Part shown: in pieces, positions 1 to 56,087 of the stretch
Layout: every line of letters starts with the position of its first letter
How positions within the stretch are numbered: the stretch's first letter is position 1
DNA from: Candidatus Brocadiia bacterium
GTDB taxonomy: Bacteria; Planctomycetota; Brocadiia; SM23-32
Direction: 5' to 3'
Assembly (NCBI GenBank): GCA_046538485.1
Contig: JBKHIT010000031.1
Location: 1 to 56,087 of the forward strand
Length of the DNA: 56,087 bases
Notes under the pieces: generated by a model
Database searches by the model: none
What the model saw: the letters and a program-made list of their open reading frames with translations, nothing else
What the model was told of the DNA's origin: nothing
Position numbers and translations under genes: made by a program

Positions 1-7
1 TCTGGGT

Positions 8-60
8 CGCGTTCTGAACTCCAGCCCCGCAAGAGCGGTTCTGAAGTCCAGTCCGCTCAC
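8..60. repeat. REP-like intergenic repeat (family B), inverted copy of 2984-3041
   Basis: cgcgttctgaactccagcc...ctgaagtccagtccgctcac matches the reverse complement of 2984-3041 at both ends, with a variable middle. Confidence 0.75.
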
Positions 61-98
61 ATGGCTCCGCGCATCACCCGCCTACAAGTCCTTCGCAC

Positions 99-310
99 GT
101 GCTCCGGGAGATGTTCCGGCCGGCTGTGACTGCGCGCAAGCTTTCATGTGGTAATAAGACTGATAAGGGCCGTCGCACGTGGCAGATCCTGGCCAGTATA
201 GCGGCCACTTGTCGGCAGCAGGGACGCTCGTTCATAGATTTTGTCGCCGATAGCATGGGTCTGAACACAAAAACTCCGCGACTGGCAACTGTGCGAGGCT
301 AAACAGGTAC
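99..310 (+). mobile_element. IS66-family transposase C-terminal remnant with probable right end
   Basis: RPAVTARKLSCGNKTDKGRRTWQILASIAATCRQQG resembles the IS66 TnpC C-terminus. The preceding TNNxAER motif is absent. The stop lies within ctaaacaggtac (299-310; reverse complement GTACCTGTTTAG), a plausible terminal repeat. Confidence 0.7.
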
Positions 311-821
311 GAAGGGGCTCACTACGAACCTGACGTCAATTTCGGAGCTTGCGTTAACTCCGGGACCGTGCAAATCACTGAAACGTGCTCGTGGTGGACC
401 GTTTCAGCGGTCCGTGGCCTGCGGAAATGGATGAGACTGAGTGAACGGAGGAACGGACTGGACTGAGTTCTAAGGCAGGCGGCGACAAGGAATGACCGGT
501 GATCAGTCACCAGCAACCAGCAACGAGAGGTGATCAGGTTCAAAGACAACGAATAACGGCAAAGCGACGTCCCCTGTGGGGGGGCCCGGGGAAAAGGCTG
601 CGAGTTTTTACAGACTTTATCTGTATCTGGATAGCTTCCCCCAAGGTAGTCCACCGCGATTCGCCGCCACAGCCGGCTGACGCGGGCGGGATTCGTCTGT
701 GGGCCGGTTTCGGATCTTCATGCGGCGCGGACATTTCCCGGGATTGGGCCCCAGGCGGAAACGACACACGACAACTACCAATTGATGACTCTTGGTCCAC
801 GGATTTGGCAGATTGAACGGC

Positions 822-857
822 AAGGGACTTAAGGGACAGAATGGACGTAAGGAACGG
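822..857. repeat. 9-bp tandem array (AAGGGACnn) x4
   Basis: aagggactt aagggacag aatggacgt aaggaacgg. Confidence 0.8.
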
Positions 858-964
858 GAAGAGCATCTGGAGCGGGGGGAAGGTAAAAATTGGGTTTAAT
901 TTTGTACTCTGCTCTCCAGTTCCCGCCCGTTATTCTTTTTTTCTCTCCCCTCTCAACTCAAAAC

Positions 965-2341
965 TCATCCGTGCGCTTCGTCCCAACCCTGATTCAGAAC
1001 TTCGGAAAGCTGCCGGACAGTTTCTGCATAATCGGTATCTTTGGCGACGTTTCGGTTTTCCTGCGGGTCGGTTCGGTGATCGTAGAGTTCGTACACTTCC
1101 GGCTCGCCACTTTCGTGATCCTGCCACTCGGTATACCGGAAATCATCGGTTCGAATGGTATACCCCATAATGTTGCCGCCCCTGGGATACTGGCTAAAGG
1201 CAGCTTTTTTCAGCGGTTGGGCCGGGTCCTCCAGGAGATGAGTGAGGCTCTGTCCCTCCAAATGTTCGGGTAAGGGCAGGTCGCAGATATCGCAGAGCGT
1301 CGGATACATGTCGACAAATTCCACGAGACTGTTGCTGACGCTTCCCGGTTTGTTCATACCCGGGACGCCCAGGATCATCGGAGCGCGTGCGTCGATTTCG
1401 AAGTTGGTGTGTTTGCACCAGGAAGCGTGTTCGCCGAGTTTCCAGCCGTGGTCTCCCCAGAGGATGATGGCGGTGTCTTTGCGCATGTCCAGACGTTCCA
1501 GTTCCGCCAGAACGCGTCCTACCTGAGCGTCCACGTAGCTGACGCACGCGCGATAGCCGTGGATAAGCTTGCGCGCAAGACCGTCCGGGATCGGGCCCGA
1601 TTCCGGCATGCCGAAATACCCCCGGAGTTCGCCGAAATTAGTCAGGGAGTATTTGGTGACGTTCTCGGGCTCGAAATAGTTCGGGGGCAGTTCGATCGAA
1701 TCTTCGGAGTACATATCCCAGTATTTCCGCGGGCAGCAGAAGGGGAGGTGAGGTTTGATGAACCCGAGGCCCATGAAAAAGTCCGATCCCTGGAGTTCCC
1801 GCAGTTTTTCTATGGCTTCCTCCGCCTGTTTGCCATCTCGATACGCGCTGTCAGGCACATCGGCCCCTTCGAACGCAGGCCCGAGTCCCCGGCGACTGCT
1901 CCCTTTCTTTTCCATCTCTTTATTTGTCGTTTCAATCGCCTCGATCGCTTCGTCTGTCAGGTATCCGCGACCTTTCCAGTCGCCGCTCACACGACTCGGT
2001 TCCTGAGTCCAGCCCTGCGGGTCGTCAGGGAGATGGTGATAGACTTTACCCAGAGAAATGCTCTGATAACCGTTATTTTTGAAGTGTTGGGGCAGAGTCA
2101 GCACGTCGGGCATATTCTCCCGAAGATGCGTCCGCAATCCGTAAATCTCCGTGGTGTCGGGACGCACCCCGCTGAGCACGCTGCATCGGGACGGTGCACA
2201 GACCGCCTGCTGGCAGTAGGCACGATCAAAAAGCAAGCTCTCTTGAGCCAGCTTGTCGATATGGGGTGAGATGACGTTGTCGTGTCCGTAACATCCCAGT
2301 TCGGGGCGCAGATCGTCGAGGACGATAAAGAGAACGTTCAT
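965..2341 (-). CDS. Formylglycine-dependent (S1) sulfatase, iduronate-2-sulfatase-like; no signal peptide
   Basis: NVLFIVLDDLRP start, CAPSRCSVLSG (CxPxR) motif, GKVYH, KPHLPF, WGDHGWKLGEH, WCKHTNFE. Confidence 0.92.
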   Translation of the reverse strand: MNVLFIVLDDLRPELGCYGHDNVISPHIDKLAQESLLFDRAYCQQAVCAPSRCSVLSGVRPDTTEIYGLRTHLRENMPDVLTLPQHFKNNGYQSISLGKVYHHLPDDPQGWTQEPSRVSGDWKGRGYLTDEAIEAIETTNKEMEKKGSSRRGLGPAFEGADVPDSAYRDGKQAEEAIEKLRELQGSDFFMGLGFIKPHLPFCCPRKYWDMYSEDSIELPPNYFEPENVTKYSLTNFGELRGYFGMPESGPIPDGLARKLIHGYRACVSYVDAQVGRVLAELERLDMRKDTAIILWGDHGWKLGEHASWCKHTNFEIDARAPMILGVPGMNKPGSVSNSLVEFVDMYPTLCDICDLPLPEHLEGQSLTHLLEDPAQPLKKAAFSQYPRGGNIMGYTIRTDDFRYTEWQDHESGEPEVYELYDHRTDPQENRNVAKDTDYAETVRQLSEVLNQGWDEAHG

Positions 2342-2428
2342 GGTAAATCCTCGGAGAAAAAGTCGGTGGTCGAGTGAGCCGGATTGTAATGGACTTATTT
2401 GCGGAAAGGCAACCGCGATTGGAGGGAG

Positions 2429-2516
2429 GGGGGACTAAAGGGACCAAAGGGACGGAAGGGGTACCTGAAACGTGACAACAAACTGCTTGAAATGCGACAT
2501 TCTGTAAGTCCCTTCA
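2429..2516. repeat. 9-bp-array element with conserved core, copy 1 (similar to 11050-11151)
   Basis: AAGGGACnn units, then acctgaaacgtgacaacaaactgcttgaaatgcg...tgtaagtcccttcag. Confidence 0.85.
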
Positions 2517-2788
2517 GCAGCCCGCCACCTGACCGCCGGCGCGCCCCAAACGCCATCTTTTTTGCGCGGCGAAACCCGGCAGCGCAAGAGGAGAAGGCTG
2601 GCAGCACGAGCAGTTAGCCCTGCGTTTTGCACGACAAATGTGAGTTTCGAAAAACCGCTATTGATTTCCGCCTCGCCCGGCGGATAAAAGGTAAATTGCG
2701 GAAATGTCTCCCCACCGGAAAAACGCTGGCAGTGGCCGGCAATGAATGGTGGGAGATTTCTTTGAAAGTTGACGTGAGGCCGGGAGGC

Positions 2789-2976
2789 CAGTGCAGTCCC
2801 GGCTGCGAGGTGTTGGCCCGTTGAGTATGACAGGCATCCGTGCCTGGCAGCGGCAGAGCTGCGGGGAAAGAAGTGTTTTGCTTGCCGGGTCTTCGTCTCC
2901 TGAACTTCTGCAAAATCTGCCCGCCTCAAGTCCAGTTTCGCCCGCCATTGGGTGGGCTCAGCTGAGCTCGAGTCTC
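2789..2976. repeat. Intergenic repeat (family C) shared with 28604-28752; its 3' part is shared inverted with 23811-23863 and 44315-44332
   Basis: ttggcccgttgagtatgacaggcatc and ctcagctgagctcgagtctc blocks recur. Confidence 0.75.
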
Positions 2977-2983
2977 AGTTGCC

Positions 2984-3041
2984 GTGAGCGGACTGGACTT
3001 CAGACGGAGGCCGAAGGGCGGAGGCTGGAGTTCAGAACGCG
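2984..3041. repeat. REP-like repeat (family B)
   Basis: Inverted copy of 8-60; contains two CTGGA(C/G)TTCAGA units. Confidence 0.75.
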
Positions 3042-3203
3042 GGCCCATTTGATACAACGACAAGGTCGCCGGCAAGATCCTGCGCTCCTATAACGGCGCT
3101 GCTTTTGGTGTCTCAGGCTGCGGTTGTTGCAACAAAAGAGAAGAAAGGCGAACGGGACGCAAGAACTGAGGTTCTGTCGAACGCGAGCCACTTGCTTGAA
3201 CGG

Positions 3204-3238
3204 AGTCCCTCAGGTCCCTTCCGTCCCTTAGGTCTCTT
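3204..3238. repeat. 9-bp tandem array, GTCCCTT orientation
   Basis: agtccctca ggtcccttc cgtccctta ggtctctt. Confidence 0.8.
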
Positions 3239-3289
3239 TTAAAGCCGAATTCGTGTATTGGATGATTCAAAAGATAATATTAAGAAAGG

Positions 3290-6200
3290 ATGCCAGGTAT
3301 GACGAAGATCCTGACGAAACGCTGGTTCTGGATCACCTGTGTTTTTGCCGTTATTAACATTGTTGGACTGGCAAAAATTGTCTCCGTTCTGGAGGGACAG
3401 GAAAGCGGCCTGCAAGTCGAATCGTTCTCGCCGAGAGGCGAATGCCTTCGAGAATCGAAAATTGAAGTGACCTTCGACCAACCGATGGTTTCCGCGACCG
3501 GTCCGACGGGCCCAGAAGTCAGCTCTCTGGTTCAGTTCGATCCGCCGCTGAAAGGATCTTTCACGTGGACATCGCCCCGGAAACTGACGTTCTGGTCGGA
3601 GCAGCAACTCGCTGCGTGTTCCGAATACACCGCCACAATTTCGAGCGAGATGACGAGTCTTCTGGGATATTCCCTTGGGCAGGGCAGGACTTTCAAGTTC
3701 AACACACCCCCACTTCGTTTCACAAACATTTCCCAGGTCGGCTACGACAGGCGGGCCCGGGCGAGGCTCGGGCTTGAATTCAATAATAAAGTCGTTCCCC
3801 AGGAAGTCCGGCGCCATCTTACTCTCAAGAAGACACGCGATGAGAACGTCGAATTTAATGTTATTACCACCAATCCCGGATACACGGTGCTGGTGCGGAC
3901 AGAGCCGCTGAGTGAAGCGGGTCCGCTGACGGCGCGTCTTTCACAGAATCTCAACGCAGCCGGAGGCGGCCTGGGGCTGGCGGGAGAGACCACTCGCACG
4001 GTTCGAATTGAGCCGGGGATCCATATCGGCACCGCCGATGCGCGGTGCCCGTCCTGGGGCGACCCCTACATCCGGGTCAGATGCACGCAGGTGCCGCATC
4101 TCGAAACGGCGCGGGAATGCCTCCGGCTCAGTCCCCAAGAGGATTTCACACTGGAAAATTACTGGCGGGGGTTGAAACTGCGGGGCAAGTTTCAGCCGGG
4201 CGAGCGATACACCGTTCGTTTTCTCAAAGGTTTCAAGAGCGGCACCGGGGCATACCTCGGCCAGGATGTCACCCGCGAGGTCGTCATCCCCGATCTCCGT
4301 CCCGACCTGCGGTTCCGGACACGCGGACACTATCTGTCGCCGCGTGGGAATCTTCTGATCCCGCTGGAAACCGTGAATCTGAACAGGGCGGAAGTCCGGA
4401 TCGAGAAAGTCTACCACAACAATGTCGTTCACTATCTGCGGGACCAGGACTACAGGCGTCAGAACACGGCTCTGGGCCATGAGGTGGCCACAACGGAGAT
4501 AACTTATCCCGACGAACGAAATGCGGCCCAACAGCGTAACGTCGATCTGCGTCAGCTCCTTGGCGGTGATCCCTCCGGTGTTTATCTCATTTCCGCCCGG
4601 GATCCGAACAACCGCTGGCGACGGGACCGACAGCTGACCATTATCAGCGACCTCGGCGTCTCTGTGAAAACGTCCCAGCGAGATCTCTTCGTGTGGGTCA
4701 ACACTATCAGCGAGGCAAAACCGGTTTCCGGGGCAACCGTCACGCTTTACTCAGCGTCGAATCAGAAACTCATCGCGGGCAAGACTGATGAGGAAGGGGT
4801 GGTTCATTTCCGGGATTTCGAGACCTCCGAACAACTTGAAGCGTATGCCGTTGTGGTTCGAAAAGGATCGGACGCTAACGCTCTGGTATTTTCGCGTAAT
4901 CGGGTGCAGGATTCGTCCTTTGAGATTGGAGGAAGGGCTTATCTTCGGGAAGGTTACGAGGCCCTGGTCTACTCCGAAAGAGGCATCTATCGTCCCGGGG
5001 AGACTGTGAATGTCCACGCTATTGTCCGCGGAGCGAAACGGCAAATGCCCGGCCGATTTCCGGTTACGCTCCGTATCATTTCTCCGGATGGCCGGCAGAT
5101 GCGGGAGTACAGCGCGCCTTTAAGCGATGAAGGATGCGCTGATTTTCGGACCGTTTTGCCGTCGTATGCGCTGACCGGTGGTTACCACGCGGAAGTTTCT
5201 GTTCCCGGAGCGAAGGAAGCCATCGGATCGCACTCGTTCCGCGTGGAAGAATTTGTACCCGATCACCTGACGGCAAGCGTTACGGCACCCGAACGGGTCT
5301 ACAGGGCGGGGGATACTCTGGAATTCGAAGTTTCCGGGTCTCATCTTTTTGGTTCGCCCGCCCAAAACCGGAAAGTGGACGCTCGATGTCGATTTGTTGA
5401 GTCCCGTTTCCGGCCCGACTCTTTTCAGGGCTATTCCTTCCGCGATCAGGAAAAAGGATTCAAGCCCATCGCCAAAAAACTGGGCGAAGCGCGACTGGAG
5501 GAGTCGGGCAAACACCTGTTCACCCTGAAAGTGCCAGAAGAAATCAAAGGTCCTTCTCTCGTGAAAGCGGTTTTCACCGCAAACATACACGAAGTCGGCG
5601 GACGCACGGTTTCCGCCGGACTGGAACGACAGGTTTTTCCGCACGGTGTTCTGGTGGGAGCGAAACGGAAGGCGAAGGGACATTCCGCCATCGGAAAGCA
5701 GGAAGAATTTGACTGCGTCCTCCTGGATCCTGATGGCTCGCCACTGGAAGAAGGATCGGTTTCGGTGAAAGTCTACCGGATCATCTGGCACACGGTCCTG
5801 CGGCGGGACCAGCAGGGCCGTTTCCGTTTCGAGTCGGACCGGGAGCTGAAAGAAGCCGGCGCTTTCAACTGTGAAATGCATCAGGGTACCGGAACCTGCC
5901 ATTTCACGCCGCAGGAATGTGGGAATTATCTCCTGCGATTCCAGGCACCCCGCGGAGAACATTCCGCAACGATTTCATTTTACTGTGGCGGCGGGACCCG
6001 AACGGTCTGGAATATGGAGGAACCCGACACGGTTGAGTTGACCCCTGATAGAGCGAGCTACGTTCCCGGGCAGACGGCCCGTATCGCGCTGAAATCTCCT
6101 TTTCCCGGCCGGGCCCTTGTGACCCTTGAAAGCGATCATGTGGTGTCGAGCCAGACTCTTACACTCGAAGGTAATACAACGGAGATCTCATTTCCCGTGG

Positions 6201-8722
6201 AGGAGACATGGTCGCCCGGTGTCTACTGCAGTGTTACGGTTATTCGGGCCGTTACTCCGGGTCAGGAGTGGCACGGTCACCGGGCGTTTGGCATCGTTCC
6301 GCTCCGTATCAATCACGATTCACAGCGACTCCGGGTGGAACTTGATGTGCCGGAGAAGATACGGCCGGAACGCCCGGTGGAAATCGGGCTTCGGGCGACG
6401 GATGGAGGGGGCAATGGCGTACCGGCGGAGATGACACTTGCGGCCGTCGATGAAGGCATATGCCAAATGTCGCGTTACAGCGCCCCCGACCCGATCCCCT
6501 TTTTCTATGGGAAAAGGCGTCTTGGTGTCGACACGTCGGACCTTTACTCCGCTCTGATGCCCGAGGTGAAAAGGCCGGTCGGGAGTGATTCGCTGGCCGG
6601 GGGAGGGCGCCGGAAGCGGCACGACAGACGGCTGCTGAACCCGATTGCCGCCCGGCGAGTCCGGACGGTATCGCTCTGGAAGTCGGAAATCCGGACCTCG
6701 GAAGAGGGACGGGCAAGCGTCAGCTTTGATATCCCCAGGTTCAACGGTCAGCTCCGGCTCGTGGCGGTTGCTGCATCACAGCGACGATTCGGGATCGCTG
6801 CGAAAAAAATATTGGTGCGTAAACCGTTGATGATCAAATGTTCCTCCCCCCGTTTCCTCGCCCCGAACGACGAGTTCGAAGTGCCCGTCACTGTTTTCAA
6901 CCATACGGGAACCGGCGGAAAGGTTAAAATTACAGCCGAGTTCGGGTCCGATCTGAAAGCGCTGTCTCCAGCCACCTTTGAAAAGAACGTTGAGGGAGAT
7001 TCAGACCGTACCACGAGACTCAAATTCCGCGCTCCGGAACTTCCCGGGAAAGTGGAAATGTCCGTCTCCGCCGTGCTGGGTGACGAACGCGATACGCGGA
7101 AAGTCGAGTTGTCGGTTCGCCCGCCCGCCACGCTGAGTCACGTCTGCGGTCGGGGTGAAGTGGTGGCCGGGGAGGTCGTCGAGGTTGACCTACCGAACGA
7201 CTGGGTCGCCGGCAGCAGCACCTGCCGCATCCGTCTCTCGGCAAAACCAGCCCTCCAGTTTGGCGAAAGTCTGAGCTATCTGCTTCGGTATCCTTACGGT
7301 TGCGCCGAACAGACAACGTCGCGGGTGTTTCCCCTACTCTGTCTCAGCGATATTGCAACTCTCGTCGAAACGGATCGTTTCCGGGGGGACGAGGTCGACC
7401 CTTTCATTCAGGCTGGCATCTGGCGGCTGATTTCGATGCAGACATACGACGGCGGTTTTGCGATGTGGCCGGGCGGGGGACGCCCCGACCCTTACGTCAG
7501 CGTCTACGCCACACATTTCTTGCTGGCAGCCCAAAAGGCCGGACATAAAGTGCCGGAGAATAATCTGAATGAGGCTTATTCTTATCTGAAAACCGTGGCG
7601 CGGGGATCCCGCAGAAAAACGCACACGCTCTCCACGAGAGCTTATGCCTGTTATGTTCTTGCAAAAGCCGGAAAGCCCGCCCGCTCCAGCACGATTCGCC
7701 TGTACGAGCGACGCGATAAACTGTCGACCAGTTCCCGGTTCCAAATCGCAGTGGCTCTGGCCGAAATGGGTGAAGAGGATCTGATCGATGAACTCGTCGG
7801 TGGGGGTGAAGTAGCGGGGACGGAAGCGGACGCTCTGCCCGACCACGGGTTTTCGTCTGTGGTTCGCGGCGATGCGATTTTGCTTTCGGCCCTCCTGAAG
7901 CTGCGCCCCCGCAGCCCGCATGTGCCTCTGCTGGCAGAAAGAATTTCTGGATCGATGCAAAACGGTCGCTGGAGAACGACACAGGAGAATGCCTTTGCTC
8001 TACTGGCGCTGGGACGGTACGCCCGGCAACGCGCCACAGAGACAGATGATTTTACGGCTCGTGTCCGGATCGACGGCCGGGAGCTGGGCCGATTTACGCA
8101 CCGGGATCAACCCGTGTTTGAGCCCGATGAAATCAGCGATGGCAAACTTCATATCAACGTTGAAGGGGAAGGGCGACTCTACTATTACTGGACGGTCGAT
8201 GGGATCCCGCTTTCGGAGAAAGTACCTGAAAAAGATCGTGGCATCGCCGTGCGCCGAAGGTATCTGAACCGGGATGGCCGTCCGCTGGACCTTTCGGAGG
8301 TGAAGCAGGGCCAGGTCGTCATTGCGGAGATCTGGCTTCGAGCCGAGCGGCCGGCCGACAATCTCGTGGTATCGGACCTTCTGCCGGCCGGTTTCGAGAT
8401 ACAGAACCCACGGATTGTGACCCGGGACACTGAGATGCCGGAGGCTACTGTCCCGTTCAATTTTGGTTCGGGGAGCGAGGGCCAGTTTGTGAGTCGGCGG
8501 AATGCCCGTCGTCTGAAACCGGAACATCTCGAGATGCGAGACGATCGACTTCTCCTGTTCTGTGATCTAAACGATGGCGGCGTCAGTTACTACCGTTACA
8601 TTCTTCGGGCGGTCACTGCTGGCACATTCAAGCTTCCGGCGGTTTCCGCCGCGTGCATGTATGAGCCCGAGATCCAGAGCGCCCACGGGAGGGGGGAGGT
8701 CCGGATTGTCCGTGAGCAATGA
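3290..8722 (+). CDS. Bacterial alpha-2-macroglobulin (YfhM-like), N-terminal membrane anchor
   Basis: 1810 aa; ERGIYRPGE, LAAVDEGI, thioester motif YPYGCAEQ (CAEQ at 7301-7312), WRTTQENA, DLLPAGFE; followed by pbpC as is typical. Confidence 0.95.
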   Translation: MPGMTKILTKRWFWITCVFAVINIVGLAKIVSVLEGQESGLQVESFSPRGECLRESKIEVTFDQPMVSATGPTGPEVSSLVQFDPPLKGSFTWTSPRKLTFWSEQQLAACSEYTATISSEMTSLLGYSLGQGRTFKFNTPPLRFTNISQVGYDRRARARLGLEFNNKVVPQEVRRHLTLKKTRDENVEFNVITTNPGYTVLVRTEPLSEAGPLTARLSQNLNAAGGGLGLAGETTRTVRIEPGIHIGTADARCPSWGDPYIRVRCTQVPHLETARECLRLSPQEDFTLENYWRGLKLRGKFQPGERYTVRFLKGFKSGTGAYLGQDVTREVVIPDLRPDLRFRTRGHYLSPRGNLLIPLETVNLNRAEVRIEKVYHNNVVHYLRDQDYRRQNTALGHEVATTEITYPDERNAAQQRNVDLRQLLGGDPSGVYLISARDPNNRWRRDRQLTIISDLGVSVKTSQRDLFVWVNTISEAKPVSGATVTLYSASNQKLIAGKTDEEGVVHFRDFETSEQLEAYAVVVRKGSDANALVFSRNRVQDSSFEIGGRAYLREGYEALVYSERGIYRPGETVNVHAIVRGAKRQMPGRFPVTLRIISPDGRQMREYSAPLSDEGCADFRTVLPSYALTGGYHAEVSVPGAKEAIGSHSFRVEEFVPDHLTASVTAPERVYRAGDTLEFEVSGSHLFGSPAQNRKVDARCRFVESRFRPDSFQGYSFRDQEKGFKPIAKKLGEARLEESGKHLFTLKVPEEIKGPSLVKAVFTANIHEVGGRTVSAGLERQVFPHGVLVGAKRKAKGHSAIGKQEEFDCVLLDPDGSPLEEGSVSVKVYRIIWHTVLRRDQQGRFRFESDRELKEAGAFNCEMHQGTGTCHFTPQECGNYLLRFQAPRGEHSATISFYCGGGTRTVWNMEEPDTVELTPDRASYVPGQTARIALKSPFPGRALVTLESDHVVSSQTLTLEGNTTEISFPVEETWSPGVYCSVTVIRAVTPGQEWHGHRAFGIVPLRINHDSQRLRVELDVPEKIRPERPVEIGLRATDGGGNGVPAEMTLAAVDEGICQMSRYSAPDPIPFFYGKRRLGVDTSDLYSALMPEVKRPVGSDSLAGGGRRKRHDRRLLNPIAARRVRTVSLWKSEIRTSEEGRASVSFDIPRFNGQLRLVAVAASQRRFGIAAKKILVRKPLMIKCSSPRFLAPNDEFEVPVTVFNHTGTGGKVKITAEFGSDLKALSPATFEKNVEGDSDRTTRLKFRAPELPGKVEMSVSAVLGDERDTRKVELSVRPPATLSHVCGRGEVVAGEVVEVDLPNDWVAGSSTCRIRLSAKPALQFGESLSYLLRYPYGCAEQTTSRVFPLLCLSDIATLVETDRFRGDEVDPFIQAGIWRLISMQTYDGGFAMWPGGGRPDPYVSVYATHFLLAAQKAGHKVPENNLNEAYSYLKTVARGSRRKTHTLSTRAYACYVLAKAGKPARSSTIRLYERRDKLSTSSRFQIAVALAEMGEEDLIDELVGGGEVAGTEADALPDHGFSSVVRGDAILLSALLKLRPRSPHVPLLAERISGSMQNGRWRTTQENAFALLALGRYARQRATETDDFTARVRIDGRELGRFTHRDQPVFEPDEISDGKLHINVEGEGRLYYYWTVDGIPLSEKVPEKDRGIAVRRRYLNRDGRPLDLSEVKQGQVVIAEIWLRAERPADNLVVSDLLPAGFEIQNPRIVTRDTEMPEATVPFNFGSGSEGQFVSRRNARRLKPEHLEMRDDRLLLFCDLNDGGVSYYRYILRAVTAGTFKLPAVSAACMYEPEIQSAHGRGEVRIVREQ

Positions 8723-11027
8723 ATCCTCCGAAAACCAACATTGTGACCGTCGGTGGCGGATGTTGCTGGTCGGCATCCGGCTCCTGGGAGCATTGCTGCT
8801 TTTGACCGCGGTCGGATTTGAACTGGCAAGCGTTCTGTTCCCGTTTCCGCGCCGGAAACTGCGGGAAGCGCGTTCGGTCCGGGCCTCAGCGGTTGTGCGC
8901 GACCGGAACGGGTGTATGCTCCGGCCTTTCCTCGGGGAAAAGGACTGCTGGCGAATCCGGGTCGATCTGGAGGAGATAAGTCCATGGCTCATCGAGGCGA
9001 CGATTGCTGTGGAGGATGAACGATTCGGCAGCCACCCGGGAGTCGATCCCATGGCCATCGGCCGGGCCCTCTTGAGCAATCTGAAAGCCGGCCGGATTGT
9101 CTCCGGGGCGTCCACAATAACGATGCAGAACGTCAGACTTGTCACACCTCGGCCTCGCAACCTTCGCGCGAAAGCAATCGAAGCATTCCGGGCGCTTCAG
9201 ATGGAAGGGGTTCAGTCCAAGAGGGAAATTATGGAATGTTATCTGAACCTCGCCCCGTACGGAGGCAACCTTGTCGGCGTGGAATCGGCCTCACGTGCGT
9301 ATTTCGGGAAAAGCGCCGACGACCTCACGCTTGGTGAAGCCGCTTTGCTGGCCGGACTGCCTCAGTCTCCCTGTCGTTTGAGACCCGATAGATATCCGGA
9401 AAAGGCCAGGAAACGCCGCAACCACGTCCTGGTTCGCATGCTCGAGCAGGAGTTTATTTCTTTTGACCAGTTCAGACGTGCCCTGCGGTCTCCGGTCAAA
9501 GCAGCGCGCCAATCTTTCCCGTTTGAAACCCCACATCTTGCCCGCAGTTTGAAACAGCGACACCCCCGGCGGAGGGAACTACATACGACCATTGATTTAG
9601 CGACTCAGCATGCCTGCGAACGGATAGCTCGGGAAAAAGTATCGCGACTACGGGCTCACGGCGTGACGAATGCGGCGGTGGTTGTGCTGGAGAACGATAC
9701 GGGGTCGGTCCGGGCGCTGGTAGGATCCTGCGATTTCTTCGCCCGCAAAGATCAGGGACAGGTCGATGGCACGCGGGCTCTCCGCTCGCCGGGATCGACT
9801 CTGAAACCGTTCACGTATGCTCTGGCCTTTGACAGCGGTGTGGCCACTCCTGCGACCGTTGTGGGAGATGTCCCTGTTCACTACCGGGATTATGACCCGG
9901 AGAATTATGACGGACAGTTCCGGGGGCCGGTGAGTGTCCGCGAGGCGCTTCGGGATTCTCTGAATGTGCCAGCCGTTATTCTTCTGGAGCGTGTTGGACA
10001 GAGACGCCTGTACAGTCTGCTGCGGGAACTGGGGTTGCGAAGTCTGACGAAACCACCTCAGCATTACGGTCTCGCCTTAACGCTCGGATCGGCGGATGTC
10101 CGGCTTCTGGAACTCACCGGGGCCTACGCCACACTGGCCCGGATGGGTAAACACCTGCCGGTGAGGTTCCTGAAGGATCAGGAAACACTGGAACCGGAGC
10201 CGGTTTTAGGTGAGGGAGCCTGCTACCTGGTTGCGCAGATTCTTTCGGATCCCGAGCATTTAAAGGAGGTCTTGCCTGAGGAGGCTGACCAGGAACTGCG
10301 GATGGCCTGGAAGACCGGGACGTCCCATGGACATCGGGATGCCTGGACGGTGGCGTTCACCCCGGATTTTACGGTCGGGGTATGGGTGGGCAACTTCACG
10401 GGCCGATCTTCGTCAGCACTGGTCGGAATAGAGGCGGCGGCGCCGATTGCGGCTGCCATAATGCGGCGTCTCCACGCGGACCGTCCACGGCGATGGTACG
10501 GAACTCCGGCGGAAATCGTGAAACGGAAAATCTGCGCGGTGAGTGGTCAGTCGGCCGGCCCTCACTGCGAGAAAACTGCCGAAGGTTATTTTATCCGCGG
10601 GAAATCGAGCCCGCGTGAATGCACCGTGCATATACCGGTGCAGACGGAGGGCTCAGAGAAACCGCGGATTGGGGAGGCCTGGCCGCCGGGGCTGGCCGCC
10701 TGGTTCCGCCGGCACGAGCCGGATCGGCCTCTGGTTGGCGCTGGGGGATTACGGGGCGCAGCCGGCCGGAAAAGCCCGAAAATTATCCTCCCGGCATCCG
10801 GAGAATCGTACGTGAAACTCTCCGAAAGTTCGGTGTCCGGGGATCAGCGGCTGGCTCTGTTGGCCGATGCGGCCGTGGATCGGGTGTTCTGGTTTGTCGA
10901 TGACCGGTTTGTGGTGTCGGGCCCGCCGCTGGAGAAAGTCTTCTGGGAAATGGAGTTCGGCCGGCACCGGATCGCGTGCTCGGATGAGAAGGGACGGACG
11001 GCCTGCGTGACGATTACGGTGCGGTGA
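8712..11027 (+). CDS. pbpC: Penicillin-binding protein 1C
   Basis: Transglycosylase motifs EDERF, GASTITMQ; transpeptidase SPGSTLKPF, SLN, KTGTS; C-terminal PBP1C domain. Start uncertain: GTG at 8712 overlapping the A2M stop, or ATG at 8760. Confidence 0.93.
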   Translation: MSNESSENQHCDRRWRMLLVGIRLLGALLLLTAVGFELASVLFPFPRRKLREARSVRASAVVRDRNGCMLRPFLGEKDCWRIRVDLEEISPWLIEATIAVEDERFGSHPGVDPMAIGRALLSNLKAGRIVSGASTITMQNVRLVTPRPRNLRAKAIEAFRALQMEGVQSKREIMECYLNLAPYGGNLVGVESASRAYFGKSADDLTLGEAALLAGLPQSPCRLRPDRYPEKARKRRNHVLVRMLEQEFISFDQFRRALRSPVKAARQSFPFETPHLARSLKQRHPRRRELHTTIDLATQHACERIAREKVSRLRAHGVTNAAVVVLENDTGSVRALVGSCDFFARKDQGQVDGTRALRSPGSTLKPFTYALAFDSGVATPATVVGDVPVHYRDYDPENYDGQFRGPVSVREALRDSLNVPAVILLERVGQRRLYSLLRELGLRSLTKPPQHYGLALTLGSADVRLLELTGAYATLARMGKHLPVRFLKDQETLEPEPVLGEGACYLVAQILSDPEHLKEVLPEEADQELRMAWKTGTSHGHRDAWTVAFTPDFTVGVWVGNFTGRSSSALVGIEAAAPIAAAIMRRLHADRPRRWYGTPAEIVKRKICAVSGQSAGPHCEKTAEGYFIRGKSSPRECTVHIPVQTEGSEKPRIGEAWPPGLAAWFRRHEPDRPLVGAGGLRGAAGRKSPKIILPASGESYVKLSESSVSGDQRLALLADAAVDRVFWFVDDRFVVSGPPLEKVFWEMEFGRHRIACSDEKGRTACVTITVR

Positions 11028-11049
11028 AGCTGAGTGCGGAACAAAATAT

Positions 11050-11151
11050 AAGGGATGTAAGGGACCAAAGGGACAGAAGGGACACCTGAAACGTGACACA
11101 AACTGCTTGAAATGCGGCGTTGTGTAAGCCCCTCAGGTCCCTTCTGCCCTT
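11050..11151. repeat. 9-bp-array element with conserved core, copy 2; forward and inverted arrays could form a hairpin
   Basis: aagggatgt aagggacca aagggacag aagggacac, core ctgaaacgtgacacaaactgcttgaaatgcg, then agcccctc aggtccctt ctgccctt. Confidence 0.85.
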
Positions 11152-11460
11152 AACCCGCTTTCCTCAAGCGGCGCCAGTGCTGCAGCTGCGCGTCGGGATG
11201 CGGGACGGCAACTGCGGGGATTCTATTGTCGGCGAAATCTGGGAGGAAGCTCTGGAATAAATTGCACAGAAGAGTAAAATGCACGAGATCGGGAATCCCC
11301 GGGCAGTCTGAAAATGGAATGATGATTTTGATTGAATAAACATGTAATATACTTCAAGATCCCAAATCCAAGAGGAGCGGGAACTACTCGGGTTCTATGT
11401 GTAAAACGGGCGTGTTTTTGGCTCGATTTAAGCCTTTTGTTATTGCCGTGATTGATCAAC

Positions 11461-13440
11461 ATGGGAAAAAGCATCAGCGACGAATACTGTGACGCGCAAT
11501 CGTTTCTTGCCCATCGTCTGGACGACGATCTTGTCGAGGAATTCCGGGACGGTGATTTTGCCGAAAATCTGATGGATTATTTCCGTGGTCGGCCGGAGCC
11601 GCCCATTCTGTTTTCGGGCGACCGGTTATCGGACATCGCCTGTCTGGCGGAGGAATGTGATCCCCAGGAATACGCCTGGGAAAAAGAAATTGCCGATCAG
11701 GCGGTGGACGGGAAAGTGTATGGCGCCAGCAACGCCTACTGTCATCGTTTCCTGGATTTGCCGGAAGATTTTGAGTTCACGGAACATCCCAATCCGGATC
11801 CTCAGACCATTCACGGCATTAACCGGCAGCGGTGGTATGCCAGCCTGGCCCGCCAGTGCTGGCGGAACCAGGATCGTCGGTATTTCGATGCTCTGATGGA
11901 GCACTGGGACTTTTTTGTCCAGCGGGTTCCATTTGGTGATATGAAGGAGCGGATTTCAGCGTACAACGGCATCGGGGAGCCGTCACCCCCTGCCCCGTGG
12001 TGGCAGCTGGACTGCTATATCCGGCTTAAAAACTGGTACTGGGCCTACTGGTCGGTTCTTTACGCCAGCCAAATGACGCCGGAACGTCATACCGTGTTGC
12101 TCGCCCGGTGCCTGCGATTGTTCGATATCGTGGCGGCGCGCGGGATCGGACAGCACGAGCATAATTTTACCAGTATGCAGATGGAATCGTTGTATCTGTG
12201 GGCCGCTGCGCTGCCCGAGGTGATCGGAATGGATGTGTGGAAGAACGCGGCCCGCGTCAATCTGGAGTCCAGCCTGCGTCGCGCCGTCTTTGAGGACGGG
12301 GTGCAATGGGAAAAATCCGCCGGTTACCACCGTGGATGTATGCGATGGTACGGGACGCCGTATGCCCTGGGTCAGCGAATCGGTGATCCGTGGGCGGAAG
12401 AATACGGGGAAAAACTGCGCAAGATGGCAGAGTATCTCGACGCCGTGGTCACCCCCGATGGAAACACTTCACTGCTTTCGGATTCGGACCGGGTGGCGGA
12501 TTGGCGTTCTCCCATGGCTCTTATACAAAGTCTCTGGCCCGGCATGCGGCTGTGCAATCCCGTGCCCCCCTCATACTACAGCCTGTGGGCGACAAACGGA
12601 CGGACCTGGGAACAGCAAGAACCGAAACCCGCTCCGGCTGTGCGCGTTTTTCCCGAGGGAGGCGTGGGCGTGATGCGGGAGGGCGATGAAATGCTGATCC
12701 TCGATAACGGTCCGACCGATGCGGGCCACAGCCATTTCGACAATATGACCGTTCATTACGACGCCTTCGAAAAACCGATTATCGTGGATCCGGGCCGCCA
12801 TATCTACAACGGCGACCAGAAACGCGACTGGGTGATGAAACCCCAGAGCCACAATCTGATCATGCCGGAGGACCAGCCGATTGGCACGGATGACCGCGGC
12901 AATCCGCCCGCGGTGCGACGCGTCAGCCATGGCGACGATCGACTGGATACGGTGGAATCGGAGGCGCGAGATGACAGTTCTTTACTCACGACCGCATTCC
13001 GTGGATACCGTGTCGATCGCACGGCGTCGGCCCGCAGAACGGTGGCAATGGGGCGTGACCCCGAACAGCCCTGGCTGCTCGTGGTCGACCGCGTTCAGTC
13101 AGCTGAGCCACACACATGGACCAACAACTGGTTGTTTCCCACCGATCAGGACTTGAAGGGAGTCGAGGACCATTATGAACTTGAACTTGAATCGGGTGTC
13201 CAACTATTCTTGTTTTGGGTGGGTGATCTGCAACTCCGTAATGAGGAGCGGTTCTGGTGCCGAAACTACAACGAGCATGAACCGGCCCGATGGTTGCGAT
13301 TCTCCGGAGACCCGGTTGAACGTGAGATACGAGCCTTCGCGTTCATTCCCCAGCGCACGACATCTGAACCGGAGGTGGAGTTGAAAATTGTGGGAGAGAA
13401 AGTGCTGTTTGAATCTCAGAGTGTTGCGGTGAAAATTTAG
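11461..13440 (+). CDS. Heparinase II/III-like polysaccharide lyase, no signal peptide
   Basis: HNF, DGVQWEKSAGYH, GHSHFD, IVDPG, SHN motifs typical of heparinase II/III (PL12-like) proteins. Confidence 0.8.
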   Translation: MGKSISDEYCDAQSFLAHRLDDDLVEEFRDGDFAENLMDYFRGRPEPPILFSGDRLSDIACLAEECDPQEYAWEKEIADQAVDGKVYGASNAYCHRFLDLPEDFEFTEHPNPDPQTIHGINRQRWYASLARQCWRNQDRRYFDALMEHWDFFVQRVPFGDMKERISAYNGIGEPSPPAPWWQLDCYIRLKNWYWAYWSVLYASQMTPERHTVLLARCLRLFDIVAARGIGQHEHNFTSMQMESLYLWAAALPEVIGMDVWKNAARVNLESSLRRAVFEDGVQWEKSAGYHRGCMRWYGTPYALGQRIGDPWAEEYGEKLRKMAEYLDAVVTPDGNTSLLSDSDRVADWRSPMALIQSLWPGMRLCNPVPPSYYSLWATNGRTWEQQEPKPAPAVRVFPEGGVGVMREGDEMLILDNGPTDAGHSHFDNMTVHYDAFEKPIIVDPGRHIYNGDQKRDWVMKPQSHNLIMPEDQPIGTDDRGNPPAVRRVSHGDDRLDTVESEARDDSSLLTTAFRGYRVDRTASARRTVAMGRDPEQPWLLVVDRVQSAEPHTWTNNWLFPTDQDLKGVEDHYELELESGVQLFLFWVGDLQLRNEERFWCRNYNEHEPARWLRFSGDPVEREIRAFAFIPQRTTSEPEVELKIVGEKVLFESQSVAVKI

Positions 13441-13497
13441 AAATGCATGTCCCATTCGGGGGGAACGGCTTTTGTGATTCCTAAAAAGGAGAAGACG

Positions 13498-16400
13498 ATG
13501 CGTACAGCGTCTAAATTGTTGTTGGTGATTATTTGCGGTTGTACGTTTTTTCTGTCCAGTGCACGGGCTGCCAAAGACAGTGTGGCGACGGTCTCGTTGT
13601 TTGAGGAAGCGCCCACCCTCGACGGGGAAATCGAGCCGGGGGAGTGGGATGGTGCTGTGCGGACGACCGGATTCATGGCCCTGAAAGGAAGGTGGCTTGA
13701 ACGCGGGATGGGCGCCACCTATTGTGGGTTCACGCGCAAACGGCTATACGTGGCTCTTATCACCGAGCTGCCGCCGGATCAGCAGCTGAGGGCGCGGAAG
13801 AAATACCGTGACTCCGAGCTCATTTACGAGGACAGCTTTGAGATCTGGCTGGATCCATTCCGTAAAACAGAGGACGGTTGGAAAGGGGGAGGCACGTATT
13901 TCCAGACCATGGGGATTTCCAATGGCACCATTTCGGATACGAAATTCAGCAAAGAGGGCGCTCCCGATAAAGGCTGGAACGGAAACTGGGAATTCGCGAA
14001 CGGCATCCATACAGAGGTCACCGATGGGCCGAAGTGGGCCCAGCGCAATGGCGTATGGGTGGCCGAACTGAGCATACCGTTCAAGGATCTGGGCTGGGAG
14101 GGCGATCCGGTGGGACGCTCCATCGGCGTGCTGGTGGCGCGTAACTTCAAGCGCGCACGAGGATGGAAACAGGTTACCTGGTTTCCCCACAAAGGATCGT
14201 TTGTGAGCTGGTTTCAATATCCTGAAATAAAGCTCACCGAAGATAAACCATCGGTACAGATCCAGAAGCTGGGTGATAATGTGCTTTCCGGAGAAATCGA
14301 CCTGGAAACCCGTATCTTCAATCCCGGCCCCGAGCGGAGAGCAAAGGTGGCCCTGAAAATATCGTCTTCTGACATGCCGTCGGTGGAGGAGAAAAAGGTT
14401 ATGACGCTCCCGGCCGGTGAGGCCGTGACATACAAGCACAGCGTGCCCGCGGAACGGTTCCATGAAACCGCCAAACATAAGCTTGATCTGAAAGTGTCCT
14501 CCGAAGATGGCAGTAGCCAGTATCTGAACTATTTTGCGAACATCAAACAGCGGGGGCCGTTCTGGAACGTGCGCACCGGGCCCAACCCCAAAAAGGCCGT
14601 GCGACTGGCGTATTATCCCTCGTATAAATTCATCAAGGTTCGCGTGGATACCCGCGAACTTGCGAAGGACGCTGCTCAGGCCGAACGCGCCGACGTGCAG
14701 GTGAAATCGCCGGACGGTGAAATGGTGTTTGAAGGTGATTTTTCGTGGGAGGGCGACATCGCGGAGCAGCGATTCGATATCGGAGAGTTATCCGATGGCC
14801 AATATACCGTCGAGATCAAGGTGACTGGGGGCGATTACGAACGCAGTTTCAACCGCAATTTCCGTCGTGAGCATTATGTGTGGGAAAACAATAACCTTGG
14901 CGTCAGCGCAACTGTTTTTGAGCCGTTTGAGCCCATCGAAGTGGAGGGCAATGAAGTATCGGTCGTGATGCGGAAATATCGAAAAGGCGGATTGGGGCTG
15001 TGGGAATCCGTGCAGGCCGTGGGCAACGATCGGCGGAGTCAATACAGAGAATTGCTGACGGGTCCCATTTCCCTGCATATTGGGGATGAAACCCTCGACG
15101 GAGAAGGCCGGTTCACGAGCACGGAAGATCATAAAGTGGTCTACAAAGGGCGCGCCGACCATCCGGCAGTTCAGGTGCACAGCCGCACTGTGACGGAATT
15201 CGATGGATGCATGCGTGTGGAACTCACGCTGCGTCCCGGTAAAAAAGATGAAGAGCTGAAAAATCTCTACCTGGACATACCGGTGAAAGATGAACTGGCG
15301 TCGTTGTTCCACGTGACCACCACTGGATTGCGTCGCAATCCGGCCGATGTCACACCCGAAGGTAGTGGCCGTATCTGGGACAGCCGAGACTTTCCCGATG
15401 GCGAGTGGTATGGCAATTTCAACCCGTATTTATGGATCGGTGGCCCGGAACGAGGTATTTGCTGGTTCGCGGATAACGATCGAGGCTGGGTCCTGGATGC
15501 CAATCCCGGGGATCCATCCGAGTCCGTTCCAAGCCAGGAGCTGATCCGCAAAGGCGACACATTGACGTTGCGGGTCAATCTGGTGCAGAAACCGATCACG
15601 CTGGAGGACAAACGCACGATCGTGTTTGGATTGATGGCCAGCCCGGCCAAACCTATGCGGAAAGACTGGCGCAAATACGGGTTCAATCGCCAATACGAGG
15701 ATTACCCATGGGTTCGATGGATGGGATCGACGTACTGGGGCGCCGCCCAGACGATGAAAGAAACCTATCCCCTGAACGCCGATTTCTCCATCCTGGATAA
15801 GACCCAGGAAATGCGGTTGACAGGCAGCCGTGTCGGGAAAGGGGACTTCCTGCGTACGTGGGAACGGCGCAATCTGTCCGATTACGAGGCCCGGGGCCGC
15901 AAAAGCAAAAAACAGATCTTGAGCCTGGTGAATGGGACGCTGGAACGGGGCCGAGCCGCTCATAACAACGGCTACATGAACGTGTACTGGGAAGAATTCC
16001 ACCGTGTTTCCCGTTTCCACCCGGAAACCCAGGTGTTTGGAAACGAGTGGAGCGGTGGATACGGCAAGGGCAACATGCATAGCCTGACGCCCAGTTATCT
16101 CAATTTTCAGTGCTGGTATGGCGCGGAGTTTCTGCGACGCGGCGTCGGACTTTACTTCGACAACACGTTCCCGAAAAGGGCGTATGATCCGGTGACGACC
16201 AGTGCGTATCGTTTGCCCAATGGCGATATTCAGCCCAGCGCCAATATGTGGCGGCATCGCGAGTATCTGCGGCGCATCTGGACGCTGCACAAACAGCTGG
16301 CTCCCGCCGACACGCCGCCGATCATGATGCTCCACATGACGAACACCCATATCGTGCCGTATATGGTGTGGAATCAGTCCAATCTCGATCTTGAATGGTT

Positions 16401-16929
16401 CTACGGCCCCGATCCCCAGCAGTCAAAATATCCCCACGCGTTGCTTCGCACGGAATCAATGGGGCTGCAAACGGGGAATCTCCCACTCGCCCTGGCGCAT
16501 ATCAAGGACGTCGAATCGAAAGAGGAGCGGCAGAGGGCTCAACGCAGTCGATTCGGGACGCTGTTCGTGCATGAAATCAAATGGCGATATAAAGGCGCCG
16601 GAGCGAAAATGATGCGGAAAGTTCTGGATTTCGGATACGGGCGCGAGGATTGCGCGGTCTATAACTACTGGGATCCCGACGATCCCGTCATGACGTCCAA
16701 TTCCGAGGTGAAATCCATCCTGCTGGAGCGGGACGGTCAACTGCTGCTCGTCCTGACCACCTGGAACGGCGAACCGGAGACCGTGACGGTGTCTCTGGAC
16801 AGCCAGAATCTGGACGTTGATCCCGAGACCGTCGTGGACGCTGAGACGGAGGAGTCCATCGAACTTGACGGGGATGAGTTTGCGCTCGAGATGGAAGGCT
16901 ATGGCGTGCGCATGATTCGAATCAGATAG
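13498..16929 (+). CDS. Secreted DUF6067-like putative glycoside hydrolase with N-terminal CBM9-like domain
   Basis: RBS aaggag, signal peptide (..SSARA), PTLDGEIEPGEW, GLYFDN; paralogous to 40422-43976. Confidence 0.6.
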   Translation: MRTASKLLLVIICGCTFFLSSARAAKDSVATVSLFEEAPTLDGEIEPGEWDGAVRTTGFMALKGRWLERGMGATYCGFTRKRLYVALITELPPDQQLRARKKYRDSELIYEDSFEIWLDPFRKTEDGWKGGGTYFQTMGISNGTISDTKFSKEGAPDKGWNGNWEFANGIHTEVTDGPKWAQRNGVWVAELSIPFKDLGWEGDPVGRSIGVLVARNFKRARGWKQVTWFPHKGSFVSWFQYPEIKLTEDKPSVQIQKLGDNVLSGEIDLETRIFNPGPERRAKVALKISSSDMPSVEEKKVMTLPAGEAVTYKHSVPAERFHETAKHKLDLKVSSEDGSSQYLNYFANIKQRGPFWNVRTGPNPKKAVRLAYYPSYKFIKVRVDTRELAKDAAQAERADVQVKSPDGEMVFEGDFSWEGDIAEQRFDIGELSDGQYTVEIKVTGGDYERSFNRNFRREHYVWENNNLGVSATVFEPFEPIEVEGNEVSVVMRKYRKGGLGLWESVQAVGNDRRSQYRELLTGPISLHIGDETLDGEGRFTSTEDHKVVYKGRADHPAVQVHSRTVTEFDGCMRVELTLRPGKKDEELKNLYLDIPVKDELASLFHVTTTGLRRNPADVTPEGSGRIWDSRDFPDGEWYGNFNPYLWIGGPERGICWFADNDRGWVLDANPGDPSESVPSQELIRKGDTLTLRVNLVQKPITLEDKRTIVFGLMASPAKPMRKDWRKYGFNRQYEDYPWVRWMGSTYWGAAQTMKETYPLNADFSILDKTQEMRLTGSRVGKGDFLRTWERRNLSDYEARGRKSKKQILSLVNGTLERGRAAHNNGYMNVYWEEFHRVSRFHPETQVFGNEWSGGYGKGNMHSLTPSYLNFQCWYGAEFLRRGVGLYFDNTFPKRAYDPVTTSAYRLPNGDIQPSANMWRHREYLRRIWTLHKQLAPADTPPIMMLHMTNTHIVPYMVWNQSNLDLEWFYGPDPQQSKYPHALLRTESMGLQTGNLPLALAHIKDVESKEERQRAQRSRFGTLFVHEIKWRYKGAGAKMMRKVLDFGYGREDCAVYNYWDPDDPVMTSNSEVKSILLERDGQLLLVLTTWNGEPETVTVSLDSQNLDVDPETVVDAETEESIELDGDEFALEMEGYGVRMIRIR

Positions 16930-16991
16930 GATCCGGAAAAGAGTTCTGGAGGGGTTTTGAGTATAAGACCGGTAATGAACGGGAGAAGATT

Positions 16992-19184
16992 ATGAAAAAA
17001 AATTATGCGGTAATGGAAATCGGCCGGCATGGCGTCAGGGGGATGGCAGATAGAATTAACATGTTCGTGTTCTGCGTCGTGATTCTGAGCTTTCTCTCCC
17101 CGCTGTCCGTTCATGGGCAGCCCGCTGAAATCGCCCTGGATTTTGATGAAGACGGGCTCGCCGGTGTTTCTTTCGATGGAATAGATGTGCTTTCGGATCC
17201 CGCCCCGAAGGTGATCCGCGTGGTGATGTCCGATAAATTCCGCGATCGCAACACTGAATCACAGAAACGCGAGATGTATGTGCCCGATGATCGCAACTTT
17301 TCGGAAGCGGATACGGAGATAATCAAGCGCCGTTTCGATCCGGGAAAGAAGGTTTGTACCCTGGAATTGGATTGGGGCGAAGTGATCATTGATTATCAGC
17401 CGGGGCCCGAAGGGCTTGATTTTCATGTGGAGGTGATAAACGAATCGGATAAAATCATCGAGTACGTGCGACTGAAACTTCTGGAGCTGAATTTTCCGGG
17501 ACAGGTTGAGACCGAGTGGGTCAGGAAACTGCCCCGCTGGGCCGTTTCGGAGTGCAATATCGGCGGGCCTGACCTGCTGCGCGCGCTCTATCGGAAGGGC
17601 CGGCAGAGCGGTCAAGTGCTGTGGTTGAGCACCCAGCCGAACCGTCCCATGCGACAGAGGTTGCAGCGACGGGGTGAGGATAGATGGGAAGTTCAGGCAC
17701 GCGCCGGGAATCCCGAGAGAGGAGTCGAGGTGAAATCGGGGCGTAACGGTTTCGATGGGATATGGGATTCCCGACCCATAAGGCCCGGGGGGAAAGACGA
17801 GTATGAGCTTAGCTTACGGTTTGCTCCCGGTGATGCCGACCCTTATGAGCTGGCCTCGGACGTTTACCGGCGATTCGGAGAGGCTTATCCCTCCACTTTC
17901 CAGTGGCCGGACAGACGACCGATCGCTGCGGTTCATGTGGCAGATTCCCATTCGGTGAGCGAAGAGAACCCGCGAGGCTGGCGCCATGGTATTAACCCGC
18001 CCGACGGCTGGAGTATAGAAGATGAGAACAGTCATGAGGTCTTTTATGAAGCTGCGATGAAGGGCGCGGAACGCATAATAGACGTTTGCAAGCGGATGGG
18101 CGCCCAGGGGGTTGTGGTCTGGCAGGTCGAGGGAATGGAGTTCCAGGGCCCGGCCTATTATGGGGAACCAAGGCATCTGCGCTATGTGGCTCCGGAGATG
18201 GACGCGGCCGCCGACGATTTCTTTGCCAAAATCAAAGATGCTGGCCTTCGAGTGGGTATTACCATTCGCCCGCCGATTCACTTGCCCCGAAGCGCCGAGA
18301 CCGGCGAGGAAGTGAAGTGGGCGGAGATGACCAAACTGGTGGGACGCAACTGGATGCCTGAGATTCCCCGGAACAGTACCCATCTCTATGATCCCGAAGA
18401 AGCCTGGTGCGTATTGAACCGCCTGGCTAATAAGATCGAATATGCCAGAAAACGCTGGGGAGCGACGCTTTTTTATCTTGATACCAATAGCTTCTGGAGA
18501 CCGCGCGTCCTTGGTGAAGAGGGGCCGACCGACTGGCAGACCAAACGGCTGCCGGCGGCCATGTTTGGAACTCTCAATAAAATGTTTCCAGATGTGCTGA
18601 TTATACCAGAACATCAGTATCCGGAATATTGGGCCCATGGGGCTCAGTACCAGCATGTCCCCGGCATGTTTGGGACTATAACCCCGCCCGGCGTGCGTTA
18701 TGCCTATCCGGAGTCTTTTTCGGTTATAACCGGCGATACCGGGCATATCCTTGAAAACCGTGCGAATTATGTCCGCGCCGCCGTGGAAGGCGACACTTTC
18801 TGGGGGCATGGTTGGTTTGGCGGAAGTATGGAAAAGATCAATGCCCTGTTTCAACCTGCCGTGAAGCTGGCCCCGTATCACGTTGAGGTGGACGCTGAGG
18901 AGAAGGAGATTTTGGTGACGGAGCGGGAGGTCGCCGGGCTCCAGGTCTCCGATGTCTTGGATAACGACGCGGAAGTAGAGGTTGTGGGACGTGAGAAGTT
19001 CGGGGAACTGGAGGCTCTGACTGAATTTTTTACCAAACGACTGGAGGCAGATGGCTCGGTTCCACAGAGGCGCGTTTATGTGCGCTATGAGGAGGGCATT
19101 TCCCCCGAGGCGTTGAATGCAGTGCTGGATGCTATAACCGCCGGGGGCGGGATAATAGCCTGGAGCCAGGCGGAGGAGGATTGA
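16992..19184 (+). CDS. Secreted hypothetical protein, putative glycoside hydrolase; C-terminal ExbD/TolR-like domain
   Basis: 730-aa ORF with hydrophobic signal-like segment; clear block similarity to 36405-38048 (WPDRRPI, KIEYARKRWG, FYLDT, PDVLIIPE). Confidence 0.6.
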   Translation: MKKNYAVMEIGRHGVRGMADRINMFVFCVVILSFLSPLSVHGQPAEIALDFDEDGLAGVSFDGIDVLSDPAPKVIRVVMSDKFRDRNTESQKREMYVPDDRNFSEADTEIIKRRFDPGKKVCTLELDWGEVIIDYQPGPEGLDFHVEVINESDKIIEYVRLKLLELNFPGQVETEWVRKLPRWAVSECNIGGPDLLRALYRKGRQSGQVLWLSTQPNRPMRQRLQRRGEDRWEVQARAGNPERGVEVKSGRNGFDGIWDSRPIRPGGKDEYELSLRFAPGDADPYELASDVYRRFGEAYPSTFQWPDRRPIAAVHVADSHSVSEENPRGWRHGINPPDGWSIEDENSHEVFYEAAMKGAERIIDVCKRMGAQGVVVWQVEGMEFQGPAYYGEPRHLRYVAPEMDAAADDFFAKIKDAGLRVGITIRPPIHLPRSAETGEEVKWAEMTKLVGRNWMPEIPRNSTHLYDPEEAWCVLNRLANKIEYARKRWGATLFYLDTNSFWRPRVLGEEGPTDWQTKRLPAAMFGTLNKMFPDVLIIPEHQYPEYWAHGAQYQHVPGMFGTITPPGVRYAYPESFSVITGDTGHILENRANYVRAAVEGDTFWGHGWFGGSMEKINALFQPAVKLAPYHVEVDAEEKEILVTEREVAGLQVSDVLDNDAEVEVVGREKFGELEALTEFFTKRLEADGSVPQRRVYVRYEEGISPEALNAVLDAITAGGGIIAWSQAEED

Positions 19185-19331
19185 TTACCGCACTGGAGTA
19201 TTAACAGGAATAACCTGGTGAGATTGTAAACGGCAAGGTGCTTATTCATGTAACTTTTAGCACCCGGAACCGGGCACAATACATCGATGCCGGAATTCGT
19301 AAAGACCTTCACCCTTACATCTGCGGGATTT

Positions 19332-19494
19332 TGCTATGCCGTTTTTTTCGGTGAGTCAGACACGCCTTAAAACGCTCAAAAGCTACATAGAGAATCAGGA
19401 AGAACATCATAAAACTATGACATTTAAAGATGAATTGCGGAAGTTTCTTGATAAATGTTCTGTCGATTATGACGAAGAATATCTTTGGGATTAA
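19332..19494 (+). pseudogene. IS200/IS605-type (Y1/RAYT-like) tyrosine transposase C-terminal remnant
   Basis: Hand translation FSVSQTRLKTLKSYIENQEEHHKTMTFKDELRKFLDKCSVDYDEEYLWD*; upstream YAV is in another frame across a T7 run; N-terminal HUH half missing; not in the ORF track. Confidence 0.85.
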
Positions 19495-19529
19495 TTTGTC
19501 TGTAGAATTGCGGTGGCCGGAGGAGAAGT

Positions 19530-19650
19530 GTTGTAGGCCTTCAGCCCACAGAAAATGCGAAACGTGATATTACCCCAGGGCGCCGCGACTTTTCAGACCG
19601 CGTTACCCCGGGCTCAATTGTTATCACCCCGTTGGGGCTGAAAGGCCCAT
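19530..19650. repeat. Degenerate REP-type palindromes next to the Y1 transposase remnant
   Basis: ggccttcagccc...ccccagggcgc...cgttaccccgggct...ccccgttggggctgaaaggcc; the outer ggccttcagccc and gggctgaaaggcc are near inverted repeats. Confidence 0.65.
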
Positions 19651-20014
19651 AAGTTAGAGCCACGATGCTATTCCCTGGGGGGGCTGGATCAGCAGAAACG
19701 GATGGAAGATCTGCCTACCGCGCCAACAAAAAGATGGGTGAGAGGGCATTGTGACGCAAATCGGAAAGAATCTAGCGCAAAGAGGGGTTGAGCCGCGGAC
19801 TGCTTGGGTTAGAATACATAATGATAAGTGGTGTCGCAGACGCCTGGTTGCATTCTGATAAGACGTGTGGTGGAGATGCAGATCAGTCCCAGGAAACGGC
19901 CAAACCGACTCAAAAGACACGGGTTGCTTTGAGCCTCTGGCCGAAAGAACGTCCAATTGACCTGCTTTTTACCTGTCCGTCCGATCCTCAGACACGAGGA
20001 AAGGAAAAGAAAGT

Positions 20015-20638
20015 ATGAAGACAGGAGATTTTCGGAAGTGTTGGGTGTCTTTTGTAGTTATGGCGTTTCTGGCACTGGTTTTCTCCCCATCGATGTTTGC
20101 CTCTCCGCCGGATACTGCTCTGGAAAGTGAGCCCCCACTTCCAAGGGCGGCGACCTGGCTCCGAGCGTACGGGCCACAATGGCAGATCAGGAAGATGGAG
20201 GAGGGTCATAAGCTGTTTTTTATGTTCAGCTTTAATAAGAGGAAAAAAGAACCGAACGACGACTGGGAAAACACATATCGGCCCATTTTCGAAAAACTGC
20301 AATATTACGCGGAGTTGAGCAGCGGGTGGTATCACCTTCCTACCAGCATGGACCCCGATAAAGCCGAGCCGAAATCGGACGGGTGGAAATACCGAACAAA
20401 ATTTCCGAAAAATGCCAAATTCCCGGTCTGGGCCCAGGCTCAGGTAATGGGCGAAAAAGGAAGTCGGCGCTGGTTGCTGTTCACGTATGCACCGCTGGAC
20501 GCCAGAAAGGACGTGACGATCACCATCCCGGGCTTCGGACCGGTCACCGTTGATGTGCCTGTGAAGGGTAAATACGTCATCGTCGATGAGAACGAAGGCG
20601 GGATTACGAAGACAATCGACATCCTTGAAATTGAATAA
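20015..20638 (+). CDS. Hypothetical secreted protein
   Basis: 207-aa ORF with RBS and signal-peptide-like N-terminus; no family recognised. Confidence 0.6.
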   Translation: MKTGDFRKCWVSFVVMAFLALVFSPSMFASPPDTALESEPPLPRAATWLRAYGPQWQIRKMEEGHKLFFMFSFNKRKKEPNDDWENTYRPIFEKLQYYAELSSGWYHLPTSMDPDKAEPKSDGWKYRTKFPKNAKFPVWAQAQVMGEKGSRRWLLFTYAPLDARKDVTITIPGFGPVTVDVPVKGKYVIVDENEGGITKTIDILEIE

Positions 20639-20727
20639 TGGACTAAATTAAGCCCGCTGTTTTCACGAGCCGACAGTGCGCCAGTGCGCTCTTCTTCATA
20701 ACGGCGAAAACTGTTGACACGCAGTTT

Positions 20728-23511
20728 TCAACGTTCCCCGGATTTCTCATCTGTGTGGCGCCTGATCTTTGCCCTGGCGCGCAGTCCGTCATGCTCGAAG
20801 GTCAGACCGAAATTGCCATCCCGAAGGTCCTGGATCTGTTCGGGCAGGCCGGGGCCGGGTTTTGGTTGGGCCGGGTGACCGTAAACGGTCGACTCCATGG
20901 TCTGGTGTTTTTTATTCCAGACATATTCCCCACCGCCGGGGCAGACCAGACGGGTATGCCAGAGTTTCTGGTGCATTTCGACAGGGTCTTGTTTCGGGAA
21001 AAGACGTTTCCATTCGTTGAGAATTATGAGGTTGCCCCACGAACGGTTCTGCATTATTTTCCGGTAAGAATTCATCTCGAGTGATTCGGCCAGGCTCAGC
21101 ATCTGAGAATCGACTTTCAGACACAGGTTTCGTCCCAGCCAGGGTGTTTCTGTGGTCGGTTGGTTTGTGGTCCCTTTGGCCTTTTCTTTTCGTTGATTCT
21201 GCCGATTAAGCGATTCCTTGAGCAATGTTTCGTTCAGCGTGAGGATCAGGGCTGACCCCGACGGCGCATAATACACCGCAAAATCGTCGGGTGCGTCCTC
21301 GGGCATTTCATTTTTCGCCTGCTGAGAGGGACGAACGCGCACATAACTTCGGTCTTTATGTTTCCGTGTCTCCCAGATCGTCATTCCGGGGGCACTTTGC
21401 TGGATGAAACCCTTGATTGAAGCGAGGAAGGTCGTGAGTTTCATCGAACTGCTGACCCCGACGCGGAGCACGATGGGGAGCCGGTCGAAATTCTGCTCAA
21501 AGAAATCCTCCGGATCCCCGCTCTCTTCCAGCTCTTTCCAGAACTCCGTTTTCTCCGCATATACCGACAACGTCTGTCCGAGCCAGGAAAGGGGCGAGGT
21601 GCCGAACTGAGGACTTTGGAGGGGGCCAAATCCGCCGATTTGCTTTATGGTGTCCGAGTTTTTGTCGATGGACATCGCGAAATGGACAAGGGTGCCTTTA
21701 TGAGGATCCGCCGTGTCAGCGACGATTTTTGCTCCCTGCGTCAGGTCGATAAAGTTCCTGTATTCGCTCCCTTCGATCAGAGGCATGACCGTGACATCGG
21801 CCCCGATTACGTCCGGTTTGACGGTAAAACGGACCGCGATTGGGTCGAAAAACTGCCGGAAATTTCTCTGGTATCCTTCCCGCCAGCGTCGGTAAGATTC
21901 CGCTTCGGACTTCGTTGCTTTATCGATTTCTAGTTCTACGATAGGAGTGAGAAACTCAAGGGTGCCGTATCGCATGGAACGCACGCCGTTCGGTTCGAGC
22001 CTGATTTCACCCGGTTCCGGGACCGGTGTCTTCTCCACGGCCAGGACCTTTCCGGGGGCGTTGGCCGTTACTTTTTCCAGATGTTGCGCCTGCAGATCTG
22101 ATAAGAGCGCTGCGAAGCGTGTCCGTCGCGAGGCGCCGATTCGCCATTTCGGGCCGCACCAGCGGCGAATGGTGGCATCCGTGACGATCAAAAAGCCCGT
22201 TTCGTCGTCGGAACCGCGTTCGTAGCGGGACCGGAAGAACGTGTACTCCGGCAGGGCGCTCAGAGGTTTTCTCTCTCCCAGAGACGTCTCCACGATGCGC
22301 CGCAGTTGGGCGGGGGAGTTGGTAACGACGACCTGGTTCCGTATGACCGCGAGAAAGGAGCAGACGGAACGGTCGGCCGACCGGACCCCGGTAGCCTGGA
22401 TTTTGCCGAAAGGTTTTTTGAAAGTTTTCACACGGGGGTCGTTTTGCGAAGCGGTTTTCTGCCGGCCGCGGATGGTTTTGTAGAGCGCCTCCGGGCTGGG
22501 GGTCTCGAACAGGACGGCGACATCGGCTCCCGTGCGCAGGTAGGGGTCGGCGCCGGTGAAAGCAACGCTTTTCACGAGCTGCGGGCCCATCATTCTGCTC
22601 AGCATGTCGGTCTTCAGGCAGAGCTGTTTTTCATAGCGCTGGCGGGTGCGGGCGTTTTCGGATCGAGGTTGGAGCAGTCTCAGGACGGGGGTCCCTTTTT
22701 CCGCCGCCTCGTCCATCAACGTGAGCATGTTTGAGAACGTCGAGAAAAACAGGGCGTGCTGGTCGGCGGGTATGAGAGCTGCCAGAGGATCTTTTTTCGG
22801 CTTCAGTCCTTCAACAAGCGGCTCCCATTCCATCTCCGCGACGCTGATACCTTCCAGATTGCCAATATCAACGGAAGGATCTTCCGATTCTCGGGCGAGA
22901 CGCAGGAATTCATCGAGCTGCAAATTCTCGCTCATAGCGCGTCCCCCGGTGAAGACTGCATAGGTGTCGCGCATCCCGGTCGCTGCCCGGCGGGCCCTCC
23001 TGGACCGGCGAAGATCGTCCCGTCTTCCAGGGCCGCTGTTTTTGCGCGCGGTATTTGTCTGGTGTCGGAACCAGGCGGCGCCGGGAATGTCCGCACCGAG
23101 CAAATCGTCATAATGCTGCGCTTTGAGTCTGTAGAAGGCCTTCTCGGGATCCTCAGCGATTTGGACATCGGCGGGGACCTCGAACTTCACTACCGATGAG
23201 CTGTCTTCACCTCGGCCGGGGGGGAAATGGATTGTTCCCGAAACCGGCAGTTTGGCGGCCGTGCGGAGGGCCAGGGCGCCACGGTCGCGGAAGTTCCTGT
23301 GCATCCGCAGGTAGATTTCCCCGGGAGCATCGATTAAGGCGCGGATCTGGTGTCTGTTTCTGCGGAAGGTGCGCCAACCTATTCTTTCTGGAAGCTGCCC
23401 TTCGGTGATTTTGAGTTTTTCGGCGGGCACGATGTAATATTTATCTTCCGCCGCCTGCAGAACCAGGGTGAAGACCATCAGGGTCGCTACCAGTTTTGCC
23501 ACTTTGCGCAT
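20728..23511 (-). CDS. Large secreted hypothetical protein (~927 aa)
   Basis: Start reassigned to MRKVAKLVATLMVFTLVLQA (RBS ggagga, signal peptide); the longer N-terminal ORF extension runs through an intergenic repeat. Confidence 0.75.
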   Translation of the reverse strand: MRKVAKLVATLMVFTLVLQAAEDKYYIVPAEKLKITEGQLPERIGWRTFRRNRHQIRALIDAPGEIYLRMHRNFRDRGALALRTAAKLPVSGTIHFPPGRGEDSSSVVKFEVPADVQIAEDPEKAFYRLKAQHYDDLLGADIPGAAWFRHQTNTARKNSGPGRRDDLRRSRRARRAATGMRDTYAVFTGGRAMSENLQLDEFLRLARESEDPSVDIGNLEGISVAEMEWEPLVEGLKPKKDPLAALIPADQHALFFSTFSNMLTLMDEAAEKGTPVLRLLQPRSENARTRQRYEKQLCLKTDMLSRMMGPQLVKSVAFTGADPYLRTGADVAVLFETPSPEALYKTIRGRQKTASQNDPRVKTFKKPFGKIQATGVRSADRSVCSFLAVIRNQVVVTNSPAQLRRIVETSLGERKPLSALPEYTFFRSRYERGSDDETGFLIVTDATIRRWCGPKWRIGASRRTRFAALLSDLQAQHLEKVTANAPGKVLAVEKTPVPEPGEIRLEPNGVRSMRYGTLEFLTPIVELEIDKATKSEAESYRRWREGYQRNFRQFFDPIAVRFTVKPDVIGADVTVMPLIEGSEYRNFIDLTQGAKIVADTADPHKGTLVHFAMSIDKNSDTIKQIGGFGPLQSPQFGTSPLSWLGQTLSVYAEKTEFWKELEESGDPEDFFEQNFDRLPIVLRVGVSSSMKLTTFLASIKGFIQQSAPGMTIWETRKHKDRSYVRVRPSQQAKNEMPEDAPDDFAVYYAPSGSALILTLNETLLKESLNRQNQRKEKAKGTTNQPTTETPWLGRNLCLKVDSQMLSLAESLEMNSYRKIMQNRSWGNLIILNEWKRLFPKQDPVEMHQKLWHTRLVCPGGGEYVWNKKHQTMESTVYGHPAQPKPGPGLPEQIQDLRDGNFGLTFEHDGLRARAKIRRHTDEKSGER

Positions 23512-23607
23512 AGTTTTTTCTCCTCCAGGGAAATCTAACCCGTCCGTGCAACAAGCCTTGAAGCATACCGGTTCAGAGGGGGGAAAACAAACTTTATGCA
23601 AACCAAG

Positions 23608-23863
23608 GAATTTGCGCTGTGGGTCATTTCCCTGTTTGATAACGCTGGACTGGCTTGAGATCGCCGCCGACTCCCGAACAGAGCCGGGCGCAAATTCCTC
23701 AAGTTTCCGTTCGGAAAACTCTTTGAAGATTCTTGTAATATAAACCTCATGTCTGGTGTCAATCATTCTGTAAACCTGCAACCCCGCTTCTCGACCGCAT
23801 ATCCTGCAGCCTCGAGTTCAGCTGAGTCCGCTCAGGCGGACGAAGGGGGGACTTGAGGCGGGC
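23608..23863. repeat. ~225-bp dispersed repeat (family D), copy 1, ending in the family C motif
   Basis: 23608-23832 aligns with 44114-44338; 23811-23863 is an inverted match to 2919-2972. Confidence 0.85.
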
Positions 23864-24037
23864 GAACGCTGAATCCGATAGTGTGGAAAACCGGTTCTTG
23901 AGGCTAAACCAGCTTCTCAACGGCTCTCAGAGCCGGATCTTGGGGTAAAAACTTTTCCCTGGCTATGCTAACTCGCGACTGTGGCAGTATTTCTGATCAA
24001 CGCAAATGGCTCAAACCCGCTTAAGCCCCATGGGCGG

Positions 24038-25540
24038 TCAGTCATCTTCCGCGAGCCAGGCTTCGATCCTGGCTTCATCATCATCGGTCCAGGGCATGAT
24101 GTCTTCGATGCAGAGGCGGTCGTATCCGCTGTAGATTTTCGCCATCATGTCCCGGTAGGTGCTGGCTTTCAGCTGCTGTTCGCGCCACTGCCGGAAACTT
24201 TCCCGGTCATACTGCCGCGTGCGGGAGTGGATCATGTCGGGATCGAAGTTTTCCGTAAGGATTGTGTCCAGCTCATTAACGATGTTGGGATTCTCAGCAG
24301 CGACGTTTTGCGTTTCCCATGGATCGTTCTCAAGGTTGAAAAGCTGAGGTTCGTAGCCGACGTATTTGATGTACTTCCAGGGGCCTCTGCGGAGCATGTA
24401 CATCCCCGTGCAACAGCGGTCGCCGTTGTACTCGCTGAACACCCAGTCGCGACGGTCGGATGTTCCTCCCGTGAGGAGCGAGATCAAAGACTGTCCGTCC
24501 AGAGAGTCGGCAAAACTGCCCCCGCGGGTAACGTCTCCGTATTCGAGCCCCGCCATGTCCAGGAAGGTGGGGTAAAGATCGATCAGGGAAACCGGTGTCT
24601 CTATTTCACTGCCCGAGCAGACATCCGGTCCGGTCACGATGAGTGGTTCGTGGACGGACGATTCATACATGGTGCGTTTGAGGACCTGGTTTTGTTCCCC
24701 CGCCATTTCCCCGTGATCGCTGGAGAAGATCACATAGGTTGAATCGTTGAGACCCAGATCTCCAAGCGTCTGAAGCACTCGTCCGACCATGTCATCGAGC
24801 GCGGCGATCATAGCGAAATAAATGTGGCGCATTTCGCGGACGAGCGCTTCAGAGAATTTTCGGTCGCAGTTTTTGGTGATCCGCTGATATAGATCGACGG
24901 GATGGTCGGATTCTTTGACATCTTCCAACCCGGGTGGGATCTCGATCTTATCGGCGTCGATACGGTCCATGTGTTTTTTGAGCGCATTGAACGCGGGGTG
25001 GACAAGACCGGTGGTCAGGTAGAGCATGAAGGGGCGGTCGGAATCGGCCGATTCTCGCAGCCAGTCGATGGCGCGGTAGGTGTTCTGCCAGTCCCAGCCG
25101 TTGAGATCTTCATCTTCCATGACCTGTGGCATGGGAGTGCGCGAGATGGGGCGGTGGATACGGGCTGTGCGAGTCCAGGAGCCCACGCGATCGCGGATGG
25201 AGTGTTTGCCATAGGTGTAATCAAGGGGTCCGAACGTCGCCGTCCGGTATCCGGCGTTTTCGAATGCCGTGCGGAACGTCGGCACGTCCTTGCGAATCCC
25301 CTCGTGGTTATTCCAGCAGTCATAGTGGTGAGGGTACTTGCCGGTCCACATGCTGGCCCGCGAGGGGTTGCAGACGGGGCAGTTGCTGTAGGCGTTGGTG
25401 AAGAGCGTGCCGCGACGCGCGAGCGAATCGAGGTTGGGGGTGGCGTTGCGGATGGGGGCGTGGCCCATGCAACCCATTTTACGCCCGTCCATGCTCTCGG
25501 CGTGGATGAAGACAATGTTCGGGGAGTCTTGTGAACCCAT
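24038..25540 (-). CDS. S1 sulfatase, arylsulfatase K (ARSK)-like
   Basis: CNPSRASMWTG, SDHGE; LDYTYGKHSIRDRVGSWTR, DWQNT, HPVD..TKNC blocks resemble ARSK. Confidence 0.9.
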   Translation of the reverse strand: MGSQDSPNIVFIHAESMDGRKMGCMGHAPIRNATPNLDSLARRGTLFTNAYSNCPVCNPSRASMWTGKYPHHYDCWNNHEGIRKDVPTFRTAFENAGYRTATFGPLDYTYGKHSIRDRVGSWTRTARIHRPISRTPMPQVMEDEDLNGWDWQNTYRAIDWLRESADSDRPFMLYLTTGLVHPAFNALKKHMDRIDADKIEIPPGLEDVKESDHPVDLYQRITKNCDRKFSEALVREMRHIYFAMIAALDDMVGRVLQTLGDLGLNDSTYVIFSSDHGEMAGEQNQVLKRTMYESSVHEPLIVTGPDVCSGSEIETPVSLIDLYPTFLDMAGLEYGDVTRGGSFADSLDGQSLISLLTGGTSDRRDWVFSEYNGDRCCTGMYMLRRGPWKYIKYVGYEPQLFNLENDPWETQNVAAENPNIVNELDTILTENFDPDMIHSRTRQYDRESFRQWREQQLKASTYRDMMAKIYSGYDRLCIEDIMPWTDDDEARIEAWLAEDD

Positions 25541-25616
25541 CTCTGGATCTCCATAATTTTGGTTGGCAAGGACGTGAGAGGATAGCGGGGCGGGGGAGTT
25601 GTTTCAATCGTAAAGG

Positions 25617-25712
25617 CAAGGGACTTAAGGGACGGAAGGGACACTTGCAAAGTAACAGTATTCTGTTTAAAAAGATATGTCTCTTGAGTCCCTTGCGTCT
25701 CTTTGGTCCCTT
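25617..25712. repeat. 9-bp-array element copy 3 (forward array, AT-rich core, inverted array)
   Basis: aagggactt aagggacgg aagggacac ttgcaaagtaaca... agtccctt gcgtctctt tggtccctt. Confidence 0.85.
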
Positions 25713-25734
25713 CTGGGTTTTCCGGGTATTTCGC

Positions 25735-26313
25735 ATGGCAGACAGCTTTATCCCACCACATGGCGGCTACCGCAAGTTGCTTTCCTACGAGAAGGCGACA
25801 ATTGTTTATGATGCCACGGTATATTTCTGTGATCGCTTTTTGAGCAAGAAGGACCGGACTTATGACCAGATGATCCAGGCGGCCCGATCTGGCAAACAGA
25901 ATATCGTCGAGGGGAGTCAAGCCTCTGGCACCTCGAAGTCAACCGAACTAAAACTTACAGGGGTAGCACGGGCCAGCTTGGCGGAACTTCTTGCCGACTA
26001 CCGTGACTTCCTTCGGAAGTGGGATATAGAAGAATGGCCCCGGGAGCACCCGTATGCGCAACGTCTGAGCGAACTGAGCCGCCAGCGACCAGCGACCTAT
26101 GAAACGTTTCGCAAAGGGATTGAGCATCCCGACCGTGCGATATGCATTAATGTCATTATCGGGCTGATCAAACTGACTAACTTTCTTTTGGACAAGCAGA
26201 TAGAACGGCTCGAACGCGATTTTGTTGAAAAAGGCGGTGTGCGCGAACGTATGTTCCGCGTCCGAGTGAATAAGCGTGATAGAGAACGGAACGATTCAGA
26301 ATCCCATTATTGA
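25735..26313 (+). CDS. Four helix bundle protein (23S rRNA-IVS/Avd-like fold) with suffix domain
   Basis: GGYRKLLSY, DQMIQAARSGKQNIVEG, VARASLAELLADYRDFL, LERDFVEKGGVRERM; real start ATG 25735. Confidence 0.9.
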   Translation: MADSFIPPHGGYRKLLSYEKATIVYDATVYFCDRFLSKKDRTYDQMIQAARSGKQNIVEGSQASGTSKSTELKLTGVARASLAELLADYRDFLRKWDIEEWPREHPYAQRLSELSRQRPATYETFRKGIEHPDRAICINVIIGLIKLTNFLLDKQIERLERDFVEKGGVRERMFRVRVNKRDRERNDSESHY

Positions 26314-26315
26314 CC

Positions 26316-26342
26316 GGCCCCTTCCGTCCCTTAAGTCCCTTC
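26316..26342. repeat. 9-bp array immediately after the four-helix-bundle stop
   Basis: ggccccttc cgtccctta agtcccttc. Confidence 0.8.
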
Positions 26343-26514
26343 ACCCCGATTTGACAACCACAGGGAGTGTCTCGCTAAAATAAGTCCGTCAGAAACAACA
26401 CACACTTCTCCGGAAGTTACGTTTCCGGGAGCCGTTGTTACACGCTGTTTCTGCCTGCGGCGACCGATATCCGGCTCCGGGGTCGCTTCAGGCCTTTTCT
26501 GAGGATTACTGATC

Positions 26515-28494
26515 ATGGGAACAGTATTGATTGCTGTGGGTGCATTCGTATTCTATCTGATCGCCTATCATACGTACGGCCGCTGGCTGGCACGGAGTCT
26601 TTTTGGGCTCAGCGACGATACCACCACCCCGGCCCACGAGCTGGAGGACGGTGTGGATTTCGTTCCCTCGCGGAAAGAAGTGGTTTTCGGTCACCACTTC
26701 ACCTCGATATCAGGGACCGGCCCGATTGTCGGCCCGGCGATCGCTGTGATCTGGGGATGGTTGCCGGCACTTATCTGGGTTCTGGTGGGATCGGTGGTAA
26801 TGGGGGCGGTGCATGATTTCGGGGCCGTTGTGATGAGCCTGAGAAACCGTGGGGTCTCGATCGCTGACCTCACCGGTGAGGTAATTTGCCGCCGGGCGAA
26901 AACCCTCCTGCTGACTGTTGTGTTCTTTGAACTGCTGATCGTGGTGGCTATCTTTGTGCTCGTGATCGCGAGCGTCTTTGCGATGTATCCCCAGTCAGTT
27001 ATCCCGGTCTGGTGCGAGATCCCGATCGCGATTGTTCTGGGGGTTGTTATCGGGCGGGCAAAAAGCAGCAAGACCATCTGGGTTGCGTCGATCGCGGCAG
27101 TCGGCCTGATGTATGTGACCGTCTGGATCGGTTACCAATACCACATCAGCATGCCGGCGCTCCTGGGTTTCCCTCCGACGTTTGTCTGGGCGATTATCCT
27201 GTTTGTTTACGCCTTTCTGGCCTCGGTATTGCCGGTTCAGAGGTTGTTGCAACCACGGGATTTCATCAACAGCCACCAGCTGTTCATTGCGATGGGACTT
27301 TTGTTTATCGGTGTACTTGTGGCACATCCGACCATAGCGGCCCCGGCCACGCGGCAGAGCGTGGAGAACGCACCGGCATTTATCCCGTTTCTGTTCATCA
27401 CGGTGGCGTGTGGCGCGATCAGCGGGTTCCACGCGCTGGTGGGATCCGGCACGAGTTCCAAGCAGATCTCCGCCGAGAGCCACGCCCAGCTGATCGGTTA
27501 CGGTTCGATGCTGACCGAAGGGATGCTGGCGGTGCTTGTTATTCTGGCGGCCGGAGCCGGCCTGGCAATATCATACAATGACAGTATCACGCTGAAACCG
27601 ACCGACGTGACAAAAATTGAGGATGAAGCCAGGCAAACAGAAGTTGTGGGGTGGGCGGATTCCCTGGCCAGCGGCGAATCGATCCCGTCAATGCCTTCAC
27701 AAAAAGAATTGAAACAGAGCCTTCCAGAGGATGCGGCTGGTGTTGTCGGCACGCTTGGAACCCTGCGCGAGTTCCGTCAGATGAATGGCGAAAAACCTCT
27801 TGAGCGTGTGGATTCAGACGAGTTGGGACGGAACTACGCTGTGAAGCTTGACGGGGAAAGCGCCTGGAAATGGCATTATCGGAAATGGGATGCCGCCAGC
27901 GGGTTGGGCCCGAAACTCAAAGCCTTTGTCGATGGGGCGGCCAACCTGATGGGAAGTTTCGGAATACCCGTTGGCCTGGGAGTGGCCATAATGGGTGTCT
28001 TTGTGGCGAGTTTCGCCGGGACAACGCTCGATACGGCTACCCGTCTGCAGCGTTATATCATTGCGGAGGCCGGTGAGACTGTTAAGGTCTCTGTTTTGAA
28101 GAACCGTTACGTGGCGACGGCGTTCGTTGTGGTAACGGCGGGGGCACTTGCATTGTGGGATGGAAAAGGCGCCGGTGCACTGGTGCTCTGGCCCCTGTTC
28201 GGGGCCCTCAACCAGCTGCTGGCATCTCTGGCGCTTCTGATTCTGGCGGTGTATCTGTATCGACGGGGCAAACCGACCTGGATGGTTACGCTGCCCCTGG
28301 TTTTCATGCTGGTCATGACCGGATGGGCGATGGTGCTGAATATCTTAAAGTTCCAGGGTGAGTCCGCATGGCATCTGCTGATCATAAGCGGGATCGTGCT
28401 GGTGCTGCAGGTCTGGCTGACCGTTGAGGCCGCGATTATCTGGTTCAAGGTGCGCAAACAGCGTCAGGAGGGCTCCGTGGAGAAGGGCGGTTAA
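26515..28494 (+). CDS. cstA: Carbon starvation protein A family transporter
   Basis: TPAHELEDGVDFVP, FGHHFTSISGTGPIVGP, ACGAISGFHAL, TTLDTATRLQRY; many TM helices. Confidence 0.95.
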   Translation: MGTVLIAVGAFVFYLIAYHTYGRWLARSLFGLSDDTTTPAHELEDGVDFVPSRKEVVFGHHFTSISGTGPIVGPAIAVIWGWLPALIWVLVGSVVMGAVHDFGAVVMSLRNRGVSIADLTGEVICRRAKTLLLTVVFFELLIVVAIFVLVIASVFAMYPQSVIPVWCEIPIAIVLGVVIGRAKSSKTIWVASIAAVGLMYVTVWIGYQYHISMPALLGFPPTFVWAIILFVYAFLASVLPVQRLLQPRDFINSHQLFIAMGLLFIGVLVAHPTIAAPATRQSVENAPAFIPFLFITVACGAISGFHALVGSGTSSKQISAESHAQLIGYGSMLTEGMLAVLVILAAGAGLAISYNDSITLKPTDVTKIEDEARQTEVVGWADSLASGESIPSMPSQKELKQSLPEDAAGVVGTLGTLREFRQMNGEKPLERVDSDELGRNYAVKLDGESAWKWHYRKWDAASGLGPKLKAFVDGAANLMGSFGIPVGLGVAIMGVFVASFAGTTLDTATRLQRYIIAEAGETVKVSVLKNRYVATAFVVVTAGALALWDGKGAGALVLWPLFGALNQLLASLALLILAVYLYRRGKPTWMVTLPLVFMLVMTGWAMVLNILKFQGESAWHLLIISGIVLVLQVWLTVEAAIIWFKVRKQRQEGSVEKGG

Positions 28495-28559
28495 AAGATC
28501 GGGTGAGAGGGATTCTTTCACAACTCACCATTATGTTGTTGACCCGTAGAGGTGCCTTC

Positions 28560-28586
28560 GGCCGCTTCCGTCCCCTGGGTCCCTTT
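28560..28586. repeat. Degenerate 9-bp array downstream of cstA
   Basis: ggccgcttc cgtcccctg ggtcccttt. Confidence 0.55.
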
Positions 28587-28603
28587 TTCCTGTAATGACG
28601 TTT

Positions 28604-28752
28604 CACTGCAGCCTCGGGCTTCGAGTCTTTGGCCCGTTCAGTATGACAGGCATCTGCCTGGTATGTGCTTGGTATGTGCGTTTAGCATGCGTCACCGTCT
28701 CCCCCCTTCAGGCTCAGAGGCCCGGCGGCGCACTCAGCTGAACTCGAGTCTC
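28604..28752. repeat. Intergenic repeat family C, copy of 2789-2976
   Basis: ttggcccgttcagtatgacaggcatctgcctgg and ctcagctgaactcgagtctc. Confidence 0.75.
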
Positions 28753-28967
28753 CATAACCATTTGCTTCATCGCGGACGGCGGAAAGCTCGCAGGCAATGC
28801 CTGCGCTACTGTAACGGCATCACTTTGCGTTTCATGTTGCTTTTCCACCTTCCGGAGGTAGAATGCCGGCCGACGATCGAGGGGCGGAAGGCATATTATT
28901 ACTCAAATAAGCGGCCTATCTATATTTGGAATTTATTAGAAATCGGCCCTTCCAGCGGAAAATGCCC

Positions 28968-28995
28968 TTGACGGCTGCAGTAAAGACGGTATAAT
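28968..28995 (+). promoter_or_regulatory. Sigma70-type promoter of the regulator/prepilin cluster
   Basis: TTGACG-N16-TATAAT, about 50 bp before ATG 29049. Confidence 0.7.
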
Positions 28996-29048
28996 GATCG
29001 CGAATGCTTTGTAGAAAACTTGCCCGAATATGGCCAGTGGGAGGAAAA

Positions 29049-30119
29049 ATGCCAGGAATTAATTCAGGAGTGACGGCCGCCTCGCTTGTGGAGCATCTGG
29101 AAGCCCTCATTGCCAGCGACCGTTTTGGGCCGGGTGATCGTTTGCCGACGTTTGCTGAGTTGCGCGAAAGGTTTGGTTGCGCTACGAATACGATAGATCG
29201 GGCATATTCTGAGCTGGAAACCAGAGGGGAAATTGAGAGAATTGCCGGCAGCGGTGTTTACGTTTCTGAGCCCCAGGTGGGCCTTACGAACGGTCTTATT
29301 GGGTGTTTGGGCGGCGGGTTCCAGGAGCATTTGCCTTATTGGATGCGATGTTTGAAGGGAATCCGTGGTGCCGCGGAAGCACGGGAATCCCAGATCGTTA
29401 TGTTGTCGAACGAGGGCCTTTACCGCCTGAAAGATCGGATCGAGGGGTTGCTGGTCTCGGGAGAGGAGAAACATCTGGAGCCGCATAGAGAAGTCCTGCA
29501 GGAACTACCGACCGTGGCAGCGCTCTATCGCATTGAGAATTGCACGAGCGTGGTTGCCGACGATTACGCGGGAGCGCGGATGGCAACCGACCATTTGCTC
29601 GAACTGGGACATCGCCGTATTGCGGCCATGTTCTGCGGACCCGAGAACACGATGGCCAGTATGAGGTTGGCGGGGTATCGTTCCTCGCTTGCGATGGCCG
29701 GGATCACGCCCGATCCGGAATGGAACCGAATTCTCCCGATTGAGGTGCAGGGAGGATTTACTGAAAACGCCCGGCTTGCCGTTCACCAATGGATTGAAGA
29801 CAACTGGGATGAAAAAGGATTTACCGCCCTTTTGATGCAGAACGATCAGGGCGCTACGGGAGCGGTTCAGGCTTTCCGCGAAGCCGGAATGCGGGTGCCC
29901 GACGACGTCAGCGTCGTAGGTTTCGACGGCACCGAAGCCGCTTATCACTGTCACCCCCGACTCACAACGGTCAAAGTTCCTCTGGAACATATCGGCGAAC
30001 GGGCCGCGCAGGTGCTTATCGACAAGATCGAGAACGGCGGCAACGGCGACGAAGTCATTATTCAGCCAACGGAACTGCTGGTGCAGGAATCAACCGCACC
30101 GCCGCCGAAACAAATGTAA
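29049..30119 (+). CDS. GntR-type HTH fused to LacI-type sugar-binding domain, transcriptional regulator
   Basis: PGDRLPT..L..RF, GSGVYV N-terminal; HLLELGHRRI, VPDDVSVVGFD, PRLTTV C-terminal; RBS ggagg. Confidence 0.92.
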   Translation: MPGINSGVTAASLVEHLEALIASDRFGPGDRLPTFAELRERFGCATNTIDRAYSELETRGEIERIAGSGVYVSEPQVGLTNGLIGCLGGGFQEHLPYWMRCLKGIRGAAEARESQIVMLSNEGLYRLKDRIEGLLVSGEEKHLEPHREVLQELPTVAALYRIENCTSVVADDYAGARMATDHLLELGHRRIAAMFCGPENTMASMRLAGYRSSLAMAGITPDPEWNRILPIEVQGGFTENARLAVHQWIEDNWDEKGFTALLMQNDQGATGAVQAFREAGMRVPDDVSVVGFDGTEAAYHCHPRLTTVKVPLEHIGERAAQVLIDKIENGGNGDEVIIQPTELLVQESTAPPPKQM

Positions 30120-30131
30120 AGGAGCAAAAAC

Positions 30132-31067
30132 ATGTTCGAAGGTGCCAGGAGTTCTTGCGATTGCCGAAAGCGCTCTCTCGTTGGCGCGACCAAGGTCGGG
30201 CGCGGTTTCACCCTGATCGAACTGCTCGTGGTCATCGCCATCATCGCCATTCTGGCGGCAATGCTCATGCCGGCGCTGCGCAGAGCGCGGATTGAAGCCC
30301 AGCTTGTATCTTGCATGAACTACCACCGGAATCTTTATCAGCCTGTTATGCTCTACAGCGGCGACCACAGCGGAATCGTCCCCCGGGTGAACACCCGCAA
30401 TGAAAATCTGCACGATGCCGACTACATGACGAGGATAATCCGTAGTTGTTGGGCGCATGATAACAAAAAAGTCCATCACTACTGGGGAGGCGCCATCGCA
30501 AAAGAGGGACAACTTGTCGAAGATCTCCTTTTGGCGTGTCCGGGCACAAAAACAACGAATTCATGGAGCGGGAAATCGTTGATGCAGTGGTACGCGACAA
30601 ATCGAATGAGCGATTGGGCCAACCCCACCTGCAACAACTGCTCGACGGTATCTAATTTCATGCTGACGTCCAAACAAATGTACAAAAAAGGTCGGGACGG
30701 GGAATGGGAAACCAACCGCCACGAATGGCACTCAGAGAGCAATTACACCGAATGGCCGTATATGAGCGGCTCGACCTGCCGGTGGACTAATGTCTTCCAA
30801 AAGCGAAGCGTTCTGATTGTGGAATCTGTTGGAGCATTCTGCAAGCCACAGGTAAAACACATCGAAAGCATGCATGGCGGAAAGCCCGGTTCAGGCCGCG
30901 CTTCCATGAACGTCACATTCTCCGATGGATCAATCAAGGGTTGGAGAAATTGGGACGACATGAGCAAGTGGGACAGCACATACTATTATCCGCACAATGA
31001 TCGCGATAACTGGGGCTTTTGGTATAACGTCGCCGATAGAATGGCAGACGGGCACTTTTTCCACTAA
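30132..31067 (+). CDS. Prepilin-type N-terminal cleavage/methylation protein (DUF1559/H-X9-DG-like) 1
   Basis: [40 protein letters not shown]. Confidence 0.9.
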
Positions 31068-31090
31068 GTCTTATAGTTCGCTACATAACC

Positions 31091-31372
31091 ATGAGAAAGC
31101 AGAGTCAAGAAACCTTCACCCTCATCGAACTCCTCGTGGTGATCGCGATCTTAGCTATTCTCGCGGCAATGCTCTTGCCGGCGTTGGAAGAAGCCCACTT
31201 CCAGGCAACGAGGGCGAAGTGTCTGGGCGAACGAAACGAGAACTACCTGCAGCTTATTATGTGGACCCAGGACCATAGCCAAACGGCTGGAAAAATACGA
31301 GGTTCTACGACGCGCATGAACGCATGCAAAAATGGGCAAGAAAGCACCTTAAACACTGAACAGCTTTTTTAA
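31091..31372 (+). pseudogene. Truncated prepilin-type protein 2
   Basis: [24 protein letters not shown] and first Cys present, but only 93 aa; no CP or N..F.DG motifs. Confidence 0.65.
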
Positions 31373-31392
31373 CCGGAATAGGGAGCAAAAAA

Positions 31393-32274
31393 ATGCGTAA
31401 CAGACGGGGGGATATCGCCAGGCGGGGGTTCACACTGATTGAACTTCTGGTCGTTATCGCCATAATCGCCATTTTGGCGGCGATGCTCATGCCGGCCCTG
31501 GAGCGGGCACGGGAAGAGGCAAAGCGGGTTAGCTGTTCGGCTAATCTGCATCAGCTTGGAATGCTGGCTGCTATGCATGCGTCGGATCATCAGGGCTGGT
31601 TCCCCATGACAATGCACAATAATCAGGACAAATACGGTCCATATGGCTACCTCCGCTACTGGCGCCTTGAACATGTCTACACGCACGATGATCGGTGGGT
31701 GGGAGACGAATGTAATCCCAATGGCTGGCATCGACCGGAAAATGCCTGTCCATATGATTACACGATGATTGGAACCGCCTGGAAGCATTACGGCACACTG
31801 TGGAGCACTTGGCAGTCATACGGAGCTAACCGCGATATACTTATTTGCCCTTCTTCAAAAACAAATAACGTAGGTGAGACTGTCAGTGCCCGGGGCTCCA
31901 ATGCCATCAAGGCGGCGTACGCATGGCTCTCGGGCGCACAGCACTCCTGGCAGGGAGATAGCGACATCGGGCGTATGGGACGGCGAGTACCCGCCATTAA
32001 AGCGGTGGAAAAAGGATTATCCCATAAGCCGCTTGCCTCAGATATTGTCGTGTGGGGCGCTACAGACAACGCTTCTTGGACCAACAAATATAAGGAATGC
32101 AATCACGGGAAACTCCCGATGGTTGATGCGCAAAATATCCTCTTCGCGGATGGCCATGTGGGCACGGAAATCGAACGTTACCAAAAACCCCTCAATCAAC
32201 TGCAGTACCAATACAATCGGTACGCAAGTTGGACCGCGCAGTACATCCTGTGGCATTGGGGAACCGGAGAATGA
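31393..32274 (+). CDS. Prepilin-type N-terminal cleavage/methylation protein 3
   Basis: [35 protein letters not shown]. Confidence 0.92.
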
Positions 32275-33074
32275 ACTTGCGAAACAACAGAATGCGTCAA
32301 AAATCTTCTTGTCCGCTCCAAAGGATACAGAGATCGTCCGCTTTCACTCTTATCGAGCTCCTGGTCGTCATCGCGATCATAGCAATTCTTGCGGCGATGC
32401 TCATGCCGGCGCTGGAGAGCGCCCGCCGCAGTGCGCGCAACACCAAATGCGTCGGCCAGGTGCGACATTTGAATCTGTATTTTAATCTTTATTTGAATGA
32501 TTTTAATTCGACATTGCCCTGGGTGAGATCGTCGGCAAACCCGTCCACGTGCCAGACCGCACCTTTCGGCGGACCCTTGAGTGGATTTGGCGAAATAATC
32601 GGAGCAGGATATATAACGAACGCCGACGTGCTGTATTGACCGGATGTGGTCGTCACCAGCGCGTGGGGAAGCGGGGATCCTGCCAGGGCACGGGAGAGAA
32701 AAAGGGAACGTCTGATACAGGACGTCGAAAATGTTACCGACAGTCGCGTCGATTATAATCTCGGCTGGTGGGGTGGAGCGCCGACCCTCAGGCAGTTCCG
32801 CTCCGGGAAAGGATTCGGCCGCCATACCGGCGGTCGCAAGACGGAATACTGGGTGGCCGATGGATTTGGATGTTTCCCTTATTATTACAAGAAAAAATCG
32901 CACAATTACGGGGAGTTCTGTAACCTCGGCCGGGTCGATGGTGCTGTCCACACCATAAAAAATTACCCTGATATACAGCCCGACACCGGTTCGTACGGAT
33001 ATTACAAACCTCATAACGACCGGCCCGGTTGGGGATGGTGGCGGTATTTCGGGGCGGGGCGCGGGATGGACTGA
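32271..33074 (+). CDS. Prepilin-type protein 4, interrupted by an in-frame TGA at 32637-32639 (recoded or pseudogene)
   Basis: ATGA overlap with the previous gene; ORFs ending 32639 and 32646-33074 share a frame; reads VLY*PD where paralogs have LACPG/LICPS; downstream [11 protein letters not shown]. Confidence 0.75.
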
Positions 33075-33238
33075 ACCATGGGTCGTAAAAAGCAAACCCC
33101 TGCCGGTCGCCGACCATTACACTCGTTATGCCGGGCTCAAGGATGACCCTCGTTTAGCAGGGGACTTTTCTGACAGGGGATGTGAGGGAGTGAATAGAGC
33201 AGAATGTTCTACGGCCCTCGGGCATGACTGTTTCGCCT

Positions 33239-36200
33239 TCACGGTTTTTGAAAGTGCCAGAGTCCGTCTTTCAAGCGAAACACGACTTTCGGCCCGCTGC
33301 CAGGATTTATAGTGATTTTGTCGTCAGAATAGTTACACGAAGCTGAAGGTCGGTTCGCGTCCGCATCTCCGGGCGTCAATACGGTTATGAGCGGTCGCTT
33401 GAGATCTGCGGTGTACTCTCCCGAAACGGTATGCCAGTCGCCGGGACCGGATTCGTCGACCTTCGCCCAGTGCCATCCGCTGCTGAATTTGCGATCCTTT
33501 GCGCTTAGTTTCAAAGCGTGGCCGAAAATTTCCATGAAAAGTTTTCCGTTTTGACCCGCAACCAGCATGCGGGCCGGTTGTTGTTCCGTGGGCAGTTCCG
33601 GTTTCCAGGCGGTCTGATACTGCGCCGTGATTTTTCCCGGTTTGTTTTTGGCCGGCAGAATGTCGTCGAACACGATCGTATAGTCGGTGCCATGCATGAC
33701 GAGCAAACGACGCACCCGTTGTGCGGCTTTTCGATAGCCTTCCGTGGAGTCCAGAACGACATGTCTCCAGGGACCTTTTTCGTGGGCCATCGTCACACGC
33801 GAACCTCTGACGCCCGGTCCCTTGCCATCGACAAGTGGCAGTGTGTGATCGGTGGCTTTGCCTTCGTAGTAGCCGGGGTCCAGCAGATAGACTTCGCCGT
33901 TGGCGTGGAGGACGTAACTGCCCAGATCTTTTTGTTTATGGTGGGTCAGCGGTCCCCGGCTCCCTTTGAAGCCGACTACCAGGTCCGGTTTGAATGATGT
34001 GTCGGACCGTATGGCTCCCCAGTGTATCGATTTCAGGTAGGCGAGGGTGGGCACGCCGGGGAATTTGTCCGGGGAGGGTTGTTTGTCCCGCCACAGGAAT
34101 GCGAACGGTGCCCAGACGCCTCGCAGACGCGGCGTCTCTCCGCCTTTGACGCAGAGATCGGCGATCCAGAGCATCAGCGGTTGGTCGTAGCGGCTGCCGA
34201 TATCCGCGCAGATGGCGTAACCCCCGAGCCACGGCTCACGGTTGTCGTTGAAGGCGAACATGCCTCCGTTGCCACCGAGCTGGGTGCGGACGAAATTGCC
34301 CATGTTCTTGAGGTGCGGATGCTCAAGGAGCCCGCGGTCATCACCGGTGGCGTTGTTGAGGGCATGGGCGAGAATCAGGTGGAAGCTGCAACCGTAATCC
34401 CAGTATTGCGCTCCCTCCCGACAACCACCGTCTGGGGTGATGCATTCGTCCGGGTAGCGTTTTGCCTTTTTGGCGGCGATGTCGACGGCTTTCTTTGCAT
34501 CCGGGGTGCTGTGCAACAGAGCGAGGCCAGCCAGCATTCCGCCGCTGTTGCCGACGGGCACGGTGTTGCTGAAATTGGGTCCCGCTCCGAGAAACCAGGA
34601 ACCGCCGGCGTCCTTTAGATAACCGCTAATCATGCGGTCGAGGTAGTCCTGGAACGAGGCCCGGTCTTTGGGTGACAGCTCCCTGAACAGTATGTCGTAG
34701 GCGATCGCCATGCCCGTGACCCCCATCATCGCAAAATCGCTCGACTCGGTTGCTGACCATCCTTTACGAATGCTTTTGATGGCTCGTTCCTTGTAGGTTT
34801 CTTTTTCGGTCAGGGCATACGCGAAGGCGAGGCTTATTGCCTGCAGGTTGCCCTGAGGCTTTTCTTCCATGTTTTTCCGGGCGTGGCGGAGGACCAGTGC
34901 TCGATAATGGCGGAACATGGGGTCCTTGAACTTTTCGCGGAGATCGGGCAGATCCTCGGCGCTAAAGTAGAGATACGGGTGCGGTGAGTACCCGAAGAGG
35001 GGAGTGCCGGCGAACTTTTTTTCGCCTGTCTTCACGCGCACCTCTGCCTGCCCCGTTTCACCCGGCGGGACCCGGATTTGGGCGCGTGCAGCGTTCTTTA
35101 TCTCTATAATTTCGGCTTTTTTGCCGTTGAAGCTGAAGACTGTGTTCTTCTCAAAGCCAGCGCCGACGGCTGTCACCACATCCCCACCGCGCGGCAGGGC
35201 TTCGCGGGGACGGAATTCTTCGACCATTCGACCGTACGGAACACCGCCTTTCAGCGTGCCGCTCAGACCATTCCGATTGATGACGGTAAGGGGATAATAT
35301 TTTCCGGTCGGCAGGTCGGGCAAGATACAGGTGAGCTTTTTAGAGGAGTCGACACGGATATCTCCCGCCTCTTTGCCTCCGAGGAGCACGCGGCATTTTT
35401 TCTGAAAATGATGTCCTTCGAGAGTCAGTCGGGCCCCGCCCGAAAGCACCGGTTGTTGCGGCAGGTAGTTTTCTACGATTGGAGCCGGCGGGGAGCTCAG
35501 AAGGCGCCCCTGGATATCCCGAACAATGCCTTTCATCACGAAACCGGCGTAGCTCACGTGGACGTTCTCGACGGGCATACGTTTCACCGAAACGTAGCGG
35601 AACGGGACCTCAGCAATGTTCTCGGGCATTTTCCATTCGCCACTCCAGAATGGTTTGTCATCATTTTGGCGGAGTTCGGGCCAGAAAATTGTGAACTTCA
35701 CGGTGTTATCGGGAAGGCGTTTGATCCGGAACTTGATCGTGTGTCCGCCGGGATGTTTCATCGGCCAGTCGACGCTGGCGGTGCCGCCGCTGCTGCGGTC
35801 GATGAGATTTGAAAGGACGCGATCGCGAAAATTTGAGTAGGCTCCGCGTCCTTTTTCAATGAGGTTATAGAAACCACCTTTCCTTACCGATGCTGCCATC
35901 CCGCCCATGTGCACGCCGAAGCAGACGGCGATATCGTCCTTCCCCATTTCTTCCGGCGGGGCTGAGGTCAGACCAACCGCGACGCCCGGGTAGAACCAGC
36001 GCTGTTTGAGGGCGCGGTCCATGCGCACTTCCCAGGAGAGTTCGAAAGGCTCCGTGCCGACATCCCACTGGCTCCAGGCGTAAGCGTGGCTTTTGATATA
36101 TTTTTTGACTGCAACCGATTTGAAATGAAACCCGGGATCTTCGCCTGGCCCGTGCCACTGAAGGGAAGGCGGCTGGAGTGTCGTCTCTATGTTCCAGCGG

Positions 36201-36331
36201 GCGGGCCTTTTTGTTTGTTCGAACCGTTCGACGAACACATCGTCGCCGGGGCGGGCGGGGGGAGCGGTTGCGAAGAATGTGGCGAGATATATAAGCACGG
36301 GGAAAATGGCGTGGTGGATATGTCCAGTCAT
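33239..36331 (-). CDS. Secreted multidomain protein: two IPT/TIG-like repeats plus heparinase II/III-like lyase module
   Basis: GGARLTLEG.HF and GGDVVTAVGAGF repeats; HPYLYF, DGGCREGAQYW, HHKQKDLGS, LLDPG. Confidence 0.7.
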   Translation of the reverse strand: MTGHIHHAIFPVLIYLATFFATAPPARPGDDVFVERFEQTKRPARWNIETTLQPPSLQWHGPGEDPGFHFKSVAVKKYIKSHAYAWSQWDVGTEPFELSWEVRMDRALKQRWFYPGVAVGLTSAPPEEMGKDDIAVCFGVHMGGMAASVRKGGFYNLIEKGRGAYSNFRDRVLSNLIDRSSGGTASVDWPMKHPGGHTIKFRIKRLPDNTVKFTIFWPELRQNDDKPFWSGEWKMPENIAEVPFRYVSVKRMPVENVHVSYAGFVMKGIVRDIQGRLLSSPPAPIVENYLPQQPVLSGGARLTLEGHHFQKKCRVLLGGKEAGDIRVDSSKKLTCILPDLPTGKYYPLTVINRNGLSGTLKGGVPYGRMVEEFRPREALPRGGDVVTAVGAGFEKNTVFSFNGKKAEIIEIKNAARAQIRVPPGETGQAEVRVKTGEKKFAGTPLFGYSPHPYLYFSAEDLPDLREKFKDPMFRHYRALVLRHARKNMEEKPQGNLQAISLAFAYALTEKETYKERAIKSIRKGWSATESSDFAMMGVTGMAIAYDILFRELSPKDRASFQDYLDRMISGYLKDAGGSWFLGAGPNFSNTVPVGNSGGMLAGLALLHSTPDAKKAVDIAAKKAKRYPDECITPDGGCREGAQYWDYGCSFHLILAHALNNATGDDRGLLEHPHLKNMGNFVRTQLGGNGGMFAFNDNREPWLGGYAICADIGSRYDQPLMLWIADLCVKGGETPRLRGVWAPFAFLWRDKQPSPDKFPGVPTLAYLKSIHWGAIRSDTSFKPDLVVGFKGSRGPLTHHKQKDLGSYVLHANGEVYLLDPGYYEGKATDHTLPLVDGKGPGVRGSRVTMAHEKGPWRHVVLDSTEGYRKAAQRVRRLLVMHGTDYTIVFDDILPAKNKPGKITAQYQTAWKPELPTEQQPARMLVAGQNGKLFMEIFGHALKLSAKDRKFSSGWHWAKVDESGPGDWHTVSGEYTADLKRPLITVLTPGDADANRPSASCNYSDDKITINPGSGPKVVFRLKDGLWHFQKP

Positions 36332-36404
36332 ACGTATTCCTTTGAATCTCCTGAGGCATACAAGCGTGTGATGGTAGCCTTATCTGCAAACTTGTGTGGT
36401 AAAA

Positions 36405-38048
36405 TTACTCCATCCTATTCAACGCCCGGCCGATGCACCAGGCCAGATGATGGAGTTTCTTATTTTTGCGGGCATCGGCCCGGACTTTTTTCAGTGCGTC
36501 GCGCGCTTCGGGTCGACCGGTTCTGGCAAGTGCATTTGCTGCGGAACAGCGTGTGTAAATCCCGGGCTCGTTCTTCAGGCAGCGGATAAGGGCGGCTGTG
36601 GCTTCTTTACCGCCGATTCGACCGAGGGCGTCATAGGCGAGCTGTTCGAGGTAGTGAAATTCGGGGATCATGAGGATATCGGGGTGTTTTTTGAGCAGTT
36701 TTTCCCAGACCTCCGCCTGGATCATTCCGGCCGACCACTTGTCTTTCGGTCCGCGCGGACGCCAGAAGAATGGCGTGTCGATGTAGAAGACCTCGCAACC
36801 CCATCGTTCCTTCGCGTATTGAATCTTGGCGTCGAGCTGATGAAAGACCGGATCTCTGGGATATTTTTCAAGAACCGGTGTGTGGCGGTGGACAACCTTG
36901 TTTTCTTTTTCGACATACTTTACCTGGGTGGGGCGTATGCAGACGCCCGGTTTGAGCCCGGCCTCTCGTATGTGCTCGAACATCTCATCCGCCACGTCGT
37001 CCATCACCGGATTGAGAATCTTTGTGAGCCGCGGATCGCCGATATAGGTGGTGGGGTGGGGGAAAGAGTTGCCCTCTATGTCCCATATGATAATGGCCTG
37101 GGCACCGATCTTTTTCGAAGCGGCAATGTTGCGATCGATCGCTGAAAGAATACGTTTCCGGAACTTCTCGGTGGCTCTGGGAAGCTCGACGCTTTTGGGG
37201 TCTTTGAAGTAATTTAGAATTTTTTTCTTGTCAAGTCCCCCGCCGAAAAAATGTCGGGTGATGGGAGAACGGTCGTGCCAGTTCAGAAGCCGCGGATGCG
37301 TCTGCCGGAACGTGCGAAAAACATCCGCGGCCAGGTCGAGCGGATCGCTGCCGGCGGAACCAAACCGGATCGAAATTTGGTACCTATCGCTTTTCCCGGG
37401 GGCGATCGGGCGGCGCAGATAGAGAGCATCGTAGATCATTTTTTCACCGCCGGCCGTCAGATTTGTGGTCAGCTTTTTGCTCTTGCGTTTCTGGAGAGCG
37501 AGGCGGAGTGGGCGATCCATCTCCAGATTACAGAGGACCATCGTGCCGCCGTCCCATTTCGCCGGAATGACAGTGGGAGCTCCGACGTTGTGGCGGGACG
37601 GACCGGCCGTTAAATTTTTCGCGAGATGGAAAGTCAGGACGTTCATATCGACCAGGTGAAGCGTATGCCTGGACCGATTTGTTACACGAACGGATAGATC
37701 CAGCCGATTGTTTCGGGGTTGGTAATTGCAGGTGATTGCGCCCCATTCATAGCGCATGTGGTAGATTTTTTTCTCTTCCTCGAAGGACTCCTCCGCGTTC
37801 TCAAGTTTTCCGCGATATGTCGAGTGGTCCTGCCGCCGGAAGACCACGCGACGGAGCCGGGGTGTGCCCGTTTCGAGGATTTGTTTGCCGTTGACCTGGA
37901 TGGACCGGAGTCCTTGCGGACCGAATTGGACATCGGTTTTCGTTTCGGCAGACAGGAGGGTAGAGGGGGCGAGGAGATATGAGAGGGATAGGATTGCCAG
38001 GAGCGGAATGCTGATATTTCTGCAAACGCTTTTTATGTGAGAGACCAT
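36405..38048 (-). CDS. Secreted hypothetical protein, paralog of 16992-19184, with C-terminal HEAT-like repeats
   Basis: WHDRSPI, KIQYAKERWG, FYIDT, PDILMIPE; then ALGRIG..A..ALI..L..E...R.SAANALA. Confidence 0.65.
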   Translation of the reverse strand: MVSHIKSVCRNISIPLLAILSLSYLLAPSTLLSAETKTDVQFGPQGLRSIQVNGKQILETGTPRLRRVVFRRQDHSTYRGKLENAEESFEEEKKIYHMRYEWGAITCNYQPRNNRLDLSVRVTNRSRHTLHLVDMNVLTFHLAKNLTAGPSRHNVGAPTVIPAKWDGGTMVLCNLEMDRPLRLALQKRKSKKLTTNLTAGGEKMIYDALYLRRPIAPGKSDRYQISIRFGSAGSDPLDLAADVFRTFRQTHPRLLNWHDRSPITRHFFGGGLDKKKILNYFKDPKSVELPRATEKFRKRILSAIDRNIAASKKIGAQAIIIWDIEGNSFPHPTTYIGDPRLTKILNPVMDDVADEMFEHIREAGLKPGVCIRPTQVKYVEKENKVVHRHTPVLEKYPRDPVFHQLDAKIQYAKERWGCEVFYIDTPFFWRPRGPKDKWSAGMIQAEVWEKLLKKHPDILMIPEFHYLEQLAYDALGRIGGKEATAALIRCLKNEPGIYTRCSAANALARTGRPEARDALKKVRADARKNKKLHHLAWCIGRALNRME

Positions 38049-38135
38049 CTGGTTATCCTCCCATAATTTCGCAAGGACCGCAGAGGGAACTTGCCAGGCA
38101 GAAGGTGCGTAACTGCAACGGTATAAGGCGATTTC

Positions 38136-40400
38136 TCAGTCCTCAAGCCTCAGTGTGCCGAACCTTCCGACGCCGTGGTGGAGACGCTGGCCTTTGACCC
38201 AGCTGTAGGGCAGCATGGCGCCGGTATTGTAGTCCCGGCCGGTCGTGGCCCATTCGCTGCGGGTATCCGTGGCGGCGCGGGTGCGGTTCAGTTGAAGACC
38301 CATTTCTTGACCGTTTTTCGGTGTTCCCTCAACTCCCGGACTTTTCCACGGGATGGCCAGTTCGACCGTCCACTTGTCTTTCTCTTTTCCGGTGGCAATG
38401 TCGCAATCCATATCAGCTTTCAGGTTGAAATCGCGATAGTAGCGAAGCAAGCCCTGATGGAGCAGTCGGCCTTCGGCGTCCCAATCGTTAAATCCTTTTC
38501 CATCGGCGAGTGCCCCGGCTGCGTTGATGGCGAAGCGCACGTACGTTTCTCGGTCGTGGTTGACGTCGAGGAAGATTTGAACGTTGTCGTCGGTCCATAT
38601 CCTTTCGTCGTCTCGTTTGTCGGCCTTCATGCGAAGGGAATCCATGGGTTGCAGGCATTCGAGTGCGACGTAAAGGGCGTGATCGTCCCACGCGAACCGC
38701 GCTGACGTCTGGCATTCGGCCTCGTGATAGGTGTGGAAGAGTTCCAGGTGGTTGACGGAGTCAGCCCCTTGCCAGGCGGCATCGTCGAGCCGGCCATCGA
38801 TTTTGGGCGGGTTCGAGGTTCTCGCGGCGATTGCCGTGCGATCCTTTTTTGCAGGGATATCGGTCGGCCAGTCGTCGGTGGGGAACGGTCCCGCCGGCAG
38901 ACCGGCCTCGTTGTAGAGGTTGAAAAGGGTATTTCCATGCATGGCGTAGCGGACCGCCGCCGGGTTTTTAATTTGATCGTGCCAGCAGACGATCTGCTCG
39001 CCCTCGATTTTGGTCTGCGCCCGGACAAAATGCCGATCGGCTCCGGCGATGAGGAATCCTTCAAGCTGTTCTTTTGTTGCGGGCGTGGGCGGAACCTCGC
39101 GGGCGGTGAGCCCACCGCCGAGGTGTGTGAAGGAGAGCCGCGCGCGTCCGTTCTGTATTTTCATTGAATCAAAGACCGGGCCTCGGGCGACGATATCCTC
39201 GCCGTGGACGTATTTACGGGCGAGCAGGCTGAGTCGCTCGCCGACGGGGGCTTTGTTGTCGGGATGGATATCGCCCACCTCGCCCAGGTCGATTGTGACG
39301 GCGGTATGGACGTTCGGCAGGACGTTCTGGATCTCCCAGTCGGCTTCCATGACGACGCACCAGGGGTTGATGTGGGATGGTTTTGAGGCCTTTTTCTTCT
39401 GGGGGTAGTGGGGAAGCTGAACGACCATGAAGGGCCGGTTTTGTCCGCCCCAGCGATTTCGCCAGTCCTCAATCAGCACTTTCAGTTCTTTCTGGTAGCG
39501 TCGTGCGATATCGAACCCCCATGCGTTGGATTCGCCCTGGTACCAGCCGAATCCCCGGATTGTGAAGGGAGCAATTTTGGCCATCTCGGAGCGACGGAAA
39601 TTGATACCGGGTTCCTGGCCGGCGGGATTCATCAGAGACTGTATGGCTTTCTTTTTGTTGCCCCCTGATTTTGTGAGGACTTTATCCCACTTTTTTCCCA
39701 GAATCTTCGAAAGATACTCGGGCGTGGCGGTTCGGTCCCAGGCTTTGACGATATCACGCTTGAGCTGCGGATCGTTCGTCAGAGCCTCGCGGCTGATCCA
39801 GCTCTGGATCATTGTCCCGCCGCGGGCGCAGACGATCATACCGACCGGCACGTCCAGATCGCGATGGAGTGCGCGGGCGAAATAGAAAGAGACCGCGGAG
39901 AAACCTCCCACGTTTTTCGGTGATGTTTCAACCCAGCGGGGCTGATCCGGATTGGGTCTTGGGGGCGAGTTGTAAAATCGGATCTTCGGGAGGTCGGCTT
40001 TCGCGATGGTTTCTTTCGCGGTCAACGATCCTTTAACTGACATACCCATGTTGGATTGTCCCGAGAAGAGCCAGACTTCCCCGACGAGGACATTGGAAAG
40101 AGCCACCTCGTCGTCGCCGGACAGGACCCGGAGCGTGCGCGATTTCGCCGATGTTTTCAGCGGTTTGAGTTGGAGTTTCCAATGACCTTTTTTGTCTGTT
40201 TTTGCGGTGGCGCTTTGTCCGGCGAACTGAACGGTTACTTCGGAGTTGGGCGGGGCAGTCCCCCAGATCTGGACCGGCAACTCTCGCTGGAGGACCATAT
40301 TATCGGTGAACGGACGAGCGAGTTTCAGGTCCGCCAGGGCGGGTGCACTAAAACAGCTCAGGGCCAGCAGGAGCAGCAGGACTTTATGTGCGATTTCCAT
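38136..40400 (-). CDS. Sialate O-acetylesterase-like (SASA/SGNH) esterase with C-terminal CBM9-like domain
   Basis: FTDNMVLQR, GEVWLFSGQSNM, WYQGESN, DIHP; PKIDGRLDDAAW. Confidence 0.9.
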   Translation of the reverse strand: MEIAHKVLLLLLALSCFSAPALADLKLARPFTDNMVLQRELPVQIWGTAPPNSEVTVQFAGQSATAKTDKKGHWKLQLKPLKTSAKSRTLRVLSGDDEVALSNVLVGEVWLFSGQSNMGMSVKGSLTAKETIAKADLPKIRFYNSPPRPNPDQPRWVETSPKNVGGFSAVSFYFARALHRDLDVPVGMIVCARGGTMIQSWISREALTNDPQLKRDIVKAWDRTATPEYLSKILGKKWDKVLTKSGGNKKKAIQSLMNPAGQEPGINFRRSEMAKIAPFTIRGFGWYQGESNAWGFDIARRYQKELKVLIEDWRNRWGGQNRPFMVVQLPHYPQKKKASKPSHINPWCVVMEADWEIQNVLPNVHTAVTIDLGEVGDIHPDNKAPVGERLSLLARKYVHGEDIVARGPVFDSMKIQNGRARLSFTHLGGGLTAREVPPTPATKEQLEGFLIAGADRHFVRAQTKIEGEQIVCWHDQIKNPAAVRYAMHGNTLFNLYNEAGLPAGPFPTDDWPTDIPAKKDRTAIAARTSNPPKIDGRLDDAAWQGADSVNHLELFHTYHEAECQTSARFAWDDHALYVALECLQPMDSLRMKADKRDDERIWTDDNVQIFLDVNHDRETYVRFAINAAGALADGKGFNDWDAEGRLLHQGLLRYYRDFNLKADMDCDIATGKEKDKWTVELAIPWKSPGVEGTPKNGQEMGLQLNRTRAATDTRSEWATTGRDYNTGAMLPYSWVKGQRLHHGVGRFGTLRLED

Positions 40401-40421
40401 TTTTGCCTCGGAACAGTGGTT

Positions 40422-43400
40422 TTACTCAATCAGAAGCGTCAAAAAATCTCTTTCCGGGACGCTGATTGTGAAAGTTTTTTTACCGTCGCTCACGATCTTG
40501 AGCTTATCGAGTTTATATTTGCTCTGGCCTTTCCAGAAAAGAAGATTTCGGTCCAGGATTTCCGTGGGACCTTTCTCAACTTCTCCGTAGCCGTTATTGC
40601 TTTCAGCATCCAGGCGGTCGAGAACTTTTTCCCGTTTAAGGAAGTCCGGCATACTCTCCAGGTTTTGGACGCTCCAGCCATCGGGCAAGCCAATTTTTCC
40701 GGGATCAATTGTCAGCTGAACCGTGCTGTTTTTGTCCTCGGGGTAATGCATATTCATTACCATCATAAGGACCTTTTTCTTTTCCGCGTTGTCGGGATGC
40801 GGCCTTGTCCAGAAACTGACCCTGTATTCGGGATCTGTTGTCTCGACATAGCCGCCATCCTGCCAGTACCCGTGGAAATCTACATCTTCAGCTCCGATGC
40901 CCCATTGGGCGCGATATTCAACGATGGGCCTGGCGCGAACATGGGTGTGAACCTCGGGGACGGTATCGTGGAGCCAGCACCAGCCGAAGGTCTGGCGCCC
41001 GGGGAGGGCCCACTGGGATCCGCCGCGTCCGGCCATTGTCATCCAGACCGGTACAAACCCGAATTTCTGGGAACGTCCGATCGTGCGCATATACTGCTCA
41101 TTGATATTGTCCATGATATCCTGCTGCGGCGTGGGGATATTCGGTTCACCGAACATTGCGATATCGGTAGCACCGATGGCGTAGGGCGCCATCATGCCCG
41201 ATGTGTGGACCCAGATGAAGGGATCGACTCCCTGATCGATTATGCACTGTCGCACCCTGTAGAGGAATCTGCGCTCGAGCGTAAGGCCCACTGACGGTCG
41301 GATCGATCCGTCGGGCAGGACTTTTCCCTGTCCGTTAAATACGTTGTAATCGGGGGCGAAGTAGCATTCGTCGAAGTACATTCCGTTGACGTGCCAGAAT
41401 TTTAGAAACTGGGTCAGGTGGAAACAGAAGAAATCCTGGTAACTTTCGACCGGCCGCAGGTGAAACCACCCGCCGGAGGGCATGATCGTCCAATCGCCGC
41501 CGAAAAATTTTCGGAAAGCTTTCGATTTCGTCCCTTCGAAATACATCGAGGCGTTGTGAAAGTAGCACTCCCGGACGGCTTTTGGGTTTCCATATTTTTC
41601 GGTACCGCTTTTGACGGTTCCGGCGGCTTCCTTGCCAAGATTCTTTCGGATCGCGGAAATATCCGGATACCCTTTGCCGTCCATGCTATCGAGGACCTCC
41701 CCTGCGGTTCTGTTTTTCGGCACATCGATTCCGTTGGCCCTGGCGAGTTCAGCGCTGTCGTGCCAGTGAACCGGACCGACTTTGCCGTGTCCGGGTCCGT
41801 AGAAAAAGGCCACATTGCTGTCGGTGAAATTGCCGTAGTGCAGTATGGCGTTCCGCCAGTCTTTCGGGAGGGGCTTAATGGGGGTGGCGATCAGACCAAA
41901 CCGGGCCCGGAACGATTTCCCTTTGCACTGCCTGCGTACGAGATTGACCTGGATCTCTACTTCATCATCATGTCGCACGATCTGGGCGCAGGGTGTCTGT
42001 TCGCCCCGTATCCACTCATGGTCATTGTCCGCGAACCATTGAATTGCCCGGTCGTCATCGGCCAGGCCGATATACGGGACGAAATCAGCCACACTGTCGG
42101 AATCCCAGACCACGCCTTTTTGGGGCAAGTTCTCCAGAAGAAAGTTCATCCCATTTGTGCCGCCACGCGTCGTCCACATGTAGTCGGCGACTTCCCTGCG
42201 GACCGGGACGGACAGGTAGAGGCGTTCGATGGCTTTTGCTTCGGCTTTGGGCTCGGCGTTCAGTTCATAAATCAGACCGCCGTCGAAGAGGATCCGGCCT
42301 TCCATGTTCAGCGTTATACCGGCCACTTCATATTTTCCGCTGAAGGTTGCCTTGTTGGCGTTTGCCTTTTCGATGCTGAATCCTTCCGCGATTTTTGCTT
42401 CGTGTTTATTCCCGTCAGCCACCGCGACAAAATTGACAGGTCGAGCGAGAAGCTGTTTTTTCTGGCTTTGCATACGTGCCGGTAAGGCTCCCCTCATTTC
42501 GTATTGGCGCCCCCAGATTGTGAAGCTATTTTCGCTGGTTTTAAGCGGTGTGTAGGGGGGCTCGGCCGTCAGTTTCTCTCCGTATTTCTCAGAATTCAGC
42601 CAGATGAACTCGTCACTGTAATCTTTGTGTCTGAACGAATCTGTCGTCGAGACCAATACGCGGCCGTTTTTGTCCAGGAAGCTGGTTTTTACCGTGTATT
42701 TGCCGTGGGGCAGTTCCGCGGGCAGCCAGAAATAAGTCTCGGCAGCGTCGCACTCGAACTGTCGGTCGACGATGGTCTTAACGCCCTTTTTGTAAGCGGT
42801 GTTCACGGCCACGGATTTGCCCTGTTCGTTCAGGACTTCAAAGGTCACCGTCTCGATCCTGTCTCGCATGGGGGCTTCGAGCAGATCCACCCAGCATTTT
42901 GCGCCCATATTGAGGGGAGCGTATGAAAGCCGTGTGGTCATTTTCCACGGTTTTGGTTTCACTTTTTTGACAGTTCGTTCTTTGACCGACATCGGTCGGT
43001 ACATCCAGTTTCCCTCAATAAGGGTGTTTCCGGTGGGTCCTGTGACACTGAGTTTTATCGTGTTGACTTTTTCCGTAGCGGGGGGCAGGTTGCCGGTGAG
43101 GGTGATTTTTTTGGTTTTCCCGGCCGCGACCGTCACGGTCTTCTCGACCTGCATGTCTTTCCGCGAGGCATTGATCGTGAACTCGCCGGCTTTGTCTTCT
43201 CCGTTTACCAGTTCAAGCTGAGGTTCGAACCGATTTTCGAACAGACTGCTCAGGTCGAGAAGCCGGACGCACGTTGTGGCATCGGAGAGGGTCATTTGTG
43301 CGTGGGTTTCGATGTTTTTATACCAGCCGTATGTGAACGGCCAGGAGCGCTGGGGCCAGGCTACCGCTACCATTCCTCCCCACGGTTTGTCGGGCTGGTA

Positions 43401-43976
43401 ATGGTCCGGATCGGCCAACTCCTCGATTGGAATGGCCACCTCAGCGGTCCAGTATTCGCCTTGTTTGTAGGAATTTTTGAATTTCACATCGGGGTTCCAC
43501 CCGGGATTCTTTATACCGAGAGCCGGAACAAGCTTTATGTCGTAGAGAGCTCCATACGCGTTCCCGATCATCTGATAGGCGGCAGTGTGACCTCCAGTGG
43601 GGGGAGTGAGCCAGATCTCAAACTGCTGTCGGTCCATATAAACTTTGGAATCCCGCCGACGGTATTTCCGGCTCGGCTTTTCGCCAGGGGCGAGCTGCGT
43701 CCACACCGCGATGTAGATATTTTTGTCGTCGTGCCCGAGGTAAATGTGAGATTCCTTCGGCACCATGACTTTTCCAAAACTACCTGTTGCACCGATGAAA
43801 CCCGTCACGGCGGCCGAACGGGCCCATTCGCCATTCTCCATCTTCCCATCAATGGTCGGGGGAGTGCCAAGTTTCGGGATGTGCAGACGAGGGCGATCCT
43901 TTTTTGCCTGCGAGAAAGCTATTGTTGTGAAAACGAAACACGCGAGCACGGACAGCGCAATTTTTCTGGCGATCAT
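40422..43976 (-). CDS. Secreted DUF6067-like putative glycoside hydrolase with CBM9-like N-terminus
   Basis: Signal peptide, PPTIDGKMENGEW, WFADND, FGLIATP.KP, GMYFDE; paralog of 13498-16929. Confidence 0.6.
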   Translation of the reverse strand: MIARKIALSVLACFVFTTIAFSQAKKDRPRLHIPKLGTPPTIDGKMENGEWARSAAVTGFIGATGSFGKVMVPKESHIYLGHDDKNIYIAVWTQLAPGEKPSRKYRRRDSKVYMDRQQFEIWLTPPTGGHTAAYQMIGNAYGALYDIKLVPALGIKNPGWNPDVKFKNSYKQGEYWTAEVAIPIEELADPDHYQPDKPWGGMVAVAWPQRSWPFTYGWYKNIETHAQMTLSDATTCVRLLDLSSLFENRFEPQLELVNGEDKAGEFTINASRKDMQVEKTVTVAAGKTKKITLTGNLPPATEKVNTIKLSVTGPTGNTLIEGNWMYRPMSVKERTVKKVKPKPWKMTTRLSYAPLNMGAKCWVDLLEAPMRDRIETVTFEVLNEQGKSVAVNTAYKKGVKTIVDRQFECDAAETYFWLPAELPHGKYTVKTSFLDKNGRVLVSTTDSFRHKDYSDEFIWLNSEKYGEKLTAEPPYTPLKTSENSFTIWGRQYEMRGALPARMQSQKKQLLARPVNFVAVADGNKHEAKIAEGFSIEKANANKATFSGKYEVAGITLNMEGRILFDGGLIYELNAEPKAEAKAIERLYLSVPVRREVADYMWTTRGGTNGMNFLLENLPQKGVVWDSDSVADFVPYIGLADDDRAIQWFADNDHEWIRGEQTPCAQIVRHDDEVEIQVNLVRRQCKGKSFRARFGLIATPIKPLPKDWRNAILHYGNFTDSNVAFFYGPGHGKVGPVHWHDSAELARANGIDVPKNRTAGEVLDSMDGKGYPDISAIRKNLGKEAAGTVKSGTEKYGNPKAVRECYFHNASMYFEGTKSKAFRKFFGGDWTIMPSGGWFHLRPVESYQDFFCFHLTQFLKFWHVNGMYFDECYFAPDYNVFNGQGKVLPDGSIRPSVGLTLERRFLYRVRQCIIDQGVDPFIWVHTSGMMAPYAIGATDIAMFGEPNIPTPQQDIMDNINEQYMRTIGRSQKFGFVPVWMTMAGRGGSQWALPGRQTFGWCWLHDTVPEVHTHVRARPIVEYRAQWGIGAEDVDFHGYWQDGGYVETTDPEYRVSFWTRPHPDNAEKKKVLMMVMNMHYPEDKNSTVQLTIDPGKIGLPDGWSVQNLESMPDFLKREKVLDRLDAESNNGYGEVEKGPTEILDRNLLFWKGQSKYKLDKLKIVSDGKKTFTISVPERDFLTLLIE

Positions 43977-44069
43977 TGGTATTTACTCCTTTTTCCCAGG
44001 ACATGTCCCTACAGTGTAAGCGCTAAACGAAAAGACCGAGGGCGACTATTCTACAACGCATAGTCAACC

Positions 44070-44097
44070 ATTTTACATGCTTTACTTTTTCTGTCAA
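44070..44097 (-). promoter_or_regulatory. Sigma70-type promoter of the minus-strand CAZyme cluster
   Basis: TTGACA-N16-TAAAAT on the minus strand. Confidence 0.65.
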
Positions 44098-44113
44098 GGT
44101 TGAGAGGAACTGA

Positions 44114-44338
44114 GAATTTGCGCTGTGGGGGCGCTGCGGGTGTTGGACGCCGGGCATTTCCCGAAAATCGTGCTGGCTGTTCCTATCCCACCCAGCGCAA
44201 ATTTCGCAAGTGTCCTTCGGGAAAGTCGTTGAAGGTTGCTGTAATATAAACCTTATGTCTGGTCTCAATCATTCTGTCGGCCTGCAACCACGCTTCTCGA
44301 CCGCGTATCCTGCAGACTCGAGTTCAGCTGAGCCCGCT
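44114..44338. repeat. Dispersed repeat family D, copy 2
   Basis: Aligns with 23608-23832; the last ~100 bp are highly similar. Confidence 0.85.
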
Positions 44339-44340
44339 AC

Positions 44341-45858
44341 TCAGAAGGAATATCGCGCTGCCGCATAAACGTTGTTATTGTCGTTAAACTGGTTGAATTT
44401 TGTGAACGATTCTTCGCCTGCGAAAACGTTCGCTCCTATTTCCACGGCCCAGTGGTCGGAGACGTCGTAGTGGATACGTGGGCGAAAGTAGGCTTCTTCG
44501 GCAGTGGGGGAGTAAAATGTGAAGAGACTGAGTTCAAGGTTCTGATTCATCAGAAGTTGGGTCAGCCGGAAGGTAAGAACCTGCCGGTCTTCGTCGCGTC
44601 GGCGCATGCCCGGCGGGATATTGTGCGAGTATTCTTTGTACTGCAACATGTGGATCAGGAAATACTGAACGGCGACGGTGAAATTTTTTGCCACCTCTTT
44701 TTCATATCCCATCAAAAATCTGAGTTCACTATTAGCTATGAAGGGGTCGTCCCCACCGTTGTCCTCAGGCGAATGGTAATAGGCGAATTCCGCGTTTCCA
44801 ACCCCGCCCATTACCGTACCGAGAATACTCGCTCCGTAAACGTTCAAGCGGGGAAAAAGCGATTCTCCCGTCGCCGGATCAGTTCCCGCCGGGCTTTTCC
44901 AGAAACCGCGATACCCGTAAGCCGCGAGTTCATATCCGGACAGGGTTCGATAAAGACGAGCCGCCCATTCTTCGTCCTGAAACCAGCTGTCGGGTTTATC
45001 GGCTTCAATGACGGCATCGTCTCCCGATCGTCTTCCCAGGGCGGGATTCCAGAAGGAAAGTCGTTCACCCGTGACAAAACGATCGGAATCGAAGCGAGGC
45101 ACAAAAACCAGATCAAAATTGGCGAGATCGCTGTAAAATGAAGCTTTTATGGCATCGGACGGCGCTTTCAAATACTCCGTGTCCCGTCCGATGAAGAATG
45201 ATTGGTAGTCTTTAGGGAACAGATCGTTCAGAAACACCAGATCTCCTGTGCCCCAGGTCAAGATCTGGCGTCCGGCCCGGACATCGATGAAAGAGGCGGG
45301 AGAGAACGTGAGGTTGGCTTCCCTGAGGTCAATGCATCCCGTTCCGTCTTCAATATCCGCATCGAAGGTGGTGTGGCCCGGCTCGTCGGCCAGAAAATCT
45401 GTCGTTAATTTAGCCCGTGTTGTGCCCCAGTATTTTTTCAACTCGAGCTGGAGACGTGCCTCACCAAGGATAGCATTTTCTTCCTGATGGTGATCGTCCT
45501 GTGTTCTCACCCCGTAACGACCCTCAAGGAATCCGTTCAGATCGAACGGAAGCTGTTCCAACAGGGGCGCTTTTTCCCGGTCCGGTTTCTTCACTTCCTT
45601 TTTCTCCGACAGACCGTCGGGAAGAGAAGGTTCGCCCTCGGTCTCAGGTTGCAGGCCCGAAGGCAAATCCGGTGTATCTTCTGTTTTTTCTGCCCCCAGC
45701 CCCGGGGGGAGGGCCGGTTCCTCCTGATCTTTTGTTTTCTCGTTCAGTCCTTCCGGCAGGGCGGGTTCTTCCTGCGCCACTGCGGAGAGATTTAAAAAAA
45801 GCAGAGAAACTGTCAGCGCCGATAGAATTCGCGGTGCAGAATAGAAAGATGGCGTCAT
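44341..45858 (-). CDS. Putative outer-membrane beta-barrel protein (DUF1302-like) with N-terminal EPxLPxGL repeats
   Basis: Signal peptide, DLREA, AGRQILTWGTGD, terminal RYSF; MMPL/LolA-like context. Confidence 0.7.
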   Translation of the reverse strand: MTPSFYSAPRILSALTVSLLFLNLSAVAQEEPALPEGLNEKTKDQEEPALPPGLGAEKTEDTPDLPSGLQPETEGEPSLPDGLSEKKEVKKPDREKAPLLEQLPFDLNGFLEGRYGVRTQDDHHQEENAILGEARLQLELKKYWGTTRAKLTTDFLADEPGHTTFDADIEDGTGCIDLREANLTFSPASFIDVRAGRQILTWGTGDLVFLNDLFPKDYQSFFIGRDTEYLKAPSDAIKASFYSDLANFDLVFVPRFDSDRFVTGERLSFWNPALGRRSGDDAVIEADKPDSWFQDEEWAARLYRTLSGYELAAYGYRGFWKSPAGTDPATGESLFPRLNVYGASILGTVMGGVGNAEFAYYHSPEDNGGDDPFIANSELRFLMGYEKEVAKNFTVAVQYFLIHMLQYKEYSHNIPPGMRRRDEDRQVLTFRLTQLLMNQNLELSLFTFYSPTAEEAYFRPRIHYDVSDHWAVEIGANVFAGEESFTKFNQFNDNNNVYAAARYSF

Positions 45859-45931
45859 CAGTTTTCCTTCTTGAGCGAAATTCTTGTTCAAGAAGCGGGC
45901 ATTGCCAGAACGAGAAGACAAGCCAGATCGG

Positions 45932-46798
45932 TCATTCCATTTTCAGATGTTTCGCCGGTGCGCGTCGCAGGTAGCGTTCGGTGAAAATATCTTCTTCCAG
46001 TCCCACGTCGTACTCGACGTCCGTGTATTCGATGACGGTTTGTCCGCCACCCTGGAGGTCTTTCACCCGGGATTTTGTCACCGTGGGATACCCCTGAATT
46101 TGTTGCACGGCGAGAACCTGGTATTCCCTGTATTTGTTATCCCGATCGTCGAAATATTCAATTTTCACGGGGATGAAAGTCGATTTGTGAATCCACATGC
46201 GATAGTACTTAAATTCGACGAGTTTCGGTTTCTTTGGCGTGTTTTTCAGGACGTAGTAGTTGGAGGTGGTTTTCTCAAGTTCGTGTTTGTCTTCGTTTGT
46301 GTTTCGGCCCGAGACGTCCTCGTAGTAGAAATGCGATCCCACGAAACTCGTCCGTTCATCGCTGGCAGCAATGCGTTTTTTGAGGTCGAGCCCGGGGAGA
46401 TACAACCAGCGGTCATCATCCTTATCCAGCGCCACGTGTTTCCAGACCATAAAGACGGTGCCTTCCACATCGCCCGGCCGGTGGAAATAAACGTAGAACT
46501 TCTGGTCCTTCATGTACTCGTCTTTTTCATATTTATCGGCCTCTGACTCGGGCGGGCGTTCGTCGCGGCGCAGGATGATGAAGCCGCGATGCCTTTCGCG
46601 TCCCTGTTTGTCCGTAATCGTCATCGATACCCGGGCGCGTCCGTCACGTCCCTGATAGTAGGCGACGCGATTCGTGTTCTGGACAATCTCATCGACCGTT
46701 GGTGTTTTTTCCCCGGCAAGGGTGCTGGAGAGCATGATGATCGTGAATGTTGCACATAGAGTGAACGCGAACGATTTCCATTGTTTCGACGTTGTCAT
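45932..46798 (-). CDS. Outer membrane lipoprotein-sorting (LolA-like) protein
   Basis: F..P.DV.GT, DDDRWLYLPGL, RIA, SFVGSHFYYED, FTERYL. Confidence 0.88.
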   Translation of the reverse strand: MTTSKQWKSFAFTLCATFTIIMLSSTLAGEKTPTVDEIVQNTNRVAYYQGRDGRARVSMTITDKQGRERHRGFIILRRDERPPESEADKYEKDEYMKDQKFYVYFHRPGDVEGTVFMVWKHVALDKDDDRWLYLPGLDLKKRIAASDERTSFVGSHFYYEDVSGRNTNEDKHELEKTTSNYYVLKNTPKKPKLVEFKYYRMWIHKSTFIPVKIEYFDDRDNKYREYQVLAVQQIQGYPTVTKSRVKDLQGGGQTVIEYTDVEYDVGLEEDIFTERYLRRAPAKHLKME

Positions 46799-49704
46799 TG
46801 GTTTTCTCCTTCAGCAACGAATTTTTTTGTTCGACGCTTTTCATGTCTCGAGGCGTAAGCGCAGATTCCGGCGAGAATCAGGATGACCGGAATGCTGATC
46901 CCTGTTAGAAGTGACCATCCGACATCCAGAAGTTGCTCGACGTTGATGATAACAAGGGCAATACCGGCGATCCCGGAGGTAATGCAGGTGATGCAGTTGC
47001 AGGTGATGCACCAGACCTTTGAGCGCGGAAAAAGTTTTTTCTCAAGAAGTGTGATGAGCGAGGGCAAAATCAGTAGAGATGCTACCCCTGCGGTGAAGAG
47101 GATAGCTGCGATGAATATTCCGACGGTTTGATAGGGTACGAGGGGAGCTGCCAGAAGCGGCAAAAATCCAAGTCCAACCACTATGGCGTTGCGTGTGATT
47201 GCCCGGGCGGGCTCGCCAAAAACCGGTTCTGCTGTTTCCTCCCACGAGGCGTATTGCTGGTATATATCCCGGCTTCGAGTAAGGAAGTGAATAGCATAGT
47301 CCACAGCCAGGCCCAAGCTGAGAGATGAAAGTACCGCGACCGGCATGTCATAGTCTTTTCCCACCAGACCGACAATACCGTATATCATCCCGATCGTGAC
47401 CGTGAGCGGTACCATACAGAGCAGACCCCACAGGGCGGATCGGTAGAGCAGCGTCATCATCAAAAAGACGCAGAGGAAACTTCCGAGGAAGGCTTTCAGC
47501 ATGCCCCAGGCCATTTTGTGCTGCCAGACGACGTTGATATAGGTCAGGCCAAACCAGTCGTGTTTCAACTCGAAAGGTGGGGGATGGTTATCAATGTAGT
47601 TGTCAACCGTTTGTTTCACTGTGCTCATGTCCTTATTGTCTCCGCTTGTGATTTGGAACCACATTACTGATTCACGGTAGTCCGGAGTCACAAAATGCCA
47701 GAGATCCTCCGGACGGTGGCTGCTTTGATATTGAAACAAGCAATCTCCAACCCCAGATACGGTATCAGGCAGGCGGAATGCCTGTTCGGGTGTCAATTTG
47801 TCCCCGTTCCGCACAACCCCCGTCATCAGATCGCGGTGAACGGTTTTGACGATATCGGCGAGGGAATTAGACTTCCCAATACGGTTGGGCAGAGCTTTGC
47901 GTGTGGCTTTTTGGAGCCCGGCAATATAAGCGAGTGCTTTCGGGTTTTTGAAGATTTCTTCTTCTCTGGTTTCCGCCGCTGATGGTTCAGAATCGTCTTG
48001 CGAACCTTCTGCAGGGCCGCCGCCGAGACCGGAGGGGAGGGCAGGTTCGGTGCCGGTGCTCATCCCGCCACCGGCCGGCAGGACGCCCGGGCTTTCGAGA
48101 CCACTGGGCAGACTCGGTTCGTCACTTTCAGGTTCGCTTGTGGGCGCAGGTTCCGGTTTCGTTGTTTCGTCTGTGCCCGCTTTTTCTGCGGCAGATTTTT
48201 GGGAGGCGTCTGTTTGAATTTTGCCGGGGGGACGCAGCGACAAATAGGCCATGTATGTCCCGCCAAAGTGATCGTTCAGGACACGATCCGCCACCCGGAT
48301 GGGGTGAGATGTGCCAAACCATTTCGTGGGATTGTCATTAATACGGATGAGCTTGATGCCGTAGACGGAAACTCCGAGGAGAATGACGACGAGGACGAGA
48401 ATCAATTTTGCATAGCGATATGTGAATTGCCCGACGTTGCGAAGGATGTTGCCGAGAACGGTTCTGGTTGCTTCGGTCTCCGAGTGACTGGCGCCAAAAT
48501 TTTCCAGGCGTTCTTCGGGGATGAACATGATAAAGCTCGGGATGAAATTTACCGTGCAGAACCAGGCGACCATTACACCGAAAGCGACAAAGAGTCCGAA
48601 AACCTGGACAGGCGGGATGGGAGCCAGAGCCAGGGACGCGAAACCAACGGCGGTTGTGAGGGATGTATACAGCATTGGGATGAACAGTTTATCCATCACA
48701 TTTTGAATCGTCTGACGCCGATCACGGGTTTCCTGATATCGGTCGAAGAATTCCGAGAGGATATGCACGGCATCCAGCACGGCGATCGGCACGATGAAAA
48801 TAGGAATCATACTGCTCATGATGTGAACCGTATTGCCGGTCACAACCAGCAGTGCCATCGTTGAGGCTGCCGCGACGATTGCCACGATCATCGGGGAAAC
48901 GATCAACAGCAGGTTGCGGAAGAACACCAGGAGCAAAATGAAAATGATGATCATAGCAATAGGGGCGGAGATAGCCATTTGCTTGAACATCTCCATCCCG
49001 AAGGTGTCTTCGGCAACGGGCAAACCGGTAATATGAAATTCCTCCGGTCCCGTAAAGGTTGCGACTTTCTCCTGAAGTTTTTTGTAGACCTTGTAGCTCT
49101 GGTCTTTCGAGGTGAGCGGAAGATATATGCAAACAGCTTTGCCATCTTCGCTCACCATGGTGCCATTGAGGAAGGGGATACGCATGGCTTTCCGGCGGAC
49201 TTCCAGGGCCGCCTCCTGAGTCGCTGGCGGTTCAGGCATCAGCCATTCAAAAGTTACCTCCCCGGGCGCCGTTGGCTACAGGCTGTCCACCCTGGAGGGG
49301 GCTATAATATCCTGTTCGATCACACCCGCCATCGCCTCTGGATCTGCCGGATCCGGCCATTGCAGCGACGCGGCATACTCGGTCAATTCATGGATTTTGC
49401 TGAGCGAATCCGGGTTGAAAACACCGTCAGAATGCTCGGAGTTCACGACCCCGACAACCACCATGTCATGAAGGTCCATTTGTCCCTTCATGTGATTGTG
49501 AAAGACTCGTACCGGCTCGTCCTCAGGGAGCATGTTCTCAGGATCGGTGTCGATCTTGAGCGAATTAAGCCCTTTAAACGTATCGGGCCAGAGTGTCGGC
49601 AATCCGGCCAGCATAAGGAGGACGACTGTCAATACCACCGTGGTAATTGCTACAAAACGGGGGCGAGTTAGCGAAAAGTTTACGATCGATTTGCCGGCGT
49701 CCAT
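46795..49704 (-). CDS. MMPL/RND-family transporter interrupted by an in-frame TAG at 49276-49278
   Basis: IDTDPENML N-terminus; ..VDSL*PTAPGEVTFEWLMPEPP continues in frame; TSLTTAVGF and GLAVDYAIHF RND motifs. Confidence 0.85.
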
Positions 49705-50015
49705 TAATCGTTTTCCTCACATGTCTTGCGGATGGAACGAAGAAGTTCGGTAAGGCGTGGGCTGACGATTTGATAGTAAACTTCCCGTCCGCGCCGCTCC
49801 TTGTCGAGTAGACCTCGCCCTTTGAGCAGGCGCAAGTGTTCGCTGGCGTGATGGGATTCCAGACCGCACATGTCGGCGATTTCCCCGACTGTAAATTCTC
49901 CCTGCATCAGGATATTGGCGATCCGCAGGCGCGTGGGATGGCCCATAACCCGCAGACAATCAGCTGCTCTTCGAAGCTCTTGTTCCGGTATGAGCTTTAC
50001 GTTTGAATTCGCCAT
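49704..50015 (-). CDS. ArsR/SmtB-family transcriptional regulator
   Basis: GHPTRLRI, TVGEIA, SEHLRLL, RRGREVYY. Confidence 0.92.
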   Translation of the reverse strand: MANSNVKLIPEQELRRAADCLRVMGHPTRLRIANILMQGEFTVGEIADMCGLESHHASEHLRLLKGRGLLDKERRGREVYYQIVSPRLTELLRSIRKTCEEND

Positions 50016-50033
50016 GGTTTTTCTCCTGTCGAT

Positions 50034-50066
50034 ATATCATGATATCAAGATATGACTCAGTGTCAA
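50034..50066 (-). promoter_or_regulatory. Promoter with overlapping palindromic operator for the ArsR operon
   Basis: TTGACA-N16-TATCAT (minus strand); perfect palindrome ATATCATGATAT at 50034-50045 and near-copy ATATCAAGATAT at 50042-50053. Confidence 0.7.
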
Positions 50067-50166
50067 GCTTGGTTTTTTCGCTGGCCTCGTATCAGGGAGA
50101 CTTATCGGAGGTGAAGGGAAGCGCGGCTGAAATGAAGGGCAGCGGTACGGCTTGGAGCAAAACGGT

Positions 50167-50212
50167 TGCGTCTTTTTTGTGCAAATGTTGTTTCCCGATC
50201 ACTTTTTGTGCA
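50167..50212 (+). promoter_or_regulatory. Two NtrC-like enhancer sites
   Basis: TGCGTCTTTTTTGTGCA (50167-50183) and CGATCACTTTTTGTGCA (50196-50212) upstream of a sigma54 site. Confidence 0.5.
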
Positions 50213-50324
50213 GAATCCTCCTCGGTTTTGTGAATTTAGTTCGGATCAAGGTCGAGCGCTTAATTTACTTAAGCTGTGAAACAAAAATAGCTTACGACAC
50301 AGGCAGATCGGAAAATAAGCGCGC

Positions 50325-50340
50325 TGGCACAGACCTTGCA
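50325..50340 (+). promoter_or_regulatory. Sigma54 (-24/-12) promoter
   Basis: TGGCAC-AGACC-TTGCA, consensus match upstream of amt. Confidence 0.85.
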
Positions 50341-50429
50341 AGAACGTCGATTGAGGCGACCGGTGAGAAACGGCTCACCGGAGTGTCTGCCTTCGCTTTT
50401 CAGGATTCGTTTCGATGGGAGATTGAGCG

Positions 50430-51794
50430 GTGTACAGGAAACCGTCTGGCCCTCTGAAGATTTTGTTCTTTTTTGTCTTGTTTTGTGGGAGTGTACATGC
50501 AGCAGAACCTTCATCAAGTTCTAATGCTGTGGCCATCGACACGGTCTGGATGCTTGTTGCAGCCTTTTTGGTTTTTTTCATGCAGCCGGGCTTCGCAATG
50601 GTTGAAGCCGGTTTCACGCGGGCGAAAAATGCCTGCAACATCATCATGAAGAACCTGATGGATTTTTCAGTGGGGTCGCTGGCGTACTGGGCCATCGGGT
50701 TCGGGATTATGTTTGGGGCCGACAGATTGGGCCTTTTTGGCACGGACGGATTTTTCCTGTCGGCCGGAGACCCATCGACGACCGAAGGACTCTGGCAAAT
50801 TGCCTTCTGGATGTTCCAGGTTGTCTTCGCGGCTACCGCCGCCACGATAGTTTCCGGTGCGATGGCGGAACGGACAAAGTTCGTCGGGTACCTGGCCTAC
50901 AGCGTTTTGATCTCCGCTTTCATTTATCCGGTGGTCGGACACTGGATTTGGGGCGGCGGATGGTTGGGAGATCTGGGTATGGTCGATTTTGCCGGATCAA
51001 CCGTTGTCCACAGTGTCGGGGGTTGGGCGGCTCTGGTCGGTGCGGCGATTCTCGGTCCGCGAGAGGGGAAATACGTTCGCAATGGCGAGAAGGTTACCTC
51101 CCGTGCATTGCCGGGCCACAATATTCCCCTGGCATCTCTGGGAGTGTTTATCCTCTGGTTCGGCTGGTTCGGGTTTAATGCCGGAAGCACCACCTCTGGA
51201 ACGAATCTTTCAATCGGTACCATCGCCGTGACAACAAATCTGGCGGCCGCCGCCGGAGCCGTTGCGGCCATGCTGACGGTCTGGTTTCTCGAAGGAAAAC
51301 CTGATGCCAGCATGTCCTTGAACGGCGCGCTCGCCGGCCTTGTGGCCATTACTGCTGGATGCTCGGTCGTTTCCCCGGTTGGGGCGGTTGTGATCGGCCT
51401 GACCGCCGGAGCGCTTGTCGTTGTTTCCGTGCTTTTTATCGACCAGATCCTGCGTGTGGACGATCCCGTGGGCGCGGTGAGTGTGCATGGCGTCTGCGGC
51501 GCATTTGGTACACTGGCGGTCGGAGTATTCGCGAATCCGGCCTACGCCGTTTCCTCTGGATCAGGTGAACTCGCTGGCCTGTTTTACGGAGGTGGGTTCG
51601 AACTGCTTGGTATCCAGGCCCTGGGCGTGCTGAGTGTTCTCGCGTGGGTCGGGGTCACAGGTACAGCCACGTTCTTGCTCATCCGATCGACAATTGGACT
51701 GCGAGTCACGCGAGATGAGGAACTTCGCGGGCTTGATATCGGTGAGCATGGCATGGAAGCCTACGCCGGATTCCAGATTTTCACAACTGAATGA
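50430..51794 (+). CDS. amtB: Ammonium transporter
   Basis: FFMQPGFAMVEAG, DFAGSTVVH, LWFGWFGFNAGS, DDPVGAVSVHG. Confidence 0.96.
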   Translation: MYRKPSGPLKILFFFVLFCGSVHAAEPSSSSNAVAIDTVWMLVAAFLVFFMQPGFAMVEAGFTRAKNACNIIMKNLMDFSVGSLAYWAIGFGIMFGADRLGLFGTDGFFLSAGDPSTTEGLWQIAFWMFQVVFAATAATIVSGAMAERTKFVGYLAYSVLISAFIYPVVGHWIWGGGWLGDLGMVDFAGSTVVHSVGGWAALVGAAILGPREGKYVRNGEKVTSRALPGHNIPLASLGVFILWFGWFGFNAGSTTSGTNLSIGTIAVTTNLAAAAGAVAAMLTVWFLEGKPDASMSLNGALAGLVAITAGCSVVSPVGAVVIGLTAGALVVVSVLFIDQILRVDDPVGAVSVHGVCGAFGTLAVGVFANPAYAVSSGSGELAGLFYGGGFELLGIQALGVLSVLAWVGVTGTATFLLIRSTIGLRVTRDEELRGLDIGEHGMEAYAGFQIFTTE

Positions 51795-51823
51795 ATTAAG
51801 AGACAGTTCCTGGAGGTGAACAG

Positions 51824-52165
51824 ATGAAACTTGTCATCGCATACATCCAACCGGAAAAACTCAACGACGTTAAACAGGCTCTCTACGAGGCCGAAGTCTA
51901 CAAGATGTCCGTCACTAACGCCCTGGGTTGCGGTCAGCAGAAAGGCTACACTGAATCTTACCGGGGTGTGGAAACCGAGGTGAACCTGCTGAAAAAAGTG
52001 CGCCTGGAGATCGGCGTCAACGAGGATTTCGTCTCTGCGACTATCGAAGCCATCACCCAGGGCGCGAGGACGGGAAATATCGGCGACGGTAAAATCTTTG
52101 TGGTCGACCTGGCGGACTGCATACGTATCCGCACGGGTGATCGTGGTTCGGATGCTATCGGATGA
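51824..52165 (+). CDS. glnK: PII nitrogen regulator (GlnK-type by amt linkage)
   Basis: [27 protein letters not shown]. Confidence 0.92.
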
Positions 52166-52328
52166 CGTGTGAGAGGACGGTCCGACACGGTCAAACGCCA
52201 GCCGTGGAGGAAGGTATATCTCCTGCGGCCGGAAGCTTTTGCATTCAGGCGGCGCGGAAAAAAATGTTCCCATAATTTCCTTCGTCTTGTGGGCCCGGCC
52301 GCACCAGCGCATAAATTTTCAGCCGGGC

Positions 52329-54542
52329 TCATTCCGCCTCGTGAAGGGTCAAGATCTCGCCCTCTTCGGCGCGAATTTCGAGAACAGAAGCGTCGAGGAT
52401 TTTCTGTGTCGCTCCCGGACGCCTGACGGCGGCTTTTTTCCACGGGTTTTTCAAGCGGAAGGTGCCACCGGCCAGACTTTCCACGCGCACGGGGCCGACC
52501 AGACCGTTTTTTCGTGAAGCGCTGACTTTGAAGGCACCGTCGGTGAGTATCCCATCGAATTGCACCTCGTCCCACCGGGAGGGCGCTCCGGCGAAAAGAT
52601 AGTTGACACCTCTCCGGGTGTGCAAAAGCATCTCCTGGATCGCCGCCACGGATCCCATACCGCCGTCCATCTGCATCACGTCGGTCTCGTTGAAATTCCC
52701 GCCCATAGCCGGTGCCCCCATCAGGGAAATACCGGAAGGACGGCAGTTATGGAGCGTGCCTTCGCCTTTGTTTGTGAAGAAACGGTCGAAAACTTCAAGC
52801 CAGAGTTCCGCGGCTTCCGGATTGTCCGCCCGGGTGTTAATGGCGGATGCCCAGGACAGGCACCAGCCCGACCATTTACCGGGTCCTCGGAGTATCCATT
52901 CGGCCAGGCTTCGCTGGACGACCGGTTCCCATTTTTCGGCGTGAGGGTCGATCACGTCGAAGGGGGCGATTGCGCCGAGATGGGAATGGTGTCGGTGGCT
53001 TTCCTCCAGGGCCTGATTTTCCCAGAGAGCGATCCTTTCTTCGCCCTCATCGCCGATCAAACAGGCTTTCGGCAGGTTGTCCAGGATCTGCTGCCAGATC
53101 GGTTTGGGGTCTTCCGCCAGCACCGAACATGCTTCGAGCAAGTCTTCGCAAAGGCGGTGGATGCAGGCGAGCTGGAAACTGGCGTTGGGACCCCATCCTC
53201 TGCCGTCTTTGTTGAAATATTCCGGGGATATACCGACCGGCAGACGGAACGTTCCGTCGTCCGTGCGTTCAAGCATTTCTTCGTAGACGCGCATTGTGCC
53301 CCGCATGAACGGGAACGCGGTCTCCCGGAGAAATTCGACGTCCTGACTGTACCGGTAGTTTCGGAACATCATGCTGGCCACCCAGGCCGTGCACCCGTGA
53401 TCCGCTGAATGACCCCAGTAACCGGTCATGAATCGGCAGTCATCGCTGACGGCATGCGGGAGCATCAGGCCATCATCGATTCCGAGGAAATTTCGGGCGT
53501 TGTCACGGAGCGTTTCCTCCCAACCAGCGATCATCTCCCAGAGGGGCTGGAGGTGGTGAAGCAGGTTGCCATGGAAGGCAGGCTGATAGCACATCTGGAC
53601 GTTTACGTTGAAGTGATAATCGCTGGACCAGGGAGGCATGCGATACTCTTCGATCCACGGTCCCTGGAGGGTGGCCGGCACCCCGTCGGGATTTGTGAAT
53701 CCGGCGAATTTGTACATCCCATAGTCGTAGAGGAATTGCAGGCGTTCGTTTGGCAGGTCGATTTCCGGAACCCGATCCCAGTAACTCTTCCACCAGTTCT
53801 GAGAGCGCTCCCTGGCGTGCTGGAATCCCTCCTCGCCGGCTTTCGATAGTATCGTTGAGACGGAGTCAACGGCATCGGTTTTGTTCCCGCGACCGGTTGC
53901 AAGGGCAAGAATGCCATTGCTGCACGTCCATCCCACGCAGATTGCGGGATCGACGGGGCATTTCTGGATCCAACCCTCGATTCCTTCGGTTTCGACCATT
54001 TCGGGCCGCTCGAATTGCAGTTCCGCGAGTTCCTCGCCGACGAATTCCCATGCTGGAACGGGTTTGATTTCAGGGAGCGGCACCTGCGGCGGGAACTCAA
54101 TCAGCAGCAGTGGCTGTTTCATATCGTGCAGGATCCGGACGATGCCATTCCGTTCGCGAGGAGACGTTTCAATTTCGACAAGACCGTCGCAAATCGACAG
54201 ATCTGCTCCACCGATCCTAACTTCGGAATCCCACTGGAGATCGATTCGCCCGACGGGCAGGACGGTGGGCCGATCAGGTTCACCGGAAGCCGTTGAATCG
54301 CTGCGGAAAAGGTCGTTCAGCGATTCTTCCTCGTCTTCTTTGAGGTGTTTGCGAATGTTTTCGTAATTCATCTCCGGTGTCCATTGGGAACCACCGCGGT
54401 GATCCCACAGGTCGGCGCGTCCGATGGTGATGCGGAGCGTATTCTCATTGCCCCAGAGAATCGTGCCCATGCGTCCGTTCCCCTGCAATATTCCGGTATG
54501 GGTTCGCGGCAGGGGGAAATCCCAATGATAGCGGCGTGACAT
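52329..54542 (-). CDS. GH95-like glycoside hydrolase (alpha-L-fucosidase-like), no signal peptide
   Basis: GNGRMG, PATLQG, WSSDYHFNVNVQMCY, SPE, HRHHSHL, QMDG..G...AIQEMLL. Confidence 0.8.
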   Translation of the reverse strand: MSRRYHWDFPLPRTHTGILQGNGRMGTILWGNENTLRITIGRADLWDHRGGSQWTPEMNYENIRKHLKEDEEESLNDLFRSDSTASGEPDRPTVLPVGRIDLQWDSEVRIGGADLSICDGLVEIETSPRERNGIVRILHDMKQPLLLIEFPPQVPLPEIKPVPAWEFVGEELAELQFERPEMVETEGIEGWIQKCPVDPAICVGWTCSNGILALATGRGNKTDAVDSVSTILSKAGEEGFQHARERSQNWWKSYWDRVPEIDLPNERLQFLYDYGMYKFAGFTNPDGVPATLQGPWIEEYRMPPWSSDYHFNVNVQMCYQPAFHGNLLHHLQPLWEMIAGWEETLRDNARNFLGIDDGLMLPHAVSDDCRFMTGYWGHSADHGCTAWVASMMFRNYRYSQDVEFLRETAFPFMRGTMRVYEEMLERTDDGTFRLPVGISPEYFNKDGRGWGPNASFQLACIHRLCEDLLEACSVLAEDPKPIWQQILDNLPKACLIGDEGEERIALWENQALEESHRHHSHLGAIAPFDVIDPHAEKWEPVVQRSLAEWILRGPGKWSGWCLSWASAINTRADNPEAAELWLEVFDRFFTNKGEGTLHNCRPSGISLMGAPAMGGNFNETDVMQMDGGMGSVAAIQEMLLHTRRGVNYLFAGAPSRWDEVQFDGILTDGAFKVSASRKNGLVGPVRVESLAGGTFRLKNPWKKAAVRRPGATQKILDASVLEIRAEEGEILTLHEAE

Positions 54543-54635
54543 CTGCGATCTCCTGTGTTTTCGGGATTGGAAAAGAGGTAGGTTATAGGCAGGAGGAGGG
54601 GGAAGCAAATTGGTGCGAGTGGCATAAAGCAGGAG

Positions 54636-54670
54636 AAGGGGCGAAAGGGACTCAAGGGACGGAAGGGACG
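54636..54670. repeat. 9-bp tandem array x4
   Basis: aaggggcga aagggactc aagggacgg aagggacg. Confidence 0.8.
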
Positions 54671-54707
54671 AAGTCTTGTAAACGATAAATTCGCCGCGGC
54701 AAATGAG

Positions 54708-55526
54708 CTAATCAGGGCTTTTTTGCCAGAGTCGTTTCAGGTCTTCAGCGGGGAGCTCGTCCGGTGATTTGCCCTTTTTCTTGAGGGCATTTTCGACCGA
54801 CCGGAACCGGTTGCGGAAGTTCCTGATAGTCTGGTTGAGGGCTTCTTCGGGACCGACGCCGAGCTGGCGGGCGAGGCTGACGATTGTGAACAGAATATTG
54901 CCCATTTTTTCTTTCACTTTGTCGTGGGTATTCTGTTCTGAAAGGCTGTCAGACAACTCTTCGATTTGCTCATCGAGACGTTCCAGCGTTCGGACCGGCC
55001 GGCCATCATCGAGGCCGTTTTTGATGGCGGCTTTCTGCAGGGATTTTGCGCGCATCAGAGCGGGAAGGTGCCGCGGGATATCGGGCAGAATCGAGCCGAA
55101 AGAGTCGATGTCGCCCTTTTCTTCGCGTTTTATTCTGTCCCAGTTGCGGCGTAGATCTTCCTCAGTGTCAATATCGGCGTCGGCGAAGACGTGAGGATGA
55201 CGTCGGATCATTTTCTTGCAGATGGTCCTGGCGACGTCTTCGAAGTCAAAAAGCTCCTTTTCGCTGCAGATCTGGGATTGGAAGACGATCTGGAGCAGCA
55301 GGTCGCCGAGCTCGTCTTTCAACCAGTCGGGATCTTCTTCCTCAATGGCTTCAAGGACTTCGGCGGATTCTTCGATGAGGTACGGTTTCAAGGTTTCGAG
55401 GGTCTGTTTGCGGTCCCAGGGACAGCCATCGGGTGAGCGGAGTGTGCCCATAATTTGCAGGAGACGTTGAGTGTGGGGGAGTTTGCTGGCGGGGTCGGCG
55501 GTTTCGCTTGAATCGTTATCGATCAT
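54708..55526 (-). CDS. mazG: Nucleoside triphosphate pyrophosphohydrolase MazG
   Basis: LRSPDGCPWDRKQT, EESAE, ELGDLLLQ, RRHPHVF, LPALMRA; start uncertain. Confidence 0.92.
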   Translation of the reverse strand: MIDNDSSETADPASKLPHTQRLLQIMGTLRSPDGCPWDRKQTLETLKPYLIEESAEVLEAIEEEDPDWLKDELGDLLLQIVFQSQICSEKELFDFEDVARTICKKMIRRHPHVFADADIDTEEDLRRNWDRIKREEKGDIDSFGSILPDIPRHLPALMRAKSLQKAAIKNGLDDGRPVRTLERLDEQIEELSDSLSEQNTHDKVKEKMGNILFTIVSLARQLGVGPEEALNQTIRNFRNRFRSVENALKKKGKSPDELPAEDLKRLWQKSPD

Positions 55527-56087
55527 TGGTTTCTTATCCTCAGTGTTCGGGGAGACCGTCGGCTGGATGGTAAAGGCAGTGGGGACGTTTTCAAGTGAAA
55601 CGGCGATTGCTCTTGCGCGAAGGAGAGGGCACAGATCCCGTTTTGCCTCCCCCTTGAGGTCGATCCGTAAGTGAGCCATTTGCTCTGATTGTAACTATTA
55701 GCTGTGCAGCCGTTTGCGAATAGGGCAAAAAACTATTTACCCCAAAAACGTGCTCTCAGCGGCGCTGAGGACTGTGTTGGACCGCAGCACGCCGGTTTTT
55801 ACCCCGGAACCCCAAATGAAAATGTGCGGTATCCAACGTTTCCCGGAACGACACAGCGGTGAGTAAAACGCGCCTCCGGCCCCTTTTAACACACCGCAAT
55901 CCACAGCGCGCCGCTGGCGCGCGGGACACCACACGGCCCGGTGCCGCCGACATCCCGGGGTTGCGGGAAATGTCTCGTGCCGCAGGACGCAACAAAAATC
56001 AACGTATGTATGGTGGCATCCTGCCAGCGCGTCGCGCTGGCTTTGGAGTGCGTGCGACCGCGAGTCGCGGTAGACTACATCGGGGGT

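Follow-up and report, generated by a model that had tools for sequence, protein, structure and literature searches.

The AAGGGACnn arrays found in the window, the whole stretch of 56,087 nt of Candidatus Brocadiia DNA analysed in the present work, are probably the cognate repeat of one clade of proteins that combine a four-helix bundle with a suffix domain and belong to the 23S rRNA intervening-sequence (IVS) protein family. The gene-bearing copy of this repeat is the segment 25618-26341, and about 70 other arrays in the genome, eight of them in the window, are gene-less copies which form few hairpins and are mostly solo. The best reading of these arrays is that they are the dispersed repeats of a horizontally moving cassette, with an organisation that resembles the REPIN/RAYT systems. 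The gene and the repeat recur as a pair in bacteria that are only very distantly related, and this suggests a repeat family, not described so far, that is linked to a four-helix-bundle protein; no description of such a pairing was found in the literature.

Arrays in the window

The heptamer AAGGGAC occurs 29 times in the window, compared to an expected count of 7.93 +/- 2.64, and a count of at least 29 was reached in 0 of 100 shuffles. The copies lie mostly in arrays of 2-4 units with a 9-nt period, and 7 isolated copies within genes correspond to the chance level. All eight array sites reported in the initial annotation are present within a few bases of where they had been placed. The features are as follows.

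822-855, + strand: four-unit solo array with two exact units, 110 nt beyond the 3' end of the sulfatase gene 965-2341 (- strand)
2429-2514, + strand: decayed hairpin element, 5' of the sulfatase gene
3205-3238, - strand: solo array of 4 units, reading GTCCCTT on the + strand, ~60 nt upstream of the alpha-2-macroglobulin gene
11050-11150, + strand: hairpin element, immediately 3' of a PBP1C-type gene
25618-25712, + strand: upstream hairpin of the cassette, ending 22 nt ahead of the start codon
25735-26313, + strand: four-helix-bundle gene with suffix domain, 192 aa, intact
26317-26341, - strand: downstream cassette arm of 3 units, beginning 4 nt past the stop codon
28561-28585, - strand: degenerate solo array, 76 nt 3' of cstA, with 2 units by the criteria used (28570-28585)
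54636-54669, + strand: four-unit solo array, 3' of mazG and 5' of a GH95 gene

The element at 2429-2514 consists of an array (2429-2462) in which two exact units at 2438-2453 are flanked by degenerate ones, a 45-nt loop and a single inverted unit (2508-2514); its RNA fold is weak (-23.1 kcal/mol, z -2.0), and its flanks cluster with those of the 11050 element. The latter, which had been described as paired with an inverted array, is indeed so paired, its 4-unit array (11050-11083) being followed, after a loop of 44 nt, by an inverted arm in degenerate form (11128-11150), and its RNA folds at -44 kcal/mol (z -4.9). The solo arrays at 822-855 and 54636-54669 are unstructured when read as - strand RNA, the strand of both mazG and the GH95 gene, and the fold of the array at 3205-3238 is not significant (z +1.67). 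An intrinsic terminator was rejected, since the solo arrays lack a fold (z +0.31, +0.35, +1.67) and no T-run is visible in them. A role in termination, as had been suggested, is unsupported for solo arrays, because their RNA is unstructured (z +0.3 to +1.7) and identical array orientations are found both 5' and 3' of genes.

The cassette and its gene

The upstream hairpin of the cassette is composed of three AAGGGAC units (25618-25642, +), a 36-nt loop and four GTCCCTT units (25679-25712, -), with a predicted RNA fold of -43.9 kcal/mol (z -4.8). The downstream arm is an inverted repeat of 25618-25642 that matches it at 24 of 25 bases, spacers included, and the gene enclosed between them is presumed to be the master gene of the AAGGGAC repeat family.

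The product of this gene scores above the curated cut-offs of the two NCBIfam models that define a four-helix-bundle protein with suffix domain, with 62.5 bits for TIGR04258, the suffix-domain model (cut-off 40), and 26 bits for TIGR02436 (cut-off 24). It does not reach the threshold of Pfam PF05635 (22.9 bits vs 33.8, E = 1.1e-4), and its relatives also fall below that threshold, at 24-32 bits. The predicted structure has a pLDDT of 89.1, and its top Foldseek matches are the up-down four-helix bundles XCC0516 (2GSC; probability 1.00, target TM 0.75-0.83) and BT_0352 (2RLD), with weak E-values of 0.05-0.19; a profile search against PDB sequences matched 2gsc_A weakly, at E = 0.06. A C-terminal Zn_ribbon_Top1 domain scores above its cut-off in 4 of 6 relatives, a domain match that hints at nucleic-acid binding. 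The cassette lies between a sulfatase gene and cstA, and an Rfam search for rRNA gave no match in the window. None of the RNA runs contains the cassette sequence.

Gene and motif in other genomes

Among 192 ORFs near AAGGGAC arrays at 80 loci in other genomes, the only matches to TIGR04258 were the genes that lie between two array sets ~600 nt apart, at loci L015 and L075 (= L076). TIGR04258 genes are present in all five array-holding genomes, which represent five phyla, and in three of the five the gene is directly flanked by AAGGGAC hairpins; the background frequency of TIGR04258 is 27 of 301 genomes in the phylum of the present genome and 0 of 14 control genomes. The identical 7-mer recurs in distant phyla, each time with TIGR04258 genes, and gene and motif travel together across phyla. 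Satellite counts, defined as 3-unit matches with at most one mismatch, are 373, 349, 167, 68 and 36 in these five genomes and 61 in the present one, with 0 for the reversed pattern, so that array-holding genomes carry tens to hundreds of gene-less copies each. Two genomes count against the cassette reading: in G336 and G337, with 68 and 36 array matches, a gene of the AAGGGAC clade was not found. Both are MAGs, in which the gene may be unassembled or lost.

In a tree of 37 proteins, the six proteins flanked by AAGGGAC, which come from the present genome and from five unrelated MAGs, group with a single AAGGAC protein in one clade (SH-aLRT 99). The motif labels require 22 changes on this tree, compared to a mean of 29.6 for shuffled labels, and a value as low was obtained in 0 of 200 shuffles. 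Common descent by itself would lead gene and motif to be inherited together, so this pattern is no proof of recognition. As a negative control, TIGR04258 genes were found in 10 of 30 same-family relatives, and all of these have their best matches in other clades; their flanks contain no AAGGGAC unit, and no AAGGGAC array occurs in any of 24 genomes of the same family.

Five other four-helix-bundle genes of the present genome were examined, and each is flanked by arrays of its own motif (T[CT]AGAAC, CACGGACNGA, GTGGACNNN and ATAGGTCNN). Elsewhere in the genome these motifs are seldom found, with 1 to 7 arrays each vs 57 AAGGGAC arrays of at least three units, and the paralogues C97 and C44 group in the tree with foreign proteins that have the same motifs. 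The proposed association of the arrays with four-helix-bundle genes needs to be corrected for this genome, where AAGGGAC is found at only 1 of ~6 such genes because each gene has its own motif. The suggestion that the arrays are footprints of a mobile four-helix-bundle cassette was essentially right, given that the gene lies between near-identical inverted arrays and that the same clade and motif occur in distant phyla.

Genome-wide distribution and unit structure

Exact AAGGGAC 7-mers occur 606 times in the genome, with a spacing of exactly 9 nt in 62 cases and 18 nt in 19, and the genome-wide scan for tandem arrays called for in the initial annotation yields 77. Their intergenic location is borne out in 71 of the 77, as judged by a crude gene caller of our own, in a genome that is 81% coding; the other 6 lie in coding sequence and extend into gene ends. 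This distribution led to rejection of a collagen-like coding repeat (AAG GGA CNN = Lys-Gly-X) here, while the same reading fits some foreign matches, such as L072, which has weak matches to collagen-like adhesin models.

An unbiased test of the core considers only units that have an exact unit on either side, the two flanking units being spaced by 18 nt (n=43). The composition of this middle unit is A43 A43 G38 G28 G43 A43 C43, and its two spacer bases are near-random. In 26 hairpins the spacers of opposing arms are complementary at 47 of 116 positions (41%); retention of the core in these hairpins is owed partly to the selection criteria, and the middle-unit test agrees with it. The 7 nt of the core are conserved and the two spacer positions drift.

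Just 5 of the 57 arrays of at least three units are paired, above the 99% null level, with an inverted array no more than 130 nt away, so most arrays are unlike cassette arms or REPIN doublets. In other genomes doublets are commoner. As for a MITE, whose marks would be terminal inverted repeats and a target-site duplication, the hairpin forms show inverted arms. One larger composite repeat family contains 22 of the 77 arrays, which may have spread passively with it, whereas 46 of the 77 have unique flanks; spacer usage differs genome by genome. The genome matches the Y1_Tnp transposase model 9 times, never within 5 kb of an array; such transposases could mobilise short repeats. Sulfatases make up 9 of 117 array-flanking genes vs 107 of 3301 genes genome-wide, which is a weak functional theme. 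Many arrays lie where two co-directional genes are separated by so short a gap that a separate promoter and terminator would hardly fit.

Short interspersed repeats and periodic arrays of other kinds also crowd the genome. The latter include the families CAGAGGT, GCTGGTT, GATCACC and CACGAAG, and a four-helix-bundle gene was detected for none of these four, which counts against the cassette reading.

Strain variation

Recombination has its breakpoints at the arrays, as is seen in a related strain (run X3) whose cassette is inverted there and has lost most of the gene: one contig consists, in order, of 25025-25613, the reverse complement of 25632-25835, and 26319-27044 (589 + 204 + 726 = 1519 nt), with the breakpoint at the downstream arm 26317-26341 and a gene-less hairpin as the product. 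Another X3 contig joins 11098, in the loop of the 11050 element, to 13061.

Strand bias

In the window, GTCCCTT lies on the strand of the adjacent gene in 8 of 9 arrays, with the 11050 array as the sole exception, in agreement with the initial annotation. The link to transcription that was drawn from this pattern is too strong genome-wide, where the bias is ~2:1 and inseparable from GC skew. After 11 hairpin members and the 6 coding-sequence arrays were left out, GTCCCTT was found on the gene strand in a ratio of 39:21 by nearest gene (p = 0.027) and 17:6 in co-directional gaps (p = 0.035). Of 54 arrays that could be scored, 36 have GTCCCTT on the strand that is locally richer in G (Fisher p = 0.027), and where gene strand and skew conflict, 10 arrays follow the gene and 11 the skew, so neither predictor can be separated from the other.

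Alternative explanations

The arrays could be cis-regulatory RNA elements of the host, in which unstructured, pyrimidine-rich (GUCCCUUNN)n tracts of mRNA would act, independently of the four-helix-bundle protein, as Rho-loading, stability or translation-control sites, in line with the first alternative of the initial annotation. This explanation, which is considered improbable, accommodates the intergenic position of 71/77 arrays, the GTCCCTT orientation in the window (8/9) and the genome (39:21), the lack of RNA structure in solo arrays and the many short co-directional gaps. It is opposed by the absence of the motif from all 24 same-family genomes searched, which means that a host factor would need to be lineage-specific, and by the identical 7-mer in distant phyla, always with TIGR04258 genes; moreover, the arrays have no T-run or stem and are found on the 5' as well as the 3' side of genes, the functional theme of the flanking genes is weak, and GC skew explains the bias equally well. 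Replication may instead set the strand, if one replication strand is favoured in the insertion or retention of arrays, in parallel with hairpin repeats moved by single-strand transposases, and gene orientation merely correlates. Despite the preference for the G-rich strand (36/54), the 10 to 11 split and the 9 Y1-transposase matches, this is very unlikely: the strand of the window arrays tracks gene orientation through four direction switches, a pattern that replication cannot produce, gene orientation itself shapes the local skew of a fragmented MAG, and the Y1 genes all lie more than 5 kb from arrays.

The arrays might also be neutral debris, produced by slippage and gene conversion in the cassette arms and scattered by host recombination or by hitch-hiking in other mobile repeats, with no function and no role for the protein. 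The abundance of short interspersed repeats and periodic arrays in this genome, the 22/77 arrays within one composite family, the genome-specific spacer usage, which fits within-genome spread, and the recombination and deletion at arrays in the X3 strain lend themselves to such an account. Little credence is given to it, since the core stays AA[G/a][G/a]GAC while spacers are near-random and arm spacers are only 41% complementary, and neutral decay would erase cores too; unique flanks in 46/77 arrays, and the same core in hundreds of copies in unrelated phyla, also argue against it.

Proposed mechanism and comparison with known systems

Under the preferred cassette reading, the cassette protein probably binds the AAGGGAC arrays. 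It would do so as a probable oligomer, with one subunit per unit of the 9-nt period, and the 25735-26313 protein would be expected to prefer (AAGGGACNN)4 or the complementary repeat, in single-stranded or duplex DNA or in RNA, to scrambled cores and the paralogue motifs. Such binding would conserve the core at unlinked sites, and the system would comprise one resident gene and many non-autonomous repeats, as in REPIN/RAYT systems. The 2:1 strand bias could reflect either selection or a preference of insertion that acts on single strands during transcription or replication, possibly due to the similarity of the purine strand AAGGGA to a ribosome-binding site. A single-stranded RNA/DNA binding site, the first alternative put forward in the initial annotation, is plausible. 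We know of no catalytic activity in the four-helix-bundle family, and for this reason the cassette reading lacks a dispersal mechanism.

In an excerpt of PMC4990558, the IVS in the 23S rRNA of Coxiella burnetii encodes S23p and is viewed as a selfish, horizontally acquired element. The cassette resembles such ORF-bearing IVSs in that a small gene of the same family lies in the loop of a long inverted-repeat stem, the ORF being enclosed by stem-capable repeats (25618-25642 vs 26317-26341). Insertion in a 23S rRNA helix is ruled out here by the lack of an Rfam match in the window and by the neighbouring sulfatase gene and cstA. The cassette differs from 23S rRNA IVSs in its position between protein-coding genes, in its arms, which are periodic 9-nt arrays of a clade-specific motif, and in the tens to hundreds of gene-less arm copies that are dispersed here.

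REP and REPIN repeats are reportedly accompanied by a RAYT gene (Bertels and Rainey 2011). The likeness lies in a resident gene flanked by its own repeat, in many short intergenic copies (71/77 arrays), in the presence of singlets and of inverted doublets that fold into hairpins, and in lineage specificity and orientation bias. The systems differ in that doublets do not predominate here (5/57 arrays), the repeat is a tandem 9-mer array rather than a palindrome, and the resident gene encodes a four-helix-bundle protein, a family with no transposition chemistry to our knowledge, rather than a Y1/HUH transposase.

Several oligomeric proteins recognise short units at a regular spacing: TRAP reads GAG/UAG repeats, MetJ tandem 8-bp metboxes, and the omega repressor heptad arrays. 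The AAGGGAC arrays share with these targets 3-5 or more short units that recur at a fixed period, the core being conserved and the spacers free; the cassette protein has an unrelated fold, and its putative binding would be to ~70 sites in direct and inverted arrangement. Avd, the accessory protein of diversity-generating retroelements, for which a nucleic-acid-binding role has been proposed, belongs to the same four-helix-bundle superfamily, but the cassette protein has an extra suffix domain and its annotated neighbours are the sulfatase gene and cstA. PF05635 is discussed in an excerpt of PMC10053308.

A broader proposal, which is possible but rather doubtful, is that IVS-family four-helix-bundle proteins are sequence-specific nucleic-acid binders and form with their arrays a new selfish or domesticated system, with an organisation like that of REPIN/RAYT and without a known transposase. 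Each clade would then read its own xxxGGAC-type 7-mer with one subunit per 9-nt unit, and the system would move between phyla, seed hundreds of intergenic sites and reshape operons by inversion and deletion. Short tandem repeat arrays of bacterial genomes that have long lacked an explanation would be accounted for as well.

The 23S rRNA IVS protein family is widespread, and no assigned function was found for it in the literature. A clade-specific match between protein and repeat, if true, would give the family a ligand that can be tested; the match is seen across phyla, with hundreds of gene-less copies per genome. It would also give an origin to many short periodic intergenic repeats and account for the presence of such genes inside operons and cas loci, which is noted in an excerpt of PMC3936711. 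For genome annotation, the arrays mark hotspots of inversion and deletion. As a minor observation, the foreign cassette at L015 lies just downstream of a 16S rRNA gene.

Period-9 AAGGGAC arrays in the window and the genome

AAGGGAC occurs 29 times in the window, compared to 7.93 +/- 2.64 expected occurrences, and none of 100 shuffled sequences reaches 29. The initial annotation had described arrays of AAGGGACnn units at 822, 2429, 3204, 11050/11125, 25617/25686, 26316, 28560 and 54636, and this description is borne out, since 22 of the 29 copies form period-9 arrays or inverted partner arms at these sites. The other seven copies are isolated, lie within genes and are about as numerous as chance predicts.

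The genome-wide scan that had been proposed was carried out on the 5.19 Mb of the genome (143 contigs; the window makes up the first 56,087 bases of contig C80), which hold 606 exact copies of the 7-mer. The distance between copies on the same strand is 9 nt in 62 cases and 18 nt in 19, and other distances below 60 nt are nearly absent. When an array is defined as at least two units spaced 9 nt, with at most one mismatch per unit and at least one exact unit, 77 arrays are obtained, comprising 20 with two units, 25 with three, 31 with four and one with six. According to a crude, purpose-written gene caller, which returned 3301 genes covering 81% of the bases, 71 of the 77 arrays are intergenic; the remaining six reach gene ends or sit in genes, and the sense strand reads AAGGGAC in all six.

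The conservation of the unit was evaluated in middle units (n = 43) with an exact unit on either side, the two exact units lying 18 nt from each other, where the counts along the 7-mer are A43 A43 G38 G28 G43 A43 C43 and the spacer bases are near-random. Since the 7-mer is kept and the spacers are near-random, the target of selection or homogenisation is the 7-mer rather than the entire 9-mer. The last unit is directly followed by T in 52 of the 77 arrays.

The four-helix-bundle cassette

The annotation had also proposed that the arrays are footprints of a mobile four-helix-bundle cassette, and the organization of the window gene upholds this idea, because the gene is flanked by inverted AAGGGAC arrays, the 3' array being an inverted copy of the first with 24 of 25 bases identical, spacers included.

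Features of the cassette (window coordinates)
25618-26341: whole cassette (array hairpin, gene, inverted array)
5' of the gene: hairpin of AAGGGAC x3, a 36-nt loop and GTCCCTT x4
25735-26313: four-helix-bundle gene
From four bases past the stop: GTCCCTT x3

The product of 25735-26313 matches TIGR04258, the four-helix-bundle suffix domain, with 62.5 bits and TIGR02436 with 26 bits, each over its cut-off, and lies under the Pfam threshold for PF05635, the 23S rRNA intervening-sequence protein. Its predicted structure (pLDDT 89.1) is a bundle of helices, with a late long helix contributed by the suffix, and the model's top fold matches, with weak E-values, are XCC0516 (2GSC) and BT_0352 (2RLD). 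A prediction with four copies of the protein gave a score of 0.09 (mark 0.42), which is taken as evidence neither for nor against a homo-oligomer.

About six four-helix-bundle genes are present in the genome, and the suffix domain occurs in four. The expected association of such genes with AAGGGAC holds for the window gene alone, and the other paralogues carry motifs of their own instead, which are almost restricted to their own genes, with 1 to 7 arrays each across the genome.

Array motifs at the paralogous four-helix-bundle genes
Contig C137: T[CT]AGAAC arrays, period 7, inverted between both sides
Contig C97, 28096-28716: CACGGACNGA
Contig C44, 74603-75154: GTGGACNNN
Contig C26: ATAGGTCNN

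In a sample of 30 loci from the phylum, nearly all genes have xxxGGAC or xxxGAC arrays on the 5' or 3' side, with a period of 9 nt or in some cases 10, and at least 10 of the 30 have an additional array within the gene, directly before the suffix domain. Such intragenic cognate arrays (many of the foreign loci L132-L161, and the C97 and C44 genes) are in frame at the junction of bundle and suffix and encode a linker of low complexity; in the AAGGGAC clade a conserved insert of two helices takes the place of the array. In one suffix-type clade (foreign loci L141, L147, L162 and L170) the C-terminal end is formed by a topoisomerase-type C4 zinc ribbon, which scores 39-42 bits against PF01396 (cut-off 32) and is matched by GRF zinc-finger models too. 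This ribbon, present in four of six relatives tested, hints that the family may bind DNA.

The motif tracks the protein clade

A quick maximum-likelihood tree was computed for 37 proteins, leaving out the fragments L134, L139, L150, L152, L155 and L158, and motif labels were assigned by eye. Six AAGGGAC proteins and one AAGGAC protein form a single clade (SH-aLRT 99), whose hosts are the genome studied here and Acidobacteria, Armatimonadota, Parachlamydiaceae, Pirellulaceae and Roseibacillus MAGs. The C97 protein groups with a Nitrospirales protein, CACGGAC being common to both, and the C44 protein groups with GTGGAC and ATGGAC proteins. The labels require 22 changes on the tree compared to a shuffled mean of 29.6, with none of 200 shuffles as low. 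As a negative control, TIGR04258 genes were found in 10 of 30 relatives from the same family; all ten loci match other clades best and, where a motif is detectable, carry the motif of those clades, with no AAGGGAC unit at any of the ten and no AAGGGAC array in any of 24 same-family genomes searched. The clade grouping and this control together imply that the motif goes with the protein clade rather than with the host.

Arrays in other genomes

When each species was represented by one genome and screened for three exact AAGGGAC units, at least 119 loci were obtained, and the matches listed include Planctomycetota, Verrucomicrobiota, Lentisphaerota, Chlamydiota, Acidobacteriota, Nitrospirota, Armatimonadota and others. 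Some of these matches, such as locus L072, resemble collagen-type coding repeats, and many others are hairpins of three to eight AAGGGACnn units, a loop without conservation, and three to eight nnGTCCCTT units. Among 192 ORFs near the arrays of 80 of these loci, TIGR04258 is found only in L015 (a Pirellulaceae MAG) and L075 (= L076, a Roseibacillus MAG), where the gene is enclosed by two sets of arrays with a spacing of about 600 nt.

In the co-occurrence check suggested by the annotation, TIGR04258 genes are present in all five array-holding genomes tested, from five phyla, compared to 27 of 301 genomes of the phylum and 0 of 14 controls. The gene is flanked directly by AAGGGAC hairpins in three of the five (loci L163, L164 and L165), and the remaining TIGR04258 genes of these genomes have arrays of AAGGACCTC, CACGGAC, GTAGGAC, GACGGAT or CCAGAAT.

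In L015 the hairpin-gene-hairpin cassette (1127-2405) lies directly 3' of the end of a 16S rRNA, in the rRNA operon spacer. In L082, a Chlorobiaceae MAG, three same-strand arrays about 650-750 nt apart (746-2178) separate two copies of a small ORF that weakly matches a BrnA antitoxin model (E = 2.6e-4). Carriage by phages was considered and rejected, as none of 48 viral-contig loci with the pattern encodes the protein according to a local profile derived from alignment A1; one contig filed as viral (L198/L199, 1201-1892) has two inverted arrays about 640 nt apart, between which this profile finds no four-helix-bundle gene.

Gene-less copies and their folding

Three-unit matches with at most one mismatch number 61 in the genome studied here and 373, 349, 167, 68 and 36 in five other genomes, the same search with the reversed pattern gives none, and each genome has only 0-2 cognate genes; the arrays persist as numerous gene-less copies. 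The leading spacers are GG, TT and GT in the present genome and AG and AC in one Acidobacteria MAG, and such genome-specific spacers fit a spread inside each genome. Flanks are unique in 46 of the 77 arrays, and 22 lie within one composite repeat family.

An inverted partner exists for 5 of the 57 arrays with at least three units, and the notion that solo arrays are halves of decayed hairpins was discarded because no partner exceeding the null level exists for 52 of the 57. As RNA, the hairpin forms fold strongly (-36 to -44 kcal/mol, z -4.8 to -5.5), and the solo arrays are without a fold (z +0.3 to +1.7). Of the 116 spacer positions compared between the arms of 26 hairpins, 47 are complementary, and the arms are therefore not merely young inverted duplications.

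Several functional candidates were also rejected. The array 5' of the A2M gene has no significant fold with the A2M start region, as Shine-Dalgarno/anti-Shine-Dalgarno pairing would require; sulfatase-like genes make up 9 of 117 flanking genes compared to 107 of 3301 in the genome, which is too weak a theme for a sulfatase regulon; and no Rfam match in the window reaches the gathering score. For ten hairpin loci from other genomes, Rfam gives sub-threshold miRNA-like hairpins and one 16S rRNA end, with no family covering the hairpins.

Arrays as recombination breakpoints

DNA contigs of four sequencing runs were compared over window positions 10000-29500; a search for RNA runs containing window 24000-29000 found none. 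A contig of 1519 nt in run X3, obtained in another study and about 95% identical, consists of 25025-25613, the reverse complement of 25632-25835, and 26319-27044. This order was reconstructed from the two joints, which are on opposite strands, and the lengths of the pieces add up to that of the contig (589 + 204 + 726 = 1519). Relative to the window, the cassette of this strain has been flipped at the arrays and lacks 25836-26318, which is most of the gene, so that a gene-less hairpin is left. The evidence is one contig with a depth of 7, but the arrays are shorter than the assembler's word length. The Roseibacillus gene (L075) is likewise flipped relative to its arrays.

Another X3 contig joins 11098, in the loop of the 11050 hairpin, to 13061, in a heparinase II/III gene, skipping 1962 bases; no homology is seen at 13061, and the joint is taken to be no more than a deletion in this strain, one end of which lies in a hairpin loop. 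Joints in run X1 from 11133 to 28629 and from 23832 to 25618 have sides of fewer than 30 letters and were put down to repeat cross-matches.

Strand bias

The annotation had claimed that the strand of the adjacent gene reads GTCCCTT, and within the window this stands for eight of nine arrays, across four switches of gene direction, the exception being, as stated there, the array at 11050, one half of a hairpin. Genome-wide, with 11 hairpin members and 6 coding arrays excluded, GTCCCTT lies on the gene strand in a ratio of 17:6 in co-directional gaps (p = 0.035) and 39:21 by nearest gene (p = 0.027), or 12:6 and 32:16, respectively, for arrays of at least three units. Of 54 scorable arrays, 36 also have GTCCCTT on the strand that is locally richer in G, and where gene strand and skew conflict, 10 arrays go with the gene and 11 with the skew. 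From these ratios and this split, the bias is real but modest, and skew predicts it equally well; only the short-range direction switches in the window argue for transcription over replication.

Interpretation

The arrays are the clade-specific repeat of a cassette that encodes a four-helix-bundle protein and moves between phyla, and they serve as recombination breakpoints. The four-helix-bundle protein would bind the arrays with one subunit per unit, binding of this kind would keep the 7-nt core conserved, and the system may be organised like REPIN/RAYT. Counting against the cassette reading, the cognate gene was not found in two array-holding MAGs, and we know of no enzyme that disperses the arrays. 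A further point against it is that the genome has nine Y1-family transposase matches elsewhere, which might act on short repeats. The genome also holds other intergenic periodic families, often strung in long non-coding islands (for example C48:75346-75500, C79:5700-5860, C17:263-293 and C3:6112-7265), with counts of 19 for (CAGAGGT)n, 10 for (GCTGGTT)n, 8 for (GATCACC)n and 11 for CACGAAGNN, the last forming hairpins in tandem series on C3; no four-helix-bundle gene was detected in the genome for any of these four families, which likewise counts against the cassette reading. The CCCTT within the unit resembles poxvirus-type topoisomerase IB sites, which is taken as a mere likeness.

Literature searches on the AAGGGAC 7-mer returned primer-type noise only, and no description was found of repeat arrays around four-helix-bundle genes of this type. 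The closest account, in an extract of PMC4990558, treats the Coxiella intervening sequence, which encodes S23p and is excised by RNase III, as a selfish element; extracts of PMC3936711 and PMC10910872, respectively, place 18 such genes within cas loci and name the family.

Other repeats

At 23600-24000, loose ends and joints are numerous and the depth of X1 contigs climbs from about 29 to 524, which points to a high-copy repeat situated between the sulfatase gene and the gene at 20728-23766. Scores of places in the genome, among them window 1-400 and C87:11800-12750, match a repeat of about 50 nt with CTGGACTTCAG...CTGGAGTTCAGAACGCG, and many contigs terminate in repeats like it.

Follow-up and report, generated by a model that had tools for sequence, protein, structure and literature searches.

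A four-helix-bundle gene between 9-mer arrays

The window, that is, the whole 56,087-nucleotide stretch of DNA analysed here, contains a gene coding for a four-helix-bundle protein (P0001) that is enclosed by arrays of a 9-nt unit (Table 1). Each unit is composed of a 7-nt core, reading GTCCCTT or AAGGGAC depending on the strand, and a 2-nt spacer, which rules out a CRISPR array with repeats of 20–40 nt and unique spacers of similar length. The first-pass annotation had described arrays tight on both sides of the gene with GTCCCTT on the coding strand, and the inner and distal right arms confirm this, the former ending 22 nt before the ATG and the latter starting 3 nt after the stop codon. A third array of opposite sense, the distal left arm, adds to that description of two arrays. 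Sequence, pattern search and repeat finder are concordant on the arrays at the gene, and between 25400 and 26600 the 9-mer arrays are the only repeats detected. In the window, GTCCCTTNNGTCCCTT is matched 25 times with up to two mismatches, compared with 0.54 matches expected from 100 shuffles, among which the maximum was 3.

The repeat finder joins 25618–25640 and 26319–26341 into a 23-nt inverted repeat that is 100% complementary and encloses the whole gene. Complementarity between the inner and the left arm amounts to 84%. The distal right arm repeats the left arm in inverted orientation and the inner arm in direct orientation (83%), with the ORF lying between the two direct copies. When 25600–26360 is folded, the 23-bp outer stem is paired in the MFE structure and likewise in the centroid (z −2.7). 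The loop between the left and inner arms contains a possible promoter, read by eye, consisting of TTGCAA (25645–25650), a 17-nt spacer and TAAAAA (25668–25673); this site is absent from the output of a promoter consensus scan, which lists 25529–25557 on the plus strand and 25607–25579 on the minus strand instead.

The neighbours of the gene are unrelated to it, as had been stated earlier, with a sulfatase gene (24038–25540, minus strand) on one side and cstA (26515–28494, plus strand) on the other, the two being mutually divergent. The GC3 of the P0001 gene is 0.55, versus 0.73 and 0.68 for these neighbours. None of the 36 long ORFs of the window matches a reverse transcriptase (RT), transposase or integrase family of Pfam (E ≤ 1e-5), in line with the earlier remark that the window holds no RT or recombinase, and neither Rfam families nor tRNAs are found in the window.

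Table 1. Arms and gene of the cassette, further arrays in the window, and repeat units at paralogs elsewhere in the genome
Feature	Position	Strand	Description
Distal left arm	25618–25642	−	Three 9-mer units; AAGGGAC on +, GTCCCTT on −
Loop	25643–25678	+	AT-rich, 36 nt; separates left arm from inner arm
Inner (proximal) arm	25679–25712	+	Four units: GTCTCTTga GTCCCTTgc GTCTCTTtg GTCCCTT
Four-helix-bundle gene (P0001)	25735–26313	+	192 aa, C-terminal suffix domain; ORF and profile matches
Distal right arm	26317–26341	+	Three units: GCCCCTTcc GTCCCTTaa GTCCCTT
Orphan array	822–855	−	Four units, intergenic; pattern and repeat search
Orphan array	2438–2453	−	Two exact units and degenerate neighbours; flank in common with the array at 11050
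Orphan array	3205–3238	+	Four units; belongs to the larger dispersed-repeat group
Orphan array	11050–11083	−	Four units; weak opposite-strand pair at 11128–11143 (2 mismatches)
Short orphan array	28570–28585	+	Two units, 1 mismatch
Orphan array	54636–54669	−	Four units, intergenic
C137 paralog			AGAACT-type 7-mers, inverted arms
C44 paralog			GTGGAC/GTCCAC 9-mer hairpins before, inside and after ORF
C97 paralog			CACGGAC/GTCCGTG 10-mers inside and after ORF
C26 paralog			TAGGTC 9-mers

In Pfam and NCBIfam, P0001 matches four-helix-bundle families exclusively and no HUH (Y1) transposase domain. The four helix bundle suffix model TIGR04258 (NCBIfam) is matched by residues 136–181 with 62.5 bits (cut-off 40), TIGR02436 (NCBIfam) with 26 bits, just above its cut-off of 24, and PF05635 (Pfam) with 22.9 bits, under its cut-off of 33.8; judged by sequence, membership in the TIGR02436/PF05635 (23S rRNA IVS protein, S23p) family is borderline. 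An AF2 model based on an alignment of 51 homologs (pLDDT 88.9) was compared with known structures using VIA-align, and the predicted fold scores Z 16.0 against 2GSC (2gsc_B; rmsd 1.8 over 113 residues) and Z 13.8 against 2RLD (2rld_E), both of which are solved members of the four-helix-bundle family. The same two structures form the top rows of a Foldseek search, with weak E-values of 0.035–0.17. The Avd protein of DGRs follows with Z 12.1 (8UB8), 12.0 (8UB7) and 11.4 (4DWL), in a list where unrelated helical bundles score up to about Z 11.7, so that only 2GSC and 2RLD stand clear; at these scores the model supports the fold common to P0001 and Avd that had been claimed for the gene at first. 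In the model, an inserted region at about residues 96–133 breaks the core bundle, which is followed by a C-terminal helix. The protein is basic, with a pI of 9.3. A PDB sequence search with the profile of the 51 homologs returns no relevant relative, and P0001 has no match in PADLOC (defence) or PHROGs (phage).

GTCCCTT arrays and paralogs in the genome

The genome assembly (5.19 Mb in 143 contigs, 88% complete) contains 62 exact matches to a two-unit GTCCCTT pattern and none to the reversed control pattern. In total, 77 arrays are found at 73 loci, namely 69 single arms, 3 hairpins and 1 tandem pair, and most of them are intergenic. Across these arrays, unit positions 1–7 are conserved to 83–98%, positions 8–9 take all 16 dinucleotides, and of 108 pairs of neighbouring spacers 2 are identical. 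Arrays of two (12), three (26) and four (37) units predominate, with one array each of five and seven units, and replication slippage alone is not expected to produce lengths with such a sharp stop at four. With respect to flanking genes in co-directional settings, 22 orphan arrays are sense and 15 antisense by crude ORF calls, with no clear bias.

The first-pass annotation inferred that the cassette is mobile or seeds the orphan arrays found across the window, and the seeding is not supported. A blastn search with 25541–26514 against the genome yields 23 HSPs, all of which lie inside arrays apart from the self match and a paralog on contig C44 (73% over 165 nt). No orphan locus matches the cassette outside the array, and the idea that orphan arrays are decayed copies of the cassette was rejected. 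Moreover, 30 of the 73 loci have common flanks and form one group, a different and larger dispersed repeat for which a nine-copy consensus extends over about 200 nt around the array. Contig C19 carries two gene-less GTCCCTT hairpins with a loop in common. An rRNA origin was considered for this pair and discarded, as it has no Rfam match and the hairpins are separated by a 963-aa ORF.

A search with TIGR02436, PF05635 and TIGR04258 identifies paralogs on contigs C137, C94 (split), C44, C97 and C26 and a fragment on C112, which is the remnant of a paralog gene with an internal deletion. As read by eye, every intact paralog is flanked by a unit of its own type that is distinct from GTCCCTT (Table 1); the split paralog on C94 has no flanking repeat unit. 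Some of these units are themselves dispersed, with 11 loci for AGAACT pairs and 5 for GTGGAC pairs; the C97 unit gave no match in a genome search at period 9, its true period being 10. For four further heptamer array families, GTCAGA, GATCAC, AACCAG and CAGAGG, no cognate gene was found in the 88%-complete assembly. The genome also has six RVT_1 matches. C44 and C97 carry both a paralog and an RVT_1 match, more than 50 kb apart, and the other RVT_1 matches are on other contigs.

Homologs in other genomes

The homologs examined are the best 80 of 160 relatives from a one-genome-per-species collection, with 53–72% identity and from more than 12 phyla. Arrays, defined as three units in which 5 or more of the 9 columns are identical and which lie no more than 250 nt from the gene, occur at period 9 at 71 of the 80 loci (63 upstream, 46 downstream and 38 on both sides), compared with 2 of 80 in shuffled sequence, 11 of 80 in flanks 400–900 nt away and 16 of 80 inside the gene. 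The control periods 7, 8, 10 and 11 give 3–13 of 80. The expectation, voiced in the first-pass annotation, that homologs would have 9-mer arrays in their flanks is thereby borne out, and gene and arrays form a recurrent unit. Upstream arms end at a median of 18 nt from the start codon (30 nt or less in 46 of 63) and downstream arms start at a median of 13 nt past the stop codon (30 nt or less in 33 of 46). The layouts include '<>[gene]' at 14 loci, '<[gene]>' at 10 and '<>[gene]>', the arrangement seen in the window, at 9.

Every called core begins with GTC, the main types being GTCCTTT (21), GTCCTTG (15), GTCCCTT (10) and GTCCCTG (3), followed by smaller classes; 15 of the 80 loci have no core call. 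For 70 within-locus pairs of arms, complementarity amounts to 90% for cores and 50% for spacers, and spacers of arms from different loci are complementary to 41%. Across homolog loci, conservation falls on the core and not on the stem. Compared with these 50%, the window stands out by its perfect stem, which points to recent conversion between the two arms. In a quickly built tree of 76 proteins, from which 5 rows with stops or truncations were left out, core type tracks protein clades loosely, with at least 8 changes between T7 and G7. Fisher tests of G7 against T7 core type give raw associations with residues 13, 65, 117, 146 and 148. K13, for example, is present in 14 of 17 G7 proteins versus 4 of 32 T7 proteins, with 1 independent pair on supported branches (treekit), so that shared ancestry explains the association of residue and core equally well.

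The distribution of the gene is patchy. Among 60 relatives, 25 have a homolog of the protein, the best of which (68% identity) is found outside the family, in another family of the class; this nearest sampled homolog is flanked by CAAGGAC/GTCCTT units. GTCCCTT pairs are present in two of these relatives, G043 (5 matches) and G008 (1 match), and absent from the other 58, so that the arrays do not constitute a general feature of the hosts. G043 has three homologs, and none of its five GTCCCTT pairs lies at them. The genes next to the homologs are housekeeping and assorted genes unrelated among loci, three of them coding for type I specificity subunits. A scan of 128 of the 151 neighbouring ORFs at the 80 homolog loci, the 23 left out being mostly from near-duplicate loci, detects no RT, transposase or integrase. 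In class-level relatives, 7 of 11 loci are situated within cas operons, adjoining Cas7, Cas4, Cas1 or Cas3, which fits a figure legend in PMC10910872 that lists "23S rRNA IVP" with CRISPR adaptation module associations.

The first-pass annotation had suggested looking for empty sulfatase-cstA junctions in relatives, and no clean one was found at 11 cstA loci. In these family relatives, which belong to other genera, the gene is present at 0 of the 11 loci. Three of the loci have a distant sulfatase (21–25% identity) divergent from cstA across a gap of 117–192 nt, and the best cstA ortholog adjoins a bioB-like gene; synteny at sulfatase-cstA is thus not conserved in relatives. Four metagenome DNA runs were also compared, as contigs, over 24800–27200; one of them, X1, is the probable source of the DNA of the window. 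In another (X3, from a different study), a 1,519-nt contig (record 14, depth 7.3) is composed of segments corresponding to 25025–25613 (32 differences), 25835..25632 in inverted orientation (11 differences) and 26319–26882 (85 differences). One of its joints, between 25632 and 26319, coincides exactly with the arms, and five letters are shared there. All that remains at the sulfatase-cstA junction of this close relative is the hairpin with the initial 100 nt of the gene, in flipped orientation, as seen in a single contig for which an assembly error is possible. This structure is the expected product of a left-distal arm inversion followed by a deletion. The mobility proposed in the first-pass annotation is supported in the sense of an element that comes and goes, by its presence in 25 of 60 relatives, the unrelated neighbours, the low GC3 and the flipped remnant in X3. 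Viral contigs searched with two peptide patterns contain no carrier, nor do any of 50,697 phage records, and among 72,556 plasmid records there is one match, a 568-kb Prevotella replicon.

Known systems and interpretation

The 23S rRNA IVS with an ORF is described in PMC4990558 for Coxiella burnetii and, by citation, for Leptospira as a sporadic, horizontally acquired element that encodes no recombinase. In Coxiella, according to this paper, a 28-bp terminal inverted-repeat stem that is cut by RNase III holds the S23p ORF in its loop, and three tandem heptamers (GACAGAT), whose number is strain-variable, precede the ATG; that the IVS ORF serves mobility is given there as an old idea. The cassette resembles the IVS in having an S23p-family gene enclosed by terminal inverted repeats, tandem units before the start codon and a perfect 23-nt inverted repeat around the ORF that is paired in the predicted folds, and it shares the sporadic distribution, the horizontal acquisition and the lack of an encoded recombinase. 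In contrast to the IVS, it lies outside rRNA, as judged by the lack of an Rfam match, between the sulfatase gene and cstA, its arms are built entirely of 9-mers with free spacers, P0001 has the predicted inserted region and the TIGR04258 suffix domain, and its unit recurs at 73 loci scattered over the genome. Avd, which PF05635 resembles (PMC10053308), is depicted in PMC6182149 as a pentameric, highly positively charged barrel in complex with the DGR RT and RNA. P0001 is likewise basic and predicted to adopt the Avd-like four-helix-bundle fold (Z 11.4–12.1). It differs in that no RT adjoins P0001 or is found among the 128 scanned neighbour ORFs of its homologs and in that its PF05635 match stays below the cut-off.

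In REP/RAYT (REPIN) systems, a single-copy gene is located between inverted short repeats that also occur in intergenic regions throughout the genome, with a repeat type specific for each gene lineage, and the RAYTs are HUH tyrosine transposases. The P0001 gene likewise lies between inverted copies of a genome-dispersed repeat, but its product has no HUH domain and the repeats are tandem 9-mers rather than single palindromes. The STRR heptamers of cyanobacteria are intergenic tandem 7-nt arrays of which several types are present per genome, and the source genome resembles these genomes in having several heptamer array families. We know of no protein partner described for STRR, and a link of STRR-like arrays to four-helix-bundle genes would be new. 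In the literature covered, which leaves out subscription journals, no account of repeat-flanked four-helix-bundle cassettes outside rRNA was found.

In its build, the cassette is a non-rRNA twin of the ORF-bearing IVS. We hypothesize, giving it slightly less than an even chance, that 25618–26341 is a self-contained, IVS-like selfish cassette whose protein binds the cores of its own repeats and whose arms drive inversion and loss. A basic and probably oligomeric P0001 would bind the 7-nt cores GTCCCTT/AAGGGAC at 9-nt spacing, no more than four of them in one array. From the proximal arm, which ends about 20 nt ahead of the start codon, bound P0001 could control its own expression, and on both arms the protein might mark the ends of the cassette or hold them together. 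The left and distal right arms would provide the homology for inversion, and the inner and distal right arms that for loss of the gene, leaving a gene-less hairpin. Putative reading of the 7-nt core by P0001 is the most economical explanation for the periodic conservation of the core without the spacers and for the paralog-specific units. Indirect signs, namely the 7-nt core, the free spacers, the 9-nt phase, the four-unit cap, the paralog-specific units and the basic protein, favour such predicted unit recognition.

A different account of the same features, which we consider improbable, relies on the RNA stem only. RNase III would cut the dsRNA formed by the arms and release or destroy the cassette RNA, rendering the insertion harmless to the host transcript, and the protein would be blind to the repeats. 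The perfect 23-bp outer stem of both predicted folds is consistent with this, as are the RNase III cut reported for the Coxiella IVS stem in PMC4990558 and the position of relatives inside operons, including between cas genes in 7 of 11 cases. However, spacer complementarity within a locus is barely above that between loci, at 14 of the 80 homolog loci both arms precede the gene and none follows it, and most orphans consist of a single arm (69 of 73 loci). Also, a stem requires no tandem periodic core, yet the phase is fixed at 9 nt and the arrays are capped at four units, and with divergent neighbours in the window no host operon transcript would run across the cassette.

Just as unlikely, in our estimate, is that the 9-mers are independent REP- or MITE-like elements, spread by themselves or by a host factor, with a gene that lies among them or uses their homology and a protein that does not bind them. 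The 73 array loci outnumber the one gene, 30 of them belong to the larger dispersed element with conserved flanks, the two gene-less hairpins on C19 have a common loop, other repeat families lack a cognate gene in the 88%-complete assembly, and the GTCCCTT pairs of G043 lie away from its homologs, all of which would suit such elements. Independent repeats would not account for arrays with a GTC core that sit tight at the ORF in 71 of 80 homologs from more than 12 phyla (far flanks, 11 of 80), for the 58 of 60 relatives that are entirely without GTCCCTT pairs, or for the distinct unit at each paralog in the source genome. That P0001 acts in trans as an Avd-like accessory, loading a genomic RT on the cassette RNA via the repeats for spread by retro-copying, is highly improbable despite the six RVT_1 matches and the modelled resemblance to Avd in the DGR RNP (8UB8, 8UB7), given that no RT is present in the window or among the 128 homolog-neighbour ORFs and that paralog and RT match on C44 and C97 are so far apart.

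Beyond the IVS-like cassette that we prefer, a more general and rather doubtful proposition is that S23p/Avd-family proteins read lineage-specific tandem units of 6–10 nt, that the cassette is a widespread mobile element without a recombinase, and that its decay products and copied arms make up much of the STRR-like repeat. If this were true, such cassettes would invade 23S rRNA as well as intergenic gaps and operons, those of cas genes among them, and a P0001-type protein would constitute a natural, re-targetable repeat-binding module. To our knowledge, PF05635/TIGR02436 is a large family that has been without a function since the 1990s and of whose relatives only the Avd of DGRs and the ORFs of rRNA IVSs have been studied. 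The cassette may connect this orphan protein family with a common and unexplained kind of intergenic repeat. Should gene and tandem-repeat arms form a single unit across phyla, three puzzles would merge into one testable system, namely the purpose of the IVS ORF, the origin of short tandem intergenic repeats, and the recurrence of "23S rRNA IVP" genes in cas and restriction-modification operons. Such a protein, if its specificity follows a unit as simple as 7 nt, would be interesting in practice too, as a programmable nucleic-acid binder. The subfamily of P0001 comprises 3,736 clusters at 50% identity.

Change within the cassettes and their genes

Near-identical orthologous cassettes, each a four-helix-bundle gene with its repeat arms, were compared pairwise (loci L021 vs L022, L053 vs L056 and L041 vs L046) and found to differ by whole repeat units, either by plus or minus one 9-mer or by 11 vs 4 perfect units, or by the loss of one arm plus the loop. 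It follows that the arms change through unit slippage and arm-to-arm deletion. Repeat arrays also occur within the coding sequences of two paralogs in the window's own genome, on contigs C44 and C97 (see table), where they lie in frame in the linker joining the bundle core to the suffix domain, and the repeats are therefore translated. Among the best 80 of 160 relatives, 16 of the 80 homolog genes likewise contain an internal period-9 array. A remnant gene on C112 of the window's genome has its N-terminal HGGYR motif joined straight to the C-terminal suffix domain through an internal deletion; it is flanked by TGGAC-type 9-mers upstream and by one AAGGGAC downstream.

Arrays and elements beyond the gene

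Within the same genome, a dispersed element of ~200 nt with conserved flanks surrounds 30 of the 73 GTCCCTT array loci, about 40%, and has a direct repeat containing GTTCTGAAC at both ends. Several copies lie <1 kb from contig ends, and the element therefore probably breaks the assembly. Two GTCCCTT hairpins without a gene (locus L114) are in direct orientation with almost identical loops and enclose a 963-aa ORF; no rRNA or other Rfam family was found between them. Composite regions consist of successive arrays built on a variety of heptamers and octamers, with the units CTGGTTn, GAGTTCTAA, GATCACC, TCTGACC and CCGTTC. They resemble the short tandemly repeated repetitive (STRR) heptamers of cyanobacteria, and no four-helix-bundle gene was found adjoining them on C15, C48 or C17.

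Features of the window and of its genome assembly (element copies by position; 21 further array loci also lie in the element)
Feature	Contig	Position
Composite region	C15	4885-5030
Composite region	C48	56809-56910
Composite region	C48	77068-77362
Composite region	C17	238-293
Composite region	C17	5419-5489
Gene-less hairpin	C19	19030-19112
Gene-less hairpin	C19	21953-22044
Paralog, internal array	C44	74603-75154
Paralog, internal array	C97	28096-28716
Remnant gene	C112	18700-18830
~200-nt element	C126	537
~200-nt element	C13	52524
~200-nt element	C19	149
~200-nt element	C20	29497
~200-nt element	C40	1009
~200-nt element	C67	199554
~200-nt element	C85	368
~200-nt element	C87	11945
~200-nt element	C123	7547
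Alpha-2-macroglobulin gene	window	3290-8722

Genomic neighbourhoods

Homologs of 52-55% identity reside in CRISPR-cas operons of relatives (L003-L008 and L012; genomes G060, G034, G042, G059, G049, G037 and G047), flanked either by cas7 and cas4 or by cas4 and cas1, with two copies in G042. Downstream of them are only short 9-mers of the ATAGGAC/ATATGAC type. These homologs may be hitch-hiking or may instead have a role in adaptation. The window itself encodes a bacterial alpha-2-macroglobulin of 1,810 aa and several sulfatases, heparinases and GH123/GH95 enzymes, and looks like a sulfated-glycan degradation neighbourhood.
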